From positions 1 through 47,749 of the forward strand of contig JBDREN010000151.1 in NCBI GenBank assembly GCA_043819795.1: 47,749 bases of DNA. Reading direction: 5' to 3'. A program made the translations under genes and the position numbers. This document shows, in pieces, positions 1 to 47,749 of the stretch. How positions within the stretch are numbered: the first letter of the stretch is position 1; each line of letters begins with the position of its first letter. The notes under the pieces are model-generated. The model was not told the origin of the DNA and ran no database searches. It saw nothing but the letters and a program-made list of their open reading frames with translations. Origin of the DNA: Elusimicrobiota bacterium (GTDB lineage: Bacteria; Elusimicrobiota; Elusimicrobia; UBA1565).

Positions 1-279
1 GAGGAGCGCGACGCGAACGCGGACGGCTGCATCGACCGCTTGGTGGACGCTCCCGGCGTGGTCGAAACGTTGAGCCTGCCGGAGGGGACGGACAACGCTC
101 TTACATCTAAGCTCGATAATGCGTTTTCGAGCCAACAACAAGGGAATGCCGGGGCCGCCGTCAACAAGCTCAAGGCCTTCATCAACAGCGTGGAAGCGCA
201 GAAGGGGAAGAAAATCTCCGCGGAAGACGCGCGGATGCTCATCGAGTTCGCGAACAACGTGATCGAAGAGATCGAGTGA
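1..279 (+). CDS. 3' end of a secreted repeat protein (TSP3-like DADGCxD motif then a FIMAH-like C-terminal helical domain); partial
   Basis: Frame is open from base 1 (EERDANADGCIDRLVDAPG...LTSKLDNA...AAVNKLKAFINSVEAQKGKKI) and closely matches the C-terminus of 39633..42437. Confidence 0.75.
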   Translation, partial: EERDANADGCIDRLVDAPGVVETLSLPEGTDNALTSKLDNAFSSQQQGNAGAAVNKLKAFINSVEAQKGKKISAEDARMLIEFANNVIEEIE

Positions 280-339
280 CCCAAGAGCGACTACCAAGAC
301 CGCTCTAAGCCCCGCCCGACCCGGACGGAGGACCCGGGC

Positions 340-1476
340 TCAGCGGGCCTTGGGGCTCAATGCCTTCCGGGTGAGCATCCGCTCTATGGCGGGGTCGGTG
401 AAGACGCCGTCCTTGCGCACCAGCTTCCCGTCGAACCGGATCTCCCCCCCGCCGTGCTCGGGCCTCTGGATCTGGACCATGTCCCAGTGGAGGGCCGAGC
501 GGTTGCCGTTGTAGGCCTCGTCGTAACACGCGCCGGGCGTGAAGTGGAACGAGCCGGCGATCTTCTCGTCGAAGAGGGAGTTCATCACCGGCTTGAGGAT
601 GAAGGGGTTGACCCCCAGCGAGAACTCGCCCACGTGGCGGGCGCCGTCGTCCACGTCGAGGACCCTGTTGAGCCTCTCGGTCTGGGCGCCGGCCTCGGCC
701 TTGACGATCTTCCCCCTGCGGAAGCTCAGCGTGATGTCGCCGTAGGCCACGCCGTCGCGCAGCGTCGGCGTATTGAACCGGATGGCGCCGTTGACCGAGC
801 CGCGCACGGGCGCGGTGTAGATCTCTCCGTCGGGGATGTTGCGCCGGCCGTCGCACTTGACGCAGGGGATGCCCTTGATGGAGAAGCTAAGGTCGGTGCC
901 GGGGGCCTTGATGCTGACCTTGTCGGTCCGGCGCATGAGGGCGGCGACCTTGTCGAGGGCCTTGGACATCTTCGCGTAGTCGGCCAGGCAGACGTCGAAG
1001 TAGAAATCCTCGAACGACTCCTGGGACATCCGGGCCAGCTGGGCCATGGCGTTGTTCGGATAGCGGAGCACGACCCAGCGGGTCCGCTTGATGCGCTGCT
1101 CAAGGTGGACCGGCATGAAGAAGAGCCGTTCGAAGCTTTTCATCCGCTCGGGCGGCATGTCCGAAAGGTCGAAGGGGTTGTCGTTGCCGCGGATGCCGAT
1201 GTAGGCGTCGGCCTGCCTCATGAGGCCGAGATGGAGCCTGGCCAGGGTCTTGAGCTGCGCGTCGGAGGCGGAGCGCAGGTGCTGGCGCAGGAGGGAATCG
1301 TCGTTGTAGTACCAGAAGGGCGTGGCCCCCTTCTCGGTGGCGAGGCGCATGATCTGCTTGCCCAGCTCCAGGGTCTGCGCGCCCTTCATCTCCAGGTAGA
1401 GCACGTCGCCCTTCTTGAGCTCCGTCGAGTAGTCCACCAGGAGCCTCGCCAGCATCTCGTTGCGCTTGTCTTTCAT
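340..1476 (-). CDS. Aminopeptidase, peptidase family M29 (AmpS/AmpT-like)
   Basis: Motifs NIPDGEIYTAP, GEFSLGVN, LFDEKIAGSFHFTPG, SALHWDMV; start moved to ATG 1476 behind SD AAGGAGGA. Confidence 0.92.
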   Translation of the reverse strand: MKDKRNEMLARLLVDYSTELKKGDVLYLEMKGAQTLELGKQIMRLATEKGATPFWYYNDDSLLRQHLRSASDAQLKTLARLHLGLMRQADAYIGIRGNDNPFDLSDMPPERMKSFERLFFMPVHLEQRIKRTRWVVLRYPNNAMAQLARMSQESFEDFYFDVCLADYAKMSKALDKVAALMRRTDKVSIKAPGTDLSFSIKGIPCVKCDGRRNIPDGEIYTAPVRGSVNGAIRFNTPTLRDGVAYGDITLSFRRGKIVKAEAGAQTERLNRVLDVDDGARHVGEFSLGVNPFILKPVMNSLFDEKIAGSFHFTPGACYDEAYNGNRSALHWDMVQIQRPEHGGGEIRFDGKLVRKDGVFTDPAIERMLTRKALSPKAR

Positions 1477-1574
1477 GATGTCCTCCTTGGCCCGATCCAT
1501 GGGCAGGATACCAAAACTCGGACGGGTCGGCGAAGGCGTCCGCGCGCGCTCGCCGGCCGGCTAGAGACCGCAAG

Positions 1575-1604
1575 AGCCGGGCCCGACCGAGGTCGGGCCC
1601 GGCT
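1575..1604 (-). terminator. Perfect 14-bp inverted repeat downstream of 1629..2831; possible terminator
   Basis: agccgggcccgacc-ga-ggtcgggcccggct; U-tract is weak. Confidence 0.4.
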
Positions 1605-1628
1605 GCGCGATCGTCGACCCGTCGAGGC

Positions 1629-2831
1629 TCAGTCCAATAGGCAGCGGATGGACATGCCGTCGGCCTGGTGGTGGCGGGAGCGGATGATGCCGGACGTGTC
1701 CCAGCCCACGATGTGGACCCAAACGCTGCGCACTTGCCAGCCTTCGGTGCTTGACGCGAGGTACCCGTAATCGCCTCGATTGGTGAAGTACCCCTGCTTG
1801 TTCACGTTGCCGGCCAGGAGCCACTCGAACCCCGAGCTTCCGCCCGCTTTGAGGGCCGTTCCCGCGGGACGGTCGACGGAGTTCTCCAGGAGCGTCAGCT
1901 CCGCGTCCGTGGGGATGTGCCAGCCGGGCGGGCAGATGCCTCGCGCGCCTTCGTCCGTGACGTACTCCATCGCCTCGTTCCACTGGTATTGGCCGCCCTC
2001 GGCGTCGCAATTGGCCGCGATGTTCCTATGGCAGTACTTCTCCAGTATGCCGTTGTTCCTTTGGAGGGTATCGCAATTCGCCGCGTCCGGCCTGTCCGCG
2101 CACAGCATGGTCCCCACGTTCAGGTTCTCGTTCATCCAGCACTGGGATCCGATCCGGATCGTGCCGTATTCGTTGCCGTCGGCGTCGATGACATTGTCCA
2201 TGCCGCAGACGCCCGGCCATTGATACTTCTCCTCCACCGTGAAGAGGCCGGGGCCGGTCCCGCTCTCCCAGTAGTTGTAGACGGTGACGTCATAGGCGCC
2301 CACCTCCATCCCCGCGGGGACGGTGGCGGTCATCTCGGTCGGGCTGATGACGTTCTCGTCCGTCAGCTCGACATCCCCTATCCTCGCCTGGTCATAGGAG
2401 GCGAAGTAGGTCCCCATGATGACGGCGGTGAAGGGGGCGTAGCCCGGCTCCACGCTCTCGGGATCGATGGAGGATACGGACGGCGGAGGATAGAGGCCGT
2501 TGATGTCGTCGATCATCTCCCCGGCGGTCTCGACCAAGCCGCCCGCGTCTTCGGCGATGATCTTCTTGCCGCTCTGGGCGTCGACCTGGTTGATGAAGGC
2601 GTCGAGCTGGTTGGCGGCGGCGTTGTCGCGGCCTCTGTCCAGCGACGTCTGGGCGCTCTCCAGTTTGGCCAAGAGGCTGGTCTCGATCCCATGGGGCAGG
2701 CCGAGGCCCTCGACCACGCTCTTGAGGTGGCCGATCGCGGACGCTTGAGCCTGCGCCGGAGGGCAGGCTGCCGCGGACAGCATAACACACGCGGCCACCG
2801 ACAATACGAATCCCTTCCATGCTTTGATCAT
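1629..2831 (-). CDS. Secreted protein: signal peptide, FIMAH-like domain, IPT/TIG-like Ig domain, Fibrobacter succinogenes major paralogous (FISUMP) domain
   Basis: YGTIRIGSQCWMNENLN, YQWNEAM, GICPPGWHIPTDAE and SIRCL are FISUMP hallmarks; PSVSSIDP starts a TIG-like domain; SD AAGGAGG. Confidence 0.85.
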   Translation of the reverse strand: MIKAWKGFVLSVAACVMLSAAACPPAQAQASAIGHLKSVVEGLGLPHGIETSLLAKLESAQTSLDRGRDNAAANQLDAFINQVDAQSGKKIIAEDAGGLVETAGEMIDDINGLYPPPSVSSIDPESVEPGYAPFTAVIMGTYFASYDQARIGDVELTDENVISPTEMTATVPAGMEVGAYDVTVYNYWESGTGPGLFTVEEKYQWPGVCGMDNVIDADGNEYGTIRIGSQCWMNENLNVGTMLCADRPDAANCDTLQRNNGILEKYCHRNIAANCDAEGGQYQWNEAMEYVTDEGARGICPPGWHIPTDAELTLLENSVDRPAGTALKAGGSSGFEWLLAGNVNKQGYFTNRGDYGYLASSTEGWQVRSVWVHIVGWDTSGIIRSRHHQADGMSIRCLLD

Positions 2832-2996
2832 CGTTCGGACCTCCTTCCTAATCGCTTGCTATGGTCGGCGCAAGATGGGCCAGGGCGAAGCAGTCCTCCG
2901 ACGATAGTGGACGTTTGAGCGGCCGCGCTCCGGCGGCCCGCTGACATACAGTCTACCAAATGCCGGAAGCTTCGGGCGGTCATGCGCCCGCTCGGA

Positions 2997-4775
2997 CTAC
3001 GACGCTTCCCGGAACTTGAAATCGAGCCCTTCCCGGGGGGCGGGCAGCGTCATGACGGGAGGCCTGCCGTCGCTTCCGGAGAGCGGCGCCCGGGGATGCT
3101 TCATGAGGGCCATGTATTCCCCCTCCTTGACTTTCCCGTACCCTTCTTCGATCAGCATGGCCGCCACTCCTCTCCGGAACGGACGGAAGCTGTTCAAGGC
3201 CCAGTGCCTGGTGAAGAGCACATAGTCCGGCATGAAGAGGTTGTGCGTGAAGTTCCTGTCCTCCCGGTACGGCAGCACCTTCAGGAAGCTCCTGCAGCTG
3301 ACCCAGGGAGACAGGTATTCGCTGGCCCACAAGGGAGCGTCTTGCGGGACCATGGAGGCGAACTCGGGGCCCTCCTGGGACATGCCCGGATACCAGCCCT
3401 TCATGAGTGTCGGGGTCGTGTGGTAAAGATTGGCGCCGCCGATGAGGAAGGCCCACACCAGGAGCCAAGGCGCCCATTGCCGCTTCGAGAGCCGGTGGTA
3501 GGCCCACGCCAGACCCGCCGCGCCGGCCCACCACAACGGCCCGATGCAGAAGGAAGAATAGTGCAGGATGAGAGTGTGGTAGAAGTCGTTCGGAGCCGCC
3601 AACAAGTGCGGCGGGTAGGCCGCGGCCCACACCGCCAGATGCGCCGGAGCCAGCAGGGGGAACAGGCCCGCGCCGAGGATGAGCTTTCCGGTCGGCGCGA
3701 GGTTTCCGATAGGCAGCATGATGCGGCCCATAAATCCCAGCGGGTCCGTAACGGCGGACATCAGGACGGCTCTCGGCGTCTCGCCGAGGTGGCTGAACAT
3801 GCTCCAGTCCCTGAAGTGCGCCGCGCCCGGCACGGAGAACCGTACCTTCATCTCCCAGAGGAAGAGAAGCGCGGCTCCGAGACTCACGGCCGCGCCCAGG
3901 AGCCAGGCGCGCTTGTCGCGCGCGCCCCCACGCAGGGCCAGATACAGGCCCAGTCCGAAGAGGGTCAACGGCGCCTGCTCGTTTGTGGAGAGCATCAGCA
4001 AGAGGAGGATAGCGGCCGCGACCCACATGCGGGCCTCGACGAACACCATGGCCCAGAGGAAGAAGGGGGCCAGATAGTTGAGAGGCTGGATGCTGGCGCT
4101 GTTGTTCTCGAGCAGGAAGCGGCTCGTGAGCACCAGCCAGAAGCCGATGAAACCCGCGAACGAGGACCTCGTGGTCCGGTAGGCAAGGACATAGACCGCC
4201 ACGGGCATGGACGCGACCAGGGCCGTCTGCAGGAACAGGAAGGGCAGAAGGGTGTTCGACAACAAGAGCAGCGGGGCGATCAGCGTGAAGAGCGGCGTGA
4301 AATGGATCGCGAAATAGCTCTTAGCTCCTGTGACGGTGTTTTCGAGCGTCAGATGGTGGAGGAAGTTGTAGGCCACGTTGCCGGTGACCGACGAGTCCAG
4401 CGGAAGCTGGAAGCCCCGGTATTGGACGTACTTGACGAAGCCGAGGATGCCGAAGATCCCGAGATAGGCGGCGACGACCCAGCCCGCGTGCCTCCACGCG
4501 CCGAAGGATCCCAGCCGCTCGAGGTACTCCGAGGCCTTTGTGCGCAGAGGCCCGAAGAGCATAAGGCAGCAGAGCGCGACGTTCAGCCACAATAGCACCC
4601 GCAGGATGTTCTCGTAGAAGACGACGGACCGGTCCATGTTCCAGCCCGCCCGCAGCGAGCCGCCGATAAAGATGATCGCCAGTCCGCAAAGAAGCGCGGC
4701 CGGCGGCCACACGTAGAGCGCGCGCCGGACGCGGTGCCGAGCGGAGCGCTTCTCAGCTGTCTTTCTAGCCGTCAT
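2997..4775 (-). CDS. DUF2079-like multi-pass membrane protein (GT-C-type glycosyltransferase-like)
   Basis: Many TM segments; SYFAIHFTPLFTLIAP, LFLQTALVA and HYSS motifs; start set at MTARK because the longer ORF runs across the tRNA fragment. Confidence 0.7.
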   Translation of the reverse strand: MTARKTAEKRSARHRVRRALYVWPPAALLCGLAIIFIGGSLRAGWNMDRSVVFYENILRVLLWLNVALCCLMLFGPLRTKASEYLERLGSFGAWRHAGWVVAAYLGIFGILGFVKYVQYRGFQLPLDSSVTGNVAYNFLHHLTLENTVTGAKSYFAIHFTPLFTLIAPLLLLSNTLLPFLFLQTALVASMPVAVYVLAYRTTRSSFAGFIGFWLVLTSRFLLENNSASIQPLNYLAPFFLWAMVFVEARMWVAAAILLLLMLSTNEQAPLTLFGLGLYLALRGGARDKRAWLLGAAVSLGAALLFLWEMKVRFSVPGAAHFRDWSMFSHLGETPRAVLMSAVTDPLGFMGRIMLPIGNLAPTGKLILGAGLFPLLAPAHLAVWAAAYPPHLLAAPNDFYHTLILHYSSFCIGPLWWAGAAGLAWAYHRLSKRQWAPWLLVWAFLIGGANLYHTTPTLMKGWYPGMSQEGPEFASMVPQDAPLWASEYLSPWVSCRSFLKVLPYREDRNFTHNLFMPDYVLFTRHWALNSFRPFRRGVAAMLIEEGYGKVKEGEYMALMKHPRAPLSGSDGRPPVMTLPAPREGLDFKFREAS

Positions 4776-4817
4776 CGCCAGAGTATAGGAGAACGTGTGA
4801 TTCCGGGCAAGATATGG

Positions 4818-4858
4818 AAAAACCGGACATCCTGGCCTAAGCCGGATCGTCCGGTTTT
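4818..4858 (-). terminator. Intrinsic terminator hairpin downstream of the displaced tRNA-Ser 3' fragment
   Basis: Minus strand AAAACCGGAC...GTCCGGTTTTT; homologous to the 7792-7832 hairpin. Confidence 0.65.
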
Positions 4859-4868
4859 CTCGAAGGAA

Positions 4869-4911
4869 AGAAGGTCCGGTGAGGGAGGGATTCGAACCCT
4901 CGAAACGGGGA
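4869..4911 (-). repeat. Duplicate of the tRNA-Ser 3' part (att site)
   Basis: 41/43 identical to 7843-7885; the two differences (4885/7859 and 4901/7875) are a compensatory pair in the T-stem. Confidence 0.9.
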
Positions 4912-5013
4912 GCAGGTAAGGGGAGCCGTCCGTCCGGGCGAAGTACAGGCCCGTCTTGGGATGGGGCTTGAGCCGTTCCAGCAGCCGCGAGAACCGGAAG
5001 CCGAGTATGGCCG

Positions 5014-5107
5014 TCACGTAAAATCACGTGAGATCACGCGAAATCACGTATGGCGTGCAGGCTCCGTCGGAGAAAGTCGGACCCGGCAATCACGCGAAGT
5101 CACGTCA
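5014..5107. repeat. Tandem 10-bp TCACG(T/C)-core repeats (four copies, then two); candidate integrase arm-type sites
   Basis: tcacgtaaaa tcacgtgaga tcacgcgaaa tcacgta (5014-5050) and aatcacgcga agtcacgtca (5088-5107). Confidence 0.6.
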
Positions 5108-5279
5108 GATTCGCGGAGGGGCTAGGCTGGGGCCCACCGGCCCCTCTCGCCCCCAGAAATCGCCGACCCTGAAGAGGTGGAGCAGCCGGAGCGGGCGGGC
5201 ATGCAGGTCCTGGCGCAACGTGGCCTCTCGTAGCCAGTGAGAAGCCGCGAGAGTCTTCTGCGACAAGTTAGGCTGGGAC

Positions 5280-5346
5280 TTGACATAGTGATATTTTGGG
5301 TGCATAATGTGTATTGGGGGAGCACAATATGCGCCCAAAGCATCAT
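5280..5346 (+). promoter_or_regulatory. Sigma70 promoter with overlapping 24-bp inverted-repeat operator for the AbiE operon
   Basis: TTGACA(5280-5285)-17-CATAAT(5303-5308); imperfect IR 5288-5311 / 5323-5346 covers the -10 and the start codon. Confidence 0.8.
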
Positions 5347-6159
5347 TTTAAGACACTCGGACCTCAGGCAGCGCACTTCGTAACGACCCTCCAAGAGCGT
5401 CGCCGCCTAATATTCACGCTGCCGGAGGTCATGGAGATCACGGGCCTGAAGGCCGCCTCTGCCCGCAGCTTTGTCCGCGCTCTTGTCAGCCGAGGGGTGG
5501 CGGCGAGGCTGCGCGCGGGGTTGTTCAACCTGGTTCCTTTCGAGTTGGGTCGGGAAAAGGAGTACCTCGGGAACCCCTACGTGGTGGCCAGGGAGTTGAT
5601 GCGAGGGCGGGATTACTATGTCTCCCATGCTTCCGCCATGGACATCCACCGCATGACGACCCAGCCGCAACTCGTCGTGTATGTCAGTTCGCCGAAGGCC
5701 GTGCGCAAGCGGAGCATCTTCGGCACGGAGTTCCGCTTTGTTCGTTGCCCGCGGGCCCGCTTTTTCGGGTTTTCGGAACAGTGGGCGGACAAACAGGAGA
5801 AGGTCTTGGTGGGCGATCTTGAGCGCACCGTTCTCGACGGCCTCAAGGCCCCTGAGTATTGCGGAGGCGTCACCGAGACGGCCAAGGGCCTCTGGATGCG
5901 GCGAGCCGACATGGATGTCCGGAAGCTGGTGGGGTACGCTCTGCGATTGAACGTCCGCGCCGTCATGGGGCGGCTGGGGCATCTTTTGGAGGTTTTCGGA
6001 ATCGGGACCCCGAACGACGTCGGTCCCTTGAGGGATCGCCTCGGGCGCGCCTATGTTCCGCTTGACCCCACGCTCCCGCCTGAAGGCAGGTTTCTCGCCA
6101 AGTGGCGGCTCCGGCTCAACGTTTCCGCCGAGGAGATCCGCGCCGTCCTGCAGACCTAG
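5329..6159 (+). CDS. abiEi: Type IV TA antitoxin, AbiEi family transcriptional regulator
   Basis: N-terminal wHTH, YYVSHASAMDIH, DLERTVLDGL..PEYCGG, KWRLRLN; directly upstream of AbiEii. Confidence 0.88.
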   Translation: MRPKHHFKTLGPQAAHFVTTLQERRRLIFTLPEVMEITGLKAASARSFVRALVSRGVAARLRAGLFNLVPFELGREKEYLGNPYVVARELMRGRDYYVSHASAMDIHRMTTQPQLVVYVSSPKAVRKRSIFGTEFRFVRCPRARFFGFSEQWADKQEKVLVGDLERTVLDGLKAPEYCGGVTETAKGLWMRRADMDVRKLVGYALRLNVRAVMGRLGHLLEVFGIGTPNDVGPLRDRLGRAYVPLDPTLPPEGRFLAKWRLRLNVSAEEIRAVLQT

Positions 6160-6161
6160 AC

Positions 6162-7001
6162 ATGATCCCGCAGCGCAATCTTTCCCTGCTCTCCAATCGC
6201 CTGGCCAAGTCCGGGGGGCGGCGTATTCCAGAAGCCATCCTCGAACGCGACTATTGCCTGGCGTGGTTCCTGGTCGCGCTCTCGCAGGAAAGCCTGGGCC
6301 GGCGCCTCGCCTTCAAAGGCGGAACGGCGATCAAGCGCTGCTACTTCGGAGACTACCGCTTCTCGGAGGACCTGGACTTCACCCTGACCCGGGAAGCGGA
6401 CTTCGAGACGATCCGGCGGGAGCTCGACCCCGTCTTCGCCCGGGTCCGCGCGGACTCCGGGATCGTTTTCCGCTTCGCCCGCGAGGACCGCCATGGCCAC
6501 TCCAACAGCCATACGTTCTACCTCGGCTATGAGGGGCCCCTGCCCGCGGCCGGCAGGGAGGTCAAGGTCGATATCACGATCAGGGAGAAGCTCGTCTTTC
6601 CCATCGGACATCGTCCGGTCCTCCGAGGATACGGCGAGTATGCCGATCTGCCCGACGGCGCTCGGCTCCGCGCCTATTCCCTGGATGAAATCGCCGTCGA
6701 GAAGGCCGTGGCAGTGACGGATCTGGCCCGAAACGAGCCGCGCGATCTTTACGACGTGTGGTACTTGACCGAGGGAGGTCACGTCGACCTGGCGGCCTTG
6801 AAGGGATCCATCGAAGAGAAGCTGACATTCCGCGGCAAGAAGCTCGACGATGTGCGCGGCGAGCTGCAGGCCAAAGAGCCGCGCTTCAAGAAGCTCTGGG
6901 AAACCCGGCTCTCGGCGCAGATGTCGAGCCTGCCGGAGTTCGCGGAAGTCTATCGGTCCGTGCGGAGAGCCTTTCGTCAGGCTGGACTTTCTCGATGGTG
7001 A
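6162..7001 (+). CDS. abiEii: Type IV TA toxin, AbiEii/AbiGii nucleotidyltransferase
   Basis: LERDY, FKGGTAI, YRFSEDLDF, EK...RDLYD motifs. Confidence 0.93.
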   Translation: MIPQRNLSLLSNRLAKSGGRRIPEAILERDYCLAWFLVALSQESLGRRLAFKGGTAIKRCYFGDYRFSEDLDFTLTREADFETIRRELDPVFARVRADSGIVFRFAREDRHGHSNSHTFYLGYEGPLPAAGREVKVDITIREKLVFPIGHRPVLRGYGEYADLPDGARLRAYSLDEIAVEKAVAVTDLARNEPRDLYDVWYLTEGGHVDLAALKGSIEEKLTFRGKKLDDVRGELQAKEPRFKKLWETRLSAQMSSLPEFAEVYRSVRRAFRQAGLSRW

Positions 7002-7043
7002 AGCGGATTTCTCACGCCTCCTGGACAGCCTAGAATAATCGGA

Positions 7044-7595
7044 TCATTTCGATGCGTCCGCCGGGCCTTGGGCGGCGGTCCACTCGAGTCGGAAGGCGGC
7101 TCGCGCCCGGAAGAGGCGCGACCGGATCGTGCCGACCGGCACCCGCAGGCGCTTGGCCGCCTGCCGATAGCTCAGGCCGTCTAGGCCGCAGAGCTTGAGA
7201 ACCCTACGGTGGTCGCGGCGAAGCTCGCCAAGGGCATCCCTCACAAGACGCCGGGTCTCCGAGCGTTCGAGCTCCTGCAAGGGGGTCCTGCAATCGTCGG
7301 CGATGAGGTCGATCATGGGGGTGCTGTCGGGAGCTGGATCGTCGAGCGGGACGGTGAGCCGCCGATGCGCGCGTTTGCGCCAGTCGCGCGCGGCGTTGCG
7401 CAGGATGGCAATGAACCACGGCTCCGCCCTGCGGCCCTTGTCGAACCGCTGCCAGTTCAAGACCGCCCGGTAGAGCCCCTGCCGTACGAACTCGCGGGCG
7501 TCCTGCAGGTTGCCATTGAATGCCCGCGCTGCGCTCGGGGCGCGCCCGTTCATCGTCTTCGCCAAGTGAGCGACCAGTTTGCTTCTCGACGACAC
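7044..7595 (-). CDS. ECF-type RNA polymerase sigma factor
   Basis: Region 2 (WFIAILRNAARD) and region 4 (GLSYRQAAKRLRVPVGTIRSRLFRAR); GTG start with SD. Confidence 0.8.
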   Translation of the reverse strand: MSSRSKLVAHLAKTMNGRAPSAARAFNGNLQDAREFVRQGLYRAVLNWQRFDKGRRAEPWFIAILRNAARDWRKRAHRRLTVPLDDPAPDSTPMIDLIADDCRTPLQELERSETRRLVRDALGELRRDHRRVLKLCGLDGLSYRQAAKRLRVPVGTIRSRLFRARAAFRLEWTAAQGPADASK

Positions 7596-7791
7596 TCCCT
7601 TCTCCTTCCCGCAGCCGATTCGTTGTCGCAGCGCATTCGTGGCGCCCGAACCGAGGCGCGAAATGGAAAATAATGAGAAAGCGCGAAGCGGGGAAGTCGG
7701 GGCCGGAGGCGAGAATCTCTAGCGCGATTTTCCGATCAGGAGGGAGTGGCCGCTTTTGGACAATATCCGGCAACGAACGGCAACCAACGAC

Positions 7792-7832
7792 AAAACCGGG
7801 CAACCCGGCCGAAGCCGAATTGTCCCGGTTTT
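7792..7832 (-). terminator. Hairpin or terminator downstream of tRNA-Ser
   Basis: Minus strand AAAACCGGG...CGGC-TTCG-GCCG...CCCGGTTTT with a C(UUCG)G tetraloop. Confidence 0.65.
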
Positions 7833-7850
7833 TCCGAACTATAGAAGGTC

Positions 7851-7941
7851 CGGTGAGGCAGGGATTCGAACCCTGGAAACGGGGATTAACCCGTTTAACG
7901 GTTTAGCAAACCGCCCCCTTCAGCCTCTCGGGCACCTCACC
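7851..7941 (-). tRNA. tRNA-Ser(GCT), 91 nt, CCA not encoded
   Basis: Acceptor GGTGAGG/CCTCACC plus discriminator G; anticodon arm GCGGT-TTGCTAA-ACCGT; long variable arm AAACGGG/CCCGTTT; T-arm CAGGG-TTCGAAT-CCCTG. Confidence 0.97.
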
Positions 7942-7958
7942 TTTCGACGACAAAACGT

Positions 7959-9002
7959 CTATTTCACGACACCGGCAAAATCAGTTACAACACTTTTTAC
8001 AACACTTTGGTCGAGGGCCCGGATCGCGGCCTCGGCCCCCGGCATGTCGTGGGACAGGTACCTTTCGGTGACCCGCAGCGAGCCGTGCCCCAAAAGCCGG
8101 GACACCGTGTACACGTCCACCCCCCGGTCCAGGAGGTCCCGGGCGAAGGAATGCCTCAGGTCGTGGAACGTAAAGTCCGCGGGAAGCCCCGCCTCCGCGC
8201 GGGCCACCACGAACTTCTTCCATAGGCTCTGCTGGATCCAGAGGCCCCCGTCCTCCTGCGTGAAAACGTACTTGTTCCGCTTGGGCAGGCGCTTGAGCGC
8301 CTCCCGGGAATCCTCGGAGAACGGGATCACCCGAGTCTTATGGGCCTTCGTGTTGACCACGAAGACGCGGCGGGTGTCCAGATTGACGTTCTTCCATTCC
8401 AGATTGGTGATCTCCGACATGCGCATGCCTGTCTTAAGGGCGAACCACACCACGGGCCGGATGCTCTCCGGGCAGGCCTTGAGCAGCCGGGCCTTCTGCT
8501 TGGCTGTCAGGAAGCGCTCGGGCTTGCGCTCCTCCTTGAACTTCTTGACCGTGGCCAGGGGGCTCGTCTTCACGTAGCCCCAGCGGATGGCCTTGGTGTA
8601 GAGCCCCTGCAGGAAGGTCAGTTCCCGGTTGATGGTGGCCGGCTTGACCCTGCCGGTCCGCTGGGCCGCGTAGCGCTCGATGTCGTGGGCCGTGAGGGCC
8701 GCCAGCTTCATCCCCGGGTTGAAGGAAAGGAGTATCCGGGTCTTGAGGCTGAGGTTCGTCTTGTGGGTCCTCGGGGTCAAGCGGGATGAGTGGTCCCGCA
8801 TGTAGATGTCGACCATCTTGCCCAAGGTGATCTTGGACGGAGCCCCATAGGCCTGTCTGTCCCGGAACTCGCGCAGGCTGTTCAAGTGGACCAACTTGGC
8901 CCGCTTGCGGTCGGACTCGCGGGTGGACTTGAAGACCCGCTTGCCGTCTATCTGCAGCGAGTAGTACCAGTACGGAGAGTTCGGGCGCTTGAACAGACCC
9001 AT
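7959..9002 (-). CDS. Tyrosine recombinase/integrase
   Basis: Catalytic set TGMRMSE, NTK, HDLRH, LLGH, TERY; N-terminal arm-binding-like and SAM-like domains; adjacent to the att site. Confidence 0.95.
   Translation of the reverse strand: MGLFKRPNSPYWYYSLQIDGKRVFKSTRESDRKRAKLVHLNSLREFRDRQAYGAPSKITLGKMVDIYMRDHSSRLTPRTHKTNLSLKTRILLSFNPGMKLAALTAHDIERYAAQRTGRVKPATINRELTFLQGLYTKAIRWGYVKTSPLATVKKFKEERKPERFLTAKQKARLLKACPESIRPVVWFALKTGMRMSEITNLEWKNVNLDTRRVFVVNTKAHKTRVIPFSEDSREALKRLPKRNKYVFTQEDGGLWIQQSLWKKFVVARAEAGLPADFTFHDLRHSFARDLLDRGVDVYTVSRLLGHGSLRVTERYLSHDMPGAEAAIRALDQSVVKSVVTDFAGVVK
7985..8010. repeat. Tandem TTACAACACTTT x2 (arm-type site) inside the integrase 3' end
   Basis: Identical 26-mer at 33405-33430; degenerate copies at 33623-33646 and 34256-34279. 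Confidence 0.8.
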
Positions 9003-9005
9003 GGC

Positions 9006-9383
9006 TCAGATTATACGTTTTCGCCCCGGCCGCCTCAATGGCCGGCGCTCGAGTTTGTCCATCCACTTGTCGATGGCCGACACCTTGAACCGGATGGTCC
9101 GCCTCCGGCCGTCGCCCAAGGGCACCACGATGTAGGGGATGGCTTCCCGCCGCACCAGCCTCCTGATGCTGGCCGGCGAGATCTTGACGTACTCCGCGAG
9201 CTCGCCCTCGGTCAGATACCCGGACTTGGGCCAATCCCGTTCCGCCCCCGTGCTTGCCTTGGGGGAGGCGCACGGGGGCGGCACAAACCCGGCCTGCCCC
9301 AGGGCCAGGAAATCCACGAGCCGCTCCCCCCTCTGCTCGGGGGTCAAGCCATCCGGACCCGTCAGACCAATGTGCTCGGTCAA
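9006..9383 (-). CDS. Excisionase-like HTH_17 DNA-binding protein
   Basis: YLTEGELAEYVKISPASIRRLV...IP...IRF...IDKWM; TTG start at 9383 behind AAGGAGG, overlapping the upstream stop. Confidence 0.8.
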   Translation of the reverse strand: MTEHIGLTGPDGLTPEQRGERLVDFLALGQAGFVPPPCASPKASTGAERDWPKSGYLTEGELAEYVKISPASIRRLVRREAIPYIVVPLGDGRRRTIRFKVSAIDKWMDKLERRPLRRPGRKRII

Positions 9384-10312
9384 GGCTGCACCTCCTTCCA
9401 CTGGTTTGTCGCTTCGTCGTAGATTCTGTGGACCACGCGGCCGTCATCTCCGACCACAGTATGCACATCCGACCAGTCAAACGGAGGAGGCTCCGGCTTC
9501 CGGGGCTTGGGCAGGGTCTGCTCCAGCATGTCCAGCCGGATTCTGGCTTGCCTGCAGTTCTCGAAGTCATGCATTCCGAGAGACTCTCGGAACCGGCCCA
9601 GATCGCAGGCGTAGATCCAATGCCTTCGCCACTGTTCGGCCAGCCGGAGGATGAAACGCACGCCCCCGGGCCATGCTGTGAGGTAGAGGGCCACTCGGTC
9701 GCGAGGTCGGCTGGCCATCCTGTCCCAGATCAGCTCGTAGCGCCGCTCGGATTTCTGGGAGAGTTCCACCTCCAGCGCCACCAACCGGTCGCCGATCCAG
9801 ACAACCAGGTCCGGACAAACGTACTTGGTCGGGTCGGGAGAGCGGCCCTTCCAGGAGTTGCGGCGGAGCCGCTCGTTCTCGCTCTGGACAGGCAGGCCGA
9901 AGCTCTTCTGCATCATGAGCCCCACCCCGGAGAGCAGGATCTCATGGCGCACCAGCTCCGGGGAAATGCTGCGCCGGAAGCCCGGGAGCCGGGCATGCCC
10001 GGCCTCTTTGAGCCGCTGGTGGCCTCGCTCCGCCAGAGTGAATACCTTGGGGAAGTTCAGGCTGTAGTGAGCCCGCACCAAGCTCGCCCGCTCAAGGTCA
10101 CGCAGCCTCTTGTAGCCCACCTGTCCGTAGAGCCTCCGGTCCGGTTCGTTGAAGAAGAGCCGGGCCTTGCGGGCCTCGTCCACCCATACGGAGAAGCCGA
10201 GCCCGATGATCTGGCCCAGCCCGAGCACGCCCCATTTCTCGAGCCCGGCCAGCACCTGGTAGTCCCGCGGAGCCAGTCTTATGTGTCGCGATCTCAACAA
10301 GGTCACCTCCAA
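9380..10312 (-). CDS. Replication-relaxation (Replic_Relax / MOBC-like) protein
   Basis: RDYQVL, N-terminal wHTH (KRLRDLERASLV..FTLAERG), HEI, and a PD..ExE nuclease motif (PDLVV...ALEVELSQKSERRY); start codon uncertain. Confidence 0.75.
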   Translation of the reverse strand: MEVTLLRSRHIRLAPRDYQVLAGLEKWGVLGLGQIIGLGFSVWVDEARKARLFFNEPDRRLYGQVGYKRLRDLERASLVRAHYSLNFPKVFTLAERGHQRLKEAGHARLPGFRRSISPELVRHEILLSGVGLMMQKSFGLPVQSENERLRRNSWKGRSPDPTKYVCPDLVVWIGDRLVALEVELSQKSERRYELIWDRMASRPRDRVALYLTAWPGGVRFILRLAEQWRRHWIYACDLGRFRESLGMHDFENCRQARIRLDMLEQTLPKPRKPEPPPFDWSDVHTVVGDDGRVVHRIYDEATNQWKEVQP

Positions 10313-10507
10313 GTCTGCTGCGGATACCGGGCGCCTCCGGCCCGGTCCCTGCCTCCCGAGTTTCCCGCCAGCTCATACCCCCTCACTTACTAATCCGGTG
10401 AGCCGGCCAATTCGGTACCACTTTTTCGCCGTTCCGTTGCCGCGATCCGCCGCAAAGAGTTGCCGTTTCCCAAAATTGAAAAATTCAATACCACCCCCTC
10501 ATTTCCC

Positions 10508-10617
10508 CCGATTTCGCCCACCGTCCTCCCGACCCCGTCCCCTCTCAGTTGGTCGTAGAGGGGGCGGGGTCGGGAGGCGAAAGTGGCGCAAGCCACTGGA
10601 GAGGTGGGCGAAATCGG
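10508..10617 (+). other. Large branched inverted-repeat structure upstream of the relaxase; candidate oriT, single-strand origin or structured RNA
   Basis: 15-bp perfect outer stem (10508-10522/10603-10617), 21-bp stem with one T-G (10525-10545/10557-10577), AGTGGC-GCAA-GCCACT hairpin. Confidence 0.6.
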
Positions 10618-10789
10618 CAGCCGTTCCAAACGGATATATATACACCACTCATCGCCAGGCCCCTCGGACGTGCCGGAAGACTTGTCCGACGGCCGGTAGT
10701 CCGCGTTTCGTCCGCAAATCCCGCCGCAGAATCCCTCTCGACCGCTCACCTTCCATGTGCTCCCGCCTCCGTTCGTCATCGCCGAATCA

Positions 10790-11294
10790 CCCGCGCCCCC
10801 GCGTTCCCTCCGCGCCGGTCTCCACCCCGGAAGACCCAAGCCCCTCTACTCTATCATGCGTTTGAGCAGGCCATTTTCCTACGCTCCCGACGTTCCAGAG
10901 AAAAGAACTGACCACTCTCTCAGATTGCACCCCCTCATTTCCTATTCCAATGGGACAGGGTGTTTCGTTGCCGCATCGGCGAGGATCTTGAAAAGAACTG
11001 ACCACTCGTCTTCCGCCCATGCGCACGTTCCCTCCACGTCGCCTGTAGCTCCGCGAGACCCAGGCCCCGCTACTCTATCATGCGTTTGAGCAGGCCATTT
11101 CGTTACGTTCTCCCCCCAAGAATTTCGCGCCGGTCCCCTCCAGTAATACAATCGAGCAGGCCTGTTCCCTACGCTCCCGACGTGCCCCAAGAAAGAACTG
11201 ACCACCAGCTCAGAGTGCCCCGGCATTTCCTATTCCGGCGAGACGGGGTCTTTCGTTGCCGCGTCGGGGAGGATGCCAAAAAGAACTGACCACT
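10790..11294. repeat. Degenerate direct-repeat region with four AAAGAACTGACCAC boxes
   Basis: Boxes at about 10901, 10991, 11191 and 11279; CTACTCTATCATGCGTTTGAGCAGGCCATTT at 10846 and 11070; CCTACGCTCCCGACGT twice. Confidence 0.85.
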
Positions 11295-11326
11295 GCCGCT
11301 GAAGGATTTGCTAGGCTTGAATCCGC

Positions 11327-11632
11327 ATGCCGATGCAGCCATCTGTGACCGTCAGGTTGGACCCGGAGACCGAAAGAATCCTGCGCCTCTGGCGCAAGGA
11401 GTACCCGGAGCGGCGGGGCCTCCGGGCCGAGATCGTGCTCCGGGCGGCGGCCGGCCACGCCAATCTCCAGATCGCCCAGGACCTTAGTGTGAGCCGGAAC
11501 ACGGTCAAACTCTGGCGCTCCCGCTTCGCGAAGGAAGGACTGGCGGGCCTTAAGCCCCGCCGAATCCCCGGGCGCCCCAAGAAGGCGAATGCCCTGCCGC
11601 AAGAGAGCCAGCGGCGTCACCGTTTCAGATAG
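11327..11632 (+). CDS. Small winged-HTH protein resembling the IS630 transposase N-terminal HTH, without a DDE domain
   Basis: RAEIVLRAAAG..IAQDLSVSRNTVKLWRSRFAKEGLAGL..GRPKK. Confidence 0.65.
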   Translation: MPMQPSVTVRLDPETERILRLWRKEYPERRGLRAEIVLRAAAGHANLQIAQDLSVSRNTVKLWRSRFAKEGLAGLKPRRIPGRPKKANALPQESQRRHRFR

Positions 11633-11811
11633 CCGGAAGCAACTACCCTAAGGTCGGGTCAGTCAGTGCGTGCGGCGGCGCGCGGGTTCGCGCTGCGGGA
11701 TGGAGGCGTCCATCCGGCGGGACATCCGGGACAGGGGTTCCAGCTCATGGCGTGAGCCAGGCGGAAAGGACGGCCGGCTTCCCAGGCTGAAAGGCCGAGC
11801 CGTCGTGGGGC

Positions 11812-12198
11812 TCAGGCAGGATGGTGGAGGCCGCTTCTTCCGCTCCTAGGGCGGTTGTAGGTCTCCAGCAGCCGCGGGACGTCGCTTTCATCGACAAAGA
11901 GGACGACCGCGCGCTTTCCCACCGCGCGGGCCAGGCGGTCTATCTTGTCCGCTGTCATGTTCCTCTTCCCGTTCATGACGCGCGAGACTTCCCCCTGCGA
12001 CAGGTCCGCGCGTTTCGCGATCCCCGGCTGCGTGAGGCCCGCCTCCTCGGCCGCCCACCGCAGGCTCAGAGCGACCAGCTTGCGCAACACGGCGACCCGA
12101 TGCCGGGCCAGGAAGCTCTTATCCTTCTTTGCCTCCGCGGCGATGACATCGCCAAGCGTCAGCCTATTTCTTGCGCCTCTTCCTCTCTTCTTCTCCAT
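11812..12198 (-). CDS. XRE-family HTH antitoxin (HigA-like)
   Basis: GLTQPGIAKRADLSQGEVSRVMNG; overlaps the upstream RelE-like gene. Confidence 0.8.
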   Translation of the reverse strand: MEKKRGRGARNRLTLGDVIAAEAKKDKSFLARHRVAVLRKLVALSLRWAAEEAGLTQPGIAKRADLSQGEVSRVMNGKRNMTADKIDRLARAVGKRAVVLFVDESDVPRLLETYNRPRSGRSGLHHPA

Positions 12199-12556
12199 TT
12201 CGTGGTCCCCCGAACCGGCCGATCCAGCTGGCCAGGTTCTTGATCGCTTTAGCGATTTCCTCGTTCGGGACTCGCTGAGTCTTCTTCACGATAATATGCG
12301 ACACGATAATCATCCGGCCTTTCCAGAAGAAATAGAGCGTCCGGTACTGGATCTCATCCTTTGTGCTCCGAAGCTCAAAGATCTTGTCCCGCAGCGGCGC
12401 CGACAGCGGCCGCCGCGCCAGATTCCCGAAAAGCTGAAGGACATTGAGATCCCTGAGAATCTCTTCCCGGTGCGGCTTGGCCAAGGCGTCCAAGGACTCT
12501 TTGGCCGGGAATCTCCCACCCTCTGTCGAAAAGAATTCTACGGTCCAAGACGCCAC
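12164..12556 (-). CDS. Type II toxin, RelE/HigB (Gp49-like) family
   Basis: WTVEFF...PLRDKIFELR...YRTLYFF...IIVSHIIVKKTQRVP.EEI; GTG 12556 follows GGAG (alternative start 12568). Confidence 0.87.
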   Translation of the reverse strand: MASWTVEFFSTEGGRFPAKESLDALAKPHREEILRDLNVLQLFGNLARRPLSAPLRDKIFELRSTKDEIQYRTLYFFWKGRMIIVSHIIVKKTQRVPNEEIAKAIKNLASWIGRFGGPRNGEEERKRRKK

Positions 12557-12573
12557 TTCTTGCTCCACATGGG

Positions 12574-12614
12574 TATGCTATATATAGCATATGCTATATA
12601 TTACATCTTGTCAA
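12574..12614 (-). promoter_or_regulatory. Sigma70 promoter with palindromic operator for the HigBA-like operon
   Basis: TTGACA(12614-12609)-17-TATGCT(12591-12586); overlapping perfect palindromes at 12574-12591 and 12581-12600. Confidence 0.8.
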
Positions 12615-12869
12615 GACCCTGCAACCCCCTTGGCCTCCCGCTCTTTAGCCGGCCACGTCGGACTGCCCCCCTGCCCGCCTTTTTACCTGCAATGCCGGCA
12701 GTGGCCGGTCTCCCCATATTGGGAAATATTCCGCAAAAAGGCGTTGCTGAAATGGGAATTATCCCATAAACTAATACCAGAAGACTTCGTCATTGGCAGA
12801 ATAATAATGCGCCATGGACCTATAGTGAGAGACACCGAGCAGAAATGCAGGACGGTGACAGGGGTGGAT

Positions 12870-13196
12870 ATGGCAAAGAGGCGACCACGGGGAGCGCGTT
12901 TCAAGGACTGGCTCAAGGATGAGATGCGCGATCCCGGGTTCAAGCGCGCTTACGATGCGCTCGGCCCCGAAGTCGAGTTCGCCGTGCAGCTGGCCAAGAC
13001 GAGGGAGAAGATGCGGCTGACCCAGAAACAGCTGGCCAAGAAGGCGCGGGTGGACCAGGGCGACATCTCGAAGATCGAGAACGGAAAGCAGAACATCACC
13101 TTGGGCATGATGGTCAAGCTCGCGAGCGCGGTCAACCGGAAGGTGGAGATCCGGCTTGTCCGGGCCGGGGGCCGCGACGCCGACGCATCGGCCTGA
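12870..13196 (+). CDS. Orphan XRE-family HTH protein (HigA-type antitoxin-like)
   Basis: FKDWLKDEMRDPGFKRAYD...LTQKQLAKKARVDQGDISKIENG; start set at MAKRR. Confidence 0.82.
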   Translation: MAKRRPRGARFKDWLKDEMRDPGFKRAYDALGPEVEFAVQLAKTREKMRLTQKQLAKKARVDQGDISKIENGKQNITLGMMVKLASAVNRKVEIRLVRAGGRDADASA

Positions 13197-13198
13197 GA

Positions 13199-14179
13199 CT
13201 ATCTTTCTTCCCCTGGAGGCCCGGACAGCCTCTTGCCCTTGAACTGCTTCACGTTGAGGGCTTTCCATTGAAGCCCGGGGTGCGCGCGTATGCGCTCGGC
13301 CAGGGCCTTGTCCTTGGTGATGAGCGATGGCTCGATCTCCCCCCGGTCCAGGAGCCTGTCCAGGAACTCCATCTCGCTCTTTGTGAAGGGGAGCACGGCC
13401 TTGAGTCCCTTGCGGCATTCGCGCACCAGAACGTCCGCGGACTTCCACCCCTCCGCGCCCTTGCGTAGCAGGGGGATCAGTTGATTCTTGGCCTCGCGCG
13501 GATCGCAGCTCACGTCCTTGGCCGAGACCTCGCGCCAGTCCTTGCGGTCAATCGCGCCGTAGACCACGAAAGCCAGGCGCAGCTTCGCGCGGTCCAGCTT
13601 CTTCTTCGTCAGGAGCTGATGCGCGTCGAATAGGTCGCGGCTGGCGCCCCGAGCCAGCAAGGCGGCCAGCTTCCCCGCCGCGAGCTCGTGCGGGTCGAGA
13701 AGCGCGGCCTTAGCCTTGTGGCCGCCGATGGATTTGGAGCTTCGGAGGGCGACGGGCCACAACGGGACCCGGAAAAGGTAGTTTACGTCCAGCTCCAGGT
13801 TGCCTCCCCCGCCCATGGCGCTCGGGTAGCGCAGGCTCCACTTCCCCCCCGCGTGCTCTTCGGGCGAGCGCCTGACCGCGAAGCCCTCGCGGGAGCAGAC
13901 CGCCTCGACGGCCCGCTCCACCTTGGGTCGGTCCGCCAGCATGGCTTCCCGCCCGGCGGCCCCTACGTAGTTCAGGTCCGCGTCCACGGAAAGGCGCGGG
14001 ACGTCGAACAAGAAGAGATTGAGCGCCGTCCCTCCCTTGAGCGCCAGTTTGCCCTTGAGGAACGGATGCCTGCCCAGGCCCTCCAACAGCCCAAGAAGCA
14101 GGACGGCCTTCTCCAGGACCTCGGGCCTAAAGCCCGATGACGTGGCCTGAGCCAGCAGCCTTTCCTTGGAGACTTTCAT
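13199..14179 (-). CDS. abiEii: Type IV TA toxin, AbiEii nucleotidyltransferase (second copy)
   Basis: VLEK, LKGGTALNLF, RLSVDADLN, GKLAAL..R..SRDLFD; ATGA overlap with the antitoxin stop. Confidence 0.92.
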   Translation of the reverse strand: MKVSKERLLAQATSSGFRPEVLEKAVLLLGLLEGLGRHPFLKGKLALKGGTALNLFLFDVPRLSVDADLNYVGAAGREAMLADRPKVERAVEAVCSREGFAVRRSPEEHAGGKWSLRYPSAMGGGGNLELDVNYLFRVPLWPVALRSSKSIGGHKAKAALLDPHELAAGKLAALLARGASRDLFDAHQLLTKKKLDRAKLRLAFVVYGAIDRKDWREVSAKDVSCDPREAKNQLIPLLRKGAEGWKSADVLVRECRKGLKAVLPFTKSEMEFLDRLLDRGEIEPSLITKDKALAERIRAHPGLQWKALNVKQFKGKRLSGPPGEER

Positions 14180-14979
14180 CCCTCCGCCTCGCCGGGACGC
14201 TTCAGCAACCGCTCCGGCACGACCAGGTTCCACTTGGACGCGAGCTTTCCGGGTTTCCGGCTGCGGTCCAGGTAATGGGGCACGGCGGGCCGATGCTTGA
14301 GAAGCGGCGCGAGATGCTTGTCCTCCAGCAGCAGAGCCTCGCGTTGCCGATCCAAATAGAATCCGACCCTCGCCGCGGTGGTGGCGTTGTCGAGCAGCAG
14401 GGCGTATCGCACCATCTGCTCCACGTCCAGATATTCGACGGACGCCAGGGAGCGCCAGACCTCCTCCCATCCTCCGCCGAGAGCGGGCCGGTCGAGAAGG
14501 TCGACCACGGTCCGCTCCAGGCCGGTCACCCGCAGATCGAGCCCGGCCCTGTCGGTCTTCTCCACGCCGTAGCCCTCTTGTCGCTTGCGGAGCAGGCTCT
14601 TGGGAAAGCGCACGCCCCGGAAGCGGCTGTCGCGGAAGCTCAGCGGACGCGGGGCTCTGCGGCTCAGGCAGAGGAACTCCTCGCGCACGGACGCGGCCTT
14701 CCCGTGCAGCTCCAGGGCCGTGTGGTATGCCAGCACCGCGTCGTCGGCCAGCTTCGCGGCCAGGAGATACGGATCGACCGGGCAGTCCTCCGGGCTCACG
14801 CCCGGAGGCACCGAGGCAAAAAGGCCCCGGCGCAGGCGCAGGAGGCGCCCGGTGCCGACGTGGTAGCTCAGCAGCGCCGCCCGCGTCCTTGCGTTGGTCC
14901 GGTTCTGCCCGGCGAGGAAGTTCGTGAATTCCTCGTAGGTGAACACCGGGCGCTCCGTGAAGAAGACTTCAAGCTTCAT
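14176..14979 (-). CDS. abiEi: Type IV TA antitoxin, AbiEi family (second copy)
   Basis: RLRRGLF, AYHTALELHG, VTGLERTVVDLLDRP..GGWEE, KWNLVVP. Confidence 0.88.
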   Translation of the reverse strand: MKLEVFFTERPVFTYEEFTNFLAGQNRTNARTRAALLSYHVGTGRLLRLRRGLFASVPPGVSPEDCPVDPYLLAAKLADDAVLAYHTALELHGKAASVREEFLCLSRRAPRPLSFRDSRFRGVRFPKSLLRKRQEGYGVEKTDRAGLDLRVTGLERTVVDLLDRPALGGGWEEVWRSLASVEYLDVEQMVRYALLLDNATTAARVGFYLDRQREALLLEDKHLAPLLKHRPAVPHYLDRSRKPGKLASKWNLVVPERLLKRPGEAEG

Positions 14980-15018
14980 AGCTGCGGGATTTGACGTTAT
15001 GCAGCGCTAGACGTAAAT

Positions 15019-15047
15019 AGTTTAAGCTGAATGATAGTATTTGTCAA
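15019..15047 (-). promoter_or_regulatory. Sigma70 promoter of the second AbiE operon
   Basis: TTGACA(15047-15042)-17-TAAACT(15024-15019) in an AT-rich intergenic patch. Confidence 0.7.
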
Positions 15048-15210
15048 GTATAATGTTATAAAATTGACACTGCTCAACGATACACTTAATTAAATCAAGT
15101 ATAACGCAATACGCTGTCAAACAATGGATTGCGGAGGGGTGGGAGACTTGATTGTCGCGATCCTATCGCAAATCGGTTGCGCAGGAGATTAGAGCCCTGA
15201 ACCGGCCGCG

Positions 15211-16137
15211 TTACCACGCTGATTGTTCCCGCGCTTTCCCCCATCGCCAAGTCACACTGAAGCGGTGGGCCGAGCCGAGCTCCCCGAAAGGCTCGAAGGC
15301 GTAGTCCATTCTGTTGTCGCCCAGAAGCCACCCGATGCCGGCGGCGATCCCCGGGCCCGCGTCGTTGCGCGTGCCGTATCCCATGCGGAGCGGCAGTGCC
15401 CCGGCCACGACCGTCTCGACGCCCACGGCCATATTGGGGCTTTGGCTGCGCTCCTTCGTAACGTCCAAGGACAGGGTGTTCCACTGCCCTCCCAGCGCGA
15501 AGCGGTAGGCGGCGCCCATGCGGAGGTTCAGGGGCAGGTTCTCCCTGGCCTGCTGATACGTCACGGTACGCCCCATGTTCTGGACGGACATGCCCAAAGT
15601 TAGCCGCTCGACCGCCGGCACGTCGTAGAGGGCCCCAGCGTCGAAGGCGAGGCCGCCGGCCGAGATCCCGGCGATGGTCTCCCGGATCCATTTCGCCCCG
15701 ATGCCGGCCGACAGCCCGGGCAGCACCGTGCGTCCGTAGCCCAAGCCGACGGCGATATCATTGAGCGTTGCCGTCTCGCCGGTCCCGCCGGGCTGTGAGA
15801 TGGTCGTCCTCGGAACGTCCCCGAACCTGAGGAAATTCAGGTTCGCCCCCCACCCCTGTGCCGAAGCCAGCCCGAAGTATTCTTGCGCGACCCCCTGGAA
15901 GTACTCGTTGTGCATGAAGGTCGTTTCCAGCCGGTCCGTCCTCGCCAGCCCGGCCGGATTGTAAAGGAGCGCGTTGGCGTCCGAGGCCAGGGCCGTATAG
16001 GCGCCCGCCAGGCCCACGGGCCTCGCGTCGGCATCGAGGAACAGGAAATTCAAAGGCTCGGCGCCCGCGCCCCCCCAGCAAGGGCGCGCCAGGAACATCG
16101 CCAAGACGAATAGTTTAACGGTCCTGAAGGCGCTCAT
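15211..16137 (-). CDS. PorV/PorQ-like (UPF0164) outer-membrane beta-barrel
   Basis: FL..DARPVGLAGAYTALASDANALLYNPAGLA N-terminal motif, amphipathic strands, C-terminal DYAFEPFGELGSAHRFS; ATGA-coupled to the upstream giant gene. Confidence 0.88.
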   Translation of the reverse strand: MSAFRTVKLFVLAMFLARPCWGGAGAEPLNFLFLDADARPVGLAGAYTALASDANALLYNPAGLARTDRLETTFMHNEYFQGVAQEYFGLASAQGWGANLNFLRFGDVPRTTISQPGGTGETATLNDIAVGLGYGRTVLPGLSAGIGAKWIRETIAGISAGGLAFDAGALYDVPAVERLTLGMSVQNMGRTVTYQQARENLPLNLRMGAAYRFALGGQWNTLSLDVTKERSQSPNMAVGVETVVAGALPLRMGYGTRNDAGPGIAAGIGWLLGDNRMDYAFEPFGELGSAHRFSVTWRWGKAREQSAW

Positions 16138-19100
16138 CTGATGATCAGTATCTTCTTCACGACGGCCGCGTGTCCGGGGCTCTCGATCACGGCAAAATAG
16201 CCACCGGAGGCCACATGCTGCCCTGTCGTATTCTTTACGTCCCACTGCAGCTTGCCCGACGGATTGTCCGCCCCGAAACGATCCACCAGCTGGCCCGTGA
16301 TGGTGTAGATCTTGACGTTCACCGAAGCCGGTAGATTGTCGAATATGATTCCCGAGTTGGGGTCCGCGGAGCTGTACGGCACGCCGTCGTCCGAGCTTCC
16401 GCTGTTGGGCATGAACGGGTTCGGATAGACGCGGACGGTCATGAGGTCGGCGGCAGCCGCCGGCCCGAACAAAGCGAAGAAGCTGAAATGGGACGTCAGT
16501 CCGGTCACGGTCTTGCCGGCCGCATCGACGCTTGATGAAAGATCTTTCACCCAGGGCCCCGCAATCGTGGCGGCCGAGTACATGTCCAGGTCCGAGACCC
16601 GGATCACCGTTCCGTCAACGATACCGTCGTCGTTTACGTCTGGATAGGTCAAGACAATCGTCGCGGTCTTGCCCCCGCTGAGGGACGTCTGTCCGTTGGA
16701 GAGCGTCACCTCCGTGACCACGTTGGCCGCCTCCATGTCGGCCGGCGCGGGCGGGACGCTCGCGGGTTTGTTGACGACCGTGACGGTGACGGTCGAGGTG
16801 TTCACGGCTCCCGAAGGGATGGTCACCTTCGTGATCTGGGCCGAGTCGTCGTCCGCCGCCTGGACGGTGTTCGTCACCGCGCTGTTGATCTTCTGAGCCT
16901 TCTGGAGCTTCCCGGCGACGACGCTCTCATTGATGTCGAAATCAATGGTGTCGACCGCGATGCTCACCGTCGGAGGGGTCGCGTCGGCGTTGTTCTGGAT
17001 ATCCGCGGCGACGGCGCGGATATCGTGGTTCGCCGCGGAAAGACCGGTGACATCCCAGTGGACATAATACGGGGCGGTCCGGTCCGGATTCGGATTCTCG
17101 GCGCTGGCGGGGACGATATCGGTCCACGCCGACGCGTTGGAGGCCCGGTATTGGAAGCGGATCCGCTTGATCTGCGCCGCGTCCCCCAGGATGACTTCGG
17201 CCGCGACGCTCACGCGGTCTCCGGTCACCTTGCTGCCGGCCGCGGGGGACCTGATCGCGGCGCGGACACCCTGCAACGTGCTCAGAGAGGCGGCGGAGGC
17301 CAGCAAATGCGTGTTCGGATCCTCGACGCCGCACCTGTTGTGGGTCCGCAGCGCGAACCGATAGGCCGCGCTCGAGGGCAGTACGGCGGTCGTGTAGCTC
17401 GTCTCGGTCGAGGTCAACACGGCCAGCGGGGCGGAGTAATCAACGGTCCCGGTCCCGGTGTCGTAATAGAGGCGATACGCGGTGATCCCTTCGGACGGCG
17501 AGGGGGTCCAGCTCAAAGCGATGCGGTTCCCGGCCAAGGACACGGCCTCGAGGTTGCTCGGAGCCAGCGGCGTGGAGCTCTTGGTCTCGAACTGGACTGC
17601 GGAGTCATAAGCCGTCGCGACGGCGTCGCCGTTTATGTTGCGGACCCGGAAATAATAGGTCGTGCACATCCCAAGGCCCGGATCGGTGAAGGCCGTCGCG
17701 ACCCCCGCGAAGACGTTGCCGAAGGCCGCGTTGTCGGTCGACCGCTGCACTTCGGCGGTCGTCCCGGCCGGATTCGAGTTGAGCCCCCAGGTGATCGTCG
17801 CGCTCGTCGTCTGCACGTCGGAAGCGGCGGTGCCTGTCGGCGGATTGGCGTGCGTATATGCGGCCGCGGTGGCGGAGTCCGCGCTGCTGGGCCCGTTGAA
17901 TGCCCGCACGAACAGCGGCCCCGACTGCGTGTTCGTCGAAACGCCCGTCTGCGTCCACGAAGCGGTATCGGCCGGCAGATCCCCTGATAGGCTTGCCGTC
18001 CCCGACATCACGCGGAAACCCTGCTCGTCGTTCGAGTTGTCCGTCCAGGACCAACGTATCGACGCTTCTCCCAGGGCCGCGCCCGCGAAGCCGGAAGGCG
18101 CTGCGGGAGCCGGCGGCACATATAGGCTCTGCTCCGCGGACTCGGCGCTGCGCAAGAGCTCGCCGTCCTCCGCGACCACGGCCCAATAGTACGTCGCGCC
18201 GTTTTGCGCCGCTAGTTTCAGGCCTCTCTGCGAGGCGGACAGGCGGACGCTGTAAAGCGAGGACCCTCCTCCGGAGGCGCCGTCCAAGCCGTAGCGCGGG
18301 GGGATCTTTAGGATGCCGCCCCCGCCGGGACTCGTCCCCAGCCGCACGAAGTAATTGAGCGCGGCGGCCGGGGTTTGCGCGTCGGAGCCGGCATCCCAAC
18401 GCAGGCTCAGAACGCCCGAGCTGGTCGAGCCCGCATACTGCTCGAATGACAAGCCGAAACCCGAGTTGGGCGCGCCGGGGTCGCTGTGCGCGGACAAAAG
18501 GAGGTTCTGCGCGATGACGACGTCCTGGCCGAGCTGGTTCGAGAACGCCAGGTCCAAGTCCCCGTCGTTGTCGTAGTCTCCCCACGAGACGCCGTGCGTG
18601 TCCCCGGTCGAGTCCGCGATGGCGAACTGCGAGAACGCCCCGTTGTTGTTGATCGCGACGGTCTCGTGCTGGCCGACGAAGTTGGCGAACGCCAAGTCCA
18701 GGTCCCCGTCGTTGTCGTAGTCGCCCCAGGCGAGGCCGTGCGAGGCGCTGTCCGCTCCCGGAAGCGCGACCTTCGTGAACGCTCCTCCGCCGTCGTTGCG
18801 CGCGAGGTATTGGCCCCCGTACGAGTTAGCCGCCGCGAAATCCAAGTCCCCGTCGTTGTCGTAGTCGCCCCAGGCGAAGCCGTACGAGGGCCCGCCCGTC
18901 CCCGCCAGCGAGAACCCCGCGAACGTCCCGTTCCCGTCGTTGCGGGCCAGGTAGTCGTCACCCGGACCGGCGAACCCCAGGTCCAGGTCCCCGTCGTTGT
19001 CATAGTCTCCCCAAGCGACGCCCTGCGCAGTTCCATTCACCCCCGGCAGCGTGAATGTGGAAAACGTCCCGTCGCCGTTGTTGCGCGCCAGGGATTCGTA

Positions 19101-22100
19101 CTCCCCGTAACCGTTGCCGACCGCCAGGTCCAGGTCCCCGTCGTTGTCGTAGTCGCCCCAGGCGATGCAGAACGAGCTCCCCCCCATCCCCGTCAGAGCA
19201 AGGGTCGTAAACGTCCCGTCGCCGTTGTTGCGGGCGACATATTGGTCTTGTCCCCTGTTGGCCACCGCCAAGTCGAGGTCCCCGTCGTTGTCGTAGTCGC
19301 CCCAGGCGACGCTCTCCGAGTCGCCGCCCGTGCCGGTCAGAACCACTTTCGTAAACGCGCCGCCGCCGTCATTGCGCAGGAGATACTCATCCTCTCCGCT
19401 CGTGTTGGCCACCGCCAAATCCAGGTCCCCGTCGTTGTCGTAGTCGCCCCAGGCGATGCCCCGGGAATCCCCCCCTGAGCCCGTAAGGACGTGAACGGAG
19501 AACTGGTTCGGCGCCAATGTGGCGGCGACGACCGTGTCGGTGAAGCCGGTCGGTATAGCGTCGTTGTTCAGCGCGCGGACCTTGTAGGAATAGGTCGTCG
19601 CGGGCGTGAGGCCCGTGTCGGTGAAGGCGGCGGCGGTAGGCGTGGATATCCGGACGAAGCCGGACCCCGTGTCCCGGTAGACCTCGAAAAACGTCCCGCC
19701 GGGGTTCGTATTGGCGGACCACAGCAATCCGATGGTATCGGTGGAAACCGTGGCCGCCGCGAGACTGGTGGGAGCGGCCGCGAGCGTGAACAGGGAGTCG
19801 GAGCCCGAGTTCGCCGTATTGGAGCCCCGGAACACTTGGACGAATAGGGGCCCCGCCAGCGTATTGGTCGAAAGCCCCGTCTGCGTCCAGGAGGTGGTGT
19901 CGGCCGGAAGATCGCCCGAGATGTTCGCCGCGCCGTACATCACGCGGAAGCCGTCCTCGTCGCTGGAGTTGTCGGTCCAAGACCAGCGGACTGCAGTCTG
20001 CCCCAATACCGTCGCCGCGAAGCCGGAGGGTGTGGCGGGATGCGTGGGCGCGAAGATGCCCTGCTCGGCCGACTCGGCGCTGCGACGAAACTCGCCGTCC
20101 TCCGTCACGACGGCCCAATAATACGTCGCGTCGCGCGGAAGCGAGAGCTTCAGGCCCCTCTGCGAGTTTGAGAACCGGCCGCTGTAGAGGAACCCTCCGG
20201 ACAGGCCGTCGGGGCTGTAGCGCGCGGGGACTTTTAGGATCTCGCCGCCGCCGGGGGTGGTGCCCACCCGTACGAAGTAGTTGAGCGCGGCGGCCGGGGT
20301 CTCAGAGTCGGCGCCTGCCGCCCACTGGAGGGTCAAAATCCCGGAAGCGGAGCCCGGGGAATGCTCCTGGAACGAAGAACTGAAACCCGCGCTGGGCGCC
20401 GTGGGGCTGGAATGCGTTCCAGCGATATCGTTGCGGGCGATGTATTGGTCCGCTCCTCCCTGGCCGGCCACCGCCAAGTCGAGGTCCCCGTCGCCGTCGT
20501 AGTCCCCCCAGGCGATCCCGTAGGAGTCGCCGCCCGTCCCCGGCAAGCCGATCGCCGTGAACGTGCCGTCGCCGTTGTTGCGAAGGACATAATCGGCCTG
20601 CGGACTACGATTGGATACGGCCAGGTCCAGGTCGCCGTCATTGTCGTAGTCGCCCCAGGCGATTCCACGCGAATCTCCGCCTGTGCCGGTGAGCTCGATC
20701 TTCGTGAACGTCCCGTTGCCGTTATTGCGGGCGATGTATTCGTCCTCACCGGACTGGTTCGCGACTGCCAGGTCCAGGTCCCCGTCGTTGTCGTAGTCGC
20801 CCCAGGCCAACCCGACGGAGTCCCCCCCCGTCCCGGCCAACGTGCCCGTCGAGAACGATCCGTCGCCGTTGTTGCGCACGAGGGCTTCGTCCTCGGAGCC
20901 GAGATTGGCCACGGCCAGGTCCAGGTATCCGTCATTGTTATAGTCGCCCCAGGCGATGCCCGCGGAATCCCCTCCGGTTCCGGAGAACGTGACGGTCGAG
21001 AACGAGCCGTCGCTGTTGACCCGGGCGATGTATTCGTTCTCGCCGTTCCGATTGGAGATGGCCAGGTCCAGGTCCCCGTCGTTGTCGAAATCGCCCCAGG
21101 CTACGGCTTGAGAGGCTCCGCCCGAACCGGCCAACACGATCTTCGTGAAGACGCCGCCCCCGTCGTTGCGCGCGATGTACTCGTCCTGCGACCCGGATGA
21201 GTTGGCCACCGCGAAATCAAGGTCGCCGTCGTTGTCGTAATCGCCCCAGGCGATCCCGTAGGAGTCTCCGCCGGTCGTCGCCAGCGTGCTTTTCGTGAAC
21301 GTCCCCCCTCCGTCGTTCCGCAGGAGGAATTCATCCTCAGCGCCGGCGTTGGCCACCGCCAGGTCCAGGTCCCCGTCGTTGTCATAGTCGCACCAAGCCA
21401 GGCCCGACGAGTCACCGCCTGTGCCGGCTAAAGTCTGAATGGTGAACGGGGGCGCGGCCCCTGTCGTCGTTGAGACCGTGGCGCTGAAAGCGGTCGCTAT
21501 GGACTCTCCATTGAACGCCCGCACCTTGTAGGTGTAGGTGCTGAACGTGGCAAGCTCGGCGTGCATGAAGCTCGTCAAAGTGCCGGAGCCCACCGCCACG
21601 AAGCCCGCCCCGCTGTCCCGATGGACCTCGTAGAGCGTGCCGGCGGGATTGCCGTCGGCGGACCAGCCCAGCTGTATGGTCGTGAAGTAGACATCCGTGA
21701 CGGCGAGGCCGGAAGGCGGGGCGGCGAGCGTATGGGCGGAAGCCGTGCCGGAGGCGGTGGTTCCCCCGATGTTGACGGCCAGAACGTAATATGGCCCGAC
21801 CTGCGTGTTCGTCGAGACGCCGGTCTGGACCCAATACGTCGTGTCGGCCGCCAGTTCGCCGGAAAGGTTCGTTCCGCCCGACATCACACGGAAACCGGCC
21901 TCATCGGCGGAGTTGTCCGTCCACGACCAGAGGATCGAGGTCGGGCTCAGGGCGGTTCCCGAAAAATCGGAGGGCGCGTACGAAGGCGGCGGCGGCACCA
22001 GCAGGCTCTGCTCGGCCGATTCCGAGCTGCGCAGGAGCTCGCTATCTTCGGTGACCACGGCCCAATAATAGGTCGCCCCGCGCTGCATTGACAGCCTCAG

Positions 22101-23519
22101 GCCACGCTGAGTGCTCGACACGCGCACGCTATACAAGGAAGACCCGCCGCCCGAGAAACCGTCTAGGCTGTAGCGGGCGGGGACCGGCAGGATTTGACTC
22201 CCCCCGGGGACTGTACCCACGCGAACGAAATAATTAAGCAGCCTCCCCGGAGTCTCGGCGTCGGAGCCCGGGGTCCATTGCAGAGAAAGGACGCCGGAGG
22301 TGGAATATAGGGAGTACTCCCGGAAAGAGGCTGCGAACCCCCAGGTGGGCGCGCTGGGGCTATTGTGCGTCGCAGCCAAGTTGTTGCGCACGATGAGCTC
22401 ATCCTCGGCGTCCGCGTTCGCCACGGCCAGGTCCAGGTCGCCGTCCCCATCGTAGTCGCCCCAACTGATGCCGCGGGAATTCCCCCCTGTTCCGGTCAAC
22501 GTATTTATTGAGAATGCTCCACTCCCCTGGTTGCGCGCGATGTATTCGTCCTGGCCGTTGGCGCCGGCCGCCGCGAAGTCGAAGTCGCCGTCGTTGTCGT
22601 AATCGCCCCAGGCCACGCTTTGGGAGGCTCCCCCCGTCCCCGCCACCGTGACCTTTGAGAAGGTTCCGTCGCCGTTGTTGCGCGCGACATAGTCTTCCCG
22701 GTCGCTGTTGGCCACAACGAGGTCGAGATAACCGTCGCCGTCGTAATCTCCCCAGGCGATCGATTCAGAGCTGCCGCCGGTCCCCGTCAAGGTAAAGATC
22801 GAGAACGCGCCATCCCCCTCGTTGCGGGCGACGTATTCATCCTGGCCGGCGACGTTCGATACCGCCAAATCAAGGTCTCCGTCGTTGTCGTAGTCGCCCC
22901 AGGCGATACCCGTGGAGTCCCCGCCCGTGCCCGTCAGGGCCAACTTCGTAAACGTTCCGTCGCCGTTGTTGCGCGCTATGTATTCGTCCTCCCCGCCGGT
23001 GTTGGCCACCGCCAGGTCCAGGTCCCCGTCGTTGTCGTAATCTCCCCAGGCGACGCCGGTCGAGTTTGCCCCCATGCCTGTCAAGGCGATTTTCGTGAAC
23101 GTCCCGTCGCCGTTGTTGCGGGCGATGTATTCGTCCTCCCCGGCGGCGTTGGCCACCGCTAAATCCAGGTCGCCGTCGTTGTCGTAGTCTCCCCACGCGA
23201 TTCCTTGGGAACTGCCGCCTGTGCCGGTCAACGTGACTATGGTGAAGGAACCGTCGCCGTTGTTGCGCGCGATCAATTCGTCTTGCCCGCTTGCGCCATC
23301 GTTGGCGATCGCCAGATCCAAATCCCCGTCGTTGTCGTAGTCGCCCCAGGCGACGCCCAGGGAGTCTCCGCCTGTGCCGGTTACAGTGCTGGTAGAAAAC
23401 TGCCCACAAGTAAGCGCCGGGAAGGAGATGGACAAGAACAAGACGAACAACAGACGGAGCCACAGGAAGCTGCGGATGGCGGGAAGTCCGTCTCGGGGCC
23501 GCGGAGGCCGTTGCCTCAT
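16134..23519 (-). CDS. 2,461-aa secreted FG-GAP/VCBS repeat protein: three 7-bladed propellers, FN3/Ig domains and a T9SS-type C-terminal domain
   Basis: 21 WGDYDNDGDLDL-type repeats in three blocks of seven; FN3 motifs; C-terminus VYPNPF...VKIYTITGQLV...WD...VASGGY...KKILIIR. Confidence 0.9.
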   Translation of the reverse strand: MRQRPPRPRDGLPAIRSFLWLRLLFVLFLSISFPALTCGQFSTSTVTGTGGDSLGVAWGDYDNDGDLDLAIANDGASGQDELIARNNGDGSFTIVTLTGTGGSSQGIAWGDYDNDGDLDLAVANAAGEDEYIARNNGDGTFTKIALTGMGANSTGVAWGDYDNDGDLDLAVANTGGEDEYIARNNGDGTFTKLALTGTGGDSTGIAWGDYDNDGDLDLAVSNVAGQDEYVARNEGDGAFSIFTLTGTGGSSESIAWGDYDGDGYLDLVVANSDREDYVARNNGDGTFSKVTVAGTGGASQSVAWGDYDNDGDFDFAAAGANGQDEYIARNQGSGAFSINTLTGTGGNSRGISWGDYDGDGDLDLAVANADAEDELIVRNNLAATHNSPSAPTWGFAASFREYSLYSTSGVLSLQWTPGSDAETPGRLLNYFVRVGTVPGGSQILPVPARYSLDGFSGGGSSLYSVRVSSTQRGLRLSMQRGATYYWAVVTEDSELLRSSESAEQSLLVPPPPSYAPSDFSGTALSPTSILWSWTDNSADEAGFRVMSGGTNLSGELAADTTYWVQTGVSTNTQVGPYYVLAVNIGGTTASGTASAHTLAAPPSGLAVTDVYFTTIQLGWSADGNPAGTLYEVHRDSGAGFVAVGSGTLTSFMHAELATFSTYTYKVRAFNGESIATAFSATVSTTTGAAPPFTIQTLAGTGGDSSGLAWCDYDNDGDLDLAVANAGAEDEFLLRNDGGGTFTKSTLATTGGDSYGIAWGDYDNDGDLDFAVANSSGSQDEYIARNDGGGVFTKIVLAGSGGASQAVAWGDFDNDGDLDLAISNRNGENEYIARVNSDGSFSTVTFSGTGGDSAGIAWGDYNNDGYLDLAVANLGSEDEALVRNNGDGSFSTGTLAGTGGDSVGLAWGDYDNDGDLDLAVANQSGEDEYIARNNGNGTFTKIELTGTGGDSRGIAWGDYDNDGDLDLAVSNRSPQADYVLRNNGDGTFTAIGLPGTGGDSYGIAWGDYDGDGDLDLAVAGQGGADQYIARNDIAGTHSSPTAPSAGFSSSFQEHSPGSASGILTLQWAAGADSETPAAALNYFVRVGTTPGGGEILKVPARYSPDGLSGGFLYSGRFSNSQRGLKLSLPRDATYYWAVVTEDGEFRRSAESAEQGIFAPTHPATPSGFAATVLGQTAVRWSWTDNSSDEDGFRVMYGAANISGDLPADTTSWTQTGLSTNTLAGPLFVQVFRGSNTANSGSDSLFTLAAAPTSLAAATVSTDTIGLLWSANTNPGGTFFEVYRDTGSGFVRISTPTAAAFTDTGLTPATTYSYKVRALNNDAIPTGFTDTVVAATLAPNQFSVHVLTGSGGDSRGIAWGDYDNDGDLDLAVANTSGEDEYLLRNDGGGAFTKVVLTGTGGDSESVAWGDYDNDGDLDLAVANRGQDQYVARNNGDGTFTTLALTGMGGSSFCIAWGDYDNDGDLDLAVGNGYGEYESLARNNGDGTFSTFTLPGVNGTAQGVAWGDYDNDGDLDLGFAGPGDDYLARNDGNGTFAGFSLAGTGGPSYGFAWGDYDNDGDLDFAAANSYGGQYLARNDGGGAFTKVALPGADSASHGLAWGDYDNDGDLDLAFANFVGQHETVAINNNGAFSQFAIADSTGDTHGVSWGDYDNDGDLDLAFSNQLGQDVVIAQNLLLSAHSDPGAPNSGFGLSFEQYAGSTSSGVLSLRWDAGSDAQTPAAALNYFVRLGTSPGGGGILKIPPRYGLDGASGGGSSLYSVRLSASQRGLKLAAQNGATYYWAVVAEDGELLRSAESAEQSLYVPPAPAAPSGFAGAALGEASIRWSWTDNSNDEQGFRVMSGTASLSGDLPADTASWTQTGVSTNTQSGPLFVRAFNGPSSADSATAAAYTHANPPTGTAASDVQTTSATITWGLNSNPAGTTAEVQRSTDNAAFGNVFAGVATAFTDPGLGMCTTYYFRVRNINGDAVATAYDSAVQFETKSSTPLAPSNLEAVSLAGNRIALSWTPSPSEGITAYRLYYDTGTGTVDYSAPLAVLTSTETSYTTAVLPSSAAYRFALRTHNRCGVEDPNTHLLASAASLSTLQGVRAAIRSPAAGSKVTGDRVSVAAEVILGDAAQIKRIRFQYRASNASAWTDIVPASAENPNPDRTAPYYVHWDVTGLSAANHDIRAVAADIQNNADATPPTVSIAVDTIDFDINESVVAGKLQKAQKINSAVTNTVQAADDDSAQITKVTIPSGAVNTSTVTVTVVNKPASVPPAPADMEAANVVTEVTLSNGQTSLSGGKTATIVLTYPDVNDDGIVDGTVIRVSDLDMYSAATIAGPWVKDLSSSVDAAGKTVTGLTSHFSFFALFGPAAAADLMTVRVYPNPFMPNSGSSDDGVPYSSADPNSGIIFDNLPASVNVKIYTITGQLVDRFGADNPSGKLQWDVKNTTGQHVASGGYFAVIESPGHAAVVKKILIIR

Positions 23520-23655
23520 GGCGTTGGTTCCGGCGTCTGCGGATTCAACGAGAAGAAAGTTGGAATCGTCTCGAAGTTAGTAAAACTCCGACACTGGTCG
23601 ATTGCCAGCAGCGCAGATTGTCGGCTGGCCTGGAGGCTCAAATGGGGTAACGTCC

Positions 23656-25704
23656 TCATTCGAGCACCGCCAAGGATTCCCCCTTCCAGGGGTCTCCCAC
23701 GTCCACGGCTGGAAGCAACTTGGGCTCCTGCTCCCGGTGGCTTTCCCTGGCCCGTACCACCACCTTGGGCCACGCGTAGCTGTAGAGCTCGATGAGCGAG
23801 ATGCGCTTGTCCTGGTCGGCGTCCGCCTCCCCTTGGAGGCCCCTCAGCAGATAATAGGTCATGAGGCCGTGCTGCTTTTCCTCAAAGGTGCCGCTCATCT
23901 GGGTCCCGGACGCCGCTGAAAGAACGGCTATCTTACCCGAAGCCAACACCGGGTCTTCGATGACCGGTACGATCGGGCGGGTCCCTTTCGCGAGCACCGT
24001 CCTGGGTCCCCCGACGCCCGAGAAACAGGCGTCCAGGATGACCAACCCGCGCTTCATGGGGAGCTCTCCCAGAGCCTCATACAGCTTGCTCAACGAATAG
24101 CCCCCCTGCTGGATGGTCGCCGGGGACGCGTCATAAGGCACCAGATATCCGTGGCCGGTGGTCGGCTCGGGCGTGCCGTGGCCCGAGTAGTACACGAATA
24201 CCTCCGATCCTGCCGTCACCTTCTCCTTGAGCCAGGCTTCCAGGTATGCCTTGAAGTCGCCCAGCGCGGCGCGATCGTCCACCCGCAGCACGATGTTTTC
24301 GGGAGGGATTCCCAACGCGCGCTCAAAATACTCCCTGACCCTCCGGGCATCCCGGGCCGCGTAATCCGCGTGGATTATGTCTCGATAGCGTTCTATCCCG
24401 ATGACCACACCAAAAGCGCTCTTTCGGGACGTACGGTAGTTGGGAAGCTCCTTGAGCTCAGCGCCGCCCAACGGCCTCCCATCCGCGCCCGGCTTGCCTG
24501 AAGGCTTGCCGGATTCCCGCATCTCTTTGCTCAGGCCAGCCATGAGGGCGCCCTCCGCCAGCTCTCGAGCCTTCTTGTCCTTCGGATCGAGGTGGAGCGC
24601 CATGTTGCCATAGGTATGGGCGCGTTCGTGTTGTCCGGCGGCCAGGGCTCGCTGCCCCTCTTTCATGTACTCGGCGAATTTCCGCGTCCCTTCTCGACGT
24701 TCAGCGCGCCGCTGCTTGAAGCCGTCGATCCGCCCGCCTATCTTCGCGTATAGCTCATCTCTCCAAACGGCTCTGGCCAGCATCTTCTCCTTCGCCGGGG
24801 CTCCCCACGCCGCTCTCAGAGTCACCCGATGGCTAAGCCCCAGGACCGAATGTTGGGTCATCGCATAGTCTATACCGGTGGACTTATACTGCCAGCTGGC
24901 GCCGAACGTGGGGCCGATCCCGTCATAGCCGGTGCGGAACGCCGCGTTGCTCAGGAATGAATACTCCATTCCGAAGCGGTAGTCGGTCACACCCGCGCGG
25001 GTGACGATGTCGAGGCTCGCGAGAAGCGGCTCAAAGACGGCGACCGCGCCCCCCACATGCAGCGCCCGAGGGAGCTTGTCCACTCCCCCATCCCGGGCGA
25101 GCTCGGCCCCAAGGATGTTCTGGACCTGCAGGCCGGCCCGATATCTGCCGCGCCTGCCGGAAAATCCCACGTCGGTGTCGAAGCCGGAAGACGAGAAATC
25201 GGCCAACTCCCGTCTAATGACCTTGTGGGTGAATCCGAAAGAGAACGCCCGCAAAGGCTGAACGCCCCAGCCGAACAAAAGAGCCCTGCGCGTGTCCGTG
25301 AAACTCCCGATTTCGTTGTTGGAAGCGTCTCGTTGCACGAGTCCGCTGTTATCGAAAGACACGAGAGACAGACCGACGCCGATCGGCCTCTTGAAGGCAT
25401 GGGCGAAGGAGAGCTCGTCGAGCGTCGCACCCTCGAAGAGGGACATTCGGGTGAAGGAGGCTCCGTTCCGGTAAGGGAGCCCGATTCCTCCGGGATTCCA
25501 TATAAGGGCTTCCGGCCCCTCAGCGATCGCGCCAAAGGCACGGCCCATCCCCAGAGCCCGGGCGCCGGAGCCGAATTCGAGGAAGCTCCCCGGGATGCCT
25601 CCATCAAATCTACTGGCCCAGACCGAGGCGGGCGCAAGCAGGGCACACAGGGTGCCCGCCACCCACCCCCAGTAACACAGCCTTCTACAAATCTTGGCAA
25701 GCAT
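23656..25704 (-). CDS. Fusion protein: PorV-like beta-barrel, helical/TPR linker, caspase-family (peptidase C14) domain
   Basis: FL..GSGARALGMG.AF.AIA....LIWNPGG barrel start, ending HRVTLRAAWG (aa ~300); C14 motifs GVVIGIERY, A.RDA, YYSGHG (H509), ILDACFSG (C560), HGLMTYYLLRGL.GEAD. Confidence 0.88.
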   Translation of the reverse strand: MLAKICRRLCYWGWVAGTLCALLAPASVWASRFDGGIPGSFLEFGSGARALGMGRAFGAIAEGPEALIWNPGGIGLPYRNGASFTRMSLFEGATLDELSFAHAFKRPIGVGLSLVSFDNSGLVQRDASNNEIGSFTDTRRALLFGWGVQPLRAFSFGFTHKVIRRELADFSSSGFDTDVGFSGRRGRYRAGLQVQNILGAELARDGGVDKLPRALHVGGAVAVFEPLLASLDIVTRAGVTDYRFGMEYSFLSNAAFRTGYDGIGPTFGASWQYKSTGIDYAMTQHSVLGLSHRVTLRAAWGAPAKEKMLARAVWRDELYAKIGGRIDGFKQRRAERREGTRKFAEYMKEGQRALAAGQHERAHTYGNMALHLDPKDKKARELAEGALMAGLSKEMRESGKPSGKPGADGRPLGGAELKELPNYRTSRKSAFGVVIGIERYRDIIHADYAARDARRVREYFERALGIPPENIVLRVDDRAALGDFKAYLEAWLKEKVTAGSEVFVYYSGHGTPEPTTGHGYLVPYDASPATIQQGGYSLSKLYEALGELPMKRGLVILDACFSGVGGPRTVLAKGTRPIVPVIEDPVLASGKIAVLSAASGTQMSGTFEEKQHGLMTYYLLRGLQGEADADQDKRISLIELYSYAWPKVVVRARESHREQEPKLLPAVDVGDPWKGESLAVLE

Positions 25705-25722
25705 GAAAGCCGCCTCTCACGC

Positions 25723-28134
25723 CTATTTCACGCCGATCTTCACGATCTCCCTCTTGCCGCCGGCATCCACCACGCAGATGTAGCCTCCCATCTCCACATG
25801 CCGCCCGTCGCCCGACCTACCGTCCCAAAACACCTCATTGGGACCGATTCGCCCCCCGTTCGATCCCGCGCTGTAGCGGGTGTCCCGAGCAAGCCGGCCG
25901 AACGGATCGTAGATGCGGATCCTTACGTCCCGGTTCTGGTCCAGGGAGTAGCGGATTCGGGTCTGTTGCCCCCGCAGCGGCGAAAACGGGTTGGGGTAGT
26001 TCGTAAGACTCTCGAGAGCGCTCGCGGCCGGGGAAAAAGCCATTATCCCGAAGAGCGTGAAATGGTCTACACGGCCCGTGACCTTCCTGGTCACCGTATT
26101 CACACTGGAGTTCGGTATCAGCACCCAATAGCCCCGCGACTCGTCGTAGTAGAACAGCCGCAGGCTCGCTTCATCCATCCCCGCCACGTCGACGGCCGTG
26201 TAGGTGAGGGTGATCGTGATGTCCTTCTGGAATCGCGTGGTGCCGTTCACCATCTGGATATCCTTGATGACAGAGGTGGCCGTTACCCCGGATCCCTTTG
26301 AAGAAGGCGGTGATCCGACGGGTGGTTGGATGTTGATCAAGGTCGCGGCGGACAGCGCGCCTGCCGGTATCTCCACCTTCACGCCGTCGGCTGTCTCGAG
26401 AACGGAGTCGCCTGCGGGGTCCACCGTGGCATCGACAATGAACTTGTAGTGGATCGCCTGCGTGCCGACGTTGCCTGCGCCGTCTTTGGCGACGGCGTGG
26501 AAGTACCAGGTGCCGTTCGTTAGGAGCGATCTCGCCTGGATCGGATTCGGGCTGAAGTCGTCCGAGGCTGCCGGCACGCCTCCCGGGTTCCTGTCGATCA
26601 TCCAGTGATACCCTGCTATGCCGGACGGATCATTCGGCCCTGAGAGGTTGAATGCCGGGTTTATTGCAGGGTAGGCGACGTTCTGATTCGGATGGGACGG
26701 CGAGGTCGCGGCCGTCGGAATGTCGGGAGCGGTCCGGTCGACCAAGGTCCCGGCGCTCCAGCCGGAGTATCCGGTATAATCCCCATCCAGATTCCTCGCT
26801 CGGACCCGCGCGTAGTATATCTTGTCCCCCTGAGCGCCCGATATCGTTTGGCTGAGCACATCTCCAACATCCCCGTCGAAAATGCTGGCGTCATTGGAAT
26901 CCGAGTCGGTCCCTATCTGAATATAGTAGCCGGAGATCCCGCTCTCGGGGTCCGAGGCGCTCCCCTGCCCCCAAGCAAAAGTCATCGTCCCGGAAATTGA
27001 GAAGGCATCGCCAACAGGAACGGAGGGGATCCCAAGAGGTCCGGTCGTGTCGGGAACCCACATGCCGAACCGGAGACCCGCGTCAGTCGTCCCGTAGATG
27101 ATCAGCGTATTCCCGGTTGGATCGAACCCTAGGGCGGGAATGTACCAAAGCGATGTCCGCAAATCCTCGACGCTAGACGAGATCCAACTCCGACCGTTCC
27201 ACTTCGCGTACATTGGGCTGGCATGGGGATGAGCTTCCGCAATGAAGCTGATCTCCGGATTATCGGCGGAGTCGAGCACGATAGACGGCTGATGAGGCTG
27301 GCCCAGCGAGACCGTCTGCGTGGACCACGCGACTCCCGTCCAGCGAGCGTACTTCACGGATCGGGGATCATCCCAACCATAGGCGATATGCGGGATCCCC
27401 GCGGAATCGACCGCGATAGAGACTTCTCTAGTGAGTGTCGCTTCTACGGTTTGGGTCGACCAAGAGACCCCGTTCCATTCGCCATAACCCAAAGAAGCGC
27501 CATAATGATCGTTGTACGCGATGTGAGGCTTTCCGGCCGGGTCAAGAGCCAAAGAGCTATAGAGCCCGAACCCCCATACCTCGGCGATCGTCATTGTCGA
27601 CCAGGAGACACCCGTCCATACTGCGTATTTAAGATCGCGGCAGTCGTTACCGCAGTAGCTGATATGCGGATTCCCAGAATCATCGACGGCGATCGAGGCC
27701 ATCGCGTCCGGAAAAGTCGTGATGGCCCCAGCCGGGTCGACAAGCTGAATGTCCCAAAGGAGTCCTTGAAATCTCGCGTACATCAGTCCCTGATCTTGGT
27801 GATAAGCTATATGCACGCCACCAAAGTCGTCCACGTCGATAGACGGCTTCCACCGGTTCCCCGTCGAGCTGGCGGCCGAATCAACGAACTGGGATGTCCA
27901 GCCCGAGCCGGTTCTCTTGATGTGTCGCAGCGTATCGGGGTCCCAGTCGAGACAGGCGAGGTGGACATCGCCCGCGGAATCCACGACCATGTTCGAGCAA
28001 GTCATCCCCCCCGTGGGGAACGATTCAAAAGACCATAAAGCTTCCGCCCGATGGACGAAAAGCGTCCCCGCGCCCAGGAGGGCCAATGCCAGACCCCCAA
28101 CGAAACATCTCATCGGTCTCTCGGCTCCTTTCAT
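25723..28134 (-). CDS. Secreted protein with propeller-like repeats, FN3 domains, a ZU5-like region and a T9SS/FlgD-Ig-type C-terminal domain
   Basis: Repeated SIAVD..G.PHIAY...LKYA.W.G..W; C-terminus NYPNPF...IRIYD..G.L...WDGR...GGY...KIGVK. Confidence 0.82.
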   Translation of the reverse strand: MKGAERPMRCFVGGLALALLGAGTLFVHRAEALWSFESFPTGGMTCSNMVVDSAGDVHLACLDWDPDTLRHIKRTGSGWTSQFVDSAASSTGNRWKPSIDVDDFGGVHIAYHQDQGLMYARFQGLLWDIQLVDPAGAITTFPDAMASIAVDDSGNPHISYCGNDCRDLKYAVWTGVSWSTMTIAEVWGFGLYSSLALDPAGKPHIAYNDHYGASLGYGEWNGVSWSTQTVEATLTREVSIAVDSAGIPHIAYGWDDPRSVKYARWTGVAWSTQTVSLGQPHQPSIVLDSADNPEISFIAEAHPHASPMYAKWNGRSWISSSVEDLRTSLWYIPALGFDPTGNTLIIYGTTDAGLRFGMWVPDTTGPLGIPSVPVGDAFSISGTMTFAWGQGSASDPESGISGYYIQIGTDSDSNDASIFDGDVGDVLSQTISGAQGDKIYYARVRARNLDGDYTGYSGWSAGTLVDRTAPDIPTAATSPSHPNQNVAYPAINPAFNLSGPNDPSGIAGYHWMIDRNPGGVPAASDDFSPNPIQARSLLTNGTWYFHAVAKDGAGNVGTQAIHYKFIVDATVDPAGDSVLETADGVKVEIPAGALSAATLINIQPPVGSPPSSKGSGVTATSVIKDIQMVNGTTRFQKDITITLTYTAVDVAGMDEASLRLFYYDESRGYWVLIPNSSVNTVTRKVTGRVDHFTLFGIMAFSPAASALESLTNYPNPFSPLRGQQTRIRYSLDQNRDVRIRIYDPFGRLARDTRYSAGSNGGRIGPNEVFWDGRSGDGRHVEMGGYICVVDAGGKREIVKIGVK

Positions 28135-28168
28135 ACGACGCGGACGCGGTCAGCGGCTCCGAAGCGTC

Positions 28169-28675
28169 CTACGGCTTCTTGCCCGCGGCCTGCTCGATCT
28201 CCTCCTTGCGGAGCTCGTCGAAGAGCTCCTCGGAGCGCTTATTGAGGAACTTCTTCGTCCTCTCGGTGAGCTGCGGCGCGTTCTGCATCACCCTCCTGAA
28301 CTCGTCGAGATCCAGCTTGGCCAAAGAATGGATCGTTTCGCCCTTCTCGTATCTGTCCACGATGCGGACGCCCGAGATGTGTCCTGCGCTGAAGGTCTTG
28401 ATCACGCGGTCCACCATCTCGCCTTCCGTGCCGTCGTACTCCTTCATTAGGTAGCCGGTGTAGGTGTCGAAATACCTCTGAAGGTCGGCGCGGGCCCGGT
28501 TGTCGGCGGCCTCCATGCGCAGGTTCCTGCTGCGTATGCCCTCATCCGCTTGCCCGACGCCGTAGAACACCTTGTCGCTCGGCTTGAACGCGGCCGAGCC
28601 CTTCTTCGCCCACTTGGGGGTGCCGGCGCACCCCGAAATCGCGGCTATGATAGCCAAAATGGCGATTCGTTTCAT
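28169..28675 (-). CDS. LPP20-like lipoprotein
   Basis: MKRIAILAIIAAISG-C lipobox, P.W, FYGVG, AADNRARADL; SD GGGAGG. Confidence 0.75.
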   Translation of the reverse strand: MKRIAILAIIAAISGCAGTPKWAKKGSAAFKPSDKVFYGVGQADEGIRSRNLRMEAADNRARADLQRYFDTYTGYLMKEYDGTEGEMVDRVIKTFSAGHISGVRIVDRYEKGETIHSLAKLDLDEFRRVMQNAPQLTERTKKFLNKRSEELFDELRKEEIEQAAGKKP

Positions 28676-28751
28676 GTCGCGCCTCCCGGCCGATGGCTCA
28701 TCAGTCCTAATAGTACTAGCGGTAATTGAGCGCGGACCGAACATCCATTCC

Positions 28752-29765
28752 TCATTTGCGGGCTTTCCTGGATCTGATCTCATAGGACGCGACCTGCATC
28801 GTCCATTCGTAGCGCTCCAGCTTGGCGAGCCTACGCATGACCTCCGCCATCTTCCCCATGCTCACGGCGGCGTACGGATCTTGCCGCCTCAGCGGGACCG
28901 CAGCCTCCGGGGGCATGAGTTCCTTCTTGGCCGCCACAACCAAGAGCCTTTCGGTGACTACGGACTCTCCGCGGGGCAGCATCGCCCTGTAGGCTATGCC
29001 GCTGCCTTCGCCCGGGATATCGACCAGCTCGCCGGCCTTCACGCGGTTGTCCGTCTGTAGACGGTTGGGAAAGACCATGAAGATGTTGTCCCGGCTGTCC
29101 CAGCTGAAGACGTATAAGCGGGCGTCCCTCGATACCGACAACGCGATCCGCACCGGCTCGCCTTCGTAGTATTGGCTTCGGTCGATCCCAAGGGGCGTCC
29201 CCGAACGGCGGTCCAATATCTGGAACGCGGGGTCGACAGCCCCCTTGAATACGATCGTCCCGCGGACGCGGACCCGGCAGGTCGTGACGCCGTCCCCGAC
29301 ATCGCACTCCGGCTCCCCGGCCTTCTCGTTCATGAGCAGCCCGCGGTTGGAGGAGAAAAGAAACCTCGCCACGGCTTCGTAGCGGTCCTTCCCCATCTGG
29401 GAGGAGTAGTCGCTGAAGCCGTAGAAGATGTCCGTGCCCTTGCGCATCGCCTTGGCACGGGCGTCCTCCTTCGCCCGCCTCACGGCCGTTTCTTGGGTTT
29501 CGTGACTGAGGGCCTTCCCGACGCCGGTCTCATCGAACCGGACAGTCTCGTCTTCGGTCCGCGTCCACGATTCCGCCGGACTCGGGACGGACCCTCTCCT
29601 GAGCCTATCCGACTCCGGCCCCGCATATTCTCGCTGGGCCGTCCCCTTCTCAAGCGTCCGCATCTCGCGCAGCCCCTCGTCCAGGCGCGGCTTCATACTC
29701 GCGGGCGCGGGGGGGCCGGCGCAGGAGGCCGAGAGCACCAGCGCCGAAATGAGCATCCACCTCAT
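28752..29765 (-). CDS. Lipoprotein with a C-terminal DUF4384-like domain
   Basis: Lipobox SAS-C; Y..GEPVRI......DARLYVF.......MVFPN......VKAG...IP pattern. Confidence 0.75.
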   Translation of the reverse strand: MRWMLISALVLSASCAGPPAPASMKPRLDEGLREMRTLEKGTAQREYAGPESDRLRRGSVPSPAESWTRTEDETVRFDETGVGKALSHETQETAVRRAKEDARAKAMRKGTDIFYGFSDYSSQMGKDRYEAVARFLFSSNRGLLMNEKAGEPECDVGDGVTTCRVRVRGTIVFKGAVDPAFQILDRRSGTPLGIDRSQYYEGEPVRIALSVSRDARLYVFSWDSRDNIFMVFPNRLQTDNRVKAGELVDIPGEGSGIAYRAMLPRGESVVTERLLVVAAKKELMPPEAAVPLRRQDPYAAVSMGKMAEVMRRLAKLERYEWTMQVASYEIRSRKARK

Positions 29766-29935
29766 GGTTTTTGCGTTCCGAGCTCTTTTTCGAACTCCGC
29801 CTCTCCCTGGGCGGGCGGCAGCTCCTTGAACAGGGATTCAGCCCTCATGCGGACATCGTTCTTGGGCGGCGAAGCGCAGCCCAGAGGCATTATCCCTAAT
29901 GCGAGCGCCAGCAACGCCGCCGTCAGCCGAGACAT
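29762..29935 (-). CDS. Small 57-aa lipoprotein
   Basis: MSRLTAALLALALGIMPLG-C lipobox; SD GGGAG; ATGA coupling to the next gene. Confidence 0.7.
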   Translation of the reverse strand: MSRLTAALLALALGIMPLGCASPPKNDVRMRAESLFKELPPAQGEAEFEKELGTQKP

Positions 29936-30089
29936 GGTCTCCCGCTTCTTCGATAGAATGGGAAACCCGCACGCGCCGGCATGCCGGTGGAGAGCTATGA
30001 TCCAGTCCAAGGGGGACCTCCTGAAAAAATTCACCCCTTGAGAAGGGAGAGGCCGGGATAGGACGGCCTCGAGACCCTCCTCACATCTT

Positions 30090-30238
30090 AGTATACCCCG
30101 CATATCCGGCCTCCGCAATGCAAAAATCCAGCCGAATCCGGCGGTTCCGCTTGAGGTTCCTCTCGACGGAGGCTGGCGTCCGGACGGGACGTTTCGGTTT
30201 GATGTCGCATTGCATCTCCCCAGCGAGCGGGCTATACT
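30090..30238. promoter_or_regulatory. Back-to-back sigma70-like promoters
   Basis: Minus: TTGCGG(30118-30113)-17-TATACT(30095-30090). Plus: TTGCAT(30210-30215)-17-TATACT(30233-30238). Confidence 0.6.
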
Positions 30239-30366
30239 TACTTTTGTCAAGTAGAGGGCCCTGGGAGGCCCAGTCCTATCCACCGGAACCTCCCAGGACC
30301 GAAATCCTCGTTATCCCTATTAGCGGAGAACCGGACGAAACCGAACACCCGCGGACCCGCCGCAAA

Positions 30367-30984
30367 ATGCCGGAAAACCAAATCGAGCCTCTAGCGAGCT
30401 CCCTGACGCTGGTCAGGCAGGCCAAAGAAGGCGACACCGAGGCGCTCGACGCGCTCTTCAGGCGCTACGCCTCCCGCGTGCTCCATATCGCCCGCGTCCG
30501 GCTCGGGCCGGGCTTGCGGACGAGACTGGACTCCCAGGACATCGTCCAGGAGGCCTTCATCCGCGCGGTCAAAGGGTTCGGGAAGTTCGAGGTCCGGCAT
30601 GAGGGGGCGTTCCTGCACTGGATGAGCGAGCTGGTCAGGAACGCCATCCGCGACCAATACGACTATTTCCACGCGAAGAAGCGCGCGATGTCCAGGGACG
30701 TGGCCCTCATCCGGCCCACCGATTTGACGGACCACGGGGCTGCGACCGTCCCTGGGTTCGACCCTACGCCCAGCCGGGTGTTCGCGGCGAGGGAGGACAT
30801 CCAGAAGCTGGTCGATGCCATGGACCGGCTCCCCGAGGAAGCCCGGGAGGCTGTGGTGCAAAGGGATATGGAAGGCCTGCCCTTCGCCGAGATCGGGAAG
30901 ATGATGGGCCGCTCGGAGGACGCGGCGCGCATGCTCTACGCCCGCGCCAAGGCCAAGCTGGCAGCCTTGATGCAGGCCTCATAG
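30367..30984 (+). CDS. ECF sigma factor of the kinase-associated (planctomycete-like) type
   Basis: AKEGDTEALDALFRRY, LRTRLDSQDIVQEAF, HAKKR, TPSR, region 4 HTH; followed by a Ser/Thr kinase. Confidence 0.88.
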   Translation: MPENQIEPLASSLTLVRQAKEGDTEALDALFRRYASRVLHIARVRLGPGLRTRLDSQDIVQEAFIRAVKGFGKFEVRHEGAFLHWMSELVRNAIRDQYDYFHAKKRAMSRDVALIRPTDLTDHGAATVPGFDPTPSRVFAAREDIQKLVDAMDRLPEEAREAVVQRDMEGLPFAEIGKMMGRSEDAARMLYARAKAKLAALMQAS

Positions 30985-30986
30985 CG

Positions 30987-33368
30987 ATGGGCGATTCCGA
31001 GAAGCCGACCAGCGTTGACGCCATCATGGAGGCCTTCCTCGAGGCGCAGGCCAGAGGCGAGGCTCCCGACCAGGAAGCCCTCTTGAAGGAGCATCCCGAG
31101 CACAGAGAACAGTTTCAAGCCCGTCTCGCTGCCTTGGGCCGGGTCGACGACTGCTTTCGCATGATCCGCGAAAGCTCCTCGCAGGGAGACGGGCCTAGGG
31201 TCGAGATTCCTAAGAACCTGCGGATCACCGGGTACCGAATACTGGACAAGATCGGCGAGGGGGGCATGAGCGCGGTCTTCCTGGCGGAGCAGACCGCTCT
31301 CAAGAGGCTGGTGGCCCTCAAGGTCATGTCCCCGGCGTGGTCCAGCGACGCGCGCTCCATCGCCCGCTTCAAGCGCGAGGCGGAGACCATCGCCCGGCTC
31401 GCGCATCCGGGAATCGTGCCCATCCATCACTTCGGGGGTGAGGATGGGACCCACTTCCTGGTCCTCGATCTCGTCTCCGGCATCGACTTGGGGAGCCTGA
31501 TCCAAGGACTCAAGGGATCCGGCGTCCCGGAGAACGGACTCCCGGTCCTGGAGATCATGCGAGGGCGTATGGACCGGATCGGCGCGGTCGCCGCCGAGCA
31601 TGGGAAGCGGCCGGACGATCCGGGAGCCGACAAGGAGTTCTGGTCACGGCCCTATCCCGAGATTTGCGCAACGATTCTCCGTGACGTGGCGGCCGCCCTG
31701 GAATGCGCCCACGAGAAAGGCGTGATACACCGCGACATCAAGCCGTCCAACATCATCGTCTCACCGGACGGCAAGCCTCGGATCATAGACTTCGGGCTGA
31801 CGCTTCCCGAATCGGCGGACGCCCTGACGCGGTCGACGGACTTCCTCGGCACCGTCCTGTACGCTTCGCCCGAGCAGGTATCGGGAAGCGCGCACGACGT
31901 GGGGCCTCAGAGCGATCTGTTCTCTTTAGGCGCGGTCATGTACGAGCTGTTGACCCTGCGGCGGCCCTTCGAGGGAGGATCCCTCTCTGAGGTCTTCGAG
32001 AAGCTGACCCGGCAAGACCCCCCCTCCATGCGGAGACAGACGTCTCAGGTCCCCCCTGATTTGGAAACCATCTGCTTCGTGGCCCTCGAGAAGGAAGGCA
32101 AGCATCGCTACGCCTCGGCCAAGGAGCTCAAGGACGACCTCCAACGGTTCTTGGACCACCGCACGATAAGAGCGCGGCCCACTCCGCTCATGCGGAGACT
32201 GGGCAAGCTGATCCGCAGAAATCCCGTTCCCATCGCCGCGGCGGCCCTCCTGCTCGCGGCAGGCGGGGGTTTCTGGTGGAAGCTCGCCCATACGCGGTCC
32301 ACGGCATCGCAGGCGAGCCATGAGCTGGCCGAGGCGCGGTCCAGGCTTGAGCAGGCCCGCGAGGCCTCTGAACAAGATGTGCGGCAGGAACGATACCTCC
32401 GCATCGTCTCTGAAGGAAAGGCATTGCTGAAAGAAGGCCATTCGGAAAGGGCGCAGAAGTTGTTCTCCGATGCGATAGAGCTGGCGCCGGAGAGGCCGGA
32501 AGCATACCTCACCCGCGCCGAAGCCTCCTTTCTATCAGAATCGGGTCTGTCGCATGCCCTGGCCGACATCCGGAAGGCGGAAGCCCTACAAACGCCCGGC
32601 CGGGATGCCCTGACCTTGAAGGCGGCCGTCCTCCACCGTCTAGGAAGGAACGAAGAGAGCATCCAGACGGAAAGGGAGATCCTGAGGCGTTTCCCGAACG
32701 ACCGCGAGGCCTCGATCAGGCTGTCCTACAGGCTGATGGAATCCAAGGAGTACCCCGAAGCCGCTAGCCTTCTTGAGGAGCGCATCAAGAGCAACCCCGA
32801 CGACCCCGAGCTTCTAACGGCCGCGGCCTGGGCCGACCTGGGGCTCGAGAGGGTCGAAACAGCGTTGGCGCGCGCCGGAAAGGCCGCACGGATCGCTCCG
32901 AGCAATGCGTCGGTGCATATGGCGCTGGGGCACGCGTTGATGCGGTCGAAGCGCTATGCGGAGGCCGCCGGCGCCTTTTCACTATTGCTCAAGGTGGAGC
33001 CCGCCAACGTCAAAGCGAGGCTCCTGTGCGCCGAGGCCCTGACTCTGGCGGGCGAGCTGGAGGCGGGAGAAAGACAGTTCCTCGCGTCCCTGGACCAGGG
33101 CGCGGCCGATGCGCGGGCGCTTCAGGGACTGGCTGGGAATCTGGTCCGGCAGGGCAGGGTGGAGGAAGCGGTCGGGCTATACAAGCGGAGCTTGGCGGCG
33201 GGCGAAGGGAACGCGAGCACGCTCATCATGATCGCGGAGTTGCTCGAAATCGTCGGCCGCCCCGATGAAGCCGTCGATTTTTATGAAAGAGCCGGCAAGC
33301 TCGCCACCTCCGACAGCGACCGGCAGCACGTCAAAGAGAAGCTCGACAAGCTATTGAACAAGCCGTAG
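30987..33368 (+). CDS. Hanks-type Ser/Thr protein kinase with a TM segment and C-terminal TPR array
   Basis: IGEGGMSAV, VALK, HRDIKPSN, DFGL, GTVLYASPEQ, SDLFSLG; TM IAAAALLLAAGGGFWW; multiple TPRs. Confidence 0.95.
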   Translation: MGDSEKPTSVDAIMEAFLEAQARGEAPDQEALLKEHPEHREQFQARLAALGRVDDCFRMIRESSSQGDGPRVEIPKNLRITGYRILDKIGEGGMSAVFLAEQTALKRLVALKVMSPAWSSDARSIARFKREAETIARLAHPGIVPIHHFGGEDGTHFLVLDLVSGIDLGSLIQGLKGSGVPENGLPVLEIMRGRMDRIGAVAAEHGKRPDDPGADKEFWSRPYPEICATILRDVAAALECAHEKGVIHRDIKPSNIIVSPDGKPRIIDFGLTLPESADALTRSTDFLGTVLYASPEQVSGSAHDVGPQSDLFSLGAVMYELLTLRRPFEGGSLSEVFEKLTRQDPPSMRRQTSQVPPDLETICFVALEKEGKHRYASAKELKDDLQRFLDHRTIRARPTPLMRRLGKLIRRNPVPIAAAALLLAAGGGFWWKLAHTRSTASQASHELAEARSRLEQAREASEQDVRQERYLRIVSEGKALLKEGHSERAQKLFSDAIELAPERPEAYLTRAEASFLSESGLSHALADIRKAEALQTPGRDALTLKAAVLHRLGRNEESIQTEREILRRFPNDREASIRLSYRLMESKEYPEAASLLEERIKSNPDDPELLTAAAWADLGLERVETALARAGKAARIAPSNASVHMALGHALMRSKRYAEAAGAFSLLLKVEPANVKARLLCAEALTLAGELEAGERQFLASLDQGAADARALQGLAGNLVRQGRVEEAVGLYKRSLAAGEGNASTLIMIAELLEIVGRPDEAVDFYERAGKLATSDSDRQHVKEKLDKLLNKP

Positions 33369-33521
33369 CTCATCGCCTCTCCGTCGGAGAACGGTCTGCG
33401 GCACTTACAACACTTTTTACAACACTTTGGCGTCAAAACGGGATACGAAGCGAGCGCTGCTGATCTTAACTGTCGTCGGAGAAACGTCTTTAGGCGGGGT
33501 CTTAGGCGGGGCCCAGGCAGA

Positions 33522-33568
33522 TTAGCAAACCGCCCCCTTCAGCCTCTCGGGCACCTCACCTTTCGACG
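33522..33568 (-). repeat. Duplicate of the tRNA-Ser 5' half plus 8 bp (junction att between the large and mini elements)
   Basis: 47/47 identical to 7903-7949; stops at the anticodon loop. Confidence 0.95.
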
Positions 33569-33858
33569 TCCATCCAAGCATTTCCGACGGATTAGAGCAA
33601 GACGGAGAACGGTCCGCGGCACTTACAACACTATTTACAGTGCTTTGGCTTTCGCTGATATTTATCGAAGAGGATTTGGATGCTATTGGCGTCGCGCACA
33701 ATCTTCCCGGGGCGAGTCGCGGGGCTGGGATCCACCGAGGCATGCCGAAGCCCGAGAGTTCCTCCGGCCGGACCAAGCCGCGGCTGTTCGTCTAATAACG
33801 GAAGCGGCGGTGTCCGCGCCGCCGATCCAAAAGTATCGAAAGGTTCAGCCAGACGACC

Positions 33859-33939
33859 TTATATGCCGGGCACAAACGGAATGCACCCACCTATAAACGC
33901 GCATACGGCGCCGATAAGCAGTAGCGCAAATATTCTCAT
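33859..33939 (-). CDS. Candidate leaderless 26-aa hydrophobic peptide (MRIFALLLIGAVCAFIGGCIPFVPGI), or the 5' stub of a broken lipoprotein gene
   Basis: ATG lies 6 nt downstream of TTGACA(33973-33968)-16-TATACT(33951-33946). Confidence 0.4.
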   Translation of the reverse strand: MRIFALLLIGAVCAFIGGCIPFVPGI

Positions 33940-34372
33940 GCGCAAAGTATAGCCGATACGCTTGATTTGTCAAGAGAATCGGTTTGCCTCGATCCTGAGT
34001 CCGGCCCCCGGTCCCAACGCGCCGGCGTTGATATTAAGGGTCTGTCCGAATAATCCTGCCGGGCGCGCGATTTCCGCTGATGGCCTGCGACTGCGGATGC
34101 AAGCTTCTGCAGAAAGGACCGCTCCTACTGCGCCGATACGGGCGTGATGTGCGTCTTGAACTCCCGGGAGCTGGCGTTGGTCCACACACCGCCATCGGTC
34201 ACCTGCGACCCGGAGACTTTCGCAGAGTACTCGCCGGATAAACGGTCCGCGGCACTTACAACATTTATTACATCACTTTGGCGCTCAAAAGGGATGCGAA
34301 GCGAGCGCTGCTGATCGGAGCTGTCGTCGGCGAGAGGTCGTCCGGCGGGGTATCCGGCGGGGCCGAGCGAGA

Positions 34373-34411
34373 TAGCAAACCGCCCCCTTCAGCCGCTCGG
34401 GCACCTCACCT
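34373..34411 (-). repeat. Displaced, probably original chromosomal tRNA-Ser 5' half
   Basis: One D-loop mismatch against the intact gene; different upstream flank. Confidence 0.9.
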
Positions 34412-34433
34412 AAAGCCAAATGGCTCTGAGGGG

Positions 34434-34461
34434 ATAATATCTTTTCCCGGTCGCGATACAA
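34434..34461 (-). promoter_or_regulatory. Probable native tRNA-Ser promoter
   Basis: TTGTAT(34461-34456)-16-TATTAT(34439-34434), 23 nt upstream of the displaced 5' half. Confidence 0.6.
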
Positions 34462-34574
34462 TCGGGCGCGACAGCCCCCTCGAACTCGATCCCGCACCGT
34501 TCGCAGAGCGGGGGGGGGTGACCTCGATGACTCATGTCGAGCGCGGAACGCGCGCCTGAAGACCTCCGGCGTTC

Positions 34575-37088
34575 TTACGGCTTCCAGTAGCTCAGCTCGC
34601 TTGCCCCGCCTTTTGAAGAGAGGGCGAAGACACGGATCTCGGCCTTGGAGAGGTCTCCGATCAGCTTCCGTGGGATGACGATCTCAAATCCCGGATTCGG
34701 CGGTAGACCGTCGCTTTCGGGCGACGCGATGTCGGGGCGCCCGATCCCGGCCGTGCCGCGAAAGAGAAACCGTTCCCCGGAGAAAACGAGGATCGATTCG
34801 GGCAGGGCTTTGCCGGCCGCGTCCACCGCCCAGCCTTGCAGGACCACGCTATCCTGGACCGCGTAGGCGCGTTCCACGCGACCCCGGAGCAAGCCTTCCC
34901 GAACGGGGTACCTCCTCCTGTCCGACGAGACGATGACCTTCCCGGAGCCGTCGGAGGCATCCTCGATTTTGAGCGAGCGGAGATCGGTACGGAGCTCCGA
35001 TAAAAAGATCTTTCTCTTGTTTCTCATGAGGGCGAACACTTCGACGGAGTTCGCGCCGGGAGTGAAGGCATCCTCCGGGATCATCACGGAAAAGCGGGCG
35101 GCTCCGCCTTTGACCACGCGGGCCCGAGTCGTGGCACGGACCTTTCCGCCTACGGCGAAAGCAAGATCAAACCGGCGGCCCTCGGCGCCGCTCAGGAGCA
35201 CTCTGCCGGTGAGAAGGGCGGGAGAAAGCGACGGGTGGGGCTCGCTCAGAATGGCGCTCTGCTCGATCTCGACCTCGAAGGGCAATGCGGGCCCGCGGGG
35301 AAGGCTCGATGGGGATCGGCCCAAGAGTTCGGGGGACGGACCGATCCGGTACACTCCCTTCCAGCCGTCGCCCGAGCCGAAGACTTTGACACGTCTTTCG
35401 AGAGCGCGCCGCTTCCGGTCAAACCCGGCGTCGAAACGCAGTCGAATCCCTTTCTTGGCGAGAGCGGTCTTGTGGGCGCGCGCCCCGGCGGATCCGTTGA
35501 GCGCGGAGCGTCCGTCGATCTCGGCGGAGAGGGGCAGGCCGATGACCTCGGCGATAGTGGGGAGCAGGTCAATGTGCTCCACATTGCGATCGAGCGTCCG
35601 GCCCTGTGTCTGGCTCGGGAGTTTGACGAAAAGTGGGATGGGGAGCAGGTCTTCCGCGGTTTCCTCTGAGAGCTCCGAGCGAAGGCCGCCCGGACGGAAG
35701 CTCATGCCGTGGTCCGATGTTATCACCAGCAAGCAACGGTCATAGAGCCCGATTTTCCTGAGCCGCGCCGCCAACTCCCCCAGGAGGCGGTCGGTCAGCC
35801 CGATCTGGAGCAGATGCCGCTGCTGGATCTGACGGATGCGGAACTCGTCTTCCACCCAGCGGGCGTCGAAAAAGCGGCGACCGGGTATGACGGTGCCCCG
35901 CTTCGAGAGGTGGCCGCGATCCTGATACCTCCTTCCGGAAGGGAGGTAGACGAAGGGCGGATGGGGGAGCATGACATGGAGAAAGTGAAGGGTGGGTCTC
36001 TCCGAGGGAGTTATGGATCCCACGAAGCGCGAGAAGGCGGCACGCCGGTCGGTCAGCGAGTCTTCCGCCCTTTGGTGCTGAACGTCCCGCATGTCGCTCA
36101 AAAAGTCTCCCCACGTCAGCGACACGGATGGAAGATGCTCCCGGAGCTCGCGCGGATAGACCAGATGCCGATAGACGACGAAAAGATCGGATAACGCATT
36201 GCGCGTCCGGGCGAGCGCGCCTGGCCGGGAAATATCGTGCGCGCAGACGTCGGGAGGGCAGAGCATGGTGTTGTTCTCGACAACATGCATGTCATAGCTG
36301 TCGGCCAGCAGGGCAAACAGGTTGCCCGGGTGGTCGAGCCAGAGCGCTGCCGCGGATGGGTCGGGACTGCGGCCTTCGAGCATGGCGGGGACCGATGTCA
36401 ATGTTTCCACCGATGCCGTTGTGGCGTTGCGGAACCAGAGCGATCCTCTGGCGAGGGCCGCGAAGTTCGGGTATCGCGAAGCGTCGATGCCGTATCCCTT
36501 ATCCAGCAGTGAGATAAGCGGCAGTCCATCGAACACGATGAATACGATGGGCGGACGCTTTTGCGGAGTTCCCGCGGGAGATGTGTCAGGAGCCCCCGCG
36601 TGGCTCCGGCCCGGAAAGACCAGGGGGCGCACTCCGGAGTTGAGGAGGAATATCGTGGGGAAGAGGATCAGGCACGGAGCAAGGACCGTTACGAACAGCT
36701 TGGCTGCCCCGTATCGAGAGAGCATCCACGCGGCTCCGATCCCAAGACCCGCTGATAATGGAATAAGAACCCAAGAGTGAGGCATCGGGAACCGGTTGAA
36801 GGCCTGGATCGCGATCAGCGCGGCGAAAACAGCGGCCATAAGGCCGTGGACCGCCGCGTGCGTCCGGCGTCCGGCAAGCCTCGCGGCCGCTTCGAGGGAG
36901 ATCGAGATCAAAGGAGGGAGCGCGGCTAGAGCGAGCGTGAGTAGGAGGATGTCGACCGGGTCGGGACGCCGAGCGAGAAGAAAGCCGGGGTTGCGCGCGA
37001 TGATGTCGAAGAGGGGCTGGGTGATCGCCAGGGCGGCGAGTACGGCGATGTGGAGGCCCGCCTCAACGAGAGGGTGAAGGCGTTTCAA
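34575..37088 (-). CDS. Membrane-anchored sulfatase-like hydrolase/transferase (alkaline phosphatase superfamily)
   Basis: About five N-terminal TMs; IVFIVFDG, YPNF, T..SVPAML.G, HVMLPHPPF, ITSDHG, IDLLPTI; C-terminal Ig-like GWAVD domain; TTG start. Confidence 0.85.
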   Translation of the reverse strand: MKRLHPLVEAGLHIAVLAALAITQPLFDIIARNPGFLLARRPDPVDILLLTLALAALPPLISISLEAAARLAGRRTHAAVHGLMAAVFAALIAIQAFNRFPMPHSWVLIPLSAGLGIGAAWMLSRYGAAKLFVTVLAPCLILFPTIFLLNSGVRPLVFPGRSHAGAPDTSPAGTPQKRPPIVFIVFDGLPLISLLDKGYGIDASRYPNFAALARGSLWFRNATTASVETLTSVPAMLEGRSPDPSAAALWLDHPGNLFALLADSYDMHVVENNTMLCPPDVCAHDISRPGALARTRNALSDLFVVYRHLVYPRELREHLPSVSLTWGDFLSDMRDVQHQRAEDSLTDRRAAFSRFVGSITPSERPTLHFLHVMLPHPPFVYLPSGRRYQDRGHLSKRGTVIPGRRFFDARWVEDEFRIRQIQQRHLLQIGLTDRLLGELAARLRKIGLYDRCLLVITSDHGMSFRPGGLRSELSEETAEDLLPIPLFVKLPSQTQGRTLDRNVEHIDLLPTIAEVIGLPLSAEIDGRSALNGSAGARAHKTALAKKGIRLRFDAGFDRKRRALERRVKVFGSGDGWKGVYRIGPSPELLGRSPSSLPRGPALPFEVEIEQSAILSEPHPSLSPALLTGRVLLSGAEGRRFDLAFAVGGKVRATTRARVVKGGAARFSVMIPEDAFTPGANSVEVFALMRNKRKIFLSELRTDLRSLKIEDASDGSGKVIVSSDRRRYPVREGLLRGRVERAYAVQDSVVLQGWAVDAAGKALPESILVFSGERFLFRGTAGIGRPDIASPESDGLPPNPGFEIVIPRKLIGDLSKAEIRVFALSSKGGASELSYWKP

Positions 37089-37237
37089 GGCGTCGCTCCC
37101 AAGCTCATGAGTTCCAATAGGTCGATTCGCCGGCCGCGCCTTCCTGCGATAGCGCGAAAAGGCGGACTTGGCTTCGCGAAAGATATCCGAACATGAGGAG
37201 CGGCAACTGAAACCTGAAGCCCGCCCGCTTTTAGGCG

Positions 37238-37900
37238 TCAGGCCTCATGCGGCCTGCTGAGCCGTCCCACCAGCCACAGACCCGCGACGACCGTTAGGAG
37301 GTTCGCCGCGATGATCGCGTGTTCCCCCCCAATCCGACGCATGGCCAGGGCGAAGAGCGTGCCGAAAGCCACGATCCATATCTGGGGCGTCCGCCGACCC
37401 GCGATGATGAGGACGGCCGATAGGCCCAGATAGACGGGCTCAAGGCGCTCCGGCGCGACTCCCCGTCCAAAGAATAAAAGATAGACCGACCATAAGACGC
37501 ACGCCAGCGCCACGGCTCGGGACCTCGCCGCATTCCAGAAGCCCTCGCCCTTAAGAAGGGATTGGGTCGCGAAGACCGCGGCCGCTACCGCGACCGCGGA
37601 GCCGAGCTTCAGCGAGCATACTCCGAAGCAGGTCAGAATCGAATAGTGACGGACGATCCCCATGAGGATTAGGAAGGCGAAGATGGATAAAGCCGCGCTC
37701 CGGGACGCGCGGACGTCCAAGAAGGCTGGGAGCGTCATAAGCCGCCCGACAGCGACCGTCGCGGCCCATTCGACGGCCAGGAGGGTCGCCAGGACCGGGA
37801 AGATCCAGTGATGGTGGAGCATCTGGAACGCCGGCGTGGATGTCACGCCGATAAAGAGCATGAGGTTCACCCCGATCACGGCCCAGGCGGCCTTGTTCAT
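37238..37900 (-). CDS. Hypothetical multi-pass membrane protein
   Basis: 220 aa, almost entirely hydrophobic helices. Confidence 0.6.
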   Translation of the reverse strand: MNKAAWAVIGVNLMLFIGVTSTPAFQMLHHHWIFPVLATLLAVEWAATVAVGRLMTLPAFLDVRASRSAALSIFAFLILMGIVRHYSILTCFGVCSLKLGSAVAVAAAVFATQSLLKGEGFWNAARSRAVALACVLWSVYLLFFGRGVAPERLEPVYLGLSAVLIIAGRRTPQIWIVAFGTLFALAMRRIGGEHAIIAANLLTVVAGLWLVGRLSRPHEA

Positions 37901-37973
37901 GACGACAGCATAGAAAATTTGTAATAGCCGGTTTCATGTCCGACGTTTCCGTCGGGTAGGATCTGTTGACAAT

Positions 37974-38120
37974 GTGACTCCTCTCCCGGTCGTGGTATCG
38001 TTCCCAGCGCGAAAGCTTCTGCTCAAGGTCACGATCATCGGCAAAACTCTGCTTGGCATAGAATTCCTGTTTATCGGTGCTCAAGGAACGTTCGACCTTG
38101 CCGTTGAGCCGCGGGCGGAT
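37974..38120 (-). pseudogene. IS481/IS3-type transposase C-terminal fragment
   Basis: PRLNGKVERS..TDKQEFY...LEQKL..WE.Y....RSH integrase-core tail; the rest of the gene is absent. Confidence 0.7.
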
Positions 38121-38298
38121 CTGCCGGTGCGGCAGGTGGCAAAGCAACGTTTACTCAGAAATTAAGCCAGGAGGTACCGAGCCCCGGGTTTCCCGAGGGG
38201 AAGGGGCTGGAGCACTCACGTTAGCGAACGGGCCGCGCGCGTGGGAAAAGTGTCCGGTTCGGAGCCCGGTCTGGCGAAAGCGATTATTCGATCTGCCC

Positions 38299-39507
38299 TC
38301 ACCCACCCGGCGTCTTGAGGGGGATGCCCGACGCCCAGCTTCGCCTATTCAGGAAATTGCCGAGCGTCCCGTTGGAACATCCATTCTTCATCTCGCCGGT
38401 GTCGGCGCCCGGCTTCAACTGCAGTATCTGAAAACAGGAACAACCTTGCGCTATGGGCAGGTATGGGGGCGTCTCCGGGTCCGTCCCCGGGCAAACGTCC
38501 AGATCGTCGACGACCCCGTCCTCGTCGGCGTCATCGGCATAAGCCCCGCATACCTGGGAGGGGCCGCATCCCATGATCGCCAGAACGTCCTCCTCCGGCG
38601 GAGTGCCGGCGCATTTATCGAGATCGTTCGTCACGCCGTCCCCGTCCGCGTCTTTTTGGGACTCCGCGCATCCATCTTCGTCCACTTCCTCGCCGGACGG
38701 CGTTTCAGGGCAATCATCTTGATCGTTCAGCACGCCGTCCCCATCATCATCGGGCGGCGCGCAGTATTCCTGGCCGTCGAGCCCATTGGCGTAGTGCTCT
38801 TCGATCTGCGGCAGTTCCAGCACGCTGTCGTAGATCGCGACCTCGTCGATGTCGCCTTTGAAGAATTGCCCATGAGGGCCGGCACGCCCGATGTTCACCG
38901 GCTGATCGTTCGGGACCATCCATCCGGGGATCGTGTACTGGTTCACTTCGCCGCCGTTCAAATACAGCGTCAGAGTGCCGGCGGACTGGTCTCTTACCGC
39001 CACGGCATGATACCACTGATTCAATGAGATACTCCCGAAGAAATTATTATACTGCCACCCGCCGTTATACATCGCGAATTTAAGATTTGTATGATCCGTG
39101 AAGAGCTGGAAATAGAAGTCACTTGCGCCCAGTTTGGAGACGATCGTCTTGTAGGGGCTCCCGAACTCCCTCATATAGAACCAGACCTCCACAGTCAGAT
39201 CCCCGGTGATATCAAGATTGGAGGAATCCGGCACCGCGACATAGTCATCGATGCCGTCGAAACCTAAAGCACCGCCGACTTGGCCCGTAGTCGGAGTGGC
39301 GCCGTAAACAGTCCCGTCATTCGCGTCCTGATCGTCCTTTCCGGGGTCCGATCCGTCATTGAAGCTCCAGTAGCTTACCATGCCGGGACAACCCGCTGGA
39401 GGCGCCGCGTTCGCGGTTAACACCATCGGGAAAGCAAGGGCCACGGCGGTCGTCAAAGAAGCGATCGCGGCAAATACGGGACCCGCCGTCTCATTAGTCT
39501 TGTTCAT
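38299..39507 (-). CDS. Secreted LamG/concanavalin-like protein with thrombospondin type 3 repeats
   Basis: VSYWSFN, GALGFDGIDDYV, QWYHAVAV, FKGDIDEVAIY; DGDGV..D.CP.TP repeats. Confidence 0.85.
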   Translation of the reverse strand: MNKTNETAGPVFAAIASLTTAVALAFPMVLTANAAPPAGCPGMVSYWSFNDGSDPGKDDQDANDGTVYGATPTTGQVGGALGFDGIDDYVAVPDSSNLDITGDLTVEVWFYMREFGSPYKTIVSKLGASDFYFQLFTDHTNLKFAMYNGGWQYNNFFGSISLNQWYHAVAVRDQSAGTLTLYLNGGEVNQYTIPGWMVPNDQPVNIGRAGPHGQFFKGDIDEVAIYDSVLELPQIEEHYANGLDGQEYCAPPDDDGDGVLNDQDDCPETPSGEEVDEDGCAESQKDADGDGVTNDLDKCAGTPPEEDVLAIMGCGPSQVCGAYADDADEDGVVDDLDVCPGTDPETPPYLPIAQGCSCFQILQLKPGADTGEMKNGCSNGTLGNFLNRRSWASGIPLKTPGG

Positions 39508-39632
39508 CGCAGCCTCCTTGAGTCATTGCGTCTACACGAGCGCGTCCGCGTCCGCCATTCGAATCCGGGCCAGGCCTCCGGGCCTGACTCGCCGCTGTCG
39601 TGACCTCGGATCCATCCGCCGAGGCTCGGGGA

Positions 39633-42437
39633 CTATTCCATCGCGCTCATGGCGTTCTCCACGAACGCGATGAGCATGTCGGCGGCGGCTTCCGGGATCT
39701 TCTTGCCGCGCTGCGCCTCCACGCTGTTGATGAACGCCTGAAGTTTGTTGATCGCGGGAGTGGTATTCCCCTCGGAATAGCTGGCGATCGCGTTCTCCAG
39801 CTTGGAGGTGAGGGCGTTCGCCGTCCCCGCGGGAAGGTCCAGCTTCTCCATCACGCCGGTGGCGTCCTCCAGCTTGTCCACGCAGCCGTCGGCGTCGGCA
39901 TCCTTGCCTCCCGGGTTCACGAACGGGCATCCGTCGGTCTCGTCCGGGATTCCGTCGTTGTCGTCGTCCGGGTCGCAGACGTCGCCTTTGGCGTCGCCGT
40001 CGTTGTTCTCCTGGCCCGGGTTGGGGATCGTCGGACAGTTGTCGGCCTCGTCCGGGATCCCGTCGCCGTCCGCGTCGCCGCCGAACACCAGCGCGCTCTC
40101 CCCCTGATAGAGGAACTCGGCCTTGGCCGATCCGGGGACAGGAGAGTTCCCGTCGCCCGCGATGATCTCGAGGGCGTAGCTCTCGCCGGAGACCAAGCCG
40201 GCTCCCGCGAGATCGATCGAGCCCGGCAGGGCGCCCGAGTAGAGCTCATTGACGAGTTCCGCCCCGGTGCCGAGCAAGGAGATCGGGTCTCCGTCGGAGC
40301 CCCAGCTGTCCACGATGAACTCGAAGGTCTCGCCCGTGGCCTTCGACCGTATGCAGACGTTCTTGCCGGGCATGGAGTCGCGACGGACACCGCAGGTGTC
40401 GCGCGGCGCCAGGAACCTCATGAAACCGCCGGCGCTGTCGCACGGCTGGCAGGCGAACTCGAGGAGGTTGGCGTAGGAGTCCCCCCACCGGCATTCGAAC
40501 GGATGCTCGTCCAGGGTGGTGCAGCCGTTGTCCATCAGGGGGCCGTGCCAATACCCGTATCTGTCCCAGTAGGCCCTCGTGATGTACGTGGTCCCTTCCA
40601 GGATCAGCTTCGGATTGGAGCTGTCCAAGGTGAACGTCCCGGACAGACCCGCCAGGATCCGGACCGAGCCGGTGAGCGGATCGCCGTTCGGGTCGCCGAT
40701 CTCCACGTCGGCCTCCAGCTTCTCGCCGGCGTCCTGGGTGATCTCGTTGATCACCACGGTCGGCTGGCAGGCGTCGCCCGCGCCGTCGCCGTTGGAGTCC
40801 TCCTGGCCCGGATTGGCGGTCGCCGGACAGTTGTCCGCGCACGATGCGTTGTTCGCGCCGGAGCAGGCGTCGGTCCAGTCCGCCTCGAACTCGTCCCCGT
40901 CGGGGTCCAAGGCATCGTTGCAGGCGTCGCCGACCAGGCTGCCGTCGGTGTCCTCCTGCGACGGGTTGCCGATGTCGGGACAGTTGTCCCCGGGATAGAA
41001 CCATCCGTCCTCGTCCTCATCCGAGGCCAAGAAGACGTACGCGGCCCCGTGCCGGCTGTCCTCCGGAACGTAGTACACGGGCGCGGTGATCATGATGTCG
41101 TCGGTGCCGTCCCCGTTGAAGTCCCCCGCGTGCACGTCGCCGCCCGACTCGGAGTTCTCCTTCTCCCCGTTGAGGATCACGTAAGAGTCCTCTTTGATGT
41201 CATAGACGCCCGGCGTCTGCCCTCCGAGGAACAGGAAGGTATGGCCGGCCCTGTTGATCCCGCCCGCGCTGTCGTACCGGTATCCGATGAGCAGGTCCGC
41301 CGCCCCGTCGTTGTTGAAATCTCCCGAACCGACCTGGTTGCCGAGAGGGTTCGTCCCCGCGCCCCCGTTCGTGATATGGTAATCGTAGGCTCCGTCGAAG
41401 GGATAGTGCAGGCCCCGGGCGTACTGGCCGCCGCGCCAGACGAAGGTGTCGCGACTGGCCGACGCGATCACATCATCCACGCCGTCCCCGTCGAAGTCCC
41501 CGGTCGTCAGGTTGCCGCCGAGCTCGGACCACGACTTTCCCCGGAACCGGTAGTCGGCGCTGCTTCCGTAGGCGGTGCTGCCGAGCGGCCGTCCGGCCAT
41601 GGAGAACACGTACACCTCCCCCACGTCGGGATACCTGGGCCGGGCGGAGGACGCCCCGATGATGACGTCGTCCACCCCGTCGTCGTCGAAGTCCGCCGCG
41701 GCCACGGAGATCCCGAAGCTTCCGAACCCGTCGCCGTTGTACTTGAACCTAAAGTCGTACTGGGTGTTGAGATCGTAGGAGCCGGAGGGCTTGCCCCCCA
41801 GGAACACCAGGGCCTTCCTGCCCGTGGAATTCGACCACACTCCCGGCCCGCCACTCAGGATGTCGTCGACGCCGTCGTTGTTGAAGTCCCCGATGGCGAT
41901 GTCGAAGGCGAGGTTCCGGTCGGCCGGATCCTCGAGGTAGTAGTACATGTTCTGGCCGTTGACGACGCTGTGCCTGCCCGGAGGCAGGGAGGTGCCGCCC
42001 TCGAGGACGTAGATCTTGTCCCCCCAGTCGGTCCCCATCACCAGGTCCTCTTTGCCGTCGCCGGTGACGTCCCCGCAGCCTAGGCTGGTGGAGATGTAGC
42101 GGTCGAAGGTCCTCGGGTCGCCGTAGAAGATGTAGTACGCGTCGGCCGTGACGTTGTATGTGCCCGGGGCCTGGCCGCCGAGGAAGATGAACGTCTCGCC
42201 GGCGTCGCCGCCGCCCCCATGGGGGCCGGCCACGACCGCGTCCTTGACTCCGTCGGCGTTGACGTCGCAGAGCGTGATGGGACCCCCGAACCAGGAGCTG
42301 GAGATCGCGCCGTGAAGGATATAGTCGGCGCTGCCCAGGCTGAACTCCGGGACGGCCGCGCGAGCCCGCGGGACCAACGACAAAGCCGCCGCCGCGATGA
42401 AGATGAAGAGCTTCGGGAAGATCGCCTGTTTGTTCAT
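39633..42437 (-). CDS. Secreted integrin-alpha-like FG-GAP protein with TSP3 repeats and a C-terminal FIMAH-like domain
   Basis: Seven GDF(N/D).DG.DD-type repeats, DNCP...NPGQE repeats, C-terminal AINKLQAFINSVEAQRGKKI; SD AAGGAGG. Confidence 0.87.
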   Translation of the reverse strand: MNKQAIFPKLFIFIAAAALSLVPRARAAVPEFSLGSADYILHGAISSSWFGGPITLCDVNADGVKDAVVAGPHGGGGDAGETFIFLGGQAPGTYNVTADAYYIFYGDPRTFDRYISTSLGCGDVTGDGKEDLVMGTDWGDKIYVLEGGTSLPPGRHSVVNGQNMYYYLEDPADRNLAFDIAIGDFNNDGVDDILSGGPGVWSNSTGRKALVFLGGKPSGSYDLNTQYDFRFKYNGDGFGSFGISVAAADFDDDGVDDVIIGASSARPRYPDVGEVYVFSMAGRPLGSTAYGSSADYRFRGKSWSELGGNLTTGDFDGDGVDDVIASASRDTFVWRGGQYARGLHYPFDGAYDYHITNGGAGTNPLGNQVGSGDFNNDGAADLLIGYRYDSAGGINRAGHTFLFLGGQTPGVYDIKEDSYVILNGEKENSESGGDVHAGDFNGDGTDDIMITAPVYYVPEDSRHGAAYVFLASDEDEDGWFYPGDNCPDIGNPSQEDTDGSLVGDACNDALDPDGDEFEADWTDACSGANNASCADNCPATANPGQEDSNGDGAGDACQPTVVINEITQDAGEKLEADVEIGDPNGDPLTGSVRILAGLSGTFTLDSSNPKLILEGTTYITRAYWDRYGYWHGPLMDNGCTTLDEHPFECRWGDSYANLLEFACQPCDSAGGFMRFLAPRDTCGVRRDSMPGKNVCIRSKATGETFEFIVDSWGSDGDPISLLGTGAELVNELYSGALPGSIDLAGAGLVSGESYALEIIAGDGNSPVPGSAKAEFLYQGESALVFGGDADGDGIPDEADNCPTIPNPGQENNDGDAKGDVCDPDDDNDGIPDETDGCPFVNPGGKDADADGCVDKLEDATGVMEKLDLPAGTANALTSKLENAIASYSEGNTTPAINKLQAFINSVEAQRGKKIPEAAADMLIAFVENAMSAME

Positions 42438-42627
42438 GATTCCTCCTTCATTCGAGTCCGGCGGGCCGTCCGAGGATGAAGACTCCGACGTGAAAGCAGA
42501 GTGCGCACCCGCCTATCAAGATATAGCCCCGATTCCGCGCCAGGTCAAGGACAAACGCCTGACATTTTTGTAGAAAAAATACTTTCATAATAAATACTTC
42601 TCAAATCGGTCAGCGGATTCGGGCCCC

Positions 42628-42685
42628 GCTGGTCTGTGAAACCAGCCGGCTACGCCCTACATAGGTTCGAATCCTATCCCCACCA
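42628..42685 (+). pseudogene. Truncated tRNA-Tyr-like 3' fragment with anticodon reading GTG
   Basis: CTGGT-CTGTGAA-ACCAG arm, long variable region, ATAGG-TTCGAAT-CCTAT, CCCCACC-A; no 5' acceptor strand or D-arm. Confidence 0.75.
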
Positions 42686-42841
42686 AACGTTCTTCTGAAA
42701 CGTGAGGATAGTGCCGTTCCTTAAACCTACAGGATTGGTGCTGCCCCAACCATACCCTTTTCAGTAGTACTTCAAGGAAGGGCACGGGGCCACGTCATGA
42801 CGCCCTCGCGGCCCCGCCAGCTGTACGCAACCGGTCACGAC

Positions 42842-42874
42842 GAAAGCCGGCCCGCTTGGCCGGCTTCGCTTTTG
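42842..42874 (+). terminator. Probable intrinsic terminator
   Basis: aagccggcc-cgctt-ggccggctt followed by cgctttt. Confidence 0.55.
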
Positions 42875-43105
42875 CCTGCTTTTGAACTATAGGGCGACAT
42901 CCCGGTCAGCGCTGCCATGCCAGGCCTGCGGTCCGGAGGCGCTACCGCCGGCCGGCTTTCCTAATATTATGAAGCCAGGCGAGAAAGCGAACGCGGAAAG
43001 TTCTTTCTGTCAGACTGCTCGGGCAACCGATTCGTGCGCTATTGGACCGGTCCCGGTGATCCGGGTCGGCCTAGGTTTTCGGTAGCGGATTCAGCGCGGC
43101 CTGGA

Positions 43106-44506
43106 CTATTTTCTTGACGTCAGAATTCCGTGGCTGATAAGCCACCGCTTCTTGAGGGCTTTGGTCGCCTTGTGCAGGCTGATGACAGCGGCGTAGATCA
43201 TCAGAGGGCCGATGACGGCGGCGATGGCCAGCATCGCGAGGGCGAAGCCCGGGTCGAGGGATTTGAGGAGGATGGCGGCGTAGAGAGCCAAGGCCGCCGG
43301 AATCCCGACCTGCAGCCCCGTGATGAACGGCGGCACCGGCTTGCGGCGCTTGCTCCGGCGGCTGCCGTAGGGTACCCACAGCGCCTTGCCGAGCATCACG
43401 GCGAGGGCCCCGCCGGCGAGGTACGCGACGACGTCCCCGGGGCTGAAGGAGCCCGGGATGCCGAAGCCGGCCAAGGACTTGAAGAGCCCGGACTGCATCA
43501 CCTCATAGGCCAGCGAACCCGACACGGCGAAGAGTGGAAGCTCGGTGATGGCGGTCCGCACCAACCGGCCGGAGCGCTCATCCGGATGCATCCTGCGGTA
43601 ACGGCGCAGGGACCAGGCCACCGAGATCAGATAGCCGGCCGCGAGGATGCCCAAAGGCGTGATGAAGTCGTTGAAGTAGTACAGCCCCTTCACTCCCAAG
43701 ACGTGATCGATGAAGGTCCCGGTCCCGGCGGTGAGGTAGCGCCACCCCGTGAACAGCGCCGCGCCGCCGGCTCCCATGAGCGAGAGGAGCGCGTAGCCTT
43801 TCTCGGAGCGGCGGGCGAACAGCCCCCAGCGATGGCGGGAAATCCGATCGATGAGCTTCCGCTTGGCGTCGACGGCATCGTCCTGGTCGTGGGCGCCCGC
43901 CGGGGAGCGGGACGCGTCGAGCTTGATGCCGCGCCCGCTTTCGGAGATTCCGCGCCCGGTCTCGGACAGGACAGAGTCGCCGGCCGGGGCGACCTGCCCC
44001 TCGCGGGCGGCGGAGCCGTCGAAAAGCGCGCCGCTGGAGGCGGCGAAGCTCTCCCCCGAGGTCCGCGAGGCCGCGGCGGTCTTGCCGGCCGACGCATCCC
44101 GTGACGCGGCGACGGCCTGGAACATGGGAGAAGATGCGATCGCGGACTTGGCCTTCGCCTCGGTGAGGGCCTGGACCGAGGAGACGGTCCTCACGGCGGT
44201 GATGGGGGAAGCCGCGGCGGGCGCGATCCCAGTCGGCGAGACCGGAAGATCCGGCTGCAGCAGGGAAATAGAGGGAAGCACCGCTCCCAGGGCGATCCCG
44301 CTATCGTGCGCTGAAGCTTGGGATAGACGGCCGGCGCCGGAGAACTGGATGCCGCCCACCGCGGCGGGCACGGCGCCCATGGGCGCTTTGATGGCGCCGG
44401 CGACCTGGACGTTGGCCAGCGCGTCGTAGAATCCCGTCCCCGGGGCCCCGGCCAGCAGGGCTCCGGCGAGGATAACGGAAAACGTCTTGCGTAAGCTTGA
44501 GCTCAT
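43106..44506 (-). CDS. Hypothetical membrane protein with signal peptide, Ala/Ser-rich linker and C-terminal TM helices
   Basis: Signal-like N-terminus, low-complexity middle, about six TMs. Confidence 0.65.
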   Translation of the reverse strand: MSSSLRKTFSVILAGALLAGAPGTGFYDALANVQVAGAIKAPMGAVPAAVGGIQFSGAGRLSQASAHDSGIALGAVLPSISLLQPDLPVSPTGIAPAAASPITAVRTVSSVQALTEAKAKSAIASSPMFQAVAASRDASAGKTAAASRTSGESFAASSGALFDGSAAREGQVAPAGDSVLSETGRGISESGRGIKLDASRSPAGAHDQDDAVDAKRKLIDRISRHRWGLFARRSEKGYALLSLMGAGGAALFTGWRYLTAGTGTFIDHVLGVKGLYYFNDFITPLGILAAGYLISVAWSLRRYRRMHPDERSGRLVRTAITELPLFAVSGSLAYEVMQSGLFKSLAGFGIPGSFSPGDVVAYLAGGALAVMLGKALWVPYGSRRSKRRKPVPPFITGLQVGIPAALALYAAILLKSLDPGFALAMLAIAAVIGPLMIYAAVISLHKATKALKKRWLISHGILTSRK

Positions 44507-44660
44507 ATCACTACCCCCGCTATGAGTGTAGTGAGGGAAGCAAGATCTTCCCTGGGCCGATGGGGAACCGGAACTCCCGAAATGGACCCACTTCGGCCTG
44601 GGACCCGTTTCTCAACAACCTAGGCCGTTGGGACTACTGTAAGGGCATCGTAACCCTCAG

Positions 44661-44702
44661 TGGTGTGTAAAACCGGCGGGCAACGCCCTACGTAGGTCGG
44701 AA
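44661..44702 (+). pseudogene. Second, more decayed tRNA-Tyr fragment retaining the GTA anticodon
   Basis: 34/42 ungapped identity to 42630-42671. Confidence 0.6.
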
Positions 44703-44722
44703 GTCAGTCGCTGAAGCCCCGG

Positions 44723-47398
44723 TCAGAGCCTTTGTCCGGGAGGCCCGCCGCCCGGCGGCCCTTTGGGAGGTGCTCCGCCAGGGGGCCCCTTGGGAGGCTC
44801 GCCGCCCGGCGGACCGGGATCTTCCCTCGGCCCCGGATCTTCGGGCCGGCCCGGATCCTGCGGCGGGCCCGGGCAGATCTCGTTCACTTCGCCGTCGCAG
44901 TCGTTGTCCAGCGTATCGTCGCACCGCTCGCTTGAGGCCCCCTGCAACGGATCGCAGGTCTGAGGCGCGCCCTCGGCGCAGTTGTCGATCGTGTGCAGAC
45001 ACACGCCCAGGCCGCAGGTGGCGGTCCCCAACTCCTCGTCGGTGGAGGCGTCGCAGTCGTTGTCCAGGCCGTCGCAGATCTCGTCGGCGGGACCGATGGG
45101 GTTCTGTGTAAGCGCGAGTTCGCCGGCGCCGCCGTCGCATCGCTCCAGCCGGGTGCGGCATTCACCCGTGTCGCCGGACCCGAACACGTCCGTCACGATC
45201 ACGGTCCCCGGGATGATCGCCGGGTCCGCGTCGTCGCAGTCGAAACCTTGGCCGGGACAGCCGGCGGTCTCGGTCCCCGTCGCGCCGAACCCGTCGCCGT
45301 CGGCGTCCGTGCATTTCCAGGCGTCTTTCTCTCCATAGGGGAACGAATCCACCACGTCCGCGGCGTTGCTGTCTTCGCCGGCGACGAAATAGGGAGGTTC
45401 CGTCCTTCCCCACCAGTTGCCTTTCCCATTGTAGGAGAGCTCGATGGGCCCGTCCGAGTACACCCCGGAGTCCGAACTGTCGTAGATGTTGTTGTGGTAT
45501 ATGGCCGCCGGCGCCGCGCCGACAAGATAGAGGCCGAGGTCGCAGCTCGCGATCTCGTTGTTCACGATGGTGTTGTCCTGTCCCTGCGAGAGGATGCCCC
45601 AGCCGGAATGGCTCGCGTCGTTCCCGTCGAAGACGTTGTTCGCGGAGGTGTGGAACCAGAGGCCGACCCCGGAATCGGTCACGTTGTTGTTCAGGATTCT
45701 GTTGTAGTGCGAGTTCGAGGCCCGTATCCCGGTGCCCCTCCGGGACGCGTTGAGGTTCGCGACCGTGATGCGTTCCGAGCTGTCCAGGGAGACGGCGCTG
45801 CCGGTCCCGTCGCCGCTGAGGTCGAGGTCCCTGACCACGTTGTCGCTGCTGCCCCAGAAGTGTATGGCGGTCTCGGCGCCGGTGAAATCGTTGTTGTCCG
45901 CCGGGCTCACGGTCATGCCGGATGTGACCAGATAGAGCCCCAGCTTGGCGTTCCGCAGGTCGTTGTTCACGATGACGTTGTCCTGGCCCTGCCCCAGGAT
46001 TCCCGCCCAGGTGCAGTGGCTTGCGTTGTTGCCGTCCACCTCGTTGTTCGAGGAGGTGTGCATCCAGACGCCGCACCCGGCATGGCTGACATTGTTGTTC
46101 AGGAACCTGTTGTGGTGCGAGTTCCTGACCTCGATGCCCAGGCCCCTCCCGGAGGCGTTGATGTTTATAACCGTGTTGTAGCTCGAGTCGGACAGGGAGA
46201 CGGCGCTCCGGGCCGCGTCGCCGCTCAGGTCGAGGTCTTTGACCACGTTGTAGCTGCTGTCCCAGAAGTGTATGGCGGTCTCGGCGCCGGTGAAGACGTT
46301 GTTGTCGGCCGGGCTTAGGGTCATGTTGGAGGTGACCAGGTACAACCCTCTCTTGCTGTAGCTCAGGTCGTTGTTTACGATGGCGTTGTCCTGGCCGCTC
46401 GAGAGGATGCCGTTGTCGCAATAGCTCGCGTCGTTTCCGTCGACCGTGTTGTTCGAGCAGGTGTGGAAATAGACCCCCGCATACGTGCAGTGACTGACGT
46501 TGTTGTTCATGATCTTGTTGTAGGCGGAGCCCCTCTCGCCGCGGATGCCGATGCTCCTGCGGGAGGCGTTGACGTTCACGACCGTGTTGTGGTTGGAGGC
46601 GGAGAGGAAGATGCCGCTGCCGCTCCCGTCGCCGCTCACGTCGAAGTCCTTGATTACGTTGCGGTGGCTGTTATATAGGAATATCGGCGTGTCGCAGCCG
46701 GTAAAATCGTTGTTGGCCGCCGGGGTCAAGGTGGTGTCGGAGACGGTCAGGTAGAGCCCCTGCTTGCTGTGGCTCACGTTGTTGTTCACGATGGAGTTGT
46801 CCGCGCCCACGACGAGAATCCCGTTTTCGCTGTAGCTCGCGTTGTTCCCGTCGAAGACGTTGTTCGAGGTGGAATGGAAATAGACGCCGGCGTACGCGGC
46901 ATGGCTCACGTCGTTGCCGGAGACCCGGTTGTTCTGCGCCCCCCGTTCGCCGCGTATTCCTATGCTCCTTCGCGAGGCGTTGACGTTCGTAATCATGTTG
47001 TAGTGCGAGGCGGTGATGAAGACGCCGTTGCCGGTCCCGTCACCGCTCACGTCGATGTCCTTGATCTGGTGCTGGCCGCCGTACGCAACGTAGACCTGCG
47101 TCCCGAAGCCGTTTATGACGCAGTTCTTGATCGTCACGCGCTCCTTGGCCCCCATCTCCACGCCGTTGCCGCTTCCGTCGCCGTCGATCCTGTTGCCTTG
47201 GCAGTCGAGGGTGATGTCGGAGGCGCCTATCGTCAGGCCCGTCCCGGAACAGGTCAGATCGGCCGTCAGTGCCGTATCAGCGGTGATCGTATCGCCGCAG
47301 GCGACGTCGGCGGAGGCGACGGCCGGCCCCATGGCCAGCCCTGACTGGAGTATAGCCGCGGCGGCCGCTATCCCGAAGATCGTTCTGGTTCTTGTCAT
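44723..47398 (-). CDS. Secreted right-handed parallel beta-helix (NosD/CASH-like) protein with Cys/Asp-rich MopE-like metal-binding repeats and a Pro/Gly tail
   Basis: Four internal beta-helix modules (DVSGDG.G..V....S..N...N.NASRR..GI); DCDD.DP.I.PG and EICDGLDNDCD repeats; start MTRTR with SD. Confidence 0.85.
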   Translation of the reverse strand: MTRTRTIFGIAAAAAILQSGLAMGPAVASADVACGDTITADTALTADLTCSGTGLTIGASDITLDCQGNRIDGDGSGNGVEMGAKERVTIKNCVINGFGTQVYVAYGGQHQIKDIDVSGDGTGNGVFITASHYNMITNVNASRRSIGIRGERGAQNNRVSGNDVSHAAYAGVYFHSTSNNVFDGNNASYSENGILVVGADNSIVNNNVSHSKQGLYLTVSDTTLTPAANNDFTGCDTPIFLYNSHRNVIKDFDVSGDGSGSGIFLSASNHNTVVNVNASRRSIGIRGERGSAYNKIMNNNVSHCTYAGVYFHTCSNNTVDGNDASYCDNGILSSGQDNAIVNNDLSYSKRGLYLVTSNMTLSPADNNVFTGAETAIHFWDSSYNVVKDLDLSGDAARSAVSLSDSSYNTVININASGRGLGIEVRNSHHNRFLNNNVSHAGCGVWMHTSSNNEVDGNNASHCTWAGILGQGQDNVIVNNDLRNAKLGLYLVTSGMTVSPADNNDFTGAETAIHFWGSSDNVVRDLDLSGDGTGSAVSLDSSERITVANLNASRRGTGIRASNSHYNRILNNNVTDSGVGLWFHTSANNVFDGNDASHSGWGILSQGQDNTIVNNEIASCDLGLYLVGAAPAAIYHNNIYDSSDSGVYSDGPIELSYNGKGNWWGRTEPPYFVAGEDSNAADVVDSFPYGEKDAWKCTDADGDGFGATGTETAGCPGQGFDCDDADPAIIPGTVIVTDVFGSGDTGECRTRLERCDGGAGELALTQNPIGPADEICDGLDNDCDASTDEELGTATCGLGVCLHTIDNCAEGAPQTCDPLQGASSERCDDTLDNDCDGEVNEICPGPPQDPGRPEDPGPREDPGPPGGEPPKGPPGGAPPKGPPGGGPPGQRL

Positions 47399-47458
47399 TT
47401 TCTCCGCCTCGTTATCCGGGTTTTCCGTTCTCCAGCGCGCTTCTTCATGTATATAGCC

Positions 47459-47487
47459 AGTGTAGTGCGCGGCCGAATTTCTGTCAA
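47459..47487 (-). promoter_or_regulatory. Sigma70 promoter for the beta-helix gene
   Basis: TTGACA(47487-47482)-17-TACACT(47464-47459). Confidence 0.65.
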
Positions 47488-47596
47488 GGCTGCGGAATAG
47501 TGGTCCTAATCCCATAAGAGGCGGACCTGTTTGGGTCGGGCGACGTCGGAGGTGGGCGGCCGCGATCTTGTCAGGCGCGGCGGATTTCCGTCGCGG

Positions 47597-47749
47597 TCAC
47601 TCCGGTCCCCGGTCGAGGCGCTTGTGCCAGATGTTCATGCTCTCGATGTTTCCGGAGATGTTGGTGTTGTTCCAAAGAGTGCCCCCGAAGGAATAGCCCA
47701 CGCGGGCGAACGCGATGTTCATCCCGAAGGACACCGCGCGCGCGATGGT
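47597..47749 (-). CDS. ablB: 3' end of a putative beta-lysine N-acetyltransferase (GNAT); partial and absent from the ORF track
   Basis: Manual translation [43 protein letters not shown] matches the AblB/YodP C-terminal signature. Confidence 0.75.

Follow-up and report, generated by a model that had tools for sequence, protein, structure and literature searches.

The single-copy tRNA-Ser(GCT) gene of an Elusimicrobiota bacterium appears, on balance, to have been replaced in full by mobile elements. Its front half would come from one family of tyrosine integrase elements (family 1), and its back half and terminator from an element of another family (family 2) that probably carried a complete tRNA. 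Both integrase families appear to recombine at the anticodon loop. The gene lies in a window of 47,749 nucleotides (contig JBDREN010000151.1, assembly GCA_043819795.1) together with three displaced pieces of tRNA sequence and the remains of the elements concerned (Table 1). By its provenance, nt 1-32 are likely of family-1 origin and nt 40-91 likely of family-2 origin, with nt 33-39, in the loop, unassignable.

Table 1. Features of the window that bear on the tRNA-Ser(GCT) gene
Feature	Position	Strand	Basis or remark
Terminator behind fragment F	4819-4858	-	80% like that of the working gene; flush with DUF2079 promoter 4810-4782
Fragment F	4877-4911	-	tRNA nt 57-91; ancestral T-stem GAGGG/CCCTC
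Integrase scrap	4913-5017	-	35 codons, catalytic half of family-2 tyrosine integrase; fused to fragment F
CGTGAT repeats, 10-bp period	5013-5106	-	Unique in genome
Probable AbiEi partner	5314-6159	+	Inferred from position
Interior of 3-kb element	5314-7595		ECF sigma (7044-7595, -), AbiEii (6102-7001, +)
Right (attL-type) family-2 Ser(GCT) element arm	7745-7786	-	Arm match to relatives
Intrinsic terminator of working gene	7792-7832	-	Fold and terminator call
Working tRNA-Ser(GCT)	7851-7941	-	ARAGORN, Rfam
Family-1 tyrosine integrase, 347 aa	7959-9002	-	PF00589, E 7e-35; points into tRNA 5′ end
Excisionase-like HTH_17 ORF	9006-9401	-	Profile search
Replication-relaxation-like protein, probable relaxase	9380-10312	-	Atlas features 0.96; structure TM 0.70 to PF13814 clusters
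Addiction/defence modules	11812-14979		Gp49(RelE-like)-HTH pair, HTH, AbiEi-AbiEii (Pfam)
Island cargo	15211-33368		PorV-like, 2461-aa FG-GAP/fn3 protein, caspase-domain protein, lipoprotein, DUF4384, ECF sigma, Ser/Thr kinase-TPR (Pfam)
Arm repeat pair, TGTTGTAA, period 12	33405-33430	-	Far end of 25.6-kb island
Fragment B	33522-33560	-	Displaced tRNA 5′ half, nt 1-39, as in working gene
Integrase-less family-1 remnant, 850 bp	33561-34372	-	Arms 34281-34256 and 33648-33623
Fragment A	34373-34410	-	Displaced tRNA 5′ half, nt 1-38; ancestral D-loop GAGCGG
Promoter-like site TTGTAT-16-TATTAT	34434-34461	-	Ahead of outermost 5′ fragment

The working gene and its displaced copies

Both ARAGORN and Rfam report a single tRNA-Ser(GCT), and it is the only gene of this kind among 40 tRNAs called in the genome (G000), which is 90% complete. 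AGY codons make up about 30% of the Ser codons. Partial copies lie 2,974 bp (3′ copy) and 25,619 and 26,469 bp (5′ copies) from the gene, exactly as the initial annotation had it. The inner 5′ copy, fragment B, is identical over 39 nt, or 47 nt with the common upstream sequence included (genome-wide BLAST E 1e-17). The outer one, fragment A, has one change in 38 nt, by which its D-loop reads GAGCGG and that of the working gene GAGAGG; the heptamer of its anticodon loop is one base short, by which excision would likely be blocked. Fragment F carries two changes, at nt 67 and nt 83, which together form one T-stem pair, and the variants of both outer copies had been recognized correctly.

Homology of the 3′ copy extends from 4911 to 4819 (94 nt, 85%) and takes in a terminator; the terminators of the working gene and of fragment F fold with -31.9 and -28.1 kcal/mol. 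Fragment F, with its one compensatory pair, is modestly less diverged than its own flank, in which 12 of 59 positions have changed with both hairpins intact (binomial 0.017, Fisher 0.07). Chance likeness and the descent of fragment F from a different Ser gene were both rejected, since the other three Ser genes in G000 match it over only 27-45 nt and are without its CCTCACC acceptor and variable-arm strand.

Among 24 relatives, the D-loop GAGCGG is found in 23 and a G-C pair at nt 67/83 also in 23, and the corresponding states of the working gene in none. Judged by these comparisons, fragments A and F keep the order-wide ancestral states and the working gene is the derived one. It follows that about 0-7 nt of the working tRNA would be original under the best model, in place of the 17-25 nt proposed at the outset; for nt 40-56, a resident copy for comparison is absent. 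The accompanying proposal, that the original gene comprised 34410-34373, the middle and 4911-4877, holds as far as these ancestral states go. In the family, however, tRNA-Ser(GCT) has a Zn-finger gene on one side and an ArfB-like gene on the other, and the sulfatase-like and DUF2079 genes that had been expected as flanks adjoin it in none of 11 relative loci. Because the neighbours differ in this way, 'original' can denote only the outermost surviving copy.

Family-1 elements on the 5′ side

On the 5′ side, a tyrosine-integrase island of 25.6 kb and a remnant of 850 bp stand in tandem; both cross over at the anticodon loop, and they likely supplied the tRNA front half. The integrase, which scores far below the XerC, XerD and integron model cut-offs, has a whole frame with its stop 18 nt ahead of the tRNA, and its final codons are shared with the left arm pair (8010-7985). 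Its promoter, TTGAGG-17-TATAAT (9038-9010), lies inside the 3′ end of the HTH_17 ORF, and the -10 box of this promoter also precedes the integrase of the relative G003. Searches of Pfam and NCBIfam gave no match for the probable relaxase, a protein that would be expected if the island were an integrative mobilizable element. Family-1 arm pairs are present at all four element ends, with identity stopping at the loop, and 6 of the 18 genome-wide occurrences of TGTTGTAA fall in these four sites; no arm repeat pair was found in the 200 nt upstream of the outermost 5′ fragment. The remnant contains a promoter (TTGACA-16-TATACT, 33973-33946), a 26-codon ORF (33939-33859) and a gene relic (34211-34131). 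By composition the inserts are not clearly foreign.

The larger element has three of the attributes of an Islander 5′-fragment island: a same-strand 5′ fragment upstream of an intact tDNA, its own tyrosine integrase of neither Xer nor integron type, and a length (25,619 bp) between 2 and 200 kb. The remnant, at 850 bp, without integrase and with family-1 arms only, falls outside that definition, which asks for an own integrase and at least 2 kb. A similar arrangement occurs in G003, where an integrase 70% identical lies ahead of tRNA-Ser(GCT) with the same arms and, 8.6 kb upstream, a 5′ fragment that belongs to it, and 5′ fragments accompany the gene in all five further genomes with an integrase ahead of it; those of G232, G238 and G014 differ from the working front half. 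In a query-biased set of 77 integrase loci from this Elusimicrobiota order, 36 use the 5′-restoring mode (the matches of a PF00589 search were mostly Xer-sized and were excluded from the counts). Islands with 5′ tDNA fragments are given as 159 of the 3,919 Islander islands (PMC4383910). The mode is known already, yet it is common in this order.

Family-2 remains in the 3-kb block

Downstream of the tRNA, a family-2 arm lies 145 nt past the anticodon loop, compared with 132-137 nt in relatives. The 42-nt arms of two relatives have their best ungapped match in 5 Mb, both strands searched, at this very place (7786-7745; 31/42 and 28/42), where, of the two arm repeats, the first alone survives. 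The family-2 arm pattern, composed after this locus had been seen, has eight non-own matches in 100 genomes, six of which follow the 5′ fragment of a Ser(GCT) gene at a distance of 132-137 nt; the plain local-alignment score of the arm region (36) was not above the shuffle maximum (38). In six relatives a bare 5′ fragment holds the place that the tRNA back half and terminator occupy here, which ties them, as had been suggested, to an element family other than that of the front half.

The integrase scrap at the other end of the block finds matches in 28 of 101 genomes including its own (best E outside G000, 4e-8). All three of the proteins scanned that contain such a match carry PF00589, and in 28 of 29 loci another 75-115 aa continue past the matching piece. 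The scrap is too short for placement within family 2, and a DNA search with 4912-5300 returned three weak matches. Five of the 29 family-2 loci adjoin a Ser(GCT) gene or fragment, and these, together with locus L178, all point into the 5′ end on the same strand; some family-2 members show a 3′-type geometry at tRNA-Glu or tRNA-Tyr.

As read from these alignments, family-2 elements at Ser(GCT) face the 5′ end of the gene and have their break in the anticodon loop. The 3-kb block is probably no ordinary 3′-restoring island. It does have a same-strand 3′ fragment downstream; its integrase, however, is reduced to 35 codons, and its arm is of the kind that trails 5′ fragments in six of the eight other matches. 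The edge of fragment F at nt 57 abuts mid-integrase sequence and looks like a deletion join. The second tRNA copy is truncated, so that G000 now has no two complete genes around the block. Such a pair is present in G006, where two complete genes, 2,668 bp apart, stand on either side of a cargo gene and the second is preceded by a left arm of family 2. The two G006 copies agree fully (100%) along 149 bp, with no right arm evident, which copying in place would explain as readily as import.

Searches for the empty site and the excised element

We sought the empty site in the 17 genomes of the family, none of which is of the same genus, and did not find it. Neither pattern scans nor read contigs turned up an excised circle, or an attP in which both arms enclose a whole tRNA; contigs from three runs of one study yielded short near-identical pieces that bridged no join, and an apparent 4906-7857 joint with a 20-nt side was attributed to another organism's tRNA. 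In viral scans the family-1 arm was absent, and two matches to the family-2 pattern came without a tRNA fragment. The 38-nt front-half pattern gave no record in GTDB and nine metagenome stretches, seemingly of another lineage.

A model for replacement, and its alternatives

In the model that we prefer, a family-2 element, normally 5′-restoring, would have been excised imprecisely in a related host, so that the host's tRNA back half and terminator replaced about 100 nt of the element's arm spacer. Having captured these, the family-2 attP would have held a whole tRNA. Insertion here would then have produced two full genes, the upstream one joining the resident front to the imported back half, and the downstream one, behind integrase and arm, joining the element's front half to the resident back half. 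The scrap is seen fused to fragment F; a single deletion may have taken out nt 1-56 of the spare gene downstream together with the arm and the C-terminal end of the integrase. On the 5′ side the layout shows two family-1 insertions at the loop, which displaced fragments A and B and likely supplied the front half, C. Either the family-2 or the family-1 insertions may have come first.

The back half could instead be a host duplicate, which we consider unlikely. On this account a normal 5′-restoring family-2 element would have inserted, and its attL would then have been completed to a full gene from the resident gene downstream, through template switching or a long target duplication; the two copies would have drifted under selection and the downstream one been lately deleted. 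Long target duplications are on record (PMC2853133), and the 149 identical bp in G006 reach some 58 nt into the host gene that comes next. However, such copying needs the 12 terminator changes and the T-stem pair swap to have arisen while the 3-kb relic frames stayed open, and it does not require the loop-to-arm distance to be so nearly kept. In the form that corresponds to the initial annotation, the block would be an ordinary 3′-restoring island that crossed over either in the variable arm or where T-arm and acceptor meet, with 17-45 nt of the middle left as original. This form agrees with the Islander layout of a 3′ fragment downstream on the same strand, with the share of T/J sites given for Islander (1,836 of 3,919 islands) and with G239, where a J-type duplicate of 21 nt follows this tRNA after 165 nt. 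It is nevertheless improbable, given an arm past the terminator and a scrap that both belong to a loop-crossing, 5′-pointing family, and a fragment F edge in mid-integrase sequence; a junction crossover also requires a separate derived state in the host and in the 5′ donor. A T-loop crossover was rejected because a mismatched stem would be needed in both parents.

Quite doubtful, too, is a separate 3′-restoring element that struck the displaced 5′ fragment of family 2, revived it, and was later removed by a deletion with one end at the family-2 arm. G000 does hold loop-crossing elements of that type, with 3′ fragments from nt 28-30 of Tyr, Ala and Glu tRNAs, but this account requires an extra element and an extra deletion, of which no trace was found, and leaves the kept spacing unexplained. 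An artefact of assembly or binning is very improbable: G000 is a metagenome-derived assembly of 241 contigs whose joins are bridged by no independent contig, yet the repeats are 38-94 nt long and non-identical, and the same layouts recur in G003, G022, G232, G238, G239 and G006.

Relation to known elements

Islands that restore the 5′ part, tandem arrays and att sites covering a whole tRNA are each already known, and Zhao and Williams reportedly wrote in 2002 of a 'reversed target gene orientation'. The 5′-fragment islands of Islander, as described, share a tyrosine integrase, an anticodon-centred crossover, an upstream 5′ half and tandem arrays with the present locus, which differs in the order-wide frequency of the mode, in the use of one tRNA by at least two integrase families and in the replacement of the back half (PMC4383910). 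Elements whose att covers the entire tRNA gene, and which insert with a long target duplication, have been reported (PMC2853133); an insert between two whole copies, as seen in G006 and as would apply to the past of this locus, is like them, whereas here the form seems derived from a 5′-restoring family, one copy is deleted and the alleles differ. With conventional 3′-restoring islands (Williams 2002, as cited in PMC8371274 and PMC6563490), the locus shares an intact gene, an insert and a 3′ fragment with terminator, but its arm and scrap are of a 5′-pointing family and its fragment edge is deletion-like.

In the open-access literature we found no single-copy tRNA replaced on both sides, though the Islander and TIGER tables may already list double-sided targets; nor did we find there a displaced 5′ fragment turned back into a working gene, or such elements in Elusimicrobiota. 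If our preferred reading is true, the 'stable' genes that serve as tRNA targets are exchanged piece by piece among related hosts, an intermediate for a switch of att polarity is on offer, and a downstream 3′ fragment is no proof of a 3′-restoring island. More tentatively, it is possible that the mainstream of this order consists of 5′-restoring elements that capture host tRNA back halves by imprecise excision via a whole-tRNA attP, so that essential single-copy tRNA genes are replaced, given new promoters and even moved from one species to another; G006 and the present locus would then be snapshots of a 5′/3′ polarity flip, with a tRNA that holds no original base and depends on an integrase promoter.

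Promoter of the working gene

The initial annotation had assigned a promoter to the outermost 5′ copy. A TTGTAT-16-TATTAT site is indeed present there; it was not among the calls of the promoter scanner, and it resembles the sequence upstream of the gene in G008 and G022. It is likely the tRNA promoter from before the insertions. A near-TATAAT box precedes the tRNA in 18 of 25 loci of 5′ geometry and is absent in G000 and G003. As front half C is without a -10 box of its own, the tRNA is probably read from the integrase promoter and would be cut from that transcript; no terminator was called between the family-1 integrase and the tRNA. An essential tRNA would, if so, have been placed under an integrase promoter. 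The pTN3-like integrases of Thermococcales offer a parallel, since their attB is the 5′ half and the restored tRNA is severed from its own promoter (PMC8371274, PMC5495485), to be read, according to the review, from the integrase promoter (PMC8371274). The locus is like them in its 5′-half target and in the parting of the tRNA from its promoter. In pTN3, as described, attP lies within the integrase gene and splits it; here the 347-aa frame remains whole and ends ahead of the tRNA, with lambda-like arm repeats and an excisionase. A weak TTGTAA-18-TGAAAT sequence at 7990-7961 might act as a local promoter.

Genomic setting of the tRNA-Ser(GCT) gene

The positions reported in the initial annotation for tRNA-Ser(GCT) and its partial copies, and their spacings of 2,974, 25,619 and 26,469 bp, were all correct on re-measurement. 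The window is one contig (C151) of a 4.99 Mb assembly (G000) that comprises 241 contigs and is 90% complete. This gene is the only one of its type among the 40 tRNAs called, a set that is incomplete in that tRNA-Phe and tRNA-Ile are both absent. By a rough count over long frames, AGY triplets account for approximately 30% of serine codons, and under standard decoding rules they are read by no Ser tRNA other than Ser(GCT).

No empty site, meaning an uninterrupted tRNA without insertions, was found. The usual neighbours of the gene in the family are a Zn-finger gene in front of it (G006, G008, G012) and an ArfB-like gene following it (G003, G006, G012 and others). In G000 these two neighbours reside on other contigs without an adjoining tRNA, and therefore the locus has moved. 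The outer 5′ fragment and the 3′ fragment, previously assigned to the original gene, can thus be called original only in the sense of the outermost surviving copy.

Features of the window, and of other loci with comparable arrangements
Feature	Location	Remarks
tRNA-Ser(GCT), working gene	7851-7941 (-)
Inner 5′ fragment	33522-33560
Outer 5′ fragment	34373-34410
3′ fragment	4877-4911	tRNA nt 57-91, with terminator
Family-2 integrase scrap	4913-5017	fused to 3′ fragment
CGTGAT repeats	5013-5106 (-)	10-bp period; unique in G000; none such seen in 29 family-2 loci
Family-2 arm	7786-7745	directly behind working gene's terminator
Family-1 tyrosine integrase, 347 aa	7959-9002	stop 18 nt before tRNA
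Content upstream of family-1 integrase		excisionase-like ORF, Replic_Relax-like protein, toxin-antitoxin pairs, 18 kb cargo
Putative 5′-restoring island	7942-33521
Putative integrase-less remnant	33561-34372
Arm pairs with TGTTGTAA	8010, 33430, 33648, 34281
Short repeated blocks, broken HTH-like frame	10840-11330 (-)	upstream of relaxase-like gene; probable relic of a replication or primase gene
2461-aa FG-GAP/fn3 protein	16134-23519 (-)	three repeated modules; adjoins PorV-like gene, within island
tRNA-Tyr 3′ piece	42629-42685 (+)	nt 28-84, anticodon now GTG; ~85 nt shared downstream sequence
Intact tRNA-Tyr	G000:C86:10322-10405 (L170)	upstream integrase frame reads through entire tRNA
Two tRNA-Phe-like 5′ fragments	G000:C90:1215-8617	family-2 integrase between them; no intact tRNA-Phe called in assembly
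G006 two-gene site	L213:10613-13372 (G006:C83)	integrase-less cassette between genes
G239 3′ duplicate, 21 nt	L167:2394-2414	165 nt behind tRNA-Ser(GCT)

The 5′ side

The four arm sites hold six of the 18 copies of TGTTGTAA in G000, and the identity of both 5′ fragments to the working gene ends at the anticodon loop, the outer fragment being one base short. Because of these arm pairs and this boundary, we interpret the stretch reaching from the gene to the inner fragment as a 5′-restoring island, and that between the two fragments as a remnant of the same integrase family. The right arm of the remnant is 82% like that of the island. No arm pair occurs within 200 nt upstream of the outer fragment, which is preceded by a promoter-like site resembling those of two relatives (G008 and G022); this fragment is therefore the outermost piece.

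Similar arrangements exist in relatives. In a genome of another genus (G003), a 70% identical integrase precedes tRNA-Ser(GCT), the arms are the same, and a 5′ fragment lies 8.6 kb upstream. Five further genomes, picked for having an integrase before tRNA-Ser(GCT), all contain 5′ fragments, on the same contig in three and in tandem in two of these three. Front-half allele swaps are routine, since the displaced front halves of G232, G238 and G014 are unlike the working ones. In G239, a 5′ element and a short 3′ duplicate flank the same tRNA-Ser(GCT), a small second double-sided case. The same tRNA front half also occurs, preceded by triple GGGACAAT repeats and a promoter, on nine metagenome contigs (L032-L040) whose lineage is apparently unrelated; in eight of the nine the gene is incomplete, in one of these because the contig ends, and we regard them as a candidate further 5′-restoring family.

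A near-TATAAT box lies just before the tRNA in 18 of 25 loci with 5′ geometry. It is absent in G000 and G003, where a -10 box precedes the integrase, and no terminator was called between integrase and tRNA in G000. On these grounds, the tRNA is likely transcribed by read-through from the integrase promoter. This predicted arrangement resembles pTN3, whose restored tRNA is read from the integrase promoter according to a review (PMC8371274). An 11/12 promoter in the remnant still points at the inner fragment, as would be expected had the remnant been needed earlier to drive the gene.

The 3′ side and a model for the locus

The 3-kb block between the working gene and the 3′ fragment is not what its layout suggests. 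The 35 codons directly before the 3′ fragment belong to a second integrase family, with matches in 28 of 101 genomes, G000 included; the three matching proteins that were scanned all carry PF00589. We examined 29 of the 32 matches outside G000. Because the counterpart of the scrap lies well inside the integrase in 28 of these 29 loci, 75-115 residues before the C-terminus, the edge of the 3′ fragment is best read as a deletion join in mid-gene. Six family-2 loci point into the 5′ end of tRNA-Ser(GCT) on the same strand, the target being a whole gene in four and a 5′ fragment in two; others have tRNA-Glu or tRNA-Tyr in 3′-type geometry, and many lack a nearby tRNA.

For the 42-nt arms of two relatives, the highest-scoring ungapped match anywhere in G000 is the arm behind the working gene's terminator (G232, 31/42, next best 27; G267, 28/42, no other at 27). 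A 19-nt arm pattern, written with the G000 locus in view, occurs in nine of 101 genomes versus seven for a reversed control, and in six of its eight hits outside G000 a Ser(GCT) 5′ fragment precedes it by 132-137 nt. In GTDB and IMG/VR, such a fragment accompanies five of 44 exact hits; these five are all from Elusimicrobiota and overlap the six just given. G000 alone has a whole gene and terminator ahead of the arm, at a distance of 145 nt; in G253 the same arm word stands between family-2 integrase and tRNA. A cruder alignment test of the arm was not significant.

In our model, imprecise excision in a relative would have produced a family-2 attP with a whole tRNA, and insertion of this element at the loop would have yielded two genes. 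The downstream gene would have been destroyed by the deletion whose join is described here, and the layout shows that family-1 elements inserted twice at the same loop. On this model the working gene would owe its front half to an element and its back half to import, with an unassignable 7-nt loop between them.

Relatives contributed 24 distinct Ser(GCT) sequences to the loci examined: 23 have GAGCGG in the D-loop and one has GAGTGG, and at the T-stem pair 23 have G-C and one has A-T. The common states are found in the outer 5′ fragment and the 3′ fragment; GAGAGG occurs in the inner fragment and the working gene, and the latter has a C-G pair. One metagenome gene (L039), apparently unrelated to judge by its neighbours, has both derived states, and therefore the two are viable together. 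Only nt 67 and 83 distinguish the 3′ fragment from the working gene, and of the 59 columns behind it 12 differ, with both hairpins intact. Decay of a dead copy is disfavoured by the few changes in the fragment, which is less diverged than its flank (binomial 0.017, Fisher 0.07), and by the intact hairpins; the pattern favours two copies that diverged while functional.

INTERMEDIATE exists in a member of the same family (G006), where two complete, identical tRNA-Ser(GCT) genes lie 2,668 bp apart. The first comes with the host promoter and approximately 58 nt of the gene that follows it in the host. Ahead of the second are a left arm and a promoter with 77-80% similarity to their counterparts at two family-2 loci (L183 and L186). 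The single gene between them, of 755 aa, looks like a hybrid sensor kinase. This is the state that the model needs before deletion, and it is compatible with both import and copying in place, discriminating neither. Another genome (L215, G061:C1) has a pair of identical genes for tRNA-Ser(CGA), spaced 5.6 kb apart; their flanks are identical over long stretches, and the arrangement looks like a segmental duplication.

Published work already catalogues 5′-restoring islands (PMC4383910, PMC8371274, PMC6563490) and mentions att sites spanning a whole tRNA (PMC2853133); PMC9897764, PMC1635311 and PMC5495485 are also cited. In published open-access text we found no account combining replacement of both halves, a revived attL and an order in which this polarity is common.

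5′ geometry in the order

The family-1 integrase, searched against 101 genomes of the order, gave 79 matches, of which 73 (all but the six weakest) were examined together with four other G000 integrases. A same-strand tRNA starts at most 600 nt after the integrase in 36 of these 77 loci, 15 are of 3′ type and 26 have no tRNA that near; the set is query-biased, and its ratio is not comparable with the 159 of 3,919 islands with a 5′ tDNA fragment given for Islander (PMC4383910). On a quick tree of 82 rows, with a single short one left out and labels set at 1,400 nt, the 40 5′-type and 19 3′-type rows need two changes versus 16 for shuffles; its root is unsupported and related rows are not independent. 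Partial tRNA copies in G000 (at least 30 nt, at least 88% identity) comprise ten 5′ fragments, five 3′ fragments and seven others.

In one integrase clade (L104, L105, L115, L122, L124, L130), the reading frame extends 60-100 nt into the tRNA gene downstream. On six G000 contigs (C12, C133, C123, C14, C53, C17), tRNA-Thr(CGT), Thr(TGT), Ser(CGA), Leu(TAA), Lys and Met are accompanied by an integrase upstream, by arm pairs, or by 5′ fragments at other places; the stop of the Thr(TGT) integrase lies inside the anticodon loop. The two tRNA-Tyr loci listed in the table are possibly a second double-sided tRNA. Five near-complete tRNA-Gly copies on C182, C52, C5 and C164 start at nt 10-14, which would reflect either a crossover close to the D-arm or duplicates of the whole gene that have decayed.

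Follow-up and report, generated by a model that had tools for sequence, protein, structure and literature searches.

Nine genes on an integrated island of an Elusimicrobiota bacterium (UBA1565) form a block that we read, at a probability of roughly 0.4, as a modular, horizontally moved envelope cassette whose core may pass a surface signal inward by proteolysis, to be read by a TPR kinase and answered by phosphorylation of an ECF sigma factor. The window, meaning the whole stretch analysed, comprises positions 1-47,749 of contig JBDREN010000151.1 (47,749 nt; assembly GCA_043819795.1; source genome G000). As a sequence-only reading of it had described, seven co-oriented genes on the minus strand are divergent from the ECF and kinase genes, and all nine are present (Table 1). 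The short junctions are likewise there: ATGA overlaps join the 57-aa lipoprotein gene (lip57) to the DUF4384 gene and cargo 2 to the second PorV gene, the other gaps measure 76, 34, 18 and 136 nt, and 2 nt separate ECF from kinase. To call this one self-contained seven-gene circuit was too wide, with kinase and ECF optional and cargo 2 and the second PorV host-like; the block is a mosaic rather than a single seven-gene unit.

Table 1. Features of the nine-gene block and its island (window coordinates)
Feature	Position	Strand	Remarks
Intact tRNA-Ser(GCT)	7851..7941	-	5' part (7903-7949, taking in 8 bases upstream) forms the opposite island end
Tyrosine integrase of the island	7959..9002	-	
AbiEi/AbiEii type IV toxin-antitoxin pair	13199..14979	-	Own sigma-70-like promoter match at 15047-15019
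Second PorV-like barrel, 308 aa	15211..16137	-	NF033709, 151 bits
CTD cargo 2, 2461 aa	16134..23519	-	Three FG-GAP clusters (20 motif matches), fn3 repeats, CTD
PorV-like barrel fused to caspase, 682 aa	23656..25704	-	NF033709, 94.9 bits (cut-off 90); PF00656
CTD cargo 1, 803 aa	25723..28134	-	Signal peptide, propeller-like repeats, C-terminal T9SS/FlgD-like tail
LPP20-like lipoprotein, 168 aa	28169..28675	-	PF02169, E 6e-4, below cut-off
DUF4384 lipoprotein, 337 aa	28752..29765	-	PF14326, E 8e-16
57-aa lipoprotein (lip57)	29762..29935	-	Lipobox Cys and one helix resembling the N-terminus of the DUF4384 lipoprotein
Promoter-like motif TWAG..GGAnAA..CGAAC	30320..30346	+	20 nt upstream of ECF start
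ECF sigma factor, 205 aa	30367..30984	+	Planctomycete-like; TIGR02984, 144.9 bits, below cut-off 183.75
Hanks-type Ser/Thr kinase, 793 aa	30987..33368	+	Catalytic motifs intact; C-terminal TPRs
Conserved element adjoining the island end	33385..33431		Repeated at 7965-8011, 33603-33649 and 34236-34282
Island end: displaced 5' tRNA-Ser(GCT) fragment, 47 nt	33522..33568	-	Identical to 7903-7949

The island spans 25.6 kb between two perfect copies of a 47-nt direct repeat (7903-7949 and 33522-33568), the 5' half of tRNA-Ser(GCT). It shows the features by which tRNA-integrated genomic islands are recognized in the accessible part of PMC4383910, namely a tDNA, a displaced end fragment and a tyrosine integrase between them, and the 5' fragment lies upstream of the intact tRNA in the same orientation. 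Apart from a remnant at 34241-34418, no further copy of the island end was found in the genome. The conserved element adjoining that end is likely an integrase arm-binding site; the same element stands at both ends of an island in genome G003, where a 70% identical integrase occupies the same site with different and unrelated cargo. For that reason we rejected the view that the integrase defines the system: the integrase island is merely the cassette's current vehicle. The block had been said to fill the island's cargo region; the island is real, but the block takes up only about 18 of its 25.6 kb, because the AbiE pair, a Gp49/HTH pair, an HTH gene and an unknown gene share the space. The AbiE pair is island maintenance and lies outside the cassette.

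What recurs elsewhere is the core. Homologues co-occur in many other genomes, so that the idea of a linked system stands on this point. The comparison covers 27 close loci (34 in all), with duplicates L132, L133, L139, L140, L141 and L144-L148 dropped and L138 and L150 both counted though their DUF4384 proteins are identical. Genes for a DUF4384 protein, an LPP20-like protein, a CTD cargo, a PorV and an intact caspase stand together in 11 of the 27, and in 10 of those 11 (10/27 close loci) barrel and caspase form a fusion. A caspase lies within 12 kb in 17/27 loci (16 on the same strand, 1 convergent), the remaining 10 being cut by a contig or locus edge, and an LPP20-like homologue lies within that distance in 19. 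Nearest neighbours of caspase and DUF4384 protein agree in 10 of 17 loci, and a Mantel comparison of the two gives a rho of 0.25 (129/10,000 permutations, with kin not independent).

The kinase and ECF genes are optional. They flank 2 of the 27 close loci (2/34 overall), a count that may be too low for this form because the pattern scans, which used one peptide pattern, missed the window's own sub-clade; the two DUF4384 proteins concerned are sisters (96/95), which makes the pair one acquisition. The refuting check named by the sequence-only reading did not refute the idea, for besides the wider co-occurrence one other genome has the pair and the core together. This genome, G047, has kinase, ECF, mini-lipoprotein, DUF4384, LPP20, PorV, caspase and CTD cargo genes in the same divergent layout. 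Identity to the window is 47% for the kinase, 59% for ECF, 44% for DUF4384, 66% for LPP20 and 64% for the caspase; PorV (26-27%) and CTD cargo (27-35%) are swapped relative to the window, and the caspase is fused to WD40 instead of a barrel. The G047 block is compositionally foreign, with all eight genes at GC3 0.65-0.81 against 0.95-0.98 in the flanks, and no flanking direct repeat or integrase was found at it. In G318 a third close kinase/ECF pair has as neighbours a PEGA protein, a CsgG/FlgO-like gene and an LPP20-like lipoprotein; 32 kb were read there, and neither a DUF4384 match nor a caspase was found in them. Other regulators adjoin the core elsewhere, a divergent XRE gene in one clade and a CHASE2-cyclase behind the fusion in G012.

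Such variation invites the view that cargo-PorV pairs, a caspase-DUF4384-lipoprotein trio and a kinase-ECF pair simply piled up in mobile DNA with no common pathway. For cargo 2 and the second PorV this holds. Their nearest relatives are host paralogues, and the second PorV, likely the shuttle of cargo 2, is 61-62% identical to two that also follow giant cargos; the giant FG-GAP cargo, likely a passenger, and its barrel look like an ordinary host pair, of which the genome has 20, and no module locus read carries a second pair of this type. On both grounds the proposal that all seven genes make one conserved system was rejected. The unrelated G003 cargo, the presence of every sub-unit alone somewhere and the foreign inserts that interrupt several loci also favour accretion, and some adjacency is cheap because PorV, CTD cargo and caspase genes are common in G000 (29, 39 and 22, respectively). 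The core argues the other way: its four parts recur in varied gene orders, in several families and in a second phylum, barrel and caspase are often one polypeptide, and G000 and G047 retain their divergent layout at 44-66% identity while the cargo is swapped. Accretion of the whole block is, on this evidence, quite unlikely.

At the centre of the proposed cassette is the PorV-caspase fusion. It carries a signal peptide and is predicted to comprise a 14-strand barrel (residues ~80-300), a 52-residue helix (304-355), a helical hairpin and a caspase (~430-682); the PF00656 match and the His-Gly and Cys dyad (catalytic residues His509/Cys560) are those of C14 caspases (clan CD). In the structural model the barrel matches T9SS PorV chains and FadL (top Foldseek match, T9SS complex chain 8gl6_F) and the protease matches MALT1 and metacaspases. 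Both island barrels exceed the NF033709 cut-off. The dyad is intact in 21/21 module caspases examined, and the window and G047 caspases group in a single clade with six PorV-caspase fusions, from which all 21 other host caspases are absent. The barrel tether is dispensable, given the WD40 fusion in G047 and six other close loci that have a caspase and no PorV found nearby. A literature search, with subscription journals mostly outside its reach, found nothing on PorV-caspase fusions, DUF4384/LPP20/caspase operons or PorV in Elusimicrobiota.

Cargo 1 is likely the cognate cargo of this barrel. The same cargo 1/fusion pair occurs in G369, G012 and G036, where no kinase or ECF was seen (the G369 contig ends just upstream), and over the 20 cargo-PorV pairs of G000 CTD and barrel similarity are correlated (rho 0.45, 0/10,000 permutations). 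The accessible part of PMC12618676 describes T9SS cargo-shuttle pairs in Flavobacterium johnsoniae, type A CTDs with PorV and type B CTDs with a cognate PorP/SprF. As there, a CTD-tailed secreted protein is encoded directly before its own PorV/PorQ-family barrel, and an SprA-like gene is present. Unlike T9SS, the cassette lies outside Bacteroidota, has one PorV-like barrel per cargo rather than one shared PorV, and puts a C14 caspase on the barrel. The CTD-like tails match PorZ/PorU C-termini and TIGR04183, all below cut-offs, and homologous tails score FlgD_ig. The SprA-like gene, a frame of 1,889 codons, has three segments that match TIGR04189 below cut-off, as in 5/5 other genomes tested; export would need this host gene, located outside the island. 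GldM and GldN profiles gave no match in the 90% complete genome, nor did the controls.

The T9SS sortase PorU, a protease of the gingipain type (clan CD), is bound to PorV and acts on the cell surface. The fusion could by analogy be a PorV-PorU-like maturation or shedding machine, in which the barrel-tethered clan CD protease, with the lipoproteins as helpers, processes envelope proteins or the CTD cargo that belongs to it, the ECF/kinase pair or XRE genes control nothing but expression, and no signal passes to them from the protease. The retention of cargo 1 with the fusion in three genomes with no kinase or ECF seen fits this, as does a core that persists while regulators vary; moreover, PorU profile NF033707 matched only over its CTD region (positions 992-1094), the PorU catalytic region not being found in the incomplete G000 genome. 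Against it, the caspase would by its predicted topology lie in the periplasm and not near a surface-docked cargo, the barrel lacks a caspase domain in at least 19 of the 20 cargo-PorV pairs of G000, and between G000 and G047 the caspase tracks DUF4384, not PorV. We regard maturation as possible but rather unlikely.

The DUF4384 lipoprotein, with an alpha/beta N-domain and an Ig-like DUF4384 domain, is likely a partner or substrate of the caspase. Fusions of the whole two-domain module turn up among 18 selected homologues: two with a caspase (in both orders), two with LPP20 and three with CsgG-like domains. Complex prediction for caspase domain and DUF4384 lipoprotein scored 0.12 against a mark of 0.32 and was counted neither for nor against the pairing. 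A distant DUF4384 subfamily is flanked by polyketide-synthase genes and mostly has no caspase next to it, and one pattern found no relatives in viral contigs. A fold search gave middling Ig/macroglobulin-type matches to residues 160-322 (best Z 8.5, rmsd 2.2, 93 aligned, with the N-domain barely covered); matches of that quality led us not to adopt a protease-inhibitor function, and an LPP20-like N-domain had no profile support. Lip57 resembles the DUF4384 N-terminus at a profile probability of 92%, for which the signal peptide is partly responsible, and has a counterpart at the same place in G047. By sequence, no solved structural relative was found for the LPP20-like lipoprotein or cargo 1.

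On the output side, close kinase orthologues occur only in G047 and G318 among 301 phylum genomes. Ahead of the TPRs lies a single, moderately hydrophobic predicted TM segment (residues 416-434; mean Kyte-Doolittle 1.5, and 2.1 in G047), and the TPRs are on that account predicted to be periplasmic. No anti-sigma gene lies beside ECF, and the pairing of Hanks kinase with ECF and no anti-sigma holds in 3/3 genomes with close orthologues. ECF has D-S-Q-D where canonical ECFs carry DAED; in our reading of the alignment to DAED, orthologue motifs are DSQD, ESQD and QSMD, with Ser56 invariant. The promoter-like motif, a pattern defined after the fact, precedes ECF in G000, G047 and G318; the best G000/G047 match is 21/30 nt, reached in 0/200 shuffles, and similarity to G318 is not above shuffles. 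It is likely autoregulatory. No copy stands before the operon, so this sole conserved motif points at ECF, and no sigma-70 or ECF-like promoter match was found for the seven-gene operon itself. Among sequencing runs matching the window no RNA run was listed; a DNA run from groundwater matched cargo 1 exactly over two short pieces and gave repeat-like matches only otherwise.

Kinase-activated ECFs are represented by EcfP/PknT and EcfK/PknS and by groups ECF43, 59, 61, 62, 217 and 283 (accessible parts of PMC8999054 and PMC7826278). The window pair resembles the EcfP/PknT type, as far as those texts go, in joining ECF to a membrane Hanks kinase, in having no anti-sigma and in an altered DAED with conserved Ser; its top NCBIfam hit, to the planctomycete subfamily TIGR02984, falls below cut-off. 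It differs in that the phosphorylated Thr of EcfP is the third letter of STTA whereas the window's Ser is the second, one position off, and in its link to a barrel/caspase/lipoprotein operon, which those parts do not mention for kinase-activated ECFs.

Put together, the signalling cassette could work in four steps. Cargo 1 would leave through the host SprA-like translocon and dock on its own barrel at the outer face; the docking is modelled on T9SS shuttles, and gene order together with correlated divergence shows the pairing. FadL/PorV barrel topology underlies the second step: because the even-stranded barrel ends in the periplasm in the model, the caspase is predicted to hang there on a helix of ~75 angstrom. 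Co-occurrence and fusions suggest that the caspase may then have the DUF4384 lipoprotein as substrate or partner, and that LPP20 and the mini-lipoprotein may serve as scaffold or modulator. Finally, the kinase TPRs may sense the result and the kinase activate the anti-sigma-less ECF, likely by phosphorylation, as the EcfP/PknT-type pairs suggest. We infer both that a ligand is sensed and that it is relayed to the kinase; cargo 2 and the second PorV would be a host-type display pair appended at the operon end.

Precedents for parts of such a relay exist. In the accessible portion of PMC11506125, a proteolytic signal that reaches an ECF is proposed to begin with the periplasmic TPR and caspase-superfamily domains of Myxococcus xanthus DdvA/DdvS. 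The cassette shares with that system, as described there, TPR and caspase-superfamily domains, an ECF and a mobile or defence island; DdvA is an inner-membrane zinc anti-sigma with an incomplete CHAT site, whereas the cassette has an intact C14 protease on an outer-membrane barrel and a kinase as inner-membrane relay, and the island annotation lists no anti-sigma or CHAT gene. PorA-PorXY-SigP of Porphyromonas gingivalis signals from a surface CTD protein through a kinase to an ECF sigma (accessible part of PMC7712824); as far as that account goes, it uses a histidine kinase and response regulator, with no caspase or DUF4384/LPP20 lipoproteins, where the cassette has a Ser/Thr kinase. According to partially available sources, PCaspase/PCk/PCc-sigma (Haliangium type III-B) and Csx29/Csx30/RpoE (type III-E) combine a caspase-like protease and a sigma in one locus, with a Ser/Thr kinase in Haliangium, and some Csx30 proteins end in DUF4384. 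Those systems are described as cytoplasmic and triggered by CRISPR or cyclic oligonucleotides; the cassette's protease and DUF4384 protein carry export signals.

These parallels also raise a role in conflict, with surface propellers detecting phage or predator and caspase and kinase triggering dormancy or death in the manner of PCaspase/PCk/PCc-sigma or DdvA/DdvS. The parts list of caspase, Ser/Thr kinase and sigma matches the Haliangium system (accessible part of 10.1101/2023.06.23.546230), AbiE and other TA genes share the island, the caspases' sensor-like N-termini are highly variable, and the G047 and G369 cassettes are located among surface-sugar genes. Yet the island holds no SAVED-CHAT, type III CRISPR or CBASS cyclase genes, its annotation includes no CRISPR, SAVED, cyclic-nucleotide or pore-forming effector gene, and PADLOC matches are to generic caspase and kinase domains only. 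The 22 such caspases of the genome, many of them predicted lipoproteins, suggest routine envelope roles, and we consider defence improbable.

To our knowledge, bacterial caspases of known role are almost all cytoplasmic immune enzymes, and this lineage keeps about twenty exported caspases per genome with no assigned job. The cassette ties one of them to a barrel, a cargo, a candidate substrate (DUF4384) and, in two genomes, a transcriptional output, and the question can therefore be tested with few genes. It also gives DUF4384 a concrete hypothesis and documents, outside Bacteroidota, cargo/PorV pairs of a T9SS-like kind in which each cargo has its own barrel and which are moved on islands. 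If the relay is true, signals would cross the outer membrane by a new architecture. A more specific version, which we think unlikely, makes the PorV-type barrel a single-chain trans-outer-membrane receptor-protease: an exchangeable CTD sensor, docked at the cell surface, would switch on the caspase on its periplasmic stalk, the caspase would cut or release DUF4384, and the TPR kinase would read this and phosphorylate ECF. Were it correct, surface signalling would here need neither TonB nor an anti-sigma; sensors and outputs (kinase/ECF, XRE, CHASE2-cyclase) would be plug-in parts of a route spread on mobile DNA, the envelope's equivalent of the caspase-DUF4384-sigma circuits linked to CRISPR.

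The gene block that the sequence-only reading proposed as a self-contained mobile surface-sensing or conflict circuit is real and its core is conserved, but the unit is narrower than drawn and its mechanism putative. All nine genes are present as first described (eight with Pfam or NCBIfam support; the 57-aa lipoprotein is supported by profile comparison) on one entire contig of a 4.99-Mb genome that is 90% complete (G000). FG-GAP CTD cargo 2 and the last PorV, however, have their closest relatives in two host pairs (PorV 61-62%, CTD 64-66%), a second cargo-PorV pair of this host-like kind occurs in none of the module loci read, and the two genes look like a passenger.

With the DUF4384 lipoprotein as seed, 34 loci were read, 27 of them in the window's clade; close homologues with a named record come almost entirely from Elusimicrobiota, taken here as the phylum. 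An LPP20-like gene lies within 12 kb in 19 of the 27 close loci and a caspase is nearby in 17, the other 10 being truncated where the contig or the locus ends. The DUF4384 and LPP20-like lipoproteins, CTD cargo, PorV barrel and caspase are all seen in 11/27, and in 10 of these the barrel and the caspase form a single fusion protein. Core gene order differs between loci, and one complete set comes from another phylum (L128); in barrel-less loci the caspase itself bears WD40, TPR, TIG or propeller domains. The caspase catalytic dyad is intact in 21/21. The pair of cargo 1 and PorV-caspase recurs in three compared genomes (G369, G012 and G036), and the protein collection holds eight full-length PorV-caspase fusions at 36-69% identity. 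Among 18 DUF4384 homologues selected out of 150 on the basis of length or repeats, the two-domain module is entire in fusions with caspase (2), LPP20 (2) and CsgG-like domains (3).

PorV, CTD cargo and caspase are common parts in G000, which has 29 PorV-like genes and encodes 39 proteins that end in a CTD and 22 that contain a caspase domain; no paralogue of the cassette lipoproteins was found in this genome. Caspase and DUF4384 divergence correlate weakly among kin that are not independent (rho 0.25, 129/10,000 permutations; nearest neighbors agree in 10/17). Twenty of the 29 barrels come directly after a CTD cargo, and across these pairs similarity between CTDs goes along with similarity between barrels (rho 0.45, 0/10,000 permutations; nearest neighbors agree in 9/20), a pattern that fits cognate pairs or co-duplication. 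A SprA-like gene, scoring below the family cut-off, is found elsewhere in G000 and in 5/5 other genomes tested. Many of the 22 caspase-domain proteins are predicted lipoproteins, with tandem arrays of four and three on two contigs (C107 and C175). Matches to the caspase and/or PorV part of the fusion occur in 61/61 relatives, and exported caspases are a lineage-wide expansion with no known role.

Of 301 genomes from the phylum, the same 3 (G000, G047 and G318) carry close orthologues of both the ECF and the kinase; within the order, the ECF is present in 2 of 101 genomes. At most other loci there is either a divergent XRE gene or no visible regulator. G047 repeats the divergent layout (kinase, ECF, mini-lipoprotein, DUF4384, LPP20, PorV, WD40-caspase, small CTD cargo), and all eight genes have GC3 of 0.65-0.81 against 0.95-0.98 in the surrounding sugar-synthesis cluster, which means that they came in together. 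Joint transfer is seen in two genomes. Between the window and G047, identity is 44-66% for kinase, ECF, DUF4384, LPP20 and caspase, whereas PorV and CTD resemble their counterparts no more than random paralogues do. Both caspases nest among barrel fusions, and none of the 21 other host caspases groups with them. The two DUF4384 proteins, however, are sisters, which makes the pairing of core with kinase/ECF a single event. Facing the pair in G318 are genes for a PEGA protein and for an LPP20-like lipoprotein, and no DUF4384 or caspase was found in the locus read. A conserved motif ahead of the ECF, its pattern defined after the fact, is present in all three genomes; the same search found no copy facing the operon.

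The perfect 47-nt repeat that bounds the island is the 5' half of tRNA-Ser(GCT), with a tyrosine integrase immediately inside. The cassette block fills about 18 kb of the 25.6-kb island, the remainder being toxin-antitoxin and HTH genes. In another genome (G003), an integrase 70% identical sits at this tRNA, its 5' part duplicated in like manner, and carries a different cargo of 8.6 kb, which makes the island a general vehicle. An 850-nt tandem remnant in the window bears an 85% copy of the tRNA fragment. Islands with a 5' tRNA fragment are a minority class in one survey (159/3,919; PMC4383910).

Features of the window, of other G000 contigs (C) and of loci read (L)
Location	Feature	Remark
Window 15211-29935 (-)	Seven co-oriented cassette genes	
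Window 30367-33368 (+)	ECF/kinase pair	
Window 7903-7949, 33522-33568	47-nt repeat	
Window 7851-7949, 33522-33568, 34372-34418; L200:11314-19988; L190, L191, L193, L202	Sites of an integrase family that, throughout the order, targets tRNA-Ser genes (GCT, CGA, TGA) in their 5' half	Integrase directly upstream of restored tRNA
Window 5329-7595	Second AbiEi/AbiEii pair, short sigma-70-like frame	3' side of tRNA; possibly another mobile segment
Window 37551-38147	Integrase-core fragment	Beyond island end
Window 38299-47515	More secreted repeat proteins	LamG-TSP3, FG-GAP-TSP3-FIMAH, beta-helix
C218:1-36813, C19:2355-32348, C56:19549-39171	Giant open frames, 6,600 to >12,000 codons	C218 and C56: CTD at end, each then a PorV-like gene
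L062:7227-12825 (G012)	CHASE2-adenylate/guanylate cyclase and FlgO-DUF4384 gene after PorV-caspase fusion	Possible alternative output module
L114:8788-17642 (G318)	Kinase/ECF pair in prophage-like region	Flanked by CsgG/FlgO-like gene, PEGA-repeat protein, LPP20-like lipoprotein
L203:6943-14980 (G047), L213:3127-6602 (G369)	Cassette inside surface-sugar (nonulosonate-type) biosynthesis cluster	
L119-L125 (e.g., L122:6452-10039)	Operon of what we take to be LPP20-like, LpoB-like and larger lipoproteins and a second LPP20-domain protein	Separate from cassette, widespread; likely source family of its LPP20
L063, L066, L067, L069, L070, L159-L183	Distant DUF4384-lipoprotein subfamily, flanked on each side by a giant polyketide-synthase-like gene (so labeled on sequence motifs)	Often 50-aa lipoprotein before; caspase gene directly upstream in L063, L162, L164, L165, L168; profile matches in 78/101 order genomes

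In the model of the PorV-caspase fusion (mean pLDDT 73, 10 sequences), a 14-strand barrel matching T9SS PorV chains and FadL leads through a 52-residue helix and a helical hairpin to a caspase fold matching MALT1 and metacaspases. In this barrel family both termini face the periplasm; the protease would accordingly hang on that side, beside the lipoproteins and kinase TPRs, with cargo bound outside. Two domains make up the DUF4384 protein, one alpha/beta and one Ig-like. The ECF, which is without an anti-sigma, reads D-S-Q-D where we would place DAED, its Ser invariant; in this it resembles kinase-activated ECFs (PMC8999054 and PMC7826278), although the Ser lies one position off the EcfP site.

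We favor, at a probability of about 0.40, a proteolytic relay from surface to sigma factor. We infer export and docking (cargo 1 would sit on its own barrel), activation of the caspase, a substrate in the DUF4384 lipoprotein on which it would act, and a relay in which the TPR kinase would read out that step and phosphorylate the ECF. Among the alternatives, a maturation or shedding machine is somewhat doubtful, accretion of independent units unlikely and a defense circuit quite improbable. DUF4384 is taken as the link because of its fusions and two papers: in one, it is among the forms that the C-terminal domain can take in Csx30, which binds a sigma factor and is the substrate of a caspase-like protease (10.1101/2022.08.17.504292); in the other, a single bacterial kinase family carries it (10.1101/2025.01.12.632604).

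A search of the accessible literature found no description of the cassette; a review mentions cyanobacterial caspases with DUF4384 (PMC7475262). The cassette borrows from T9SS cargo-shuttle pairs (PMC12618676), from kinase-activated ECFs, from PorA-PorXY-SigP (PMC7712824), from DdvA/DdvS (PMC11506125) and from the PCaspase/PCk/sigma locus (10.1101/2023.06.23.546230), but falls outside the DdvA/DdvS class and the PCaspase cascades, and its assignment to a full T9SS is tentative. Made of known parts, it would be a form of trans-envelope signaling with a putative mechanism.

Follow-up and report, generated by a model that had tools for sequence, protein, structure and literature searches.

A PorV-type outer-membrane barrel fused to a caspase-family protease in Elusimicrobiota

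Why should a single bacterial protein combine a PorV-type outer-membrane barrel with a C14 caspase-family protease? PorV-type barrels are known as passive carriers, and bacterial caspases have mostly been studied as cytoplasmic enzymes of death or defence. The question is raised by one ORF in the window analysed here, the whole stretch of 47,749 nucleotides from an Elusimicrobiota bacterium. The architecture was confirmed to be real and recurrent, and its component families were already known.

Integrity and domains of the fusion protein

The following features were assigned on the fusion gene.

23656..25704, minus strand: ORF of the fusion protein P0001, 682 aa (translation and homologue alignment)
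25615..25704, minus strand: likely Sec signal peptide, residues 1-30 (by eye; N-termini of homologues are signal-like and end just before FDGG)
24805..25614, minus strand: 14-stranded barrel of the PorV/FadL fold with N-terminal hatch, residues 31-300 (HMM, model and structure match)
24640..24795, minus strand: charged helix of 52 residues, 304-355, likely a periplasmic stalk (model and alignment)
24511..24630, minus strand: TPR-like helical hairpin, residues 359-398, followed by a disordered linker, 399-412 (model)
23659..24462, minus strand: C14 caspase-family domain, residues 415-682 (HMM, motifs and model), with His509 at 24178-24180 and Cys560 at 24025-24027

The ORF runs through 682 codons without a stop, and the window contains no N. 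Its ATG lies 18 nt past the stop of the gene for an 803-aa cargo protein and is immediately preceded by GAGAGG. Judged by eye, the signal peptide has a basic n-region, a hydrophobic core and V-W-A preceding SRFDGG. GC3 was uniform over the gene (0.73-0.79). A homologue search returned 13 proteins from 8,000 scored candidates; eight besides the query are 35-69% identical over 93-98% of its length, and the three homologues with names are all from Elusimicrobiota. Since the eight full-length homologues come from other assemblies, an assembly error is very unlikely to have created the fusion, and with the even GC3 in addition misassembly was rejected. The contigs of three runs gave fragments only, with the barrel-helix junction bridged by at least 31 letters in none of them. 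A metagenome scan with the single protein as query found one locus, which matched in the caspase part only, and a PDB sequence search with the fusion protein gave only a metacaspase at E 0.66.

Residues 31-682 were modelled by AlphaFold2 from an 89-row alignment with a mean pLDDT of 91.9 and a pTM of 0.57, at which the placement of the caspase relative to the barrel is not fixed. The model follows the order hatch, 14 strands, helix 304-355, two helices 359-398, disorder 399-412 and caspase fold. In alignment A2 the TPR tails of sister barrels are misplaced in the caspase columns; the model is confident regardless, with the domain packing unreadable. The length of the stalk helix differs between homologues. 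The preliminary description had read the ORF as a signal peptide, a PorV-like barrel, a linker and a C14 domain joined without interruption, and domain order, HMMs and model bear this out, as do the open frame and the full-length homologues. It had also placed a TPR-like repeat in the linker: a helical hairpin was modelled there, but the fusion protein had no match to Pfam TPR, while sister barrels do carry Pfam TPRs.

The NCBIfam model PorV_fam (NF033709) matched residues 40-297 with 94.9 bits against a cut-off of 90. The equivalog cut-offs of PorV proper (NF033710, 20.7 vs 250 bits) and PorQ (49 vs 220) were missed, and membership in PorV proper, the general type A shuttle, was rejected on its score. 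The nearest structures in Foldseek were nevertheless those of PorV (8GL6_F, E 2e-13; 6H3I_F, E 1e-12), which superposed with Z 31.8 and 31.5 and rmsd 4.7 and 3.7 over 277 and 272 residues, respectively, followed by FadL-family channels and BamG-type barrels. The family score, the 14 modelled strands and the top structure match thus agree with a PorV-type barrel.

In the C-terminal part, Pfam Peptidase_C14 (PF00656) matched residues 433-661 with 39.2 bits (cut-off 21.4). SGHG starts at residue 507 and DACFSG at residue 558, leaving the dyad His509-Cys560 intact at the positions first described. The caspase fold aligned to AtMC4 (6W8R) with Z 22.6 and rmsd 2.4 over 216 residues, and the C-terminal part of the model resembled metacaspases and MALT1 about equally (Z 21-23). 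In alignment A1 the dyad was found in 8 of 9 rows, both catalytic residues being lost in homologue P0007, and Asp452 and Asp558 were invariant (9/9). Asp452 aligns with the metacaspase Asp of the fungal structure 7QP0, and we take both residues to be acidic S1 pocket residues. C14 enzymes other than caspases have an acidic pocket and cleave after Arg/Lys, and mutation of the pocket Cys reduced activity in two metacaspases, according to the available part of PMC5756287. Ala449 stands where metacaspases have this Cys. Judged by these residues, the fusion caspase is likely a C14 protease of the Arg/Lys-specific type. Membership in the EACC1-associated caspases (NF047832) was rejected at 68 bits against a cut-off of 140.

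With profiles built from alignment A1, the genome (4.99 Mb, 90% complete) contained 28 PorV-like ORFs and 22 caspase ORFs, and only the ORF at 23656..25704 had both. The caspases carry varied N-termini; the dyad is present in 21/22 and an Arg after the catalytic Cys in 20/22. By a crude rule all 22 have export-like N-termini, compared with 501 of 1309 control ORFs, indicating that an exported caspase is normal for this organism. A survey had noted exported metacaspases before, and the word 'barrel' has 0 occurrences in its available part (PMC3501461). Twenty-one of the 22 genome caspases lie near neither a PorV gene nor a cargo gene.

Cargo pairing and predicted side of the protease

The genes around the fusion that are relevant here are listed below.

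15211..16245, minus strand: tail-less PorV-family barrel following the second cargo (HMM)
16134..23519, minus strand: second cargo with FG-GAP/FN3, a ZU5-type HFS motif and CTD, downstream in the same orientation (HMM and motif)
25723..28134, minus strand: likely cognate cargo, 803 aa, with repeats, ZU5-fold domain and CTD, ending 18 nt before the barrel gene
25726..26025, minus strand: FlgD-type CTD of this cargo, closest to the CTDs of PorU/PorZ (structure comparison)
26026..26430, minus strand: ZU5-fold domain of this cargo, with His-Phe-Thr (26056-26064) before the last strand, a possible self-cleavage site (model and motif)
28169..28675, minus strand: LPP20-like lipoprotein (Pfam, below cut-off)
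28752..29765, minus strand: DUF4384 lipoprotein (Pfam and homologue loci)
29762..29935, minus strand: lipoprotein-like ORF of 57 aa (start by eye; no homologue among the loci compared)
30367..30984, plus strand: divergent ECF sigma factor (best model TIGR02984, below cut-off; start by homology to locus L093)
30987..33368, plus strand: Ser/Thr kinase with one hydrophobic segment and C-terminal TPRs (Pfam)

A barrel gene directly behind a CTD-ending ORF was found for 19 of the 28 barrels of the genome and for 65/93 in the fetched loci. Among 113 rows, the barrel of the fusion falls in a 16-member clade with support 100. The nine best matches to its cargo CTD were the cargos of the nine other clade barrels with upstream DNA, and four tested clade CTDs formed one clade among 115 CTDs (support 97). 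When the barrel was co-folded with the last 100 residues of the 803-aa cargo, the score was 0.93 compared with 0.17 for the best control, a mark reached by 116 of 157 solved pairs and by 2 of 215 mismatched pairs. The runs shared at least 96% of contacts, with a partner pLDDT of at least 93. The binding of the upstream CTD proposed in the preliminary description is thus favoured by the model. Because PorV-CTD complexes have been solved, the pass may reflect likeness or memory, and since close cousins pass too, co-folding does not show specificity.

In the co-fold the CTD contacts loops L1-L7 and the N-tail, in which hatch residues 31-41 carry a conserved G-G-x-P-x-x-F, and makes no contact with turns T1-T6. 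Strand 14 runs from L7 to the turn side in the model, i.e. to the face away from the CTD. CTDs are bound by the extracellular loops of PorV (PMC10994853, available part), and in FadL the N-tail passes to the outer side (PMC12611786, available part). As the CTD contacts lie on the loop face and strand 14 leaves on the opposite one, the stalk and caspase are most likely periplasmic; related barrels, which bear OmpA, SLH or SH3_3 tails at the corresponding C-terminal position, agree with this side. A tail threaded through the barrel, as in intimin, was rejected, the lumen being occupied by a hatch that reaches the CTD face (model; available part of PMC12611786). In keeping with the periplasmic exit expected from an even number of strands, the models thus make it likely that the protease hangs in the periplasm, on the face opposite the cargo CTD.

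Other type IX parts were also looked for. Three matches to SprA (55 vs 200 bits) lie on contig C134 in one 1,889-codon frame, which ends in Phe. GldL, M and N had no match in this genome (90% complete) and GldK only one below cut-off, with controls mostly silent; likewise C25 (PorU-type) had no match in this genome or in 61 related genomes, where silent controls mean that absence is not shown. PorU and PorZ keep their CTD. Both belong to the attachment complex (PMC8754138, available part).

The 135 residues of the 803-aa cargo just before the CTD were modelled as a ZU5 domain, matching ankyrin ZU5 (3UD2) with Z 12.7 and rmsd 2.6 over 124 residues; Pfam ZU5 was weak and found in 5/21 members. 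The His of the His-(Phe/Leu)-(Ser/Thr) motif was invariant in 21/21 rows, which had been selected for the motif. The motif occurred in 30 of 121 cargos (11 of 30 in this genome), compared with 76 of 5,700 random windows, and mostly beside barrels without caspase. The barrel clade has it in 9 of its 10 cargos, that in the window included. His-x-Ser/Thr before the last strand is the arrangement of GAIN self-cleavage (PMC9539791, the available part of which cites ZU5 autoproteolysis papers by title). The His-Phe-Thr of the cargo ZU5 may possibly be a self-cleavage site. The motif was absent from the cargos of the fusions at loci L161 and L162, and the only clade member with a motif-less cargo (L127) is also the tail-less one (n=1). 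Being patchy across fusion loci, the motif indicates that the link between ZU5 and caspase is loose.

Recurrence, tail exchange and neighbouring genes

Within the clade of 16 barrels, 11 have a caspase tail, three a CsgG-like tail, one only an Ig-like tail and one no tail; the cargos of the five without caspase share the same CTD type. The clade caspases belong to three subtypes, and a single caspase clade was rejected (AU p 0.003) in a test with 10 clade caspases and 39 rows, from which one long branch and one nested unfused caspase had been left out. Fusions on other barrels were found at L140 (two in tandem), L161 and L162 and in four database proteins. Altogether 18 distinct barrel-caspase fusions fall into three barrel groups with three or more caspase subtypes, and in a tree built from 72 selected barrels a single clade of the fusion barrels was rejected (AU p 6e-5). 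Seventeen of the 18 retain His and Cys, down to 35% identity. The fusion at locus L083 is truncated close to the end of its contig. From the composition of the clade we infer that the barrel tail is exchangeable and would not be required for export.

The fusion is rare and patchy in the phylum. Of 101 genomes of the order, 4 yielded close barrels, and a 401-genome sample of the phylum, scored at six candidates per genome, had its top non-self matches in five genomes. The nearest caspase is also found on a WD40 protein (L082). As a weak lead outside this phylum, a Bacteroidota cluster combining a barrel with a caspase had 89 members, 42% of them with PF13568 (score 0.82).

Counting this genome, 13 of 301 have a homologue of the DUF4384 lipoprotein. 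The neighbourhoods were read for nine of the 12 others: a caspase gene was found in seven and was adjacent in four. DUF4384 occurs at four of the seven fusion loci with context; L092 (16 kb), L140 (20 kb) and L001, a short locus, showed none. A DUF4384 fusion is recorded for 23 of 473 orthocaspases from cyanobacteria in the available part of PMC8283722. The pair of kinase and ECF genes was seen in two loci only, this one and L093. The latter has kinase, ECF, DUF4384, LPP20, a separate tail-less PorV, a WD40-caspase and cargo; the caspase part of its WD40 protein is 65% identical to the fusion caspase, and this unfused caspase is placed between the PorV gene and the cargo.

Interpretation and comparison with known systems

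The reading we prefer, to which we give an even chance as a whole, is that of a dedicated carrier barrel with an accessory periplasmic Arg/Lys protease, which would act in envelope signalling together with the neighbouring lipoproteins and not as a cargo maturase. The 803-aa cargo very probably has in the barrel its dedicated carrier and a lasting anchor, and is predicted to be exported through the SprA-like protein and to stay bound by its PorU/PorZ-type CTD. Very likely, the stalk would let the protease reach as far as about 8-10 nm into the periplasm, on the side away from the cargo. The caspase is probably an active protease with Arg/Lys at P1, which would likely stay inactive until it is clustered or until the Arg-bearing loop behind Cys560 is nicked; self-cuts are predicted at Arg568 or Arg576. 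Whether its partners or substrates would be periplasmic, namely the DUF4384 and LPP20 lipoproteins and possibly, through its TPR arm, the divergent kinase, is evenly balanced; the kinase would then possibly act on the ECF sigma factor, which would drive the operon. The barrel would supply the address of the protease beneath the surface protein.

Cargo maturation by the caspase had been offered as one role in the preliminary description, and the comparison speaks against it. The same CTD type goes with the five of 16 clade barrels that lack a caspase, the predicted CTD site lies across the membrane from the enzyme, and the ZU5-CTD linker has Arg/Lys in 0/5 caspase-linked clade cargos, which argues against the caspase as a CTD maturase. 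The CsgG-like, Ig-like and tail-less sisters with the same cargo type, the 22 export-like caspases and the cargo ZU5 motif together also make maturation unlikely. PorU belongs to the caspase-like clan (clan CD). A fused PorV-PorU, in which the caspase as a PorU-like sortase or maturase would cut the CTD off the cargo, could draw on this kinship, on C25 being unmatched in 61 genomes (controls silent) and on PorU acting on PorV-bound cargo (PMC8754138, available part). The domain is C14 and not C25, however, and its exit is opposite the CTD face, and with the linker free of Arg/Lys and the cargo type shared by caspase-free barrels such a sortase was rejected as highly improbable. A quite improbable alternative is an outer-membrane tripwire, in which shedding of or attack on a self-cleaved ZU5 cargo would act via the hatch or clustering on the periplasmic caspase and lead to a kinase-ECF signal or cell death. 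The hatch tail 31-41 touching the CTD in the co-fold, the ZU5 fold with His-Phe-Thr in the cargo and the coincidence of motif-less cargo and tail-less barrel in L127 (n=1) are consistent with it; against it stand the 30 of 121 cargos with the motif, mostly beside caspase-free barrels, its absence in L161 and L162, and the rigid 52-residue stalk and disordered linker between barrel and enzyme. Signalling through a PorV barrel was not found in the available parts of the literature consulted.

The recurrence of the fusion bears on two further alternatives. Translocon quality control, in which the barrel docked on the SprA-like pore would allow the tethered protease to clip stalled or misfolded cargo at the periplasmic mouth, fits the presence of the fusion on several barrel groups as a use tied to carriers. 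PorV docks at the lateral gate of SprA and cargo enters from the periplasm (PMC10994853, available part), and with GldL/M/N unmatched in the genome (controls silent) stalls might need other clearance. We nevertheless regard it as rather unlikely, since most barrels have no protease even beside cargos of 6,644 and 12,270 residues and non-enzyme tails replace the caspase within the clade. Domain accretion with little coupling is also unlikely: the caspase, as a mobile C-terminal module of exported proteins in this phylum, would have landed on abundant barrels and would work like its 21 paralogues on any carrier. The varied N-termini of the 22 caspases in one genome, the WD40-borne nearest caspase (L082), the highly variable tails of PorV barrels and the patchy fusion (close barrels in 4/101 genomes of the order) speak for accretion. 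It is less easily reconciled with the dyad retained by 17 of 18 fusions even where identity falls to 35%, with three caspase subtypes in one barrel clade (AU p 0.003), and with the free caspase of L093, still placed between PorV and cargo when 21 of 22 genome caspases lie near neither.

If the carrier with accessory protease is the correct reading, an arrangement of cargo outside and protease inside, built several times, would tie periplasmic proteolysis to surface display in a compact system made up of two lipoprotein candidates and a single barrel, CTD and protease. The ZU5 motif of the cargo would offer a possible sortase-free release of cargo. The tripwire, if true, would amount to the logic of PIDD1/NLRP1 assembled from parts of type IX secretion. 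The preliminary description knew of no characterised protein with this architecture, and our literature search agrees: the barrel-caspase architecture was not found in the literature searched, although supplementary domain tables outside its scope could list it, and the barrel fusion was not found in the available parts of the caspase surveys PMC3501461 and PMC8283722. No paper was found on type IX-like export in Elusimicrobiota with its many cargo-carrier pairs, SprA-like pore and no detected motor or sortase.

Compared with PorV of the type IX secretion system of F. johnsoniae (6H3I/8GL6 chain F), the barrel has in common the 14-strand FadL fold with hatch, the predicted CTD binding on extracellular loops and an SprA-like frame, below cut-off, in the same genome. 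It differs in being one of 28 paralogues, mostly each with its own cargo, and in its 380-residue enzyme tail; GldL/M/N and PorU were also unmatched here (controls silent). The PorV-PorU/PorQ-PorZ complex of P. gingivalis likewise combines a clan-CD cysteine protease with a PorV-type barrel, and the cargo CTD is closest to PorU/PorZ. In that complex, however, PorU is a separate C25 enzyme at the surface, whereas the protease described here is C14, fused and likely periplasmic. Other PorV-family barrels with TPR, CsgG-like, OmpA, SLH or SH3 tails, which are unstudied, share the position of the tail after strand 14 and the location downstream of a CTD cargo, but their tails are binding modules and not a protease.

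With the orthocaspase MaOC1, the metacaspases Yca1 and AtMC4 and the paracaspase MALT1 the enzyme shares the C14 fold, the His-Cys dyad, the Asp residues of the S1 pocket and the association with DUF4384. Unlike these, it is exported and tied to an outer-membrane barrel, and the pocket Cys is absent. Self-cleaving ZU5/GAIN proteins linked to caspases are known in PIDD1, NLRP1 and CARD8. These proteins and the locus described here have in common the ZU5 fold, a beta-sandwich behind a His-x-Ser/Thr motif and a neighbouring caspase, but at this locus ZU5 and caspase would lie on opposite sides of a membrane and they are loosely linked across loci, so that the likeness is an analogy only.

ZU5 domains of the cargos and a candidate translocon

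In two window cargos that end in a C-terminal domain (CTD), a ZU5-fold domain with His-(Phe/Leu)-(Ser/Thr) was located directly before the CTD:

26026-26430, ZU5-fold domain of the cargo beside the fusion gene
about 16440-16895, ZU5-fold domain of the second cargo

This ZU5-type motif was found in 11 of the 30 CTD cargos of the window's genome (G000), and a ZU5-fold domain in this position may represent a way to release type IX-like cargo without a sortase. The sole translocon candidate detected in this genome was a SprA-like frame; two CTD cargos, each with a barrel-TPR gene behind it, were also identified:

C134:12856-18522, SprA-like frame, 1,889 codons, last residue Phe
C218:1-36810, CTD cargo, at least 12,270 codons
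C56:19552-39483, CTD cargo, 6,644 codons

Arrangements of barrels and caspases at other loci

PorV-like barrels whose C-terminus is their own FlgD-type CTD-like domain were present at L024:9890-11176, which adjoins a barrel-OmpA gene, L029:6565-7821, L132 and L133. At L140:1779-15179 (genome G339), two pairs, each of a cargo and a barrel-Ig-caspase, stand in tandem; their barrels belong to different barrel groups, and their caspases are related to each other. At L002:9591-12825, a CHASE2-adenylate cyclase and a FlgO/DUF4384 protein come immediately behind a barrel-Ig-caspase gene. The kinase-ECF/DUF4384/LPP20 cassette of the window recurs in rearranged order at L093:4946-12980 (genome G047), together with a tail-less PorV, a WD40-caspase and a small CTD cargo.

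Probably exported caspases also occur in G000 as tandem arrays of four, three and two (contigs C107, C175 and C169, respectively), with differing N-terminal domains and, in one caspase, Gly in place of Cys.

Remainder of the window and a Bacteroidota lead

5314-14979, two AbiEii genes, one AbiEi-like gene and a tyrosine integrase
29762-29935, 57-aa lipoprotein-like ORF overlapping the start of the DUF4384 gene
34575-47515, consecutive repeat-rich proteins (sulfatase, LamG/TSP3, FG-GAP/TSP3/FIMAH, beta-helix)

The first region, adjoining the cargo cluster, is likely a mobile or defence island. No homologue of the 57-aa ORF was found among the fetched related loci.

In the ESM Atlas, the first feature match for the fusion gene (23656-25704) was an 89-member Bacteroidota cluster named OMP beta-barrel/caspase (score 0.82), with PF00656 in 99% and PF13568 in 42%; we treat it as a lead only.
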